The position numbers were made by a program, and so were the translations under genes. A DNA stretch of 63,979 nucleotides, counting the filler, from Kipferlia bialata (lineage: Eukaryota): the NCBI GenBank assembly GCA_003568945.1. It is 4 parts of 4 records of this genome, joined end to end, with 100 filler letters (N's around TTAATTAATTAA, not from the genome) between each part and the next. Parts side by side here need not be neighbours in the genome. Positions count along the whole stretch, not along the records: positions 1 to 19,428 come from BDIP01000424.1; positions 19,529 to 38,946 come from BDIP01000425.1; positions 39,047 to 58,450 come from BDIP01000426.1; positions 58,551 to 63,979 come from BDIP01000480.1. One strand, given 5' to 3'. Positions 1 to 63,979 of this stretch are shown here, one piece after another (positions within the stretch are counted from its first letter, which is position 1; each line of letters begins with the position of its first letter). The notes under the pieces were generated by a model, which saw only the letters and a list, made by a program, of their open reading frames with translations, did not search any database and was not told where the DNA came from.

Positions 1-3000
1 GAGTCTGGGTTGTGGACAGAGGCGATGGGGACTATACTGCTGTCGGCAGCAGAGACGGCACCAACTCCCACAGTGACAGAGGAAGAACAGATCGCGGTGT
101 ACGTTGCACTATGAGCACCAGTTCCTTGCCCCTCTGTTCCAACTCCGAGGGTTATCGTGTAGGTACCCACTACTCCGAAGTCAGTTGAATCTGTCGTAGT
201 CGTTACATACCGCCCGTCTGTGGTGTGCACCAGTGAGTAGGGACCAGTATCTACATACCCACCAGGTCCCTCAGTAACGGACACAGACAGAGGATCAGAG
301 TCTGTTATGCCATTCCCAAACTGATCACGTAAGTACGCTGTGAGAGTTAGGAGTGAGCACGCAGTGTGGGCAACATCCTCTAGGTATGTGTATGATGTGG
401 TACCATCATAGAAGTATGTATCTGGTAGCACTTCGAATGAGACGCCCGACTGGGTTAATTCAATGCCATCAACTTCCAGACACACGTCATAGTTGCCGGC
501 TACAGTGAACTCTGAAGCCGCAGTTGTGAGCCTATATGCACCACCAGAGTACGTTAAGGTAAGAGTACTGTCTGTGTAGCCAGTGGGACTCGAGGTGACC
601 TTTGCGGTCACAACACTACTTGAGATCTCATTCTCATATGTGTCCCTAATATAGGCAGCGAAGACTACAACTTTGCCTGCTGTGGCAGCTGGCAGCTGAT
701 CGAGGTAGGAATAGGTAGTTGTGCCGTCTGCCACAGCATTGCCAGGTACTCCAGTAAGTGTCTCGGCAGTTGATGTCAACGCTACGCCATCCACCGTCAG
801 TGTTAATGTGTAGTCACCAGCAAGCACAAAGATGGCCCCAATTGTGGCTGAGTCAGAAGCTGATACATACTGACCACTGCCAGTGTGAGTAAAGGCAATG
901 GAAGTTGGCCCTGTGTAACCGACCACAGCAGTCTCTACTTCAAGAGTAACCACTCCACTTGTCACAGGATTATTGAACAGGTCAGCCACATCAGCAGTCA
1001 AGGTAAGGTCATCCCCAGCAGTGTGAGCCGTCAGACTTGTCACGCTCTCCAGGAGCGTGTTATCAGCATAAGCCGTTCCATGTCCGACTGTTAGTGCAGT
1101 GGTCAGTGACGGATACTCGACTCCATCCACTGCTACAATAAGCGTGTAGCCTCCAGACGTTGTGATTGCATTTGTCTCTACCCTGTAGTCTAACTCCAAA
1201 CTGCTGTATGGGAGTGCAACTGTCGTGGCGTTGCTGTCTGTGTCATACAGGTTAACAGCCACCCCAGTCAGATCAGGGTTGACCTGAGCACAAGAGTTCT
1301 TGAGTGTCACAGAGATGGTCAACGAGGAACTAGGGATGTGTGTCTCCGTGTAGGGTGCAAGGATACTGTGGGCCTCTGATATAGGGACAGCCGTGACTGT
1401 AGCTGTGCTTGTGGCACTCAATGTGGTACCATCTACATTTAGACCTAGGGTATAGGTACCGCCCAGAGCAAAGTCAGTTGCAGCAGTCGTAGCAGTGTAT
1501 GTACCAGAAGATGTGTGTGTGTGAGTGAAGGGGCCATATACAGCGGGTCCACCGGTGACGGTCACAACTACTGATGACGCATCCGTGATGGGGACACCGT
1601 GGTAATCCTCTACATGGACAGTAAGCGTACTCTCTGCACACGCATCAAGACTCATTGACTCAATGTATGTGCGAGTGTCGGTTCCATTAGAGTATGCGGC
1701 ACTAGAGTCCAGTAGTTCGACCTGTATTTCGGTGCACTCCAGTGGGTTGCCATTCACCTGCAGGGTGAGGGGGTGTGTGAGACATCATATATATATTATG
1801 TACACATGATGTGTATACTATACATAACATCTCTTACATCTAGCTTTTAGTTAGTACATACCTGCATCATCACACTAACTGTGCCTGGCTCAGAGAACAT
1901 TGCGTCACTGTCATCCACCTCATACGTGTAGACATCACCCGATATAAAGACCAAGTCAGAGTCCCCAGTGACAGTAGTAGCCCAGTCATCAATGGAAAAC
2001 AATACTTGAACAGAAGCAGTTGGGTCAGCAACGTCAGAGTCGTCTCGCACATGGAAGTGCAAGGACCAGTTGGTGCGTGTGTATATACTAGATGGCCATC
2101 CACTGTGGGTGGAGTCTATGTAGCAGAAGGTGGGCTCTCCTGGTAGAACTGTGATCTCTACGGCTGTGCCAGAGAACAGTGTCTGCACAGTGTCTACCTC
2201 TATCTAGGGTAAGTGTAAGAAATAGTATTGTATGATGAATCACATTATTACACTCCACGTGATATGTATCTCTCGATATACACCACTCACCACAAACGCT
2301 ATGTACACCATCCCATCAGTTGCAAACTCCGGCCATGTTCCCTGGATCGAGCACCTGTACTGCGTGTCTTTATCCTCCTCTGTAGTGACATAGGTGGAGT
2401 ACGATGCAAAAGACGCGTCAGTCGATACAGCCAGGAGCACATCATATGTACCCCTCATGTTTGTCCCTTCTGTTGTTCTTGGATACATGTCGACAGTCCA
2501 GTCAGTGCCCTTGACCACTGCGTCTGGATAGCAGGAATCAACAGAAGAGAAGGAGCTCTCAACCACAGAGAAGTCATCCTTCTCCTGTACATAGAGTGTC
2601 ACCGCTGTGTTAGGTAAGGACACCCCATCTACGTTCAGAGTGAGAGTGTAGTCTCCAAGAGTTCTGAACTCCTCCTCAATGTCATTGTCTGGGATGGTTG
2701 TCGTGTAATGTCCTGACCCCTGGTGTGTCATGGAGACAGAGGTGGCACCAGTGTGTCCAGTAGGAACATCACTCACTTCAATGTAGACGACCCCACTTGT
2801 GACTGGATTCCCAAATTGGTCAGCAATATCAGCAGTGAGAGTCAAGTCAGTGGACTCGACGTGTGCTTCGATATCTGGACAGGATATACTCGAGTTGACA
2901 TCATCTACAGCCCCTTGTCCCACAGTGAAGGACTCTGCCACACTTGGGTACTCAGTTCCATCGACAGTCAAGGTCACCGTGTAGCTACCAGCAGCTGTGA

Positions 3001-6000
3001 CAATTGAGGTCTCAGTCGTGTACGAGGACAGACCAGCAGAGTAGGTAAGGGAGACTGAGCCTACAAGAGAGGACTCAGAGTCATATACATTAAGAAGCAC
3101 TGTGACGCCGCTTGAAATGACATTCCCACTTGCATCAGCGAGAGTGGCAGATAGAGTGAGGGGGTTGCCAGGATTATGCTCTGTAACAATTGAGACTATG
3201 CCACTTTCAGCCGCAGAGAAGGCCCCAGGTACAACAGTGATTGACGCTGTCCCACAGGTGGAACCCTCGACATCGAGGGATATCGTGTAGGATCCGGCCA
3301 TTGCAAAATCACTTGTGTCTAGGGTTGAAGCGGTGTACTGACCGTCTGCGGCGTGGGTCAGAGTGTATGGCCCTGTGTTCACGTATCCACTAGGTCCATC
3401 TGTGATGGAGACGGTAACAGGGTCAGCGTCAACGACCGAGTTGCCATACTCGTCCCTTACCGCCGCAAGCAGCGTCAATAGAGTACCAGCAGTATGTGCC
3501 ACACTCTCCATGAACGTGTACGTGGTTGTTCCATCTGAGTATGGTACACCCGGCAACACATCAAACTCAAGTGCTGAGAGTGGTAGCTCCACTCCAGCAA
3601 CCTCAAGGCACACCCCATAAGTACCAGTCACTGTGAAATCTGTAGCAGCAGCAGTCAGCTTGTATGCATCTGTTACGTAGGTAAGGGTAAGAGTAGTGCC
3701 AGTATACCCAACCGGACTGGACGTGACCTTGACAATCACAGTGTCGGTGGAGATGTCATTCACGTAGGTGTCCCTTACATACGCTGTAAACACAACCAGA
3801 TCACCAGCTGTGATATCTGGCAAGGCATCTAAGTAGGAGTAGGCGGATGTACCGTCTGCCACCGCGGTGCCAGATACCACAGTTAGTGTCTCCGCTGTGT
3901 TTGTCAGTAGGACCCCTGCCGCCATGAGGGTAAGCGTGTAGTCGCCTGCCAGAGTGAAGTAGTCACCTAGTGTGACAGAGTCAGTGACGGTGTTGTAGTG
4001 TCCAGCAGTAGTGTGAGTCAGGGCAATGGAGGCGGGACCTGAATACCCTGCCACCCCAGTAGTGACCTCAATCGACATGACACCAGTGATGACTGGATTG
4101 TTGAACTGGTCGGCAATGTCAGCAGTCAGTGACAAGTCAGAGGATGGAAGATGCGGGGTTGTGCTCAATATGGAGATGGAAGAGTTGGCCCCATCATGAG
4201 CGAGACCGTGAGTGATTACTAGAGACTGCGCACTGGCTGCCACCACAGTTGTGTCAACCTTCAGGGCAACAAGGTACTCGCCTACCAGTGTAGCTGGGGT
4301 GTCTAACACATACTTGGATACATCGGCATTGTATGCTAGAGGTACAGAGCCTATCCAAGTCAGGGGGTCCTCTGTCCAGACATCGAAGTTCACAGAGTAG
4401 CCACTGGAGATGGGATTGCCACATGCATCTGCTATGGTAGCAGACACCGAGAGACTATCGTCTGCGGTGCTGGGTGACACTATTGGGAACATTATGCTGT
4501 TAGCAGCAGAGAATGCCCCGACACCCACCGTCACAGATGAAGTGGCAAGGGCACTGCTGCCGACACTGAGTGATATCGTGTAGGATCCCACCAACCCGAA
4601 GTCACCAACGTCCACGGTAGTGTAGGAATAATGCCCATCTGATGTATGTGTCAGGGTGTAAGGACCAGTGTCGATGTACCCACTGGGTCCACCGGTGATG
4701 GAGACACTAACAGTGTTGGAGTCGAGGATAGGGTTCTCAAACTGATCACGGACATACGCAGTGAGAGTGAGCATTGTGCATGCAGTGTAGGTTATGTCGG
4801 CCATGTATGTGTACACTGAGCTGCCAATATCTGCATATGCCTCTCCTGCTACTACAGTCAGAGTGTACTCAGTGAGAGCCAACGTGCTACCATCCACATA
4901 CAGTGACATCGTGTAGTCACCAGCAACTGTGAAGGTGGAGGCAGTGAACGTTGCTGTGTACTCTGTCCCATCAGAGGTCATCACTGTTGATGTTGGTACA
5001 CTAGCACCAGTAGGTGAATCACTGATCAATAGTGATACACTAGCCGTGGATATCAGGTTGGTGAACTTGTCAGATACTAGTGCTGTGACAGAAGTGGCAG
5101 TACCAGCAGTGACACTAGCCTGGTCCTCTATGTGTGTGTAGGTATCAGTGCCGTCAGCATATGGGTCAGAGGGTATGACTGTGAATGTGGTGCTGCTACT
5201 CATCAAGTCACCCTCGGGAGACACAATGTGGATCTCATAACTCCGAGCAAGAGTGAACTGCCTGCCGAGGCTTCCAGAGTTGTTAAGTGGGACATATATA
5301 TTGCCAGCGGATGGTGTAAGACTAATTGTTGAGGAGCCAGTGTCACTGTCAGGTGCAGGTGTGACAAGGATGCTGAAGTCTCCGGTTGTCACAGGGTGTG
5401 AGTACATGTCACCAATAGTGACTTCAAAGGTGAGAAGTGTCTCGGCCATATGGTCAGTGAGTCCGTTGTCGACAATGTAGCACTCTGACACATCATCGAC
5501 TGCCAGGTCCGAACCGATGTATGCACCAGAGAATACTGAGTTGTCTTGTACTCCGTTGATAGACATAATACACATGTAGGCATTGACATCGTCAAACACC
5601 ACATCTGCATCTGGAAGCCATGCATTCTCGGTTATGTCCCAGTGGAAGGCGTGAGTTGAGTGGAAGGACAGTTCCGGTATCGTGTTGTATGCAATTACAG
5701 CCACAACCACACCAGTACTGATGGTGTTGCCAGCGGCGTCCGCGATGTCCACAGAGATGTCGACTGGAACGCTAGGTGGAAGGGTTAGTGTCTTAGCAGT
5801 ATTGACAGAGCAGTTCTCTGCTGCGTATGCACCAGCCTGTACAGTGTATGTGGCGGTGTCAATTAGTACTCCATCGATAGTCATTGCCATTGAGTACTCT
5901 CCGGCGATGGTGAACTCAGCTGGATCCGTGTAGTTCTGCCAAAAGGACGAGGCAGCTGTCATCGTGTAGGGACCAGTTATTGTGTACCCTTCAGGACAAG

Positions 6001-9000
6001 ACGTCATGGTGACAACCACGTCTACTCCACTGGCCACAGTGTTCCGGTATGCATCTCTAACAAATGCGACCATCCTACGCGAACCACCAGACACGATGGG
6101 TAGGTCGTAAAGCCACGTGTAGAGATTGCTGCCGGACTCATAGTACACGGCACCTGCTTCCAGAGTGACAGAAGCTGTGACAGTGTCGTCTTCCACACCA
6201 TCAAGAACCAGCATTAGAGTGAGATCTCCTGCACAGGTGATACTGATGTCTGTGCTAGCTCCAATGGACAAGGATGATGTAGCTACCAGGGAGCTGTAGA
6301 TGTTGTACACGTTGACACCAATGGTGTGTCCAGTGATTATCTCGTTGCCAAGGGTGTTGAATAGAGTAGGTGTGACTGTAACAGTGTCCTCTACAGTGAC
6401 TGCCCCACCACTTATAGACAGAGTGGCAGAGGTCACTCTCAGATCAAATACTACACTCAGGTTCACCTTGGTATCAGGGAAGAGAGCATCGCCATCTACC
6501 ATAAGATACAACTCGTAGGACTGTACAAGTGTGTACAATGCCCCAATATCATCAGCAGTCTGAACAGTCTCATAGTCACCGTCAGAGCTGTGAGACATAG
6601 TGAAGGTCCCAAGACCATCAACCGCATCTGGTGCAGGATATGTCTTGATTTCTACACTCCCGGTAGTAACTGGGTTCCCATACTGGTCCTCTACGTGTGC
6701 AGTAAGGGTCAGAGATGTCGCCTGCACATGACTGTCTAGTCCCGTGGTCACTATGTAGGTAGAGCCTGGGGTACCCACTGCCCCACCATGGCCTATAGTG
6801 ATAATCTCAGATACTGAGGAGTAGTGAGAGCTGTCGATGTCCAGCATCAGCATATACTCCTCAGCTGCAGTGATGTACATAGGAGCATCAGGCGTGTAGG
6901 TCTGGCTATCGCTGTCGTAGCTACAGGGATGTGAGGATAGCTGACTCGGACCAGGCTCAAAGACCGATACTCCGACAGTTACACCAGAGGGAATAGTGTT
7001 ACCAAAGGTGTCTGATAGTGTGACACTCAAAGTAATTGGGTTGTCAGGATTGAGGGTGTCAGTACTGACGTTGATGGAACTGGTGTCAGAGTCCCATTCC
7101 CCTGGAATCACAGTGACAGTAGCAGTATCCATGACCGATCCATCTACAGAGAGTGACACCGTGTAGGAACCCGCAAGAGTGAAGTCGGCTGAGGGCACAG
7201 TGTAGGTCCACTCGTCAGCAGCAGCACTCAGCGTGTAGGGACCGGTTGCCGTGTATCCAGCTGGGTGTGACGTGATGGAGACGGATACTACACCAGTCTG
7301 GATAGGGTTGCTATACGCATCGGCGACAGTGGCCGTAAAGGTCAGTGCCTCTCCGGCAGTGTGGGAATGGTCAATGATGTGTGTGTAGCTTGTGCTTCCT
7401 GCGTTGGCGTATACTACTCCCGTGCCTACAGTGATTACGTGTCCAGTGGCAACCGAGTACCCTCCATCAATGTTGATCATTAGCAAGTAGGCATCAGCGG
7501 TGGTGTATACGATGTCACTCTCAGGGAGGTATGTCCCAGAGCCACTGTCGTATGTGAATGGATGTAGACCCATGTGGATAGTGCCTGATACAAACACATC
7601 CACACCGACAGCTACACCAGAGGAGATGGTGTTACCATAGGCATCGGCTAGTAAGACAGATACACTGATAGGATTGTCTGGACTGAGGGTGCCAGAATCA
7701 GTCACGATGCTGGATTGAGTAGTGTCCCAGGTACCAGCACCCACAGTCAGAGTAGCAGTATCCATCATTGTTCCATCCACACTGATGGACAGAGTGTATG
7801 AACCGGCTAGCGTGAAGTCCGTAGAAAGAGTGGTGACTGACCACTCATCGGCAGCGGCGGTTAGCGTGTAGGGACCAGTGGGCGTGTAGCCGGTAGGGTA
7901 ACTGGTGACCGAGACAGTTACCAGACCAGTCTGGATAGGGTTGCTATACGCATCGGTGACAGTAGCAGTGAGAGAGAGGCCCTCTCCAGCAGTGTGTGAA
8001 TGGCCATTGATGTGGGTGTATGAGGTACTGCCACTGTCAGCATATGCAGCACCAGTACCCACTACTATAGCCTTGGCCGTAACCGCGTAGTAGCCACCAT
8101 CGATGTTGATCATCAGGAGGTATGAACCAGATACAGTCAGAAGAACATCAGCATCAGGAAGGTAGGTGCCAGAGCCTACGTCATAGGTACAGGCATGGAA
8201 GCCAAGAAGGCTACCAGACGCAAATACATCCACACCCACAGTGACACCAGATGATACAGTGTTACCGTAGAGGTCAGCTAGTATGACAGACACACTGACC
8301 GGGTTGTCGGGACTAAGTGTGCCAGAGTCTGTCACGATACTGGACTGGGTACTGTCCCATACACCTGCACTAACGGTGACAGTAGCTGTATCCATGACTG
8401 ATCCGTCCACAGAGAGTGACACTGTGTAGGTGCCTGCCAGAGTGAAGTCGGTAGAAGGAGTAGTATAGGACCACTTGTTAGACCCTATCACCAGTGTGTA
8501 TGGACCAGTGCTTGTATACCCAGCTGGGAAAGAGGTGATTGAGACAGTCCCCACCCCACTCTGGATACGATTAGTGTACTGGTCTCTAACCCAGGCAGTA
8601 AGTGTTAGGGCCTCCCCTGCTGTATGAGCCATGTCACTGATGTAGGTGAACGAGGTGCTCCCTCCATCAGCGTATGCTGCTCCGGTCCCAACTACAACAG
8701 ACGTATCTGTCTCGTAGTAGAAGGTGCCGTCGACATTGATCTCCAGGGAGTAGGTACCAGTGTTAGTCAGCATAACATCACCATTGGGAATGTATGTACC
8801 GGATTCACTGTCATATGTGCATGGGTATAATGCCCAGTAACTCCCAGATGGTCCCCAAGAGTCAATCCCCACACTAACACCAGAGGAGACCGGGTTGCCA
8901 TTGGCGTCTGCTAGTAGGATGTGTACATCGAGGGGATTGTCTGGATTGTGGGTGCCGCCATCAGTGACGATGCTGGACTGACTAGCGTCCCAGGTACCAT

Positions 9001-10288
9001 ACACTACTAGGTCCTTCTCAGACCCCACTAGTGCCACACCCTCTGACTCTAGAGATATCGTGTAGGTACCAGGTACCTGAAGCCCTGTCCCATCAAGTGT
9101 TACACTGTACACACTACCAGAGACGGTCATGGCACTGGACGCAGGGACAGTAGAACCAGAAGGGGATGAGGACACGACAAGAGTGGCACTCACTAGGTTG
9201 AGAGACGCACCACTAGAGTCTAGGAGATCGGCCGTGACAGTGACACTAGACCCTGCACTGAGAGAACTGAGGGTGTTGATGTGGGAGTAGGTGTCAGTGC
9301 CGTCGCAGTAGGCAGTGTTGGATACTGTCACAGTGTTGACAGGCGACGTGAGTATACTCCCGTCAAGCTGGACCTTTATCGTGTAGGTACCGGCGGTAGT
9401 CACTGTCACAGTGCCCGAGGGTACCCAATGGGTACTACCAGAGTCGTAGTAGCAGGCGTACGTAGAGAACAGTGTGTCAGTAGTGCTAACGGTACCAAGT
9501 GTAATCTTGGGGGCTACCGTCGGCATGTCACTCTCGGCAGCCATAGTATCCATAGACAATGGGTCGAGACCGCCTCCGTCGAGTACCACTGTACTGGTGG
9601 TGGAATACACAAGAACATTCAGCGTGTGGTCAACATCAATCACGTCTCCGTCCTCTTCGAACATTGCCACAGAGACGGTCAGGGCACCTGGCGGTTAGAT
9701 AGAGGGTGTATACTGTCAGGGTAAACACGTCATCTATTGACTGATGAGACTACACCTAGTATTCATGCAGTGTATATGCCGACATAAACATATATATACA
9801 CACATACATATATATATTTATTTATACAAGACGCATACTTACCTGATAAGACAACACCAGTGTCAATTTTGTCTTATGAATAAAGTATTGTCAAAACGTA
9901 CAATGATTATATTAGCATCTAATATACCTGATGAGACAACACCAGTGTCAGTGTAGAGGAACACACTGTCTACTGTGTTCTTGACCTGCATGTACGGGGT
10001 ATCTGACGATGTCTCAACCCCCTTCAGGTTGAGGATATCATCCTTGTCAGCAGTAGCATACGGGTCTACAGTGACGGTCTCCACCAAAGGACTGTCGAGA
10101 GATACCCTCTCACTACTCACTGTTGAGTGGAGACACCCATCCCCATTGCACTCAGCATAGAGAGAAAGGGGGTCATACGCATCCATAGGGAGATCAGAGG
10201 TAGCGTGGCCGTCATTGGTAAGCTGTGTCGCGGCCACGGCAACACAGAACAGGCATATTAATGGTAGAAACAGGTGCAGCACTCTCAT
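1..10288 (-). CDS. Giant secreted/surface protein with about 25 or more tandem Ig-like (invasin/filamin-like) modules; 3' end lies outside the window
   Basis: Spliced join 10288-9928, 9687-2291, 2203-1862, 1757-<1 with GT-AG introns that keep frame (SSG|ALTVSVAMF, AFV|IEVD, MMQ|VNGN). N-terminal signal peptide MRVLHLFLPLICLFCVAVAA. ~105-110 aa beta-rich T/S/V repeats with DxxGN and 'AGxYTlsl.vDG' motifs. Confidence 0.85.
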
Positions 10289-10862
10289 GGGATATCACTG
10301 GTAGCCGGAGCCCTGCACAGCCGGGTAGAGAGTCTCTCAGGTGTAAAGGAGAGTTGGGGGTGGTGGTATGGGTATTATTCGATGGTAAGTGACACAATAT
10401 CCCCACGGGTATGTCACTATAGTTTGTAGAGAGGCATGCAAATACATACTCTTCAGTTGTGTTGATTGTATGGACCCTTTCACTGTAGAGACCTTCGATG
10501 GTGAATGAGGGTTTCTCTTGTAGTTGTGGTCCCATATTACAGTACTTCCTTGGGAACTTCCCCTGGAAATTTACGTAGGTTTATATATATATAGCAGCTC
10601 TTCCTTTCTTTCGTAGTATCATACTAATAGTATGTGAAATAGTGCCTCCTCCCACTATATAATGGAAAATCATACTAGGATACTGCATCACAATAGAGTA
10701 TTGTCTTTCTATCATGTATTGCTAGAATTTCAGGAAAGACAGGGCCCAAAGTCCATATGTGTCTGATCCCAAATAGTCGTACGAAGCTCTTGCTAGATCA
10801 TTTGAATCCTAAGAATCAAAGACATACTCCCTCGCTCTCTCTTGGACTCTGCCTCCCATTGT

Positions 10863-12647
10863 CTAGTAGTCCCAAGTCATCGCAAATACTCTGGGGTAAG
10901 ATGTGTATAATATACAAAGTATATCCATTCAATGTGAGCTAAGAATGTGAGTACCACTTCAACATAGACAATGTATAGTTATGTACCGTACCTCCTGTGG
11001 TGTAGGCACTGTGAGACATGTACCGTGGCATAGTCACCTGAGGGTGAGGGCATACCTATTAGTATCTATCTATTTATGTATATACATCAATATCTACATA
11101 CATGCATATATAGTGTATACATGGGTAGATTACTAAGTCTGACACATATGCTGTACCCTAGTCACCTGGGGGTAAGAGAATGCGTATCTCTTGTAGATAT
11201 ACATCTATATCTCACAGCATACATACTAAATTCTATGTAGAATACCCACCCCACAGCATCTCCCTGTCCTCGTCTGACTCTCAGAGAGTCAGGGATGAAC
11301 ACACACATATATATATAAGTCTATATACGATGTATATATGCCATACCCCACAGCATCTCCCTGTCCTCGTCTGACTCTAGGTTACTGAGGGTCTATATAA
11401 ATGGTTTATATAAGTTGAATCTCGTTAGATTCTTGATATGTAGATGTCGTACCCCACAGCATCTCCCTGTCCTCGTCTGACTCTATGCCCACAACAGTGC
11501 TGGTCATGGGCTCGCCACACTCTTGGGTCAGAAAACATATGTGGGTATATATATATAGTATATATACGTCTGACTGGGCTCTCTTCACTCTAGGGTCAGT
11601 ATGACTATATATATATATATATACGAGTATACAGTAGTGTGTTGCCTGTGTACTGTTATATATGGAATATGTACATAACAGTATTGGTCATAGGCTCTCC
11701 ACACTCTGAAGTCAGATATAGTATGTATGTATATATGGGGGGTGTATATGGGTGTATGGGTATGGGTATGGTTATATACATATCCGGATATACATATCAT
11801 GATATACATTAGGTGTATATATGTAACGGTGCTGACCATGGGCTTGCCACACTCTGGGGTTAAAGAGGACATACATACAAGTATATGTATGTGTATGAAA
11901 CACACATCTAAATTAATGTATATATATATATACATTACTATATAGTGTGTCTACTACATGATAACTCTCCACTGTATATACATGAATACATTATCTCTAT
12001 CTGGATACTTTGGGCATGACACAATCCCATTGAAAATACACTGTGTATACACACTGTGTATGTATATAATACATATATGTAGTATGTACATGTATGTCAC
12101 TCCCTGGGCACTTTGGGTGTGACACAGTCTCCTTGCCGAGCCTATATATATTGTAAATATACTAGAGTCGTAAGTATTAAGCAGTAAATGTTGTGTATAA
12201 TCAATGTCTACCTGGGCACTTTGGGTATGACACACGCTCATTGAAAACACACTGTGTATATACACTGTGTATATATATAATATGTATATGTAGTATGTAC
12301 TTATATGTCACTACCTGGGCACTTTGGGTATGACAGTCTCATTAAATATATATTGAATGGACTGTATATATATATACTGTTTATATATATTGAGTATATA
12401 TGTCACTACCTGGGCATTTTGGGTATGACACAGTCTCCTTGCCGTTGAACCAACCACCTGGGGAGAGTTATACTAGATCCAAATATATAGTATTGTATAG
12501 TGAACCAACCACCAAAGTTGAGAGAAAAGAATACTGAAACTGCTATACTGATACCACTTATGGTAAGGATAAAGGAGAATTACAATGAGCATGATAAGAC
12601 ATACAGAGTGTACGGATATCATGAAGTAGTATGAGAGACGGGGGGGG

Positions 12648-12679
<32 letters not shown>

Positions 12680-13860
12680 CCCACTGTGACTGGACTCTTC
12701 ACTCGGCACGCCTCATTGTCACAGTACTCATGCTGACATTAGACCCATGTCTACCGTATCTACATATATAGTGACGCATGCACTTCTCATGTCAGCATGA
12801 GTATTGTATGCATCAGTATATAAATGAATCAAATGATTTGAATAATTACGGTGATGATATATTTATCATATCTCTAATCAGACTTCCAAATAATACAAAT
12901 ACATAGAATGATGTGGGATATATACATAGGATATCTTCACCACAGTGTCTTCTGTCTCCTCATCCAGTCCCTTCAAGACAGAGCGGAGCTCGGCAGCTGG
13001 TATTAGACGCAAGGATACGAAGAATATATTATTACTATAGTTACAAATCAACGAGTATCTACCTCATTTCTAATATGTGTGTCATCTAATATATATACTA
13101 TTCTTCTATATATCTTCTATATATCTTCTATATATCTTCTTCTATATATACTATTATGTTCATTAAGCTTACTATGCATTTGAGTATACTGACAACCGGT
13201 TATGACATAACTTATGTTTTAGATCAGATGACAGTATTTTACGGTACCTACCTTTTGGGAAGTCTCTAGAGCGCCTGACAATCCTGGAAGTTAGATCTAG
13301 TACCCTACTGTTGCAATGTATTATTCTTGTAAACTGAGTCGATTATCCTATCACCATGATATGTGTAATACACTGACACTAACACAAATATGATACTCAC
13401 CCCTTGACCTGGCTCTCCTGGAACACCTTGTCATCCTCTCTGTCCTCATAGAGAGACAAGACGTCATCCCTGAGTGTAAGCAAAATGATATGCACTATTC
13501 AGAATGTAGAGAGTAGAAACAAAATACGTGGTGATCTCATAGCACGAGTAATCAGAGTACATATACAAGTCCATACGTACCTGTCTCTGGCGTTCTCTAT
13601 GTCCTCTGCTGGTACATATCTGACTAGCTCGGCCTCTGATGGAGTGAGTATCACTAAATCAACCAAATTCAGATATATCTTACAGATACAATGCTATATC
13701 TCCATCTTTACCTGAGAACTCCTCGTAGTGAACACAGTCAATGTGAATATATATGTATATGTATGTGTATACCAAAGTATATAGATCAATAGCGTACTGA
13801 ACACATACGTATATATACCTGAGAACTCCTCGTAGTGCCCACAGTTATACTTGTTGAATA

Positions 13861-13892
<32 letters not shown>

Positions 13893-14334
13893 ATGTATGT
13901 ATATGTGTATGTATATGAATGTAAATCTAAGTATGTATATAACTGACACATGTATATACATCAATAGTCCTGAGCACACATGTATCATTACCTGAGAACT
14001 CCTCATAGTGCCCACAGTCATCCTCCTCCTTGCAGACATAGAGCTGGATGAGGCCTGGGATAAGTATGATCCACATGCCATACATATAATAAACATACCC
14101 GTCATTTCGTAAATAGAGAAGAGAATGACAGTGAGTGAATATACACATAGAGCTGGATGAGGTCTGGGGTTGACTGCATATAGACCCAGACACAGACACA
14201 TGTGATATATATAGAGTATTCCTGAATACTAGTCTAAATATACCTTCGTCCCCTAGTCCCAGTGTCTCCTGTACGTCTGATGGCATCTGGGCCAGATTGA
14301 GCTGGACAACAAGGGTCATAGGACTGGTGTTAGA

Positions 14335-14373
<39 letters not shown>

Positions 14374-16079
14374 GCTGGACAACAAGGGTCATGGGACTGG
14401 TGTTAGATGATACATAAATACACACAAAATAGATCACACACATAACATATATATATAGAGAGAGAGAGAAAGAGAGAGAGAGAGGAAAGTAGGTTGAGCT
14501 GGACAACAAGGGTCATGTAGCTAGTGAAAGAGTATGAATTCATATGAGAGACAGAGGGGTATGAATACATATAGGGAGAGAAGTAGAGGTATTGGGTTAT
14601 GGGGACAGGATACTAATAGAGTAAATATAGATAGTATATATATATAGTATATATATAGATATGTGGGCAACAATGGTCATGGGCTGTATTGAGAAGGGAT
14701 AGAGACAGATTTAGAATATAAGGGGAGGGGGGGGGGGGTGAACTCTAAATATATATACATGGAGTAGACAGTATGACATAGTATATAGTGACACGTCCAC
14801 ACACCCTGAGCAGTTCCCGCATCTTGGCAAGTCCTCATCGATATACACTATACATATAGCATAGTATATGTATACATACAGTATACGTATATATATGCAT
14901 GTCAATACGCACCCTGAGCAGTTCCCGCATCTTGGCAAGTCCTCATCCTCAGACAGAAAGCCAATCCCACCAATCTGGGATGAGGGTATATATATATATA
15001 TATATATATATATAGGATACCGTTACTCTAACTGTGTATAACAGAATAGAGATGACTAACCACGCAGTCTATACCTTGGTGTCCAACACTCCACAGTCCT
15101 CGTCCATCTCATATATCAATATATACATACACATTAATATATATATATATATATAAATTACAGTATATACACTAGTACCTTGGTGTCCAACACTCCGCAG
15201 TCCTCGCCCATCTCTGGCAGTGAGTAAATGGATGTAAACAGAGTAATACATACGGCGAGAGAGAGAGAGAGAGACAGAAAGGAGAGAGGGGTACCCACAG
15301 AGAGAGAAGGAGAGTCAGGGGATGAAAAGAAATATAGTATATGTGACCAGGATGCTAGGGTTATATATAGAGAGGATACGGGGTTAGACACACCTCCAAG
15401 TGATAGGTCATATGCTACCCTTGCATGCTGTCCCAGTACATATATACTATATATACTATATATACTATATATACTATATATATACCCTTTACATATACCC
15501 TATACATATACTATATATATATACTATACATATACCTCCCAGGGTCATGTCATATGCTACCCTTGCATGCTGCCCCAGGACATCGAGGAGAGGGGTGGGT
15601 ATGGTGACGGGCTGCTCTGTTACTAGATATGAGAGGGAGTGGTATATGTTTATATATATATATATATACAGAGAGAGAGATGGTGGGTAGGGTGATGGAC
15701 TGCTCAATGACTAGGGGTCAATTAGGAACAAGGGGGGGCAGAGTGAGAGAGAGAGATGGGTAGTGATGTACCTCTCAATGAATGGGGCATGAGAGGGAGG
15801 GGTATATATTGAGAGATAGTGAGAGGGATACCAAAGTATGGACTAGGTATGAGACTGAGGTGAGAATGCACAATATAGGGGGGGGGAGAAAGAGGGATAG
15901 CGTGATAGTGACGGAGAGGGGGGGGGGGGGTTGACAAGGATACTTTGGACAGTATATAGGCATGAGTGAGGGTCAGATACTAAACCCTGGACTGGACATG
16001 CACTGAGACATATAATCACCCACAACCGGTAGTAGTCTGTTCTCAGCATACACGTATTACCTGGTAGCGGATTGCACAT
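10863..16079 (-). CDS. YwqG/DUF1963-like protein, about 15 exons
   Basis: Spliced peptide MCNPLP|VTEQPVTIPTPLLDVLGQHARVAYDMTLG|EMGEDCGVLDTK|IGGIGFLSEDEDLPRCGNCSG|PMTLVVQLNLAQMP..|GLIQLYVC..; second half GGWF..YPKCP|ECGEPM..MLWG|DYATVHVSQCLHHR|RVFAMTWDY* (TAG 10863-10865). The KIGG-P-CxxC-M-QLNL and WGD motifs fit DUF1963. Confidence 0.7.
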
Positions 16080-16103
16080 ATTCAGTCCCTGAATATACAC
16101 TCC

Positions 16104-16109
16104 TTTATA
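16104..16109 (-). promoter_or_regulatory. Candidate TATA box (TATAAAGG) about 25 nt upstream of the ATG at 16079
   Basis: The same TATAAAGG lies about 40 nt upstream of the ATG at 37431 (37385-37392). AT-rich background makes chance matches plausible. Confidence 0.3.
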
Positions 16110-16445
16110 GAGCGTTGTTTCAATGATGTACTATTCACACTGATTCACACATTGTTCTCCGAAACTCCCAAGACGTCTTCAGACATATCCGGTTGACCTA
16201 TGTATATTCAGAGAATAACTACATACATGTAAGGAGGGAAAGAGAGAGAGTAATGCTGCCATCTTGCACAATAACGACACCACACCAAGTAGTCTATTGG
16301 TCTCTTTAGTAGTGAAGTAGTAAATACATATTGAATGCCTGTCAGTACACTGAGTGTATTGGACAATCATTCTCTCTCTTGCAATAATGAAAGAGTCTCA
16401 CTCACAGTGAGCATCCCTCTCTCTCTCTCTTTACTTTTGGATACA

Positions 16446-19428
16446 TTACTCCCTGAGCTCTGCCTTGAGCTCTCTGTTGATCTGAGGTTAATAATACTTA
16501 CAATATACAAGAAGTGATCTGGCAATAGAATGGTATACAGTATATGAATCTATGTATATAGTATATAGATAGAGTAGATATATACATATATCAAACCTTT
16601 GAGTACTGGTAGCCAATGGCACTCTTACGTTCCAGCATATACCACTATAATCAAGTGATATGTATCTTCATATATATATATACATATATGTCTGAATATA
16701 GTCTGAATACATATATATATATCCCATACCTTTGAGTAGTGGAAGTACTGGTACCCAATGGCAACGTCCAGGCCTGGGGTGAGAGATATCCAGAGAGAAA
16801 GACAGACAGATAAGTACAGTGAGCAAATGTGGCTGTATGCTGCAACTATATGTGATGCCGTATACATACTGTATACTAACCTAGCACACCGGCACTGCCT
16901 ACGATCCATGGTATCTGGGGCCATATGAGATCCCATGTGGTGGCAGTCAGGGCAATGGAGAGAGCATAGGTGGTGTTACCACAGACTAAGAATGAGTGTG
17001 GAGAGAGAGAGAGAGAGAGACAGGGGTGGCGGTCAATGTGATGGAGAGGGCATAGGTGGTGTTGCCACAGATTGAGGTGAGAGACAGAGTGGTAAGGGGG
17101 ACGGGAACGAGTCCAAGAGAGGGGGGGGGGGGGTCAGAGCGATAGATGTTTATAGAGGATATATGTACACATGCACCCACTTGCAATGCTGAACATGCTG
17201 ATGAATATATATATATATATATATATGGATATGTATATGTATATATGGATATATGGATATACATATACATCCACTCACTTGCAATGATGAACATGCTGAT
17301 GATATATATATATATGTGTGTGTGTATATATATATATTCTAATGTATATATGATGAAACACAACACAACTAATACATATATATATATATACATATACTAA
17401 CACATACTGATACGTATATGATATAACACCCACTTGCAATGATGAACATGCTGATGCTCAGGGTCTCGGGGGACTTCTCCCTGGAGAGTGAGGGGTGGAA
17501 TATAGAAACACATATATACGTATTTCTCATATAGGGGAAGAGTAATAGGGGAGATAGAGAGATATGTAAGCTCAGGCTTTTAGGGGACTTCTCTCTGACA
17601 GTAAGATAGGCTATCCACTTGATATAGAGAATACTATAGGACACGGAAACTCAAGAGGCTAGGGAGAGAGAAACTATATTGTTTCCATTACCTGACATTC
17701 TTAAGAATCTGGTTGATCCTGCTGGCGACATAGTTGACACCAGAGACCCAGCCTGAGGGGTAAGTAGCGCAATGTAAGTAGGTGAGTACTCAGTTACGTC
17801 AGGTAAGACACACAAGAGTGTCTCTCATACACACAGTAAATCTATATTTATACAATAGTATGCAGGATATTTACTCACCCAACATCCATCCCACCCAGAA
17901 CTGCCACGTCAGGGGAGTCTCATCGTCAGATAGGGTGACAGAAGGGACGCTGCTAGCCTGGGTTATAGAGGGTATATACACAAACGCATAGGAGGGTATA
18001 TATTCATATACGTTGTATTGTGTATATCTCATCGTCAGTCAGGGTGACGGAGGGGATGGAAGAGGCCTCTGATTAGTAAAGTGAGTAAGATTTACATATA
18101 TAGTAGAATTCTTGTATGTCTCGTCTGTCAGGGTGACAGAGGGGATGCTGCTGGCCACGGGTAAATACCATTAGAAACTATCCTAATACTAATCATAAAC
18201 AGTAAACAAATATATACTGCATATATATTAATGTACCGTAGTCCCCAGTGCCAGTGCGAGTGTGAGCAGCATGGCCAGAAGGTGGATATACTACAAGTAT
18301 ATATATATGTATATAGTATATGCATGTATTGCATATACCCTTGTCCCTAGTGCCAGTGCCAGTGTGAGTAGCATGGCCAGGGGGTGGATGGCCAGGGAGG
18401 TGTCCTGGGTGGTATCTGCCCTGGGTGTTAGAGTATGATATTCTATATATCCTATATATACTAATATATATACACAACTATAGCTTCGAATATTAAGAAT
18501 CTATGGGGGTGGGTGGCGAGGGAGGTGTCCTGTGGGGTCTCGGCTCTGGAGATAAGAGATAGACTAACACTCAATATATACTATGCACTACATTTATATA
18601 CATATTATAACAAACACTGAATACATGTATATATAAAATTATATATATATATATTATATATATGGATGGCCAGGGAGGTGTCCTGGGTTATATCAGCCCT
18701 GCAGGTAGAGATATAGTAGTATATATACATATATAGATATTATCGTGTATTCGTACAGTAGGTTGGTCCCCTCCAGGACAGTGCCCTGCTTGTCCTTGGG
18801 AGAGTACAGGCGGAACTGGAGGGTGAGAATGGGGAGAAAGAGGTGTCTGGACGAAGAACCAATACGGATACATGCATGAATATGGATAGAGAGAGAGAGA
18901 GAGAGAGGTATGGTACCTGGACGAAGAGCAGCACGTCTGCCAGACAGTAGTAGAGGGCACTGAAACTGGGGTGAGAGACTCCAGAGAGCACTGTATAGTA
19001 GTTGTTATTGAATACTATTATACAGTATAGAATAATGCACTGACACTAGGGGTGAGGGAATCAAGTGAAGGAGTAATCAACGAAACAGAGAGTGCTGTCT
19101 ATAGAAAATATATAAATAACACATACTTTAAAATGGAAATGATAATGGGTGCATGGAGGAGAACTACAACCAGCGAGCGAAGACTTACAGGAGAGGAGAA
19201 AGAGGAGAAAGGGGAAAGAGAGAGAGAGAGAGGACTTACATTTGTGTTGGTAGGGCACCGATGATCACAGCTCCTGGGGTAAGATAGACTATAACGGACG
19301 TAGAGAAGGAAACAGAACAAATAGAGAGCAGAGGGTGTGAGAGTGAGAAGCTCATTCATATACATCACAGTGGTACCTAGCAAGTTGGTGAGGTCACCAA
19401 TGATCCAGTTGATGAGGAAGGCATATAA
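16446..19428 (-). CDS. PQ-loop lysosomal/vacuolar cationic amino-acid transporter (PQLC2/LAAT1/Ypq family), 5' truncated by scaffold end
   Basis: Exons read YAFLINWIIGDLTNLL|GAVIIGALPTQ|FSALYYCLADVLLFVQ..WVGWMLG|WVSGVNYVASRINQILKNV|REKSPETLSISMF..GNTTYALSI..PQIPWIVGSAGVL|GLDVAIGYQYFHYSK|INRELKAELRE* (TAA 16446-16448). Confidence 0.88.
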
Positions 19429-19528
19429 NNNNNNNNNNNNNNNNNNNNNNNNNNNNNNNNNNNNNNNNNNNNTTAATTAATTAANNNNNNNNNNNNNNNN
19501 NNNNNNNNNNNNNNNNNNNNNNNNNNNN
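19429..19528. other. Artificial scaffold linker (N44-TTAATTAATTAA-N44)
   Basis: Exactly 100 nt with a six-frame stop cassette; identical to the other two linkers. Confidence 0.97.
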
Positions 19529-19684
19529 CAGAGACATATATAAGACCTATGGTACGGTCTATAGGGGATAAGCTCCTCCCATTCGGGAGCTATGAAATCT
19601 GATAAACCCCTAATCAAACACGTAATCCCATAAAAATGTTCAATTTGCATTTATATATGTAAGGACATATACTAGTTTGTATAC

Positions 19685-21139
19685 CTGAATCCCTCTAACA
19701 CTCCTGTCATGGCCTATAAGGGGGGCAACGCTAGGATAAGAGAAAAGAGAGAGAGAGAGAGAGAGAGAGAGTCCCATTTCACTGATAAAGGGTCAACGCT
19801 TCAGGTAATTCAAAGTATATATGATATTATCATAAAATATGATAATTCAATGTATTTGTATAGTGTGTGGATATTTGTATATAATCTCATATCAGTGTTC
19901 TCAATGATAATATCAAAGTATCTATATATATTCACATAGTGTACGTTGCGTCTCTGTCAAAAGCTACAGTCAGATATATTCAGTGTACTAACTCTAGGTA
20001 CTACTAACATACATACTGCAAAGTAGGTCATAGCGTACCCTGCGTCTCTGTCTCCATACCGTAAGGCAGGGATTTCTCCGTCGTCAAACGTGTGGGTGGG
20101 GTCCTATACATAAGTCAAAGGAATGTCATTATGAAAGTAGAATAATATGGAGGTATAGCAATAATATGTAGAATCAGAAGTCATTATGCAGTCATACATA
20201 TTATCTATACACTCTATACCTGTAGTATCACAGTGCCAATGGACCTGAGAGCGTCTATATGTATTTGTTAATCCCTATATATGATATATATATGTCATGT
20301 ATGTATACACTGCCCATACACTAACTATATACTGTGTACCTGCAGTATCACTGTGCCAATGGTCCTGATGGCGTCTCCTATGGGACTGGGTTGGCCAAAG
20401 GCATGGATGCTCAGTCCATCCTGGTGTCAATATACTTGATAAATATATATATATTGAGAGAGAGAGAGAGAAAGAGTATGGGACTGGGTTGGCCAAAGGC
20501 ATGGATACTAGGTCCGTCCTGGAGTAAGTATACATGGTATACACATATAGACTTATGTATAGAGAGAGAGAGAGAGAGACAGAGTATGGGACTAGGCTGG
20601 CCGAAGGCATGGATACTCGGTCCATCCTGGTGTCAATATACATGGTATATATATATATATAGAGAGAGAGAGAAAGAGTATGGGACTGGGTTGGCCAAAG
20701 GCATGGATACTTGTCCCATTCTAGAGTTAGCATACAAAGTATACAAATATATATATAGAGAGAGAGAGAGAGACAGAGTATGGGACTAGGCTGGCCAAAG
20801 GCATGGATGTTTCTCCCATTCTAGAGTTAGCATACAAAGTATACATATATATACAAAGAGAGAGAGAGAGAGACAGAGTATGGGACTAGGTTGGCCAAAG
20901 GCATGGATACTTGTCCCATCCTGATGTATGTATACATAGTATACATATACATAGAGAGAGAGAGAGAGAGAGTAAGGGACTGGGCTGGCCAAAGGCATGG
21001 ATGCTTGTCCCATTCTAGAGTTAGCATACAAAGTATACAAATATATATATATAGAGAGAGAGAGATGGAGAGAGAGAGTATGGGACTGGGCTGGCCAAAT
21101 GCATGGATGATTGTCCCGTACTGGTGTCAATATACATGG

Positions 21140-21174
<35 letters not shown>

Positions 21175-24100
21175 TATGGGACTAGGTTGGTGAAATACAT
21201 GGATGCTTGTCCCATTCTAGAGTTAGTATACTTGGTAAGTACTTGGTAAATGTATATATATATATATATATGATGACAGATAGAGAGAGAGAGAGAGACA
21301 TGAATGCTTGTTCCATTCTGGAGAGAGTATAGTACAAATATATATTGAGAGATAGAGGGGGAGAGAGTGAGAGAGTATGGGGCTGGACGTACTCGGTCCA
21401 TCCTGCCACTCTGACCCTGTATCTGTGTCAATTACCTACACATATATCGAATATATATGTATATCTATATACGAATACTAAGACGGAGAGACAGAGATAG
21501 GGAGAGAGATTTATACCTGCTGCCCCACATCCACTGCCACTATGAGTCTGGGTGAGATGCGCTCCAAGGCCAGTCTCTTCTGAAGGTGAGGATTAGGGGG
21601 GGGGAGAGAGAGAGAGAGAAAGGGGGGGAGAGAGTTCTGACTGTGAGTACAGATCGCACTGCGCTGTGGTACTCCCCATGTCTATATAAACACTCATGTA
21701 TTAATATGCAAAGCAAAATGTGTGTACCTTCTCCTCCCTCTCCGTCACTCTGTTCCCACGTATTTACACTTAGTACATATTTCTATATTGAATAATCATA
21801 TTGAGAATAGATATAACGAACTTGTACATACTAGTATGCATTACCTTCTCCTCCCTCTCTGCCACTCTGTCTCTGGGATGTATATATCAGTATGTATACA
21901 ATACATACGTACTGCATTATAGATGGAGTATATATATATACTACCTTCTCCTCCCTCTCTGCCACTCTGTCCCTGGGGTGTCTGCCCTCCCTGCCACCAG
22001 CCAGGACCATGAAGGGGTATGCTACTGCAAGACCTTTGAATGAGAGGTTATATAATATACAGTATATAAATATATATATGTATAAATGTATCTGCCCCCC
22101 CTGCCACCAGCAAGGACCATGAAGGGGTAGGCTACTACCAGACCTAAGGGTTAGAGGAACATATATGATACATATATATATATGTGTGTGTGTGTGTATA
22201 TTTATATACATGTGTCTGCCCTCCCTGCCACCAGCAAGGACCATGAAGGGGTAGGCTACTACTAAGCCTGAAGGTTAAAATAGTCTGTAATATACATGCA
22301 TGCACAAATATATATATATGTATGTATCTGCCCTCCCTGCCACCAGCAAGGACCATGAAGGGGAATGCTACTGCTAGACCTTATGGTAAGAAGCATATTA
22401 TATACATACATGCACACATATATATATTAGTGTATCTGCCCTCCCTGCCACCAGCAAGGACCATGAAGGGGTAGGCCACTGCTAGACCTAAGAGTCAGTA
22501 ATATTGGTATATACACATACTTATTCAAATATATATCTATATGTATATATATTGTATGTATCTGCCCTCCCTGCCACCGCAAGGACCATGACGGGAAGCA
22601 TGCCATACCCAAGTAAAGAGTAAGGTACGGTTGTATAGAGATGAGAAGGAAAGAGAGACAAACATGATGGGGTAGCATAGAGAGAGATACATATACTAGC
22701 AAGGACCATGAAGGGGTAGGCTACTACAAGGCCTAAGAGTAAGATAATATATGAGATACATGTACATACACATGTATGTGTATATATATAGACTACTAGA
22801 CCACCTACGAGTAACTATTATGTTACTCTAAATAGATGGGAGTGAGTGTGTGTGAGAGAGAGAGAGACAAACACAAATGATATGGGCTTACTGCTAGAAG
22901 CATACGGGAGAGAGAGGATGAGACAAGACATGCATCAACTTGGTATGTCTAAGTTGGGTGAATATACAATATATACTCTATATATACTCTATACTCTATC
23001 AGACACAGGCTACCTAGCATCTGGTACCATTTGAGACCAGCCATCTCTCTCTCTCTCTCTCTCTCCAAGACAGGTGTGTGCGATCGCTGAGTAGAGGATG
23101 AGAGCGTCACACCGATGAGCGAACCGTATGAACCGTTTGTCACTAAAATAATGAACGCATTTCAGTACACCTCGACAACACAATACTAACTCAGTAGTGC
23201 TACGCTTATCATTACTGAGCATACGGCTTCAGCTCCTCTCCACCGGGGAGAGACAGCTGTAAGGAGTATACAGTGTCTGTGCTTGGGGGTTCCAGACACC
23301 CATACATGGCAGCCACTATACCTCCACTTCTTCCTCCATCGCTCTCTCCACTACTCTCAAGTGTCCGTGTCTCCGCTAGTCTCTCTGTCTCTCCTGCTGG
23401 TAGTTCCCCTAGTGTACCCATGTATGCCATACCACCTACAGACTGACCCATAGCAGGGACCCGGCCTCGGTATCAGTGATTACTCACTTGAGTAGTTGGT
23501 ATGTATATACAGATAAAATAGACCTGGTATATGTATATATATTTCTTAGATATGCTACAACATCATACCTAATGACACCCACTCCTGTGAGACCAGGGAG
23601 TAGCAGTAGAGGTCATCAACACCCTGGAGGTCAGTTAGATCCACTGACAGTCTACGGCGCACTAAGGCGATTGACTCAGCAATTCACTGCATAGTAATAC
23701 AATTGACGTATTGGAAATATCGACTGTACCTCTGCAAATCGTCTCACTGCACATACGATGTGTCTGTCCAGTGGGAGTATGGAGTACACCAGACTGTATG
23801 CATAGACACCTGGGTCTATGCCTCGTATCTCTACTCCCTCGATTCTCTGATGTTAGTGAGTATAATGAACAGTACATATATGTATAAGCAATCCCATCTG
23901 CAAATGCCTGGCCAGTAACCGTCCTCTCTCTCTCTCTCACACAATGAAGATGCACCCAGACCTACCTGTAAGTGCCTGGCTAGTGACCGTAGTATATCAC
24001 CCCCCATGTATGCTCTCTCTCTCTCTCTCTCTCTCTCCCTCGCACTTATACTAACAATCCACCCAGACTCACCTGCAAGTGCCATGCTAGGGACCGTAGT

Positions 24101-25692
24101 ATGTCACCCCCCATATATGCTCTGTTCTCCCCTATAGTACTCCCAGTGGGAAGAGGGGTGCATTCAATCCAGCGCTGAGGTTAGATACATAAGCAATAGT
24201 ATAAGCTATATACGTACACATACACATATATATATATATGTATACTGTACCACCACTATGGAGAGGGAAGCATTCCATCCAGCGCTGTAGTCAGACAGTG
24301 ATATATGTCAAATCATGTACATATATGTTCGCTATATACAAAATCCATTGTGTGGCAACCAAGAATGTCAAATTACAATGATAGCCACTCATAAATCTGT
24401 GTATACTATATAGTAATTACCTTAGTCTCAGGGTCCTCCTTTTCTTTCTGTGTATATATCTGCGTATATACATACAACTGTATATATATGCACACAGATA
24501 CATATACAGCACTAACCCTTGTCTCAGGATCATACTTCTCTATCTGTGTCTGTGGCACTGGGTCCTCCGGTGTGGCGGGATATCCCCAGTACACATGGAA
24601 CATGCCCTGGAGGTATTAGTACTGTGTATATATAGGTACAAATATGTATCACACACATAAGACTCTATACTCAGTATGGCGTGCTGGAAAAGACCCAAGT
24701 GTGTCCATATACCTCGCGTTCAAATGACAACAGATCTAGTGGCTCTTCCTCTGGATCAGAGTGTCTGGCATGGTCTAAGGGGTGTTCCTAATTCATCAGA
24801 CAATACATAAGTGTATACTATACACAATAGAATATATACAATAGTATCTAGATATACTTGGTCACACACAAGTATATCTAAATCAGGGTCAGACTTAGTC
24901 TAACGTATGCTCCTACCAGTAAGGTGGATCTCACAAGTAGTTCACACGAAATATGTACCACACATATATACATTACTATATACACCAGTATGTACCAATA
25001 CCTGTCGCCACTCGTATGTGTCAAGACTCAGTACCCACACTTAGTGCATATATATATACATTCATACATAGATATGTAGATAGATAGATTTAGATATTGA
25101 TAGTAATATAGTGCATAATATGTATACTATACAATGTATTCCACTATATGTACCTGTCGCCACTCGTAAGTGTCAAGACTGAGTACCCACATCTCTCCTG
25201 AGTGCCCAATGTACTCATAGAGCTGATATGAGTCACTACAAGTCACGAAGAGTCAATATAGTCAACAATAGCGGTGTGCTCCTTCGTCCATTTAGGTATA
25301 GATAGCAGCTACGGTGTATGCTTATCTGATACAGGAAAATCTCATTGATACATGCAAGATTTGCCATTTGGTTGCCTTGCACAGAAATTTCATCCACTCA
25401 TGCCGTTGTCCCGACAATACATATGTATTTGAATGAGTGTATGAAAGTACTAAGACAGTACAAACCCATGAAGATTGCCTGATTCCTATAACACAGACCA
25501 CACATGCCATTGCCCCGCCCAGTCAGCCATGAATACACATATACAAACATATATATAAAAATCCCATATATCTCATATATATGATCTATACCTCTCCCCC
25601 CACCACACATGCTGTTGTCCCGCAGAGTCTACCTAGACCACCCTCGACGGGACAGGGTATTAGTTCGTCAGTATATGTGCCTACATATTAGA

Positions 25693-25723
<31 letters not shown>

Positions 25724-26356
25724 TCTGCCCAGGCCACCCTCGATAGGACAGGGTATAATGAGTTCATTTGTCATTGTATCAATATTAGAGTTGATATGGA
25801 ATTGCATCAACTCATCAGTTAAGTGTCCTCACTCTCAGAGGCAATATGGTATAGTGTGTGTGAGAGAGAGATATTGGCCATGAATGGGATAGGGCATAAG
25901 TGCATCGGTATATGTGCCTATATATGAGAGACAGAGAGAGGGATGGAGAGAGAGAGTAGCCGTCAAATGGACAGGTATTACTCCATCGATATAGCTACCT
26001 TTCCACTAGAGGGTACACTCATTGAAACAACCATCACTGAGCCGAGAGTGGTGGTGCAGAGAGGGGGAAAGACAGAGAGAGAGAGAGACATTAGTGTGGA
26101 TGAATGCAGAGAGAGGGGGAGGGGAAGTGAGAGATAGAGAGAGAGAGAGACATACCGTCACTGAGCCGAGTCAGAAGGATGCAACAGTTCAATCCTGGAT
26201 ATGAGAGGTGATGTAGAGAAGGGATGTATACATAAATACATATATATATACATATATATTAAATATACGTATAGAGAGAGAGAGAGAGAGAGGGAGAGAG
26301 AGGGAGAGTACTTATGAGGCATGGGTTGCAAGGGGGAGGAGTGGATATGAGAGGTG

Positions 26357-26396
<40 letters not shown>

Positions 26397-26857
26397 AGAG
26401 AGAGAGAAGGAAGGAATATATGAGGCATGTGTTGCAAGAGGGAGGAGTGGAGGGGGGGGCATACAAGACATGGGGGTTGTATATTTATATACCTTCAACA
26501 TCTCCAGGTGTGTCCCTTCCCTGTACGGAACCTATCCACATACACTGGGTGGGGGAGACAGGGACAAGGTCACCCCAGGCCCCTGGGAGTCAGTATACAA
26601 CAACATGTAGAGTCACAGTATACTAGTATACATTTATAGTATATCATAAATACATATGCCTCTGTGGCACTAGCGTACTCTCTCTACCAGTCTCTTTCTC
26701 TAACTTTACTATCACTCACCCACCTGGCATATACCTCAATGCGTATCATTGTATCAATGGAAAGTACTGTATCTATAAAGGTAAATATCTAATCTATCAC
26801 TCACGTACCCGGCATATACCTCAGTGGCACATGGGTGATACTCACGCCATCGGTCAT
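19685..26857 (-). CDS. Kelch-like beta-propeller protein, multi-exon, 3' end probably beyond the scaffold edge
   Basis: Exons MTDGVSITHVPLRYMPG|AWGDLVPVSPTQCMWIG..|GLNCCILLTRLSDG..IPCPV..LYEYIGHSGEMWVLSLDTYEWRQ..GMFHVYWG..IEKYDPETR|RWIECTPLP..GVDDLYCYSLVSQEWVSLG..VAPLIGHDRSVRGIQ. Repeated Y-D/S-x4-5-W blade motifs. Some internal junctions unresolved. Confidence 0.7.
20380..21420 (-). repeat. Intronic tandem array (~100-nt unit, ~8 near-complete plus 2 partial copies) of an acceptor site plus exon start
   Basis: Plus-strand unit gagtatgggact.ggytggccaaaggcatggat..ctagagttag / ctggtgtcaa, separated by (TA)n/(GA)n; matches the first ~36 nt of the real exon at ~20340-20420. Confidence 0.92.
21940..22740 (-). 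repeat. Intronic tandem array (~110-nt unit, ~6 copies) of the acceptor and start of exon LAVAYPFMVLAGGREGR
   Basis: tctgccctccctgccaccagcaaggaccatgaaggggt recurs near 22090, 22215, 22327, 22435, 22561 and 22699 (partial); the full exon is at ~21945-22034. Confidence 0.92.
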
Positions 26858-27017
26858 TGAATAGACTCTATGCAGTAGGCCTGTTATAACCTATAAGTTA
26901 TAGGAGAGAGAGGACTTGTGTCAATGACAATCAATGGCCACCGATGATCGTTTCAGACGTTTGGAGAGGTCTCATTGAGACTCTATCTCTTCCTTCTCTC
27001 TTCTAATAGTCAGTGTG

Positions 27018-28456
27018 ATGCGTATCTCCCCACGTGTATGTATCCTGTGTGTGCTGCTGTGTGTAGCAGGAGTACTGGCCAGTAGCGACTGCCCCGCTGG
27101 AGGTACATAAGGGATAGATATTCGAGCCGTATCATTCTCACACTGATTGCCACATGTCATCAACTCCTCCACTCTCTCTCTCTCTGTCTAATCCCCTCCA
27201 CCCGTTTGAATCTCTCTCTCTATGTCCCCTTCCGTCCTCCTACGCATGCTATACAGTTAGGTTTTGTTTGGCACTCACTCTATTTGTCTCTTTGTGTCCG
27301 CCATTCAATCCATTAGATACTCTTTCTCTCTGTCTCTCATTCTCTCTCTGACTCATTATCTCCGTGTCATCTCACATAGACGAGCCCGACCCTGCTCTCT
27401 CTCTCTCTCCCCCCCATGTCTTTCCCATATACACATGTATGTACTAATATACACACATACACATATACACATATACACTACTATATCCCAGGTGAGAGGG
27501 GAGCCAGGCCCCACTCTGTCTCTCTTTCTCTCACATACATGCAATATACAGATATCACTAATGTTAGGCGAGCCAGACCCTGCTGACATAGGTGCAGTGC
27601 GCATCATGTCCATCAAGGTACTCTCTCTCCCTTGTCTCTCTCTCTCTATATATATAACATATATATACACATATACTTTATATATATATGGTATACGTAT
27701 ATGTCAACGCATATTGACATAGGTACAGTGCGCATCATGTCCATCAAGGTGTGTCAATCTATATACGTATATATATATATATATGGCATATATGGCATAT
27801 ATATATGTGTGTGTGGTATATGTGCATACACACACATATATATATTCATTAGTTGGTAGGTATAGTATGTAATATATTGGTACAGTACGCATCATGTCCA
27901 TCAAGGTACTCTCTCTCTCTTGTCTATCTCTCTCTATATATACTATATACAATATACAATTACAATATACATGGTACTCTCTCTCCCATGTCTCTCTCTC
28001 TCCCATGTCTCTATCTCTCTCTATATGTATATGGTATACGTATATGTAAACGTATGTTGATTGATGTAGATAGTTCGAATCATGTCCATCAAGGTACTCT
28101 CTCCACCTGTATTCTTTTCTTTTGGTTCATTGTATGTATATATTGTGTTCATATTTGAAGTGTATTACCTATATATGGAGAGGTAGCTCTAGTCTATATA
28201 GTCAACAATCATATCTCTTTCCCTCTCTCTCACTATTCTTCTAATTATCAGCGGTTCAACAAGCTTCTCTCCCCTCTCTCTCTTTCCCTATCTCTATTCC
28301 TTATTGTCAGGGGTTCAACAAGCTTGTGGACGGAGAGATACCCAGTCTGGAGCAGCAGATCACAACACTGGTGCTAGAGTGAGTATGGTATATACTCTGT
28401 ACCTCCCCTGTCTCTCTCTTTGCTATATTTCCTAGTGGTATTCAGACGCCCCTCTG

Positions 28457-28489
<33 letters not shown>

Positions 28490-28925
28490 ACCCTTATGGC
28501 AGTGATATCGAGACCGATCTTGACCTCGGCATAGCTGTGGTGCACCTATCCCTGACAGACCTGCAGACCACCAACTTCCACATGGACTCAATGGCAGGTA
28601 TACATCCTCTATGCATATACATTATACTCACATGTTAACAGATAGTGTTGATTCAGTATGTATATATATATATATCCACACAGACCTGCAGACCACATAC
28701 TTCCACATGGACTCAATGGCAGGTATCGACACTGTATACATTCAGTTACGTATATACGTGTTTATATTGTAACACTATTTTGATTCTATTATTTTAATAT
28801 TAGTCTACTCTATACTACTATATATTGCAGATCACCAACTTCCACATGGACCCAATGGCAGGTCCTCTCTCTCTCCATCTCTCTCTCTCTCTCTCTCTCT
28901 AGACCCATATATTTTACCCTAACTG

Positions 28926-28960
<35 letters not shown>

Positions 28961-29697
28961 ACACCCTTATGTCCAGCCAAGACTCTGCCAGAGACCCAGG
29001 AGCTCGAGCTGGACCTGTAAGTGAAAATCTTTCCACCCATATTCCTTCCTCTTGTGTTATTAACAGGATACTCTCTCTATTTCTCTCTCCATCCATATTT
29101 CCCTCCTCTGTGAAATATGTAGTAATAGTGTCTGTCTAACACTCCAGCGGCGATACCGACATTAACATGACCTTCGACTGGAGCTACACAGAGACGTCTT
29201 GGCCGTACGTACATCTGATACACCATGTCTATACATAATATACTATTATTATATATATATATGCGTATATCTCCTTCGACTGGAGCTACACAGAGACGTC
29301 TTGGCCGTACGTCCTCTATCACGTACTCTGTTATATTTAATGAGTATTCCAATTCAGCTTGTCTATTGACTGGAGCTACACAGAGAAGTCTTGGCCGTAC
29401 GTAACCCTAGCTCTCTATCTTGGTGACACCACCTCTCTCGCTCGCACTCTCTCTATATATATATGTATGTATATAAGGATATACGTCCATATGCATGTGT
29501 GTCACTCTCTCTGATCTCTAGCTTTGCTTCTGAACTTCTCTCTCTCTCTGTCTCTCTCTGTCTCTCTCTGTCTCTCTCTCTCTCTGTCTCTGTCTCTCTC
29601 TCTCTCTTTCTCTGTCCCTATCTCTCTATATATATTTATGTCTGATCTCTAGCTTTGCCTCAGACTCTGGTACTGGCACTGCCTCCTGTGCTGGTAT

Positions 29698-29736
<39 letters not shown>

Positions 29737-30763
29737 ATACTTACAGGTTCGCTTCCGACTCTGGCACTGGCACTGCCTCCTGTGCCGGTATCAACGGGGA
29801 CTTTGTACTGCATCCTGTGTATGACCATGTCTGTGGAGTACCACAGGTGCTGTATATATATATACATTTAGCATAGTATGTATAGTATTTTGTGCTGCGC
29901 CCCGTGTATGACCACACGTGCGGGGTGCCACAGGTATTGTATGTATATATATGTATATATATATGTGTGTGTGGATGTGTATGAATGGTATATGTTGTGA
30001 CTTTGTACTACATCTTGTGTATGACCACTACCTGTGGGGTACCACAGGTGCTGTATATATATAGTTATACTTAACAACATATATAGACTCTCTATATATT
30101 ATATAGTATGCATAGTATATTGTGCTGCACCCTGTGTATGACCATGTCTGTGGTGTTCCACAGGTACTCAATATGTATATATATATAGATAGATAGATAG
30201 ATAGATAGATCGTGGACCACGATTTGTGGTAGTACAACATGGGATATATAGTATTATGTTCCCTGAATATGACCTCACGTGCGTGGTCCACACACTCTCT
30301 CTCTCTCTTTCCCTCTATATGGCCTGCGTTCCACAGCGTGTAGTACGAGGGTAATGATTGAGTATTAGGTACCGGTTTTCCTTTATATATATCTCTATGT
30401 ATCCATAATGTAATCGTCTCTCTTGACACTGAATATCAGATGGACACAGATGAATTCAACTTGGATTTCGGCAACATCAAGATCACACTTGACGGTATGT
30501 TTTCTTCCATTCAATCCAGATATCAACGACTAGACTTGATATGCCGTTTCATTGCAACTCTGTCAATACTCATCTATGTACACGTCATTGTGGGGACATT
30601 GGTTCATCTACTCTCTCCCTCTCTCTCGTTCTCTATTCTTTCTCTCTCTATTATTCCTTAACTCCCAAGGAGAGCTTCAGAATTCTTCAATCTCTTTCTC
30701 TCTCTCTCTCTCTCTTTCGCTCTCTCTAACTCTAGGCGGGGCTTCCGAGTTCTTCCAGACATC

Positions 30764-30800
<37 letters not shown>

Positions 30801-31867
30801 GTCTCTCTTTCTAACTCTAGGCGGGGCTTCTGAGTTCTTCCAGACAATACTGAACGTGTTCATTGGATTAGTTGAAGATATCTTCACAGACAAGCTGAAT
30901 GAGCTGATAGCCCAGAGCATGACCGATTGTGAGTACAATGTATATATATATAGTATATATGTATATATATATATCCCTCCATATATATATATATATGTAT
31001 ATCTATGAAATAACATACCTCCTAAATGAGCTGATAGCTCAGAGCATGACCGACTGTGAGTAAGTACTCTCTCTTTTTGCCTCTGTCTCTCCTCCTAGCC
31101 CCTTATTATATGCTCAACACTGTATTGCCATACGTACACATGTATATGGATAGGAATGTTTCTCTATACTCACCCCCAGCCATCAACTGGACCCTCAGCC
31201 AGGAGAGTGGCTCAGTGGTGCCAGACGGTATGATGGAGGTGTGGATATACATACATCATTATGTATATATATACATATGTATATTTTGTAGAGTGGTCCA
31301 GTGGTGCGGGACGGTATGATGGAGGTGTGAATATACGTGTGTACTAGATATACATATGTGTAGGATTTTATATATATACTCATATTCTGCACTGTGTAGA
31401 GTCTACACAGCTGTACAGTCTCTCTCTCTCTCTCTCTACTACTCCCTACTACAATGCGTGGCACTTTGTCAGGAGAGGGAATGATGGAGGCGTGAATATA
31501 CGTGTGTGCCGTTAGAACTTCAGGATGCCGGACCCAGCCGTCATGTATAATATCTCTCTCTCCCCTCTCTACGTCTCTTTTTCTGTATACATAAGTGTCT
31601 GCTTACATACTAACTTCTAGGACTTCAGGATGCCGGACCTATTCTCTCTCTCTCCCCCTACACCCTTATTTCAGGACTTCAGGATGCCAGACCCAGCTGT
31701 CAATGTACAGGACAGCTACATGGCGGTGCACCTCACAGGATTTGTACGTATATACATATACTGTATGTATCACATTGTATATATGCGTACGTGCTAGCGC
31801 TTGGCTAACAGCACGTACTTCATCAGTACCATATGTATTATTTGTATCATTGTCCTGCATATTTGTC

Positions 31868-31910
<43 letters not shown>

Positions 31911-33348
31911 TGCCAGATCTACCCAGTCGAGGAGGGAGTCATGTGGCCAGGTATGACACTATATAGATACATATACATGTACTATACATATATATATATA
32001 TGTGTATGTATATATGGGGATATATATAGGGATATATATATAGGGAGTCCTGTGGCCAGGTATGACACTATATAGAAATATACGCATGCATGTATATATA
32101 TGTATGAATATATACGACATACACATATATACACATTATGTGTATAGTCATACATAGGGATATATATATATATATAGGGAGTCCTGTGGCCAGGTATGAC
32201 ACTTTCATTGATTCAAAGTCTACACACACATCCTGTTACACCTATCTCATCCCAGCCCGCAGTTCTATCATGCCCTCCCCCTTGCCCGATCTTGTCACAA
32301 GCGAGGACCTGCAGTTCGTGATCTCTAACACGTGAGTGTCAATCCTCACCCTATGTATAGGTCCTCACTAGATATATATTCTTATATAGTGAGGACTTCC
32401 AGTTCGTGATCTCCAACACGTGAGTTCACATGCCGATCGGATCTGATACTGTCCGATATGGATTTTACCCCACACCCGTACTAGTAATTTACTAGTAGTA
32501 AATGTATATGATACTACACTAGAATCTCACTGTAGAGTCTTTGAGTCCCTGTATCTATCCGGTCTCAGCCTGGACCTGCTACACGGACAGATAGACCGGG
32601 AGGAGGTATGGGTGGTATAAACCGCTACTGCATTAGTAGTGATACATGATGGGAGTGTATTCTCCCTCTATGTAATTACGTCTCTTACGCTTCAGGTCCA
32701 GAACCCCAAGTTGGCATCTATCTCATGTAACCTCTCTCAATAGTATGTACTCTCTATTAGTTACTACATCTTAACCATCAGGTCCAGAACCCCCAGCTGG
32801 CCTCTCTCCTGAACATATTTATATACTAACTACTACGGTATACTATTATAGTATATATATAAACTCCATATTAGGAACTACGATTCTTACTCCTTAGGTC
32901 CAGAACCCCAAGATGGCCTCTCTCCTGAACACATCCACCCTGGGGGGTATATGTCCAGGTATATATAGTGTATATTGGAAATGTTCCACTATTATATGCT
33001 TCGGTCAGTGAAATGTGAGTATACACGCACTCCTTCTCCCTGGGGGGGATATGTCCAGGTATTTATACTGGGTAAAGCGTATATAGTATTTATATTCAAT
33101 ATATGTTGTAGATTTTCTGCGTAGGTCCAGGTTGGTGGTGTAAGCAAGCATTCACGCACATATTCTCTTCTGGGTGCAACCAGATCTCTCTCTCACTTTC
33201 TCTCTCCCTCTCTCTCTCTAGACCCTTATTGTCAGGCGTCTATGAGGCATACCCTGACGCCCCCATCTCACTGAGCCTCGAGACCACCATAATGTGAGTA
33301 CACAATATATAAGTACCCATCTTTCCCTCCATCCCAGAACCAACCATG

Positions 33349-33386
<38 letters not shown>

Positions 33387-34889
33387 TACACACTAAGTAT
33401 CAGGCCCACCGCCACTGTCATGTCCATCTCTCTCTCTCTCTCTCTCCCTCTACACCCTTAATGTCAGGCCCACTGTCACAGTCATGCCAAGCGCAGTGTT
33501 CACAAATGTCACAGGTAAGTATTGTATATGTTGTGTTTGCATGTCGGAGTACACTTTGGTCGTTCCGTATTTTCTTTCCATTGTTCACACATACTCTCTC
33601 TCACTCTCTCTATTATCTGGACTCTGCTTCTTCCGCATACTTGGTCTATCTCTCCTGGCTATATTTATATGCACCTATGTCTCTGTCTGTGTGGGTGTCT
33701 TCTTATAGTATCAATATGTCACCTCACTCAGCTCACTGTTAGTGTCCATCTCTCCCTCTCTCTCTATGCATTTGTTTACATGTGCATAATTCTCTCAGTA
33801 TAACCATATCCTCTAAGTTAGAGTGCCTGGGTTAGAGCCTCTAACCCAGGCACTGTTCATGTCTCTCTACACGATGAGGCCTCTGACTCTCTCTCTCTCT
33901 CTCTCTCTAACTCAGGCACTGTCCATGTCTCAGTAGTCTGACTCTCTCTCTCTCTCTCTCTAACTTAGGCACGGTCCATGTCTCTGTGCATGATGCGACC
34001 TCTGACTCTATGGTGGATGCATTCACAGTCGGGTACAGCGCAGGGCTCGCTGGCGTACCAGCTTGCGAGACAGTATGTACGTATTCTTCTTCTTCTCTCT
34101 CTCTGTCTCCCTCTAGCCACTTATATCAGACAACGCCCAACACGCACAGAACTTCACGTCAATCTGGCTCAACTACCAGCCATTCAACCTCACTGGCTGG
34201 GAGATCAGCAGTGAGTATGGGCCTGTGGATATGACTGGACCCGCGGCAATGCAGCTGGAGGTGAGGGTATCTCTCTCTCTCTCTCTCTCATTCTCTCTCT
34301 CTCTGAACACTTATTGCCAGATGTACCTCTCTGCCTTTGCCGTTGCCCCCTGGATGTCTGTCTTTCTCTCTATCTCTCTCCCTCTACACCCTTATTGTCA
34401 GATGTACCTCTCTGCCTTTGCCGTAGCCCCCTGGATGTCTGAGTGGACCCGTGTACATGCACCAAACTTCGGAATTGGGGGGGTATGTATCTATGTACAT
34501 ATATATGCTTGGGGTGGTGAGTGGGTATATACTACTACTACTCCTCTCTCTCTCTCTCTCTCTCTCTTACCCCTAGGACTACTATGACTGGGCCAGTATG
34601 TACCCATTGCTGCAGGTAGGACTGTCCTACTTATATATATGCTCTACTCTGGTATCATTGTGTACAAGTCTCTTTCTCTCCCTGTCAATTATGGGAGTGT
34701 GTATGTGTTGCTATATAGACCGGTGTAGATACATATAGAAGCAAGGAGGCTTCACTTTCTTGGCCTCTATACCATTGTGGACCAGAATTTCTAAGATATT
34801 TATCTCTTTAGATTCAATGAATGCATCTTACCCTCTAGGCCCCTGGTACCATTGTTTACAACGTCCCTCTGGTAGACGACGTGTGGTGA
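27018..34889 (+). CDS. BPI/LBP/CETP (TULIP) family lipid-binding protein, secreted, about 20 or more exons
   Basis: Signal peptide MRISPRVCILCVLLCVAGVLA; exons GAVRIMSIK|GFNKLVDGEIPSLEQQITTLVL|DDIETDLDLGIAVVHLSLTDLQ..|DINMTFDWSYTETSWP|FASDSGTGTASC..|NLDFGNIKITLD|GGASEFFQTILNVFIGLVEDIFTDKLN..; C-half LGGICPG|VYEAYPD; ends YNVPLVDDVW* (TGA 34887-34889). Confidence 0.85.
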
Positions 34890-34955
34890 TCACACTATGA
34901 GAGAGAGAGAGAGAGAGATCTTATCTGGTGAGATGACGTGGTGATCACAGGTTGA

Positions 34956-34999
<44 letters not shown>

Positions 35000-35295
35000 A
35001 CCAATGTGCACTTGTATTATGACGATTAACTGACAATAGATATCTTTGAGTCCTTCATATATATACTCACATAGAGTACAGTTACCCTTGATCATCATGT
35101 CAGAGTTGGGAAGGATGCTGCTGAACCCGTGTGTACCTGCCAGTGATACTTCACCCCTCGTTCAAGTACCCCTGGGTCTGCCGTATATGCTGTAGTGTTA
35201 ATGTGATGGAGATCTAGATGCTGATACTGATACTGGTACTGTCACATCCGTCCAAATCCAACCAGAGCCAAGGGACCTGATCCCAGTTACTCAAT

Positions 35296-36912
35296 CTATT
35301 TCTTGACGTCCATCGTTTTGACCTCCTCTGTCTCCACGAGTGCCCTGAGTCTCAACAGGCCATCACCGCCGCACCTGGGGTATATACATTATCACTAATG
35401 TATACATGTGTTACATGTTTGTATATTTATATTCTCTATACGTGATTTATTGTGGGAACTAGTTATATGAATGTAAATATCTACAATTTCAGACACTGAA
35501 GAGAATCACCGCCGCACCTGGGGTTAGGCTTCCAAAATTACTGAATGTATGTAGAAAGGTATTGAGTATTGAGTTGTTCTCTATTCACGGCATTATTCAC
35601 AGCATATACATATGAAGCCCTACCTGGCGAATAGCTGTGCCATGAGGCCATTCTCGAGGCACTCGTCGAGATGTGTCGCTGTGCCATCCCTTCCCTCTGG
35701 GGGGTACACAGTCTGTGTAACACAGAGGCTAGGAACATGAGGTCCTTTAGTGTAACAATCTTGGTGGCCAATACCTGTGATAAGCATATATCTATATGTG
35801 AATATATATGTATATATATATATATATATATGTATGTATATAAGGGTGGGTACACAGAGGCTAGGAACATCAGTTGAAACCAGAGATAGAACTTATGTAT
35901 ATATATGTATATATATGTATACTAGGGTGGGTACACAGAGGCTAGGAACATGATGTCTTTAGAGTGACTGCCTTTGTGGCCAGTACCTGGTGATAAGAAT
36001 TAGAAATAGATTATTTAGACTTTGAATTTAGATTTGAGAGAGGCGTGGGGGGGCAGAAAGGGAGACTAAGGACCCCAAATATACAACTAGAGGCACTCGA
36101 AGAGAGTCATTTTATTGACAAGGACAACGGATCCATACCTCCGCAATGAGTGCTTGCTCTGCAGCAGGTATCTCGTCAATGAGGTGACCCTGTAGCTCTT
36201 CAGAGTGCATGCCTTGGTTTGAGACATATACTCACTACCTATATATATAGAAGTATGATAGAGTGACACGAGAGCAGTCACATTAGAGTGCATGCCTTGG
36301 TTAGAAGTATACTCTCTCTCTCTCTCTCTAGAGAAGTATATGATAGAGTGACACGAGAGCAGAATTAGAGTGCATGCCTTGGTTAAAGACATATAATCAC
36401 TCTCTATATATAGAAGAATGTGATAGTGTGACATTAGAGCAGTCATATTAGAGTGCATGCCTTGGTTAGAAGTATACTCTCTCTCTCTCTATATATATAT
36501 CTATGATAGTGTGATACAAGAGCAGTGTCGACATGATCTAAATGCTTCGACCAGCTTGGTATACACATATATATAATGAGTATCGATCTGATCTGTCATT
36601 CTCTCTCTCTTTCAGTCTAAAGACACACCTGCATTGACTATCTTTTCCACCGGCCACTTGTTATCTAGCTATCCTCGCAAGAGCATTGAAGCCATGGAAG
36701 GCCAGGTAGTCCATGGACTCTCCAGCATTAGCCAGTATCTCATCTGTGATCACTCTGTGCTTAGTAGTCGCTATTTCAGCTTCCAGCTTAGCCAGCCTGC
36801 CAATGGGGGCAGTAGCAGTATCAGTAGCAGGGCACACACGCTTGGCAAGAGGAGTAGTCACAGGACCAGAGGCTGGCTCCGGACTCTCTATGTCAGACCC
36901 ACTGTCAGACAT
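35296..36912 (-). pseudogene. Frameshifted 4-exon gene with ARM-like helical segments (pseudogene or consensus error)
   Basis: FNALARIA/DNKWPVEKIVNA|GMHSEEL.. needs a frameshift at ~36661-36667, and VLHRLCT/EGRDGTATHLDECLENGLMAQLFA|RCGGDGLLRL needs a second in the C6 run at 35699-35704. Splice sites are intact. Confidence 0.5.
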
Positions 36913-37430
36913 TGAAGAAAAGAATGGCGGTGTGAACAAGGTTCGATTCTTTTTGGTTAGAAAAGGGTCTCGGGAAAAATCCGGAAAGACCTCGGAAATT
37001 ATTTATCCAGAAAAGATCTGCTTATGTAAGGGGTTCATTAACCGTACCTGGAATAATAAGATCCACTCCACTTCATTGACTTGATAGATCTCCCGCGATG
37101 TTGCAAGGTGATGATGTGGAGGGAAATGGTGGAAATTCTCGTGTGAAGGGCCGTAGACGAGCTATGAGCCGGAAACAGAGAGAGAGAAGAGAGAAGAAGA
37201 GAATCATGGATTCCTTCTCGCAGTCTGACATACACGCCTACGCATTGCATGTAATAGCCTCGGGGTAAGTAGTTACCTTCCAAAACACATTTTAACCTCA
37301 TTTACATCAACTGAGTGGTTGTGTCTTGTTATTTGTGTTCTACTAGGCCTAGTATTATTAATACATATCATTTCTGACATCTAGTATAAAGGCGTACGCT
37401 GCGGGTCCCAACCCACTCTTCCCAGTAGAG

Positions 37431-38599
37431 ATGAGGTATGTCACCTTACTGGCAGTAGGCTACTGCCTATTTCTCAATCTGTTTGATTCCCTTTCCCTGC
37501 TTCAATCTCATGCATGTGAATATGAAGCCTATATATAATATATAGGTGTTTGCAAGTAGTAAGGTATCTGACCCTAGTATGGTTCCCCGGCTCCTCTCAG
37601 TACAATAACACAGAGAGAGTAGATCTATATAAACATGGTGTATGGTGTATAGCTTTTACAGGTGCCTATGGGGGGGGGGCTGAAAGATATCTGACCCCAG
37701 TATGGTTCCCCGGCTCCGCTCTCTGATCCGCAAGGGGTACAAGGTGGCACTTCGGTGCCAGCGAAAGTAAGTGATAGTTAGGATATCCTCCCTCACCCCC
37801 ATCTCCCCCCCTCCCCCTCCCCCCCTCCCCCTCCCTCCCATGATGGGATCATCACCCTCTCACTTCAGCCAGAGGCTTCTCCACTCCACTATATATATAA
37901 ATGTATATATATGTGTGTGTGTATCCGTATATGTACTGACTGCAGCCAGTGGCTTGCCCCGGACTATTGGTTCCTCTCTCTCTCTCTCTCTCCCCCTCAA
38001 CCTCTCCAACTCACTGCAGCCAGAGGCTTCTCCACTTCCTAGAGCTGCGCACCGTAGAAGAGGGTCACCTTACTCAGGTAGTTAGATACTAATTGTAACG
38101 TTGCCAGACTCTTTCTCTCTCTCTGTTGTTTTTTGAGGCTCTCCTTACTCAGGTAGTTACATGCTGGTAGTGTATATGCACTCTCCTGTGACAATGTGTT
38201 TAATGGTATAGGCCTTCTAGCGTCAATGCCATTGTGTGTAGTTATGTATTGATATCCAACTCACTATAGATCCTTAGTATATGATCCACGCTGATACGAG
38301 ACTGTCTCTCTCTCACTGCATCTCTCTCTCTGTCTTTCTGTCTTCCTCTCCCTCTCTTCACCTCTAACCCCCAGGAGCTCTTTGACACTATACACTCTTT
38401 CTCTCTCCCTCTATATACACCATAAGTTAAGGCTTAACCCTCTATACACCATTAGTTAAGGATTAACCCTAGGAGTTCTTTGACAGCATACATTAGACTC
38501 TTATGGTAAGAGGGGCCATTCTCTCTCCCTCTCTCTACACCCTTTTACCCTAGGAGTTCTTTGGCAGCACACATAAGGCCCTTATGTCATAAGGGGGGC

Positions 38600-38634
<35 letters not shown>

Positions 38635-38810
38635 CCTCATATAATATAACACCAGGAGTTCTTTGACAACATTCATAAGGGGGGCCATTCTCTCTCTCTC
38701 TCTCTCTACACCCTTTTACCCTAGGAGTTCTTTGACAACATTCATAAGGGGGGCAGGGAGTACAAGGGCACCAAATTCACCTCGGTAGAGTGCCTCCAGA
38801 CTCACTATAA
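37431..38810 (+). CDS. Hypothetical protein, 4 exons visible, 3' truncated by scaffold end
   Basis: ATGAG|GT..ctgaccccag|T gives MSMVPRLRSLIRKGYKVALRCQRN|QRLLHFLELRTVEEGHLTQ|EFFDNIHKGGREYKGTKFTSVECLQTHYK; intron phases are consistent. Confidence 0.65.
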
Positions 38811-38946
38811 GTACGATTAATTGATTGATTGATTGATTTACTTACGACACTAGTGCGGCGTGACCCTCCGGGTCACCAGTGTGGCATACAAGAATACATA
38901 CTCCCCTGGCCAGTACTTATGCATTGATTCATACTACTACATAGTA

Positions 38947-39046
38947 NNNNNNNNNNNNNNNNNNNNNNNNNNNNNNNNNNNNNNNNNNNNTTAATTAATT
39001 AANNNNNNNNNNNNNNNNNNNNNNNNNNNNNNNNNNNNNNNNNNNN
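38947..39046. other. Artificial scaffold linker
   Basis: N44-TTAATTAATTAA-N44. Confidence 0.97.
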
Positions 39047-39092
<46 letters not shown>

Positions 39093-39136
39093 TCTCTCCC
39101 CCCCCGACCCTCCTTCCTACTTTTGCTCACAGTCAG

Positions 39137-40721
39137 ACATGCTCAGAGGATGATGATCGACCGAGGCCGCATTCTGCACAGAGAGCGTGCTCGATTACCC
39201 ACCACCCCTGTCCGACGAGTCCTCTCCTTCCTTATAGGCCAGCATGCATACCTTCTAGCAATCGTCCTAGGCACCCTCAGTGGGGTAGTGCTGTCAGCGA
39301 TGCTGCCCCTCTTTGTGTCTGGCACAGGAGAGGTCTCCCCGTACTATGCTGTGCTGGTGGTCCTGGTGTACTGCTGGTTCCCCTACTCGCTCTCTGTGGC
39401 CAGGACCTGGGCCCATGGGACAGGCCCTGATGGTCAGGCTGGCATGGCAGCATACCTAGCCACTCTGTGCATGTGTGCAGTGCTGGCTGGGGTACAGCAG
39501 GAGTACGTCCTGCTCTCTGACTACGGCATGGTGTTGCTGAGTGCCTTCCTGGCCATCCCTGCCTGTACCATATGGGCCCATGCACTAGTCTTTGGCCTAG
39601 TGCAGAGTGCCCTCAAGCCCGTCCTCAAGAGGCGCATCCACATACCCTCCTTTGCATACCCCGAGGCGGCAGTCAGCGCCCAGATGGCATTTGGCCTAGT
39701 GATAGGGGTGCTCATGATGGCACAGAACCCCGTCTCCTCCCTGTATGTGTGGGTCATACCCCCACTTTCTCTGCTTGGCCATCGCATAGTGTTCATGGTA
39801 GTGGGAGGGTGGGGATTGGTTGGGTCCCCCACCTCGGTCCAGGCCAGATCCCACCTCCTCACTGTGGCTGCCAGTTATGTGGCCATATGCACCTTACTAG
39901 TCATGGGTACTGTCCCCGGGCACTACCTGGGGGAGGGGGAGGCGGCACTCTGGCAGTATGTGCGCACACTGCTGATGGAGAGTGGGGGCTCCAGTCCACC
40001 AGGGGCATTCCTTGCATCTGTCTTGGGCAACAAGTCCCTGTCAGGTATGGACTAGGGGGGTCACGGTTGTGCTATGCCTATCGTAATGTATTCTATAGGT
40101 GTCTCTGCCACTATATCCCACCCCCAGGCACCCTTGTCCTTGTCTGTATGCTGCTGGTGGTGTATGAGACGTGGCAGATGTCGCAGGCCAGGAGAGGGGC
40201 TCACATGCTGTCCCACACAGTCCAAGCAGGTGAACCTCTCACTCGTCCCTGTACCAGGGGTCTTTTCCAAGTTCAATCGTTCTGTTGTTCTTGTCACATA
40301 GACATAGACCGATCATCATACCCATTGCTACCTCCCCTCACCCCCAGAGATGGACAGGGTCAGTCTATATGGCAGAATCAAGCAGCAGGCACCAAGGCGC
40401 CCAGCAGCGTTTTCCCTCGGCACTAACCGCGGCTCTCGGTCGGACTCCACGACCTACACCACAACAGCCAACCAGTCAGCCAGTCAGATCAGACTCCTAG
40501 TGGCCAAGCACCCCAACAACATTCGCAGATTAGAGCGGCACGGCACCTCCCGCACGTACCTGGGAGGGGCAGCCAAGCCCCCCATCCCGGCATTCCCAAG
40601 GCCTAGGCACGGCAAGGCTAGGAAGAGCAGGCGCCACTCGGCCCTGCCCCAGAAGACCAGGAGGATGAGTGTGCTGTCGACTGTGTCCAGTGTGGATAAT
40701 CAACAAGACAGAGAAGGGTAG
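39137..40721 (+). CDS. Multi-pass membrane protein of unknown function with a basic C-terminal tail, probably 5' truncated
   Basis: GC-rich ORF 39123-40055 with about 8 hydrophobic segments, spliced in frame (SLS|GTLVLVCMLLVV..VQA|EMDRVSLY..DREG*). Confidence 0.75.
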
Positions 40722-40940
40722 AGGGAGAGGGAGTGAGGAGAGAGTTTCGATTAGTGGTGACCTATGATCTATTTCATAGCCACCAAATGTGTATAATTGT
40801 AGCATGGCTTGACCAACACACCCTTGTGTACTGGTCGCCTAGTAGAGCCAGGCTCATATTAGATAGACGTGTATTTGTATCTGCTTCGATCGATGAGGTG
40901 TAACACTCTCTCAAGGTTCATATATCACCAGACATTCTCT

Positions 40941-42016
40941 CTACCCCTTTGCACGCTTTGTATGGTACATGTTGAGTACCAGTGCCGGCTTCGCTGCAGA
41001 GAATGACCGGCACCACCCCAGGCCCCCTGTCCTGCCGTGTCCCTGGTGTTTGTCGGGGTGCACACTGCCAGGGGGGGTGGGGGTGGGGCCGTAGGTCTGG
41101 CCAAGGAGGGTACTTTCGGCCACCTCCTCTAGATAGTCCTCAAGATACGCATCCCGCTCAAGCTCTCGGTCTGACTTCGCAAACACACCCTCCTGAGGGT
41201 GGGTATCGGTTTACGGAACATAGAGTATGATACAACACACAGCGCTCTGGGAGAGGCCTCTTTCAAAATACCTTGGCCGTGAGCAGTATCTCTCTGTCCT
41301 GGTCCGATGTGTATCTGGCGAAGGGCATGTCGAAGCAGGCGTCCTTGACTGATGGTTCGGAGGAGAGGGGGGCCGTCCCAGAGGCAGAGTGCAGACACAC
41401 AGGGAAGGTGACCCTGGAGCCAGTGAGGCACGCTGAGGACTCGACCTCCACCCTCACACGGGGAGGGGGGGCAGGGGTGGGGGAGGGGGTGTAGAGGCCC
41501 TGTCTGTGCTGGGAAAGGGCAGACACCACCCACTCGGCATACTCAGTCCACACCTCAGAGTCTGGTGGTGAGGGATAAAGAGAGAGGCAGAGAGAGACAC
41601 ACTTAACACTACAGAGCCCTTTCGCAGGGTAGCACATTGATACCTGGGGACTGTGTTCCATTCAGTATCACCTCCAGGGTGTACACGTGATGCACCTCTG
41701 GTGGTCCATCTACATCCAGGCACACGCTGTACCGTGTTGTGCTGCCCCCCTTGGTGCACATGGACACAGTGTCACTCAGGCAGTCCAGCCACTTGCCAAC
41801 AACCCCAGACAGGTCCAGATACGGAAGGGAGAAGAACAAGCCGCGAGTAGGGGATGGCTTGAGGTTCCTGGCCCCTATAACCCGGCTCACTGTGTCAGAC
41901 ACGAACACAGACACAAGGTGGGCCAACTCTCGCCTCAGGTACGGCTCCACTGACACGTTGAAGTCCGCATAGCTGCTGGGTCTGGTAGGGTCTGGTCCAT
42001 CCCTACGACGCTTCAT
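40941..42016 (-). CDS. 3-exon protein, possible divergent HORMA domain
   Basis: Join 42016-41644, 41561-41272, 41192-40941 is in frame. Pattern VSRVIGARNLKP..GKWLDCLSDTV..RYSVCLDVDGPPEVHHVYTLEV resembles the Hop1/Rev7/Mad2 core. The gene model is solid; the family call is tentative. Confidence 0.5.
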
Positions 42017-42477
42017 ACGGGGTGCTGTGTATTCATAGGCAACTGAAGAGTGAGTGGAAGAGAGTAAGGATGGGACTGAGGTGTTCTGGCTGGGAATCGA
42101 ACGCTGGACATCTAGTGGTTAAGTGGAGTCATAATGGTCATCTTATGGTGTCTTACACATGCCTTCTATATAACCATAGTTCCTCATAAAACTGTAATAT
42201 AGTGTTTCACTAAGCCTGGCAGCCGTAGATCCTCTAAATGGAGCTAGACTGCAAGAACCAGGGAAGACACATAGGGAAGACAAACATACAAAGGGGTTTA
42301 TGAAGCCAAATTGTACATTGCTCTCTCTCTTACTACTTACAAACTTACTTAGCATTCTCCCTCACTAGTACCTGTCACACACTCAGTGTGAGCACTTAAG
42401 TTCATTGGGTCACCTACAACTCCCCCTCCCCCCATCCGTCGCCCCTCTTGGGTTCCAGGAGGGTGTACCATATATAG

Positions 42478-42738
42478 ATGGCGGGCGAGGCTCGCCGCAA
42501 GCAGTTGCAGCTTCGGGTGGTGTCCTGTGATCTCCCGCCCGCTGCTTTCAATGTGGCCCCAGGATCTCAGCTGGTGGTCCGGATATCCTTCCGGAATGCG
42601 GATACAGGGGACCCCCTCCTAAAGAGCAGGTATGTATAGTGTACTTATATATACTCATGGTTATGCCCTCACCACTATGTGCCTAACGCTTCGTTGTCTC
42701 GATTCTAGGTGGTACTCACGATGTCTAGACTACACTAC

Positions 42739-42773
<35 letters not shown>

Positions 42774-44291
42774 CCCGGCCCCCCGCCCCCCCCCCCCCCC
42801 CCCCCCTCTCCCCCCCCCCCCCCCCCCTTCTCTCCCTCTACCTCCTTTTCTCTTTCTTTGCCTCTGTCTCCCTCTCTCCCATCCCCCCTCTCACCCCCCA
42901 GTGGAGTGTTCAGCCAGGAGGATGCAGAGAGGTTGGTGCATCAATATATATATATATATATACATATTAATGTGTGTATGCATATATATATGTGTCTGTG
43001 TCTGTCTCTGTCTAGAATGTTTAGCCAGGAGGATACAGAGAGGTGAGAGCACGTATCTCTTCCTCCCTCTCTCCCTGAGTTTGTGTGTGTGTACTGCAGT
43101 ATATACACATACAATTTCAATAAGCTGTGAGATTAGTAGTATTCGTATGTGAGCCACTCTCTTTCGGGTTCTCCAACTCTTTCTTCTTTTGAATAGACTA
43201 AATATACTAATATAGTATACTGTTCTGGATATATCCATATTCGATCCACTGATACCGGCAGTTTCATTGAGCGACGTATACATAACATATATATTCAACA
43301 AATGACGTCAGATTCATTGAGCGCCGTATCTATGACATGCGGTACAAGGCACCCAGTCTGATACGCAATACGGGGAAGGTAGCACACCTATATATATACA
43401 GATATGCATATTTAGTGTATATATATATAGTATAGACATGCTCTCTCATCGGCACGGGGCAACGTTTTACACCATATATGTGGGTATATATAGATAGAGA
43501 GTGATTTACAGATTGCCATTCATGTCTCAAATACGCACACGGAAGGTAGCACACCTGTGTTGTATTGATGTATAGAATATAGGACATTTTGATAGATGGA
43601 TGGATGTATGTAGATAGGGATTCTAGAGAGATAATTGGCTTCACTGCAGTTAAACAGTCCATATATGTATACATGTATATTCCACATACCACATCATCTC
43701 ACCTTAGGTGCAAGAGGACCCGTCCATCCAAACAGTATATGCGTTTCCTATATATAGTATATAACTACTGAATACAGTATTTACTATAAATACTATAGAA
43801 TACACCTTTTGCTATCATCTTACACCAGGTGCAAGAGGACCCCTCCATCCTAGAGTTCAACACGCACCCACAAGGTATTATTAATAGTAGTCGACTATGC
43901 ATATACTCACACATATGTATATATATATATTTATATGCACATGTATGGCAGTAGTGATACCCCTCTGCTAACCCCAGCTCTGTACACCATAGACCAGCTA
44001 CAGATACATCTACATACATGCATATATATATATATATATATATACCTACATATACACTGATGTCCAGCCCTGTACACCATAGACCAGCTACGGTCCATGG
44101 TTGAACTGATGGAGCAGATGGGGTACGATAGAGGGCAAGTGCTGACACACATAAGGTATTGTATGAATATATATATATATATACATGTATGTATGTGTGT
44201 GTGTGTATGTACAAAAATTGATAGATGGGATATGGCAGGGGACATGCCACTTATATACACGAGTCCTCTGTTGTCTATTGTGATCCATGAG

Positions 44292-44323
<32 letters not shown>

Positions 44324-45397
44324 GAGAGACCGAGAGAGACGCATGTAGTTGACACATATCAGGTACAGTCTTGATTACATTAATATATTTATATATATAT
44401 ATATGCACATATATATATACATTCATGTCTATATAGTGTATACATATATTGTATGTGTTGTGATCCATGAGGAGAGATGCATGGAGTGGAATACGCTACA
44501 CTGACACCAGGCTCTTTGGCTCCTCTCTGCCCTCTGTCAACACCCTCCTCACACTGCTAGACCAGAGCGTAGGTATCACATTGCTATGCCTCTATATATA
44601 TGTATCTATGTTGATATCTATTCGTATACATTATGTCCTCCCTACCCTCTGTCAACACCCTCCTCACCCTGCTAGATCAGAGCGTAGGCATATGTACTAT
44701 ATATATGAACATTCTTTTATACATGTTGTATGTACATATATATTTTGTGTGTTACTATTGCACTGTTGGTCACTCTTCTGTACCGTAGCATAGGTAATGA
44801 TGTGTTTATAGTTCTAGTCTTAGTGTACATTACTACTGGAATCAAACTACGACATATTAGTGTCTCACCCCCAGAGAAGCAGATTGCTCCCATTGACAAC
44901 TCGACCCTCAAGGTGGGTGTAATGCACTTATATGTATGTATATAGTGTTTGTGTCCCTCAAGGTGAGTGTTGTGTACATACATATAACCTAATTCCGTTG
45001 TGTGTCTACTATTCTTCATCAGGTATTAGTATGCATTATTAGTAGTAATGCCAGGACCTCGATCCATCCTTCCCCCCCTTCCGCAAGAGAGGCAAAGGGA
45101 AAGGTGGAGAGAGAGAGAGAAGAGACAGAGAGAAGGGGTCTGCCAGGACTGGGCAGAAAGAGACACACATTGGGTTTGGACCCTCAGAACTGCAGGTGTA
45201 TAGATGTTCCCTCCCATTACTGGAGGTCCATGTATATACTACTTTCTCACTAATATATGCACTCGCTATCATGCACACTATATATACAGGCCGCTGTGCT
45301 GTCCCATGCCTGTGGTACATGGAGGGACACTCTATATACTATACCATATATTCTATATTTACTCACTATACTCTACACATATACCATACACTATATA

Positions 45398-45432
<35 letters not shown>

Positions 45433-48400
45433 AACGCCAGGCTGCTGTGCTGTCCCATGCCTGTGGTACATGGGTAGATGTATACTCCATACTATACTAT
45501 ACATATATACTATGTATACANNNNNNNNNNNNNNNNNNNNNNNNNNNNNNNNNNNNNNNNNNNNNNNNNNNNNNNNNNNNNNNNNNNNNNNTCTATACAC
45601 ACACTCATCCTAGAATGCTGTGCTGTCCCATGCGTGTAGTACATGGATGCACAAAGAGACAGACAAGGGGAAGGGGTGTGAGAGTGGGGTGGTGGTGATG
45701 GCCACGGGGTTAGGTGTGTTTACTATATATGGTTATGTATTCTAATAATACATATAGGTAGATATATACTGTATCTATTGAGAGTTATTAGGGTGGTGGC
45801 TAAGCCTTGCAAGTCTTTCCTCTCCACTCTCTTTACCCTTTGTTACATTGTTGATTCTAGACTACCTCTGGCACTAACTACTGTTACCAACCCATATCCA
45901 AGACTCTCCTGTCTATCCTCCTGGTCCATGTATATATTCTCATTAATATACCCTTCATAGTGTTGTTCTATATGTATAGCGCATTCTATTCCTGAACCGC
46001 AGGCAAGACTGTCCTCTCCATCCTCCTAGACTGATACCTCTTCATATCCGTTTACCCTTTGTTATGTATAATTACTCTGGTTCCAGCTTCTATAACTAAT
46101 CCACCAGGCAAGACCGTCCTCTCCATCCTCCTAGTCCAGAGGCACCTGCACATGTATGGGGCTGGGTATGGGTACTTCCCATCTGCTCCAGTCAGAAGAG
46201 AAGCAACAAAGGCACATGAGACGTCTAAGACGTCTAAGACGTCTAAGGACCTGCAAACAGGTGGAGAGGGGGGGCGGCTACTTGCAGAGAGAGAAAACAA
46301 GTGTCGTTTTGGCAAGGGGGAGAGAGAGAGAGGAGATAGTGCCTGGGAGAGGTCTATCCAGCATGGCTCCAAGCCCCAGTTCTGTGTGCTGTTCCTGGTC
46401 AATGCAGTGTTTATCAGGTACCTATATCTATATGTATATAGATGTGTGTAATTATATATATGTGGAGATACATATTGTGTAATATATATGTGGATATATC
46501 CAAATTGTTTTATATTTTATAATGGTATATATAGACCAAGATGATGTTCCTGGTCAATGCGCTGTTCGTCAGGTACCATGATATGTTTGATATATACTGA
46601 TATATAATACTATATATATGTATATATATTTACATATATATCATCGTGTTGTTCCTGGTCAATGCGGTGTTCATCAGGTTTAGGTGTCAGTATCTATCTC
46701 TATCATACACATATCACTATGTCTAGGCCATTGTATATAGGTCAACATCAGTCTCAGTACAATACCCTAACCCCCTTGGGGTATATATACATATTAGTGT
46801 ATATATGTGTGTGTATGTATGTATATATATATTGTGTGTGTGTATACATATTCCTAACCCCCTAGGGACCAGGTTGCTGCCAAGTTCGAGAGGCACTTTA
46901 GTGAGATGGACCGCCGCCTCACCTACCACACCGTCAGTGGCATGGACTCTAGGTGCATAATATATATATATATATGTGTGTATATATATATACTGTAATA
47001 ATATGTATATATGTATACTAATTAGCTAATATAGTCTGACCTACCACACCGTCAGTGGCATGGACTCTAGGTGATATGTGGATATATATTTACTGTAATA
47101 ATGTATATATATATATATGTATATATGTGAATATAGTCTGACATACCACACCGTCAGTGGCATGGACTCAAGGTGATATGTGGATATCTATGGGCATTTA
47201 TGTACGCAAGAACACTCAACTCTACCCTCGTCTCACTCCAGTGTTCCCTATGCCCCTAACTTTGTCTTCTGTCTCTTTCAGAGCTACTCCAAGCTCCCTG
47301 AGAGTGTACTCAGTTGGGTCACACATGTAGTTGGTGAGTACACTTCCTATTACAATAAAATCCGAGTATATATATACATATTCATGAATATTCTATTGTA
47401 TATATACAGATGCATGAGATAGTGTGACCCTCTAGTGGATGAGCGCCATCACTATGTATATATGTTTGTATATATATATATATGTGTGTATGTGTTTGTA
47501 TATATATACGTAATATATGTATATGTGCCTCTGACCCACAGTGGATGAGTGCCATCACTATGTACCCTTGATCTAGCCTTTATGTCTATATATCTGTCCA
47601 TTAATAGCCACCAATCTATCTCACCCCAGTGGATGAGTGCCACCACTGTGTGGCCCCATCGTACAGACCCATCATAGAGGGGCTAAGGAAGAGGTATGCA
47701 TGTACTGATATTGTATATATATACAATGCATAAGTACATAAGTATACATATACATGTAATTAGGTGGCCCCATCGTACAGACCCATCATAGAGGGATTGA
47801 GGAAGAGGTGTGTCTGGATGCATGTGTGCACCCATAAGTATATAGATATGTTGCGAAGAGGTATACTCAATTGATATTGTATTGTATATGTGTAAATATG
47901 TAATTAGGTGGCCCCATCATACAGACCCATCATAGAGGGACTCAGGAAGAGGTGTGTATTCATATGAATACTTGTATATTATATATGAATACTTGTATAT
48001 TTCCGAAATAGAGTAAACTAACACATACACCCATATAGTTACATCCTGACTCTCCAGACCCCGTGTGTCCTTCATGTTAGGTTGCACTGCCACTCTGCTA
48101 CACGCCAGAGACGCTAGGGGGAGTAGGTACATTACAGTGTATAGACAGTAAGTGGATTGCTACATATATCTGCAGTATATATATACTGTAACTGCACGCC
48201 AGAGATGCCATGGGGAGTAGGTGCAGTATATGTATTGGTATATACATACTTATATACTATGTATTGCTCTATATGAATAAATATACGGTATATTTACGTA
48301 TAAGGTAACTTCTTGCCAGAGACACTTGCGGTAATAGGTGCAGTATAATGTATATATATATATATAGGTGCAATGTGTGATTCATACAGTATATGTTCAA

Positions 48401-49973
48401 GTGTCATTGTCTCACATTCAGGACGATTGAGTTGTTTGACAACACCCTCTATGTGAACCTGCCATTTGCATATGCCAAGAGACTAGGTCAGTTATTTGCT
48501 TTCAATATTTTATAGCTATTGTACTCAATATATAATGCATAAACCCCATATAGCTTACCCCAGGCCTGTTCCCCCCCACTGTCATGTTACCCCATTACAT
48601 ATTAATGTATATATATACATGTAAATGTATATACCATACCCACCCCAGGCCTCTTCCCCCCCACCGTGTACCTTGAGTTGTTGGACAAGAGACATCCTGC
48701 TAGTGCTATACAGAGTGACAGTCCAGCTGGATCATTAGGTACACTTCATATATATATTAATATCCTGTATATTCACATATATTCCTTGAGTTGTTGGACA
48801 AGAGGCATCCTGCTGGTTCTATATCAGCAAGTCCCACACATGGTGACAGTCCAGCTGGTACATTTGGTACATACCACACTCATATACTTTTCTATATCTA
48901 TTTAGACTTTTTATATGGTTCTTATCCGAGTGAGACTGTACATGATTACACTTGTCACATAATCTATGTGGTATCTGTATCTTTCAGTATCAACGTGTAT
49001 GTATATGTATTTACATATTTATGTATATATTACCTTACCATAGTACCTCTGTCCTACGCTGCCCTTCTAGACCAGTACCTACACACGACAGAGGAGAGAG
49101 AGAGGGAGAGGGAGAGGAAGAAGGAGAGTGTTCTAACTAGACACAAAGAGAGATTGAGGACAAGATCAGTGACTGCTGCACCCTTTAGTTCTGACAAGGA
49201 GAAGGGGGAGAGAGAGAGAGAGGGAGAGGGAGGGTCAGAGAAGGTTCCACCATGTCCTACTACTATAGACCCCAGTCTAGATATCCTAGATATGGATGTG
49301 GAAGTGGATACAGGTGTGAGTGTGGATGTGAGTGTGGATACCGGTGTGACACAACAGCAGAACGGGACAATGTCAGATGGTAGACCTGGCTCTAGGCACT
49401 CTAGGACTAAGAGGAAGACTATGCCGAATACTGGTTGTGATTCTGAATCTACGACTAAGACTACTGGGGGTACTTCGGGTAGTGCACCAACCACTGGAGA
49501 TGTAGAGGAAGGGGGAGAGAGAGCGGTAGGGGGAGAGAGAGAGAAGGCACCTGAGGTTCCACCCAACAAGAGAATGCAAGGTAGGATGAATGATTAATGA
49601 TTAATTATTAATGATTCTTCATTGTCCCGCTGGACATGTCGCTCAACGCTTGCCATTGTGTGTTATACAAATGATGATGATGATGATGTCTACCATTATA
49701 GCATTTGAATATGCAGCTTATTCTCTAGAATAGGTACCAAGTACCCCTACCTCAGTATATTCATGTATTCATTATACATTGAATCCATTATCTATTGTTA
49801 TGCACGTTACCCCCTAGGCCTGCAGACCATGCCCCAGTGCCAGTACCTCATATACTCATATATATATATTATTGCATTGATACTTCTAGTATTGTTTATA
49901 GTGTTAGGCCTAATACTACACCTTACCCTCTATGCCTCCAGACCATGCCCCGGTGTGAGTGGTATATATATTC

Positions 49974-50021
<48 letters not shown>

Positions 50022-52548
50022 CTATATATATACATATACCTCACCCCCTAGGCCTCCAGACCTTGCCCCAGTGCGAGTGGTTTGTGCATCCATATACTCA
50101 TGTGTATATATATATATATATAAGCATATATATACATACACCTCACCCCCTAGGCCTCCAGACCATGCCCCAGTGTGAGTGGTTTGTGCATCCATATATT
50201 CATGTATATATATATATATATATAAGCATATATATACATACACCTCAGCCCCCAGGCCTCCAGACCATAATAATAGTGTAATTAGTATGGTTTATTGGAT
50301 CTAACAGCCCAGGCCTCCAGACCATGCCCCAGTGCGAGTGGTTTGTGCATGACCTAGACACACACTACAGACAGGCCAGGGGAGGGGGGGTGCAGGTCAC
50401 ACCAGACCTTGTTTCTGAGGTATCCTACTGTATGTAACATACATAGACTATGCATGTGTCTAACTGTATATATGTATCTGACTACGTGTGTCTGGCTGTT
50501 AATACCTAGTCTAACTACAATGTAATTGTACTATAATGCCTAATGTTGCATCGGCAGGTACCCTCATCCTTACATCGACAGGCCCTGGTAGCCTTACTCG
50601 ACCACCCTGACTATATGTATCTAAATACAATACTACTATCTACATCAGCGATTAACCATGTACTAAATTCATCTAATATATCTATATCGTCTAAATTTTC
50701 TAATATATAAATACAATATATATATATATAGTATAAAGTATATCTAATACTATAAACCCCTAGAATCTAAGCCTTACTTTGACAGGCCCTAGTTGCCTTA
50801 CTCGACCACTCTCGACCATTTTTATCTTGCTATATGCATCTAAATACAATAGAGTCTATACTACTATCTGCGTCAGAAGGTACCCTAATAATATAATATG
50901 TATCATACTATATATAGTACTTACATTGACAGGCCCTGGTTGCCCTCCTCGACCACTCTGAGAGTGTTGTGCACTACACCCTCAAGCGTGTCATGGTGTT
51001 TGTGTCATCAGTGGCCATGGTGGATAGTGTGGTTACAGCCATTAATGCACACCCCAGGTTCAATGGGGAAAGGGTAGAGCGAGTATCAGGTGGGTAAGTA
51101 TATGGAATATGTAGATAGACACGATATATAGTGGATATTGTCTGTGTGTATATATAGTGTGGTCACAGCCATAAACACACACCCGAGGTTCAATGGGGAG
51201 AGAGTGTCAGGTGGGTATAGTGTATATACAATATAGATACATAGTGTAAATTCTATACATATGTACTAATAACTCTAACCGCCAGCTGTGGATACCCTTG
51301 CTGTCCCTCTCCCAGACACACAGGGTGGGGAGACAGGGCCTACAGGGGATATTGCCCATAATGCCCCTAGCCGTGGGCCCCGTTCTGTGTTCTTCAGGAC
51401 TCAGACACAGGGTATGTAACTGTATGTATGTTTATGTATATGTATTAGCTAATGTATATATATATATATATATATAGTATATTCATAGACAGTCTGTCTG
51501 TGTTCTTCAGGACTCAGACACAAGGTGCTTAACTGTATATACAAGTATATATGTATGTATACAAGTACACATAATCAGAGTTTTACATGTCTCGGACACT
51601 CTCACCCATTCATGGACAGTTTCTCCTCTCTCTCTCTCTCCTATCCTAAGAGTCAGCAGGTCTTGGACACAGTGTATGTAACTGTATATATATATGTGTA
51701 TAGTCAGTATATCCGCAGACAGTGCTCTTTCTCCTATCCTATCATCAGCACTCAGACACAAGGTATACCGACAGAGTAATGAGTGATAGCTGGTATTGCC
51801 ATTGTCTCAGACAACCCACTCTCTGACTCTCTCTTCCAAGTTCCTTTCCACTTCTTTCTCCTCTGGTTCCCATATATATATCTCTTCTCTCTCCGCCTCC
51901 CACACCCAGATGTGCCCCACCTGTCTGAGGCCTCCAGTCCATCCAGACACAGGGCAGTCAGGGCACCCACAGGTACTCAGTGGACGATTCACGACATACG
52001 TATGTGTTTGGTCATGTATATTTATGATATCCACGTAGGTATTACCTCTATACACAAGGCAGTCAGGGCACCCACAGGTATATCTATTTGTATCATAAGT
52101 AGTAGCATCTTGTATGGAGATAGTATATATATATGGATATAGTATGGATACAGAGTCTGTATTACTGATTAGACATTGACACTGACTGAGTCATACTATT
52201 CAGATATATGTATTTATGGATGTATATAGAATGTACATATTCCTGTTGGATATACCTGTATAATGGTATTTTATGCACCCTGACCCCAGCCTATGGGGCC
52301 CACTACCGACTGAGCCCCATGGACATCAAGCACCACATGGGGGTGTTCACAAGTGATAGAGAGGTATGTGTGTATTGATGGAACTAATGGGGGTAAAGTG
52401 GTGATGTATTCCTCCAGCTGTCTAACCTCTCTGGTTGCTCTCATCACTATTTCTATATGGACGTTCACCGCCTCACTGTCAGCGTCTCACCGTCTTGGTG
52501 TCTGTGGCCATGGGCATGGAGGGGTTCGATCTACCTAGGTGCGTCAGT

Positions 52549-52588
<40 letters not shown>

Positions 52589-52898
52589 TATTATCTAGAT
52601 ACATACCCTCCCTTCAGTGGACGGTGTCATCCTGGACAGACCCATGTCTTGTTGTATACATATGTAAATATGTATTTCTTGATAGTTGTCTATATATATA
52701 TATATATATATATATCGTGTTCCTCATTGTATTCAGTGCTATCTCTCCCTTAGTGTGGTGGATGTTACATGTGGTGTATACTACATGTGAAGTACATACT
52801 CACCCTACAGTGTGGACGGTGTCATTCTGGCCAGAAAGAGTGACAGTGAGAGGGTGACGGTGCAGCAGATGGGACGGTGAGTATCCATTATATATTGT

Positions 52899-52935
<37 letters not shown>

Positions 52936-53557
52936 TTATATAGGTATAGTACATGTGTAACTATGGACATTGTGTGTAGTGAGAGGGTGACTGTGCAGCA
53001 GATGGGACGGTGAGTATCCATTCTATATTGCTATATCAATATATATATATGTGTGTGTGGGTATATAGAGATATCTCTTACTATGGACCATGTGTGTAGT
53101 GAGAGGGTGACTGTGCAGCAGATGGGGCGGTGGGTAGACAATGATTATGGATAGTATGAATTCAGTTGTTGTTTTAGTTCTTTGTGTATAAGTACAATGG
53201 GTCTATGGCGCCGCGTTTGTTCAACATTTCCAGTATTGTAGTTCCCTAACCTTAGAATTACGAGTCATATCGATCGAATGCCTCTTCCCCTCATACCTAT
53301 CTTACCCCCAGTTGTCTCAGGAAGGACCCTGCCAGAAACAAGACTGCAGTCATCCTAGGTTGGTGACTGACTCTCTCTCTTCCTGCATATATATCCTGCA
53401 TATATCCTTTGTGACAACACCCTTTACGTCCCTTACTACATAGAATTCCCTCGTGTCACATTTTGTACTCTGCGTCAGCCTGTCTCCTACATTCATATCA
53501 CTCCAGTTACACCAGATACCTCTCAGATCTTTTCATTTTTCATTTTCTATCTCCCCT

Positions 53558-53595
<38 letters not shown>

Positions 53596-54040
53596 CCTCT
53601 CTCCCTCTTCCTCTACCTTCAGATGTCGTTGGCTCTCTCAGGCGCAGGTGGCGGCGTCTCCTCAGTGAGGCATCTGTAGGTTGGTGGACTATTATACCCA
53701 AGTTGTTATGTGTCCACTATCTTATCCACTATACTATTATACTATATATATATATACTATACTAATGTATATATATATAGGCGTCTCCTGAGTGAGGCCT
53801 CTGTAGGTTGGTGGCTGCTTATGCACATGTTGTTCTGTGTCCACTTTCTTATCCATTATACTGTTATGATGTTATACTATACTATACTACTGTATGTATC
53901 AATCTTGTCTCAGAGGGTTGTGATACGCCCACAATCTTAACCTATATATGGTGTAGTACCTTCAATTCTATCTTATCCCAGAGGGTTTCAGGGAGAGTGT
54001 CACTGAGTTCTGGCCTGTCTCAGAACTGGTGTTGGAGTGA
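42478..54040 (+). CDS. Superfamily-2 DExH helicase of the ResIII/Irc3/RadD type with N-terminal extension, about 25 exons
   Basis: Motif I VVMATGL|GKT (45690-46115), Ia VLFLV, II VDECHH (47630-), III LGCTAT, IV VMVFVSSV, V EGFDLP|SVD, VI QQMGR|CLR, then AVIL|DVVG; stop TGA 54038-54040. Confidence 0.88.
42741..42827 (+). repeat. Near-pure poly(C) tract (~87 nt) in intron 1 of the helicase gene
   Basis: Directly visible; poly(G) on the template strand. Confidence 0.9.
45521..45591. other. Within-scaffold assembly gap (71 N) inside an echo-repeat intron
   Basis: N run without a stop cassette, flanked by copies of gctgtgctgtcccatgc. Confidence 0.95.
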
Positions 54041-54800
54041 CCATCACTCTTTGACAACACTACTAAAATACTAGCAGAGATAGCACCTCTACCAAAATAC
54101 ATGGGTCTGTCTCAGAACTGGTGTTGCAGTGAGACATACTGTGAGAGAGTGTGAGAGAGAGAGTGAGGCAGACTGTGAGACAGACTGTCTGGCAGTATCT
54201 ATGTCAGAAAGTGCCTTCGACTCAGACTCTGAGAGCATCCAATATGTGGGCATGTATGGATCTATACAGTGATCAGTGTACTCTTCACATTGACTGAGTT
54301 CTAGTATGTCACTCAAGAGAAATAGACCAAGACATTTATTGTTTGAATGAATATCTCGACATGGTGCGACTCACACCTTGGTAATCTCGGCATACTCAGT
54401 ATAGGATGGGTGCTCTATCAGTTACCCGCTGAACACATACAATCTCTGCCCCACATAATGGTCATCTTTGCCTTACATGCAAGTGTTAATGAGTATCTAC
54501 AGGAGTTAGGAGTGGTATCGTTCCGCTTAAGTCACGCTATGTGGGGGTTAAGGTATACGGAGAAAGTTGGTCACGTTCTGAAAGAATGGTCACGTACTGG
54601 AGTCTTGATCATTGGGGACAAGTACATGTCAGTATCTCTGCTGGGCCCAGAGTATCACATATCCTGCATCATGCAGTACATACCATGGCCACCATAACTT
54701 GATCAGTCAACACTTGCACTGAGGGGGATCTATTCTATTGGAAAACAAAGCATACAAATAATGGCCATTCTTATATATATATATATATCATATATATACA

Positions 54801-56251
54801 TCAGATCAGGTCCCGGCTCTCCTCATCAGAGACACTCTCTGCCACTCTCTCTCCCACTCTCTCTCCCTCTCTCTCTCCCTCGTCGCCTTCTGGACCAGAG
54901 GCAGGAGGCGCCTCCCTCTCCCTCTCCCCCTCTCCCTCCACTGGGGTGTCTCCTGCCCCATCTACTTGGACCTCCTCTCTCTCTCCCTCTCTCTCTCTCT
55001 CAGCCTCTGCCTCAGCCTCTGCCTCTGCCTCTGGTTCAGAGGGTGGCCGTCTCTTTGTGCCCCTCTTGACAAGTCTGCGTCTCTTGCGCACCTTGGGCCG
55101 CTCTACTCTCTCCCTCGCCCTCTCTCTCTCCTGGGGTTGGAGACATAGCTAGGTAGAGACAGCAGTATATACTCATATATATATACTCATATATGTGTGT
55201 GTATGTCCATATATATATACCTTAGCAGTGGGTGATCCCAGGGGTCCCTCGTCGTCAGATGTCTCAATGTCCTCGGGTAGGTCATCCCGCCATGCCCGCT
55301 CCTCCTCCTCCTCCACTCTCCGCCTCTCCTCTGCCCTCTCTCTCTCCCTCTGCTCCTCCTGCTCATCTACCTGATATTAGTACATATATACATATATATA
55401 TACTATACTATATATACTATATATACTATATACTATATATATACTGTGTGCTTGTATCTAAATAGACTACTCTCTCCCTCTGCTCATCTACCTGAGGGTG
55501 AGAGGGTATTAGTACATGATTATATCTGAGTGATAGAGGTATAGAGATATATTGCGTATGCAGTATACTGTGTGCTAGCACCACCCACACTAATGAGGTC
55601 GTTACACATATACATATAAATATAAATATATATACAGACAGCGGTGTATATAGTATAACGTAGTCCCACTCACAGTGATTAGGTCGTCCTCCACACTCTT
55701 GAGCTTCAGGTACACGGACTCCAGGAAGCCTGAGAAGGCAGTGAGGGGTATCTGCACGATGCTGGTGTCCAGGACGTTGTTCACAAGACTATCCCTGGAT
55801 ATGAGAATATATAAATATATATATAGAGAGAGAGAGAGAGAGATAGACAAGACTGCTCCCAGGATATGAGAATACAGAGGTTTAGATATATAATAGATAG
55901 ATATAATGGAGAGAGATGTTGACAACACTGCCCCTGGGGGTTGGATACTAATAAATAGGTAATAGGGAGATATAGAGACATAGAGAAGAGGGGGGAAGAG
56001 AGGCCTTGGTAGTACGTAAACGGCATATGCACTATATGTAGAGAGTAAATGAGTACAATACATGATATCCACCCCATCTAGCATCAGAGGTCTTAGTACG
56101 TATAGGGTACTCACTCAATACAGAGTATATAACACTATATCCACCCCACCTGGCGTCTGATGCCTTGGCGGCCTCTCTAAAGACAGGCCCAAACTGGAGT
56201 CGCAACTCCTGGTTGTGTGTCTCAGTGACCCTGGGGATCAGAGACACATAC

Positions 56252-56291
<40 letters not shown>

Positions 56292-57185
56292 GTAGTGATA
56301 AATAGAGCCATACATATAGCATTAAAGGACGCTATCCATACACTAAATGTACCTGTCCCCATCCAGCGTGACCACCTCAATGTAAGATATATACATGTAT
56401 TAATAATGTATTAATTCATATAATGCTAATTGTATATATATGTATACATATATTAACATATCTATATATAATTATTACCTGTCCCAATCCCGTATGTCCA
56501 CCTCAATGTAATATATATATATATATATATAGGGTACCACTATATATATGGTATATTAATATATATACATATATGGTATATGTATACTATGTACCTGTCC
56601 CAATCCCGTGTGTCCACCTCAATGTAATATATATATATATGGTACCACTATATATATGGTATATTAATATATATACATATATGGTATATCTATACAATGT
56701 ACCTGTCCCCATCCCGTGTGTCCACCTCAATGTAAGATATATATATATATATATATATATATACATGCTACTACTATATACATGATATATATATATATAT
56801 ATATACCTGTCCCCGTCCCGTGTGTCCACCTCAATGTGCCTCTCCAGCTGGTAGATGGGGGCATAGCCTGGGGTGAGGGTATATATACTATATGTATACT
56901 ATATATATACTATATATATACTATATAGTGGGAGTTAGACTGGGATGCAGTTGACACATGTAATGCATCCACCTGTAATGTATCAAACTAGATGACCTAA
57001 ATGAATGTATGTATGCATGTACCTAGCACCGTTGTATCAGTATCAGTATCAGTATATATATGTGTGTGTGCACGTACCTAGCACCGTAGTGGTGTGGTCT
57101 GAGTCCGTTGGTTTGTGCAGGACATTCAGGATGAAGGGAATGGGTCTCTTGCGGGTGGGGAAGGAGCCCTGGAATTAGATGGGAA

Positions 57186-57238
<53 letters not shown>

Positions 57239-58320
57239 CCAACCTGGATGAAGTCGAACAGCAGGTGTGCTATCTCTGCCATGCACTCAGGGTTGTTGAG
57301 CTCGGGGGGGAGGTTCTTGAGCTGGCAGTGCAGCAGGTTGCCTAGAATGAGATAGATAACTCAGTGCAAATGAAGGTTGCCAAGAGAGATAGAAGGATAA
57401 TATATAGATAAACTGATTATTATATAAAGAATAGATTATAAAGAATAGATTATTATATATAAAGAATAGAGAGAATGAATGGAGGTTCTTCAGCTGACAG
57501 TGCAGCAGGTTGCCTACACCGAATATAGAGACTATACAGACAAACATATATTGAATACATATATACCCACCTGCCATTCTGATTGAGTTGGACTCGATGA
57601 CACTGCCAACAACACACACACACCCACACACACATAAATATATATATATATACTTGTATTCATATATATATATACACAAATGGTACATATCGTATGTACA
57701 ACATATATACCTGCCATTCTGATTGAGTTGGTCTCAATGACACTGCCGACAACGTCAATGATACGACGGCGCAGCCTGAGGGGTCAGCGAAACAAGAGAT
57801 AAATGTCTATAAATACAGATGTATATATATACATATATGTCTATACTTAACAACATGGCGCAGCCTGAGAGGTCAGTTAAACAAGGCAAGTCGCATAATG
57901 GAGTTTGAAACATGAGTATATATAGACAACTACACTATATCTCTCTGCTACTGCCGCTGCCACGACTGATACATTTACATATATACAATATATATACATA
58001 TACAACTACACATTCATACATACTATATCATAGCATACCTCTCTGCGGCTGCTGTTGCCACTACTGGTATGACTATATAATATACACATTAATATACATA
58101 CCATGTATAGTATATATAATGAATACACATCTACCTCTCTGCCGCAGCTGTTGCCACGACTGGATACATATACATAACTACATAATTATTCAAACTATAC
58201 AATTGTACTACACACTATACCTCTCTGCTGCAGCTGTTGCCACCACTGGTATGACTGCCCCTGATATGTATCTGTCGTAGTCACCAGACATGATGGAGTA
58301 GGAACGGGCAGAGGTCAGGT
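54801..58320 (-). CDS. CDC45: Cell division control protein 45 (CMG helicase subunit), C-terminal half; 5' truncated
   Basis: AAAER|LRRRIIDVVGSVIETNSIRMA|GNLLHCQL..IAHLLFDFIQ|..PIPFILNV..TTTVL|GYAP..QFGPVFREAAKASDA|RDSLVNNVLDTSIVQIPLTAFSGFLESV parallels the CDC45 C-terminal pattern (FGxAFxxAA..FDxSxIEL..FLDAL), followed by an acidic/basic tail. Confidence 0.82.
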
Positions 58321-58322
58321 CT

Positions 58323-58354
<32 letters not shown>

Positions 58355-58396
58355 TGATGATGATGGAGTAGGAACGGGCTGGTCTGAGGTCTGACA

Positions 58397-58450
<54 letters not shown>

Positions 58451-58550
58451 NNNNNNNNNNNNNNNNNNNNNNNNNNNNNNNNNNNNNNNNNNNNTTAATT
58501 AATTAANNNNNNNNNNNNNNNNNNNNNNNNNNNNNNNNNNNNNNNNNNNN
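58451..58550. other. Artificial scaffold linker
   Basis: N44-TTAATTAATTAA-N44. Confidence 0.97.
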
Positions 58551-60742
58551 ATGATACAGCTCACACAGGTACAGTGCCCTCATCCCGTCTCTCTTCCTCC
58601 CCCCCCCCCCCCTTCCCACCCCACCGCCAGGGAGGACAGTCCACTGTCTTTCTCTTTCTCTCTCTCTCTATCTCTCTCTGTCCCTCCCCTCTGACCCCCA
58701 GGAGGGCATGGCCACCTCCCACTCCCAGATAGTCATGTCTGTCACCCACATGCATGAGAGCCACGTGGCAGCCATCCAGGCGTCCAAGGTATAGTATGTA
58801 CTCTACATACTATAGCCAACATATATACAGTCATCAAAGGTATCGATTACATATATACATCCATGGTTAGGTATTGGATGAACTGACCCCCCAGGATGCC
58901 CTGCATGCCTCCCATGCCAAGGTGGTGGCGGCACTCACAACGGCACACGGCAAGGAGGTACATAATATATCTGGTAGTATTGTATATTGATGCATGGGGG
59001 GGGGGGGTACTCTATATGATAGGGCGTCCCACTGTCTCACTCTAATGCTTAGTGCTGCTGCTCTACTGTATTCACCTAGAGAGCAACACTGCTGTATTCA
59101 TCCACTCTCCCCCACCCTAGGTCCAGGACTTGGATGAGAGACTGGCCTCCCTGACCACGGAGATAGACACACTCAAGATAGAGGTGGGTCTGTCCTTCTC
59201 TCTTTCTCTCTCTCTCCCTCTCTCTCCTTCTCCCTGTCTCTCTCTCCCCCTTACTGCCAGGTCCAGATGGGTGTGTCTGAGAGGGAGAGAGAGAGAAACC
59301 AGGCCAGACAGCAGCTGGAGGCCAAGCAGGCAGAGGCAGAGGCCGCGCAGGATCAGGTGGGTATATATAGATAACTTACATCTGTGTGGCGTATATATAT
59401 ACAGTTATTGGTCTTATAGAGACGCGTATGTTTGACCTCCAGTGCGGCACCCTTGCCGCCTCTCTCTCTGCCTCTGAGGCCGAGTGTGCCCGTCTGACTG
59501 CTCAGCTGCGAGATATCTCCATAGAGAGGGAGGCCAGCAGCGGGAGGGCCGACCAGCTGACCCAGCGACTGGCCGATGTGACTAGGGAGAGAGATGTCCT
59601 GGCAGAGACGCAGAGACAGAGCAGGCAGATGGTGGTGACCCTGCGGACAGACATGGCCCAGTGCCAACAGACTCTGAAGGTTAAGGAGGGTAGGCTGGGA
59701 GAGGCCATGATAGAGATAGAGGCATTGGGGGTGAGGGTCAGTGCCTTGGAGGCAGAGAGAGATGGGCTGGAGGCCAAGTGGACAGAGGAGCAGCAGAGGC
59801 GTGTACAGGCCGAGAGGGGTATGCAGGAGGAGGCGGCCAGGGGCAAGGCCCAGCAGAAGGAGTTTGAGGCTGAGCTAGCCCTGGAGAGAGACGCCTTCCG
59901 GGAGAGACTGAGGCTGGCCGAGGGAGGGGGCGCACAGGAGAGGGCGAAGCTGGAGGCGGCAGTTGCGACACTTAAGGCTGAGCTGGCCTCTGCTAAGGAT
60001 AAGCACCGGGAGCAGGAGTCCGCACACCAGGAGAGGATACGCATACTCTCTGAGCAGGTGCAGACACTGACTGAGAAGGTGCAGACACTGGGTGACAGGG
60101 TGAGGGAGAAGGAGAGAGAGAAGAAGGCCCTGGCCACACAGCTGGGGGAGGCCACTGCCTTGGGTATGGAGAGGGAGACACAGCTGGAGTCACTGGCTGG
60201 GGTGTCTGAGGACATGCGGCAGAGGCTGGAGGAGGCAGAGGCAGAGAGAGACGCACTCATGGGGCAGGTGCAGGGGCTGCAGACAGAGCTAGAGGAGGAG
60301 AGGGCCAAGGAACCAGCCCCTGCGGCTAACACGGGGGAGGAGGCCAAGCTCAATATGCAGGTATTGATGATATGTCCATGTTTGACATTGTGGTCATGCC
60401 TATATACATATATGTGTGTGTGTATGTGAGTATATTTTGGATGTATTTCAAGTATTCATTGATTTTGTTCAGCAAATTTACCCTCAGATCAACATTCTGA
60501 AACAGACTGTTAGGAAGGAGTGCCAGGAGAGGGCAGAGCTACTCAGATACGTATCCACCCTGAGGGCCCAGGTGGCTGAGCTGTCCCAGGGGGGTAGGAC
60601 CCCTGGGTCAGTTGGGGGTAGAGGGTCAGGGGCAGCCACCCCATCGTCAGAGGGAGAGAGAGAGAGAGAGAGGGAGAGGGAGAGAGACCGGCAGTACAAG
60701 GCACAGCGCAAAAGGGCACCGTCTAGGACCATCAGGCGGTAG
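58551..60742 (+). CDS. Long coiled-coil protein, LEKR1-like C-terminus; 5' truncated
   Basis: In-frame exons EGMATSHSQ..|DALHASH..|VQDLDERL..|VQMGVS..|CGTLAASL..KLNMQ|INILKQTVRKECQERAELL..RR*; E/Q/R/A heptads; LxxTVRxECxERxEL recalls LEKR1. Confidence 0.7.
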
Positions 60743-61824
60743 CACTGTTAGTGTTCCACCTCTGCACCCTTCTGGTGTGTAGTATGAAGGATACGCCACT
60801 GTCAGATGCATGCAGGTTACACGTTGGGGTTTCTCTGACATTGCTAACCTTGCCATAAGGTAGCTGAGAGACCTTGGATATCGATAAGCACTGGCGATAT
60901 GTAGATGGAGTTTGGTCCCCTGCCTCCGGTGTTCCACAGGGAGATACGTCACACGACTTGCTGCATGTATCCTTGACATGAGGAAGAGGCTGTTCTGCCC
61001 TACACTGTCAGACTACCCTATGTGGCTTGTGACATGTTCAGCTGGACACCTCTATGACAGGGCCCACCTGACATTCGAGGGAAGACATGCTTCAACAGAG
61101 TAATTATGTGTTACACACCTGTCTCTCTTATTACTGACAGCATACAACGCTATAAATAGCTTCATCATAGATCTAAATGGGCTAGACATCTCGACGGCAA
61201 AAATCTCTTATATAGACCCCTATTCGCGGCTCGTAAGTCAGTCAGGAGACTTCCCTCCTCTAGTCACCATAGGTAGGCTGTTTTTCAAGTAGAAGATCTC
61301 TTTTCTCACTTTGTTGTTAATATTTGTATGCCTTTGAGTGAAAGATTTTTCCTCAGGTCATGAGATGATGCATGTATATGGGGTCCTGTCTTGGATACTT
61401 GATTTTAGCCGTATTGGGCTCTTACCATATATATGCCGTATGCATAGTCTCTCTTATGCCTATACATGTTCCCTTTTTGGACGTGAAGTACTTGGATGCA
61501 CTCTACTGAGTCGTATGAACCCCCTCCCCCCCCCCTCCCCTTCCTCTATCAATTCTATTAACCATTCTTTCATGTCTCCTACGTTACTGTACCATTTCAT
61601 TCTCCGCTTTCCTTCCGTATACGTAGACACAACGCCAACACACTAATATATAGTGTTCATATGCATGTCCCCCCCCCCCCTAATCAGACTTCTCCCACTA
61701 GTACACAGAGCCACGTGCTATCCATGTCCCCAGTCAGACAGAACATCAATCTAACGCAAAATATGAAATATAGTATATATATATATAGATATATACAAGT
61801 TAATAATCTGATCTTAGGCTGAAG

Positions 61825-62775
61825 ATGGAGAGCTATCTGGTTCCCGAGGTTAGGGTGACTGAGCTGTCCAGTGGGTTTCTGGATAGCATGGACACCTCAG
61901 TATACATCGCCCTCAACCAGACACTCTGGGTGGGCAGCATTCACAGTGAGAAGAGGATGATAGCAGGCATCATAACCTACAACGATGATGGGACGCTGTC
62001 TTGTGAGAGTGTACCCGCACCTGACGTGTATCCCTCGCGCGAAGCGATATACGATTTCCCTTTCCGGCTCGCGGGCAGAATCGGGAGTGAGGTGTATGGA
62101 CTCAAGTTCCAGTTTAACCACCGATCCCAGAATTTTCGTCTTGACTCAGTGTGGGTGTTCTCACTTGACTCTCGAGTCTGGAGGGAGATGTGTCTTGATG
62201 GGCTTGTAAGGACGGTTGCCAGGTCAGATAGACTGCACTCTGTTGGCGTCATCTCAGAATCCATCTGGGTGTCATCGGATGGGTCAACTCCTGTTGTATA
62301 CACTCCTGAGACTGGAGAGGTTAGCAAAGTTCCAGCGCTGGAAAGGATACTAGACCACAACAAGTGGGGTGCCGGACTCTGGGGCCTGTGCTCTGACAGT
62401 ACCACATGGTATTGGAGCGGGTACAATGGGAGTACCGTCAACATCTGGTCCTACACCATACAACCAGATACCCTTACCACTAGTCCCTTCTTGACATCAA
62501 TGTCAGTCCCAGACTGTGAATACAGTGATAAGATTCCCATGGGATCTTGGGTGGTGTCCACAGACCGAGGGCATGTTGATATACTCTCCTGTATCTCAGG
62601 AGACACCTTCCGCCTCACAGACACGCTGCCATATATGTACTTACGACGCGTTCTGAAGTGTGTGCGTGTTGGTGAGAACTCTGTGGTCGTCAAGATTAAG
62701 GTTCTGGGTCGTGATGTGTCTAGACATGAACATACCTACCTGATTGATATCCATACGGTCTCCGCTGATCCTTAG
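61825..62775 (+). CDS. Intronless divergent kelch-like beta-propeller protein (316 aa)
   Basis: Clean ORF with no microsatellites; DDGTLSCESVPAP, GRIGSEVY, VWVFSLDSRVWRE resemble the spliced kelch-like gene at 19685-26857. Confidence 0.75.
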   Translation: MESYLVPEVRVTELSSGFLDSMDTSVYIALNQTLWVGSIHSEKRMIAGIITYNDDGTLSCESVPAPDVYPSREAIYDFPFRLAGRIGSEVYGLKFQFNHRSQNFRLDSVWVFSLDSRVWREMCLDGLVRTVARSDRLHSVGVISESIWVSSDGSTPVVYTPETGEVSKVPALERILDHNKWGAGLWGLCSDSTTWYWSGYNGSTVNIWSYTIQPDTLTTSPFLTSMSVPDCEYSDKIPMGSWVVSTDRGHVDILSCISGDTFRLTDTLPYMYLRRVLKCVRVGENSVVVKIKVLGRDVSRHEHTYLIDIHTVSADP

Positions 62776-63271
62776 AGTCATCCCAGTGAAGTAGAGAGTT
62801 GTTGCTTTCGTGCCAAAGAGTTCTTTGTATTATCACTAGCACTATTGTGTATCTGTGTTGCTACAGCAGTGTAGTATTGTGTTTGGAAAAGAGTATAGAA
62901 GTCCACTCCCCTGATCATACAATGTTGGGTGTAGAGCTTGAGTAGACGTTATAACTGTGTTGAGATAATGACTCAGATACACACTTATTGCAAGTGCACG
63001 AAGAGTTGATCTTAGTACCCGGAGAGGTAGTATGGAAGAGTAACCAGGACCCAGTGAGGTATTCAGTGTATATATACCACTCACTGCACTGCTATTGATA
63101 GTCCCAGTAAAAATACTTCCCTAATTATCCCTTGTCGATCCACTGTCTATACACTAATTGAATCACGTAATCCTACATCCATCTGCCTTGTGTGTTAGAC
63201 CTAATGGTACGCATGCCCTACTCTGTCTTGTATTAATGTATCTCAGACCACGGAGTCAAGGTTCTCTCTCC

Positions 63272-63945
63272 CTAGAACCCCATCCTCCCCCTTCCCCGTG
63301 GTGCTGTCTCTGTGCATGTCTCCCTGACCCCCTCTCTGTCCACTGTCAGCAGGAACGTGTCACCGTCATCCCCATCCACACCACAGTCTGCAACGACAAG
63401 CACGGTGTCTAGTGTGAGAGAGAGATAGAGACCGACAGAGAGAGAGAGAGAGAAAGAGAGTCAGCAACAGCTATCACGGTGGTCTGGTATGAGAGAGAGA
63501 GGGAGAGAGATAGAGTCAGCAATGACAAGCATAAAGTCTGGAGTAATAGAGGTCCTATATGCGAAGAGAGAAAGAGAGAGAGAGAGTGTGTAATGCGTTT
63601 GGCATCTAGGGTATGTAAAAGACAGATAGAGATAATAGACGAACTGAGATGGAGAGATAGAGGGCACCTGAGTTCAGCATGCATGAGCCATAGCGCTCGA
63701 AATAGCTCTCCCCACAGCTGTCGGTGGGGGTCTGCTCGAGCTTTCCCTGTGAGCCCCAGAGGTCTCTGAAGGTCAGACAAATGATAGGGTTGCAGGCTAT
63801 CACTGTATATATCATTGGATATTTCATATATACCGGGTGAGTGTATACCCTACCATACCTCACTGAGTCGTATCCCCAGACCCCAACCTCCTCCTGGATA
63901 GCCCCACACGCACCAAACACCAGCGAGATATATCCGCCTATGCCC
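63272..63945 (-). CDS. C-terminal three exons of a protein, probably the same kelch-like family; 5' part outside the window
   Basis: GIGGYISLVFGACG..VWGYDSV|RDLWG..YGSCMLNS|DTVLVVADCG..TFLLTVDREG..MGF* (TAG 63272-63274); phases are consistent. Confidence 0.6.
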
Positions 63946-63979
63946 TGGGGGTGAGAGGGGGGATGACGAAGCATAAAAC

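Follow-up and report, generated by a model that had tools for sequence, protein, structure and literature searches.

Most introns examined in the free-living protist Kipferlia bialata carry copies of the exon ends beside them, splice signal included, and we asked where such copies come from and how the spliceosome passes them over. The window analysed is a stretch of 63,979 nt (filler included) from one strain, in which 13 multi-exon genes with 108 introns were modelled. Outside support was available for 60 of the 108 introns: five are backed by an RNA-like contig, 47 by exact mapping of the database proteins P0003 and P0002, and eight by P0005 (355/355 residues equal to the hand model), all three proteins being gene predictions themselves; the remaining 48 were modelled by hand, each with an open frame. 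An automatic gene finder took the copies, hereafter echoes, for exons, and its output served as a scaffold only. A further gene with echoes (G5, ~34.8-36.9 kb) has a reading frame that could not be settled and therefore enters none of the counts.

Local alignment of 45-nt exon ends against introns detected 137 echoes (70 donor, 67 acceptor) within 67 of the 108 introns (62%), usually one or two copies each, and 10 of the 13 genes had at least one. Donor echoes were spread over 43 introns and acceptor echoes over 36. The exon-derived part measured 17-48 nt (5th-95th percentile; maximum 56), GT was retained in 60 of the 68 donor echoes extending to the junction, and AG in 49 of the 55 such acceptor echoes. 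Exon ends aligned with introns of other genes gave 2 matches in 4,660, reverse complements gave 0/108 both times, and wrong-polarity controls, confined to exons of at least 80 nt, gave 1/45 and 0/45. Moreover, donor echoes lay 5′ of acceptor echoes in all 12 introns with both types. The first-pass annotation had described polar exon-end copies with their splice signals and proposed aligning introns with flanking exons as the check; run within the window, that check placed echoes far above the controls and bore out both copies and polarity.

Echoes occur on both strands. On the plus strand they were found in 15/21 introns of an LBP/BPI-family gene (G4, 27018..34889; P0003, KIPB_002524), in 21/26 introns of a ResIII/Helicase_C helicase gene (42478..54040; P0002, KIPB_002528), where one intron (49581-50312) holds five acceptor echoes, and in 2/3 introns of a partial hand model of lower confidence (37701..38930). 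On the minus strand the scan returned two donor echoes in an intron (9688..9927) of a large secreted-type gene (hand model, open frame), and echoes in 8/14 introns of a hand-modelled Cys-rich protein gene (10860..16079), including one intron with four donor and two acceptor echoes (11522-12409) and another (11038-11452) whose two donor echoes have 100% identity over 32-33 nt and unlike flanks. Also on this strand are a membrane protein gene (16446..19273; hand model, open frame; echoes in 5/9 introns), truncated at its 5′ end by the scaffold end, a gene read from an RNA-like contig (19685..23044; X2 record 12, depth 60; 4/5 introns), a hand model with open frame (23210..26857; 6/10), the 3′ part of a CDC45-like gene (54830..58320; P0005; 4/8), which has four donor and no acceptor echoes at 56231-56806, and a partial hand model (63300..63944) with a weak acceptor echo in 1/2 introns. 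The CDC45-like domain match (PF02724, E 1.4e-7) lies below the curated cut-off, and was taken in place of a rejected ubiquitin ligase assignment. Three genes formed an echo-free contrast set (0/9 introns): 39133-40720, 40969-42111 and, on the plus strand, 58702..60740, with five introns of 77-163 nt.

Intron length rose with echo number (about 150 + 117 nt per echo, r = 0.91), the median intron being 273 nt and the median echo spacing 108 and 109 nt, and about half of intron length is due to echoes (137 × 117 of 32,195 bases). The proposal that local duplication inflates introns thus held for length but is incomplete, since plain duplication with later decay does not produce the codon bias described below. 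Most units were likewise not the whole-unit tandem copies first described: only 31% of donor and 40% of acceptor echoes had an intron flank that resembled the real one more closely than unrelated introns did, and 21/122 echoes retained 7 or 8 of 8 flank bases, while some arrays (20.4-21.3 kb, 56.35-56.84 kb) are clearly whole-unit repeats. (TA)n/(CT)n runs occupied 60/74 nearest spacers as described, yet also 28/45 other introns. The claim that only the outermost sites give an open frame was right for 101 of 107 intact echoes, which would frameshift or add a stop if used, and wrong for six. This frame disruption, together with splice sites at background level at echo far ends (3.0% vs 2.6%; 7.3% vs 8.8%), led us to reject duplicated cassettes or mutually exclusive exons, and half-exon cassettes were rejected too; only 2/122 echoes cover nearly a whole exon. 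Intron gain as described by Rogers, in which tandem duplication of an exonic AG|GT creates a new intron (summarised in PMC3087553), is similar in that local duplication multiplies splice signals. In Kipferlia, by contrast, existing junctions are copied, and the model was rejected on the AG|GT geometry, present in only 4/67 and 6/55 echoes, nearly all low-scoring.

Concatenation of alleles or of read-length pieces might be suspected, since the published assembly is described as short-read (PMC5874029), echoes are spaced at close to 100 nt and their differences have an allelic look; the first-pass annotation had itself named an assembly artefact as a possible refutation. However, the echoes recur at full depth in a second, separate assembly, made from what may be the same DNA sample, with exon and echo in one piece, 0 differences and depths of 428 and 409 (neighbouring pieces 349-411). 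One such contig (X1 record 8, depth 409) spans the exon and both donor echoes of the minus-strand intron 21580..21944. This comparison covered contigs over 19530-22040, skipping the eight-copy array as repeats; since the window itself may derive from that DNA run, what it adds is another assembly rather than another sample. Given that two alleles cannot yield up to eight distinct copies and that the spacers are unique, we regard an artefact as scarcely credible. Nor did a diverged allele appear: the DNA contigs hold no allelic letters over ~19.6-22.0 kb (contigs drop variants), and a helicase exon search returned a single protein. Metagenome scans with P0003 and P0002 returned no Kipferlia relative, the latter giving ten distant helicase loci, and a second isolate did not turn up.

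We assessed how the differences between echo and exon are distributed over codon positions, in counts that omit the 14 of 137 echoes missing the junction by over 4 nt, as well as one with fewer than 12 aligned nt. Differences fell at 143/560 four-fold sites (25.5%) and 130/2,174 zero-fold sites (6.0%), a ratio of 4.3 (4.6 in a fixed 18-nt window, family bootstrap 3.2-6.3), in the same direction in the seven genes with at least 10 four-fold sites. Echo dN/dS was 0.18 (0.14-0.23), with one stop in 1,105 codons. An alignment read by eye illustrates the pattern: a plus-strand acceptor echo in the LBP/BPI-family gene (29653..29700, a copy of exon 29747-29846) has six differences over the first 45 nt, all silent and all at third codon positions. 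Transition bias was rejected as the source (transversions alone, 12.6% vs 2.1%), as were sequence context (risk ratio 4.35 once stratified by trinucleotide), detection bias, by simulations passed through the same detector, in which plain duplication gave ratios of 1.5-1.8 and prior divergence of 0.1-0.2 per copy gave 3.3-4.7, and exon-to-echo conversion alone, which by reasoning is capped at 2. In three-copy trees (34 families) four-fold sites changed at 10.6% and zero-fold sites at 1.5% on the exon branch; the figures were 8.3% and 2.4% for the near echo (p = 0.003) and 15.9% and 5.2% for the far echo (p = 1e-4). Change on both echo branches thus depends on codon position, unlike that of a neutral pseudo-exon fragment. 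Echo amino-acid changes showed no excess of conservative replacements over chance (p = 0.59), a result compatible with decay of displaced junctions but no further support for it.

The splice signals behave in parallel. Although 44% (donor) and 50% (acceptor) of positions are unlike the real signal, echo signals score the same as real sites (p = 0.56 and 0.45), far in excess of what random decay would leave (p = 2e-5 and 2e-8). A branch-like motif precedes echo acceptors in 60% of cases and real acceptors in 65%, as against 11% for other AGs. Statistically, echo and exon have diverged mostly under protein-level and splice-signal constraint, including on the echo's own branch.

Because the differences are mostly silent and the splice signals diverged yet equal-scoring, we favour the reading, at a probability of roughly 0.55, that echoes are once-working junctions of another gene version (haplotype), copied in by misaligned repair, and that the spliceosome ignores them because it pairs the two sites nearest each other across an exon. 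Between haplotypes in the population, some 15-25% of four-fold sites would differ and introns would be so barely alignable that exon ends would be the sole homology. A break could then be repaired by one-ended copying that runs over the junction of the other haplotype, or an existing echo could misalign with the allelic exon end during repair, leaving one junction in use and another displaced into the intron. Only products that combine a complete exon with a half-exon copy would survive selection, and this would yield both the polarity and the absence of whole-exon copies; no special mechanism need be invoked for polarity, as tolerated junction copies must presumably fall on the intron side. 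Displaced junctions would decay slowly, and far echoes are indeed more decayed. The repair route itself we infer, since no second haplotype was seen. According to published work, metamonads lack NHEJ and all examined fornicates have lost Rad51A and have two Dmc1 paralogs (PMC8516963), and Dmc1 is described as stabilising mismatched heteroduplex (PMC6719624). Two observations sit awkwardly with haplotype capture: flank identity (0.56) is below the 0.65-0.78 of allelic simulations, so that a faster rate of change in introns than at silent sites is also required, and mismatch counts are less spread than expected of alleles of widely differing age.

That narrow spread would suit an alternative in which echoes are relics of coding junctions from a second genome copy, acquired by old hybridisation or genome doubling and since lost: four-fold divergence is uniform by echo rank (25.5, 25.7 and 25.4%), overdispersion is not clear (chi-square 141 on 121 df, p = 0.10), and a diverged allele is not seen today. 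However, within one array the echoes are as distant from one another as they are from the exon (186 changes over 565 codons, with a silent share of 0.47; flank identity 0.56 vs 0.55), which calls for several donors rather than one. A paralog, P0004, was also rejected as template for echoes in the LBP/BPI-family gene, as they equal it at only 4/52 site-instances where it differs from the exon, a figure that also counts against a lost genome. In favour of haplotype capture, five echo amino-acid differences fall at such sites and four of the five carry the P0004 residue, among 24 amino-acid differences overall and with two of the four from the same family. We consider a lost genome improbable, with an outside chance, and place at the same level ordinary duplication under indirect selection, in which an echo frequently becomes the real exon end through collapse or conversion and damaged echoes are a load. 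Such turnover would keep zero-fold sites, GT/AG and consensus without diverged alleles, and the whole-unit arrays agree with it, but exchange that frequent should homogenise silent sites and flanks, observed to differ by 25% and ~45-50%, and by our reasoning a very large population would be required.

Slightly less probable is sister-strand tandem duplication of ~110 nt over the junction with neutral decay and fast scrambling of AT-rich spacers, the process known from amphioxus 'mirages' (PMC3087553). It accounts for polarity, spacing, the whole-unit arrays and the echoes with flanks nearly intact, and may lie behind the first copies and some later amplification; as a full account it caps the codon ratio near 2 (observed 4.3, lower bound 3.2), expects flank identity of 0.89 at a GT retention of 0.89 (observed 0.56), and expects at least one echo to have evolved neutrally on its terminal branch, whereas neither did. 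Mirages in amphioxus Adh3 and the globins BflGb6 and BflGb9 are tandem copies over either exon boundary (globin units 150-160 bp), with AG/GT kept in many and normal splicing unaffected (PMC3087553). Kipferlia shares the boundary-spanning local copies at either end, mostly kept GT/AG and exon-adjacent splicing. The amphioxus cases, however, are minisatellites at few loci, with 81-100% unit identity and concerted evolution, and the accessible part of that paper reports no codon-position test; in Kipferlia 62% of introns are involved, copies are usually one or two, flanks are mostly unlike, divergence is codon-biased, and whole-unit similarity that includes the intronic part is found only in a minority of arrays. 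Human minisatellites spanning donors (F7 IVS7, 6-16, CBS IVS13, LAMIN B2, PDGF) are described as having a real donor followed by functional pseudo-donors, the most upstream being used (PMC1557585); they are single loci with near-identical units, and only donors are described. Thus, the architecture that the first-pass annotation did not know to be described in detail has a published layout (PMC3087553, PMC1557585, as far as the accessible text goes), while codon-biased divergence and diverged but equal-scoring splice signals appear to be new.

Which sites are used bears on the remaining alternatives. Direct evidence comes from one gene (19685..23044), in a contig from a run whose RNA status is guessed, where only exon-adjacent sites are joined; at three genes database proteins (gene predictions) also follow exon-adjacent sites. 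Intron 20421..21516, with eight acceptor and no donor echoes, is excised in one piece (contig joint 20419-21516), intron 21580..21944 is joined at 21579-21945 past two donor echoes (GT at 21844 and 21727), and at intron 22034..23013, with six acceptor echoes, the contig's loose end at 22035 resumes in the upstream exon (all minus strand); the last uses an acceptor ending in AAG, and several of its echoes end in CAG or TAG. These three introns (0+8, 2+0 and 0+6 donor+acceptor echoes) join outer sites and 55 of the 67 echo introns have one type only, with equal numbers in only three, so that nested inside-out splicing of successive decoy pairs, suggested by the first-pass annotation and permitted by the order in the 12 two-type introns, has next to nothing to recommend it. 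Echoes as functional RNA elements (extra snRNP landing sites, expression-tuning decoys acting through non-productive splicing, or alternative half-exons) would explain the preserved consensus, but RNA-level selection does not give the codon-position pattern, and frame disruption, far ends at background and three echo-free genes leave this very unlikely.

The suggestions that near-perfect decoys are passed over and that exon definition is strict fared better: an intact echo scores at least as high as the used site in 24/41 donor and 16/34 acceptor families, and sites closest across the exon prevail over equal or stronger distal ones, as exon definition is reported to select them (PMC9225289), for both echo types. 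Scanning from 5′ to 3′ covers first-donor use, not the last-acceptor use needed in 36 introns. Exon definition is, however, described for long flanking introns, short ones pairing across the intron (PMC9225289), and the median intron here is 273 nt. At the one gene observed exon-adjacent sites win whatever their strength, and elsewhere they would presumably do so too. Studied metamonads are reported to lack nearly all U1-associated proteins, and snRNA candidates were not found in K. bialata (PMC6679479). A wider claim, which we advance tentatively and would not ourselves bet on, is that, throughout the genome, Kipferlia introns archive allelic splice junctions that have been retired. Repair without NHEJ and Rad51, between haplotypes alignable only in exons, would keep writing ~110-nt patches across junctions and would have built about half of intron DNA, while strict exon definition on ~270-nt introns would be carried out by a spliceosome nearly devoid of U1 proteins.

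If haplotype capture is correct, introns grow by a route driven by repair between diverged haplotypes and readable from one genome, and echoes record past alleles in a species with one sequenced isolate. The number of introns reported for K. bialata is 124,912 (PMC5874029); should the 62% rate hold genome-wide, this deep-branching eukaryote with a reduced spliceosome would offer tens of thousands of natural contests between real site and decoy at equal strength, making the working and age of exon definition testable from existing reads. Any ancestral status of its gene structure would also have to allow for intron length, at least, being recently and actively remade, and the codon-position test is transferable to amphioxus mirages. 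Acceptors were weaker at echo-bearing junctions (3.6 vs 5.8 bits, within-gene p = 0.007), which, like the ~110-nt spacing, is accounted for by no test. One extra RNA-like contig end carries nine letters of an echo (22261-22269), ending exactly at its AG, a weak hint of low-level decoy use.

Echoes, that is, partial intronic copies of a neighbouring exon end together with its splice signal (GT in donor echoes, AG in acceptor echoes), were assessed across models of 13 genes with 108 introns, of which 60 are backed by outside evidence; a gene at ~34.8–36.9 kb, G5, was excluded. The window is made up of four scaffold segments with N spacers between them. In exon searches, window exons matched the K. 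bialata proteins KIPB_002528 (a helicase) and KIPB_002524 (LBP/BPI family) at 100% identity, with the paralogs KIPB_008444 and KIPB_007156 also among the proteins matched. The LBP/BPI-family protein mapped exactly to 22 exons and the helicase to 27, using exon-adjacent sites, although an equal protein could also be reached via an echo or other site for one and three of these exons, respectively, where the single-exon path was retained. The protein of the CDC45-like gene was found letter for letter inside our hand model (355/355). Direct contig joints are available for one gene (G3rna, 19685–23044, minus strand), five exons of which are joined in a 1,277-nt contig (depth 60) that extends into an upstream exon; this contig belongs to X2, an assembled run taken as RNA by guess. 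The remaining genes are hand models with open frames. According to the genome paper, its assembly was built from short reads and spans 51 Mb, with a diploid k-mer profile and 124,912 introns of GU-AG type; a term search of its main text gave 0 occurrences of "duplicat" and "tandem" (PMC5874029).

Echoes are prevalent within the window. Direct repeats were mostly local over its whole length (152 of 219 direct matches within 400 bases versus 1 of 11 inverted), and the scan of the 108 modelled introns recovered 70 donor echoes spread over 43 introns and 67 acceptor echoes over 36. At least one echo was present in 67 of the 108 introns, and in all 24 introns of at least 400 nt. Matches were close to absent in introns of other genes (2/4,660), reverse complements (0/108) and the wrong polarity (1/45 and 0/45), which bears out the polar exon-end copies described in the first-pass annotation. 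Median echo spacing was 108 and 109 nt, and intron length followed ~150 nt plus 117 nt per echo (r = 0.91). Three genes, at 39133–42111 and 58702–60740, carried no echo in nine introns (all 77–163 nt); echo load therefore differs among genes. The copies persisted when checked for assembly artefact, as exon and echo occur in single contigs of the DNA run X1 at 19781–20437 and 21637–22040, with no differences and at ordinary depth, the 8-copy echo array lying outside this check. X1 is possibly the source of the window itself, so this agreement counts against mis-assembly, yet it is no second sample.

In three bridged introns of G3rna, the RNA-like contig passes over eight acceptor echoes, two donor echoes and one donor echo, and its loose end implies that six further acceptor echoes are bypassed. 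In 24 of 41 donor families and 16 of 34 acceptor families, an intact echo equalled or exceeded the used site in score. If used, 101 of 107 intact echoes would cause a frameshift or add a stop, and the proposal that only the outermost sites give an open frame thus stands for these and fails for the remainder. Nested splicing of decoy pairs cannot be a general rule, given that 55 of the 67 echo introns carry a single kind of echo and only 3 have equal numbers of both. First-donor use is compatible with scanning of the type shown for F7 (PMC1557585); last-acceptor use requires a cross-exon proximity rule, as in exon definition, where the closest sites are picked (PMC9225289). Such a rule is unexpected, because the median intron is 273 nt long and nearly all U1-associated proteins are reported absent in the lineage of Kipferlia (PMC6679479).

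At 22261–22269, the end of a second X2 contig bears letters specific to an acceptor echo and terminates exactly at the echo AG, the point at which spliced transcripts would diverge from unspliced ones. This weakly hints at low-level decoy use, or may reflect an allele resembling the echo. The 34 used acceptors with upstream echoes were weaker than those without (3.6 versus 5.8 bits; within-gene p = 0.007), and the real acceptor might be under relaxed selection where an echo is present. Among all 108 acceptors, 65% have a branch-like motif within ~18 nt of the AG, with a C-rich run preceding the AG, an arrangement near to that of diplomonads, in which branch point and acceptor are described as fused (PMC6679479).

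Echoes match the real junction at an identity of ~0.9 across the last 20–25 exon bases plus GT or AG, beyond which identity drops abruptly to ~0.5. Differences between echo and exon fell on 143 of 560 four-fold sites against 130 of 2,174 zero-fold sites, a ratio of 4.35 within trinucleotide contexts (4.6 in a fixed window; 3.2–6.3, bootstrap over families), with a dN/dS of 0.18 and one stop among 1,105 codons versus ~5 expected. The ratio cannot go much above 2 for a copy neutral from birth: with the same detector, simulated neutral copies gave 1.5–1.8, and simulated prior constrained divergence (0.1–0.2 changes per site) gave 3.3–4.7, the simulations covering donor echoes without indels. Among 34 families with at least two echoes, a silent excess was likewise borne by the branch leading to the near echo (8.3% of four-fold versus 2.4% of zero-fold sites, p = 0.003) and by that leading to the more decayed far echo (15.9% versus 5.2%). 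Splice signals of echoes differ from the real ones at 44–50% of positions, with consensus scores fully kept. The silent-biased divergence, own-branch excess and kept scores together mark echoes within the window as once working junctions, and they likely worked for most of the time since splitting from the present junction.

The local duplication proposed in the first-pass annotation is favoured by nearly identical flanks in 21 of 122 echoes and by some arrays of whole-unit repeats, which indicate that ordinary tandem amplification occurs too; as a general origin it is opposed by the ratio of 4.35 against 1.5–1.8 for neutral copies. Coding selection can act on two copies of a junction at once only if they lie on different chromosomes, from which we infer, at slightly better than even odds (~0.55), that echoes were captured from diverged haplotypes. 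Silent diversity of 10–20% is reached in some outbred species. Capture could proceed by one-ended copying over a junction, closed non-homologously, or an existing echo could misalign with an allelic exon end, whereby the working junction of the other haplotype would become a new near echo; selection against products that lack an exon end or hold a whole exon twice would produce the polarity. Capture is compatible with the repair kit described in PMC8516963, where no NHEJ is reported for metamonads and all fornicates examined have lost Rad51A and carry two Dmc1 paralogs, and with the mismatch tolerance of Dmc1 (PMC6719624). Against it, flanks were more diverged than predicted (identity 0.56 versus 0.65–0.78 in allelic simulation), divergence was rather uniform among echoes (overdispersion p = 0.10), and capture does not account for the 110-nt spacing or the weaker echo-adjoining acceptors. 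No second haplotype was seen in the DNA contigs examined or the helicase exon search, and no Kipferlia relative was found in metagenome scans.

Amphioxus mirages (PMC3087553) and human junction-spanning minisatellites work like Kipferlia echoes, most of which, however, lack their whole-unit similarity. The impression that this architecture was undescribed is to that extent too broad, yet it held otherwise: our literature search, with most subscription journals outside its scope, returned no account of the pattern for Kipferlia, of echoes this prevalent, or of copies whose divergence is biased by codon position.

Elsewhere in the window, an echo that takes in 28 of the 30 nt of an exon, and lies between an AG and a GT, forms a candidate cassette exon (43016–43042, 27 nt) that is absent from the database protein. 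The 3′ part of the CDC45-like gene (54830–58320, minus strand), with a long acidic tail, is noteworthy because the replication machinery of fornicates is reported as reduced (PMC8516963). Other internal repeats occur in 11 introns, one of them echo-free; a direct repeat at 26250–26450 is purely intronic, with an acceptor-like stretch lacking AG, and a four-copy array in G5 (36200–36530, unit ~83 nt) is mostly intronic with ~11 nt of exon. A gene of ~2,600 residues (2240–10288, minus strand) likely encodes a surface protein; its start resembles a signal peptide, and it has a single intron, an exon of 7.4 kb and repeats within it of ~633 and 1,263–1,293 nt. The gene at 16446–19273 (minus strand) presumably resembles a PQ-loop membrane transporter.
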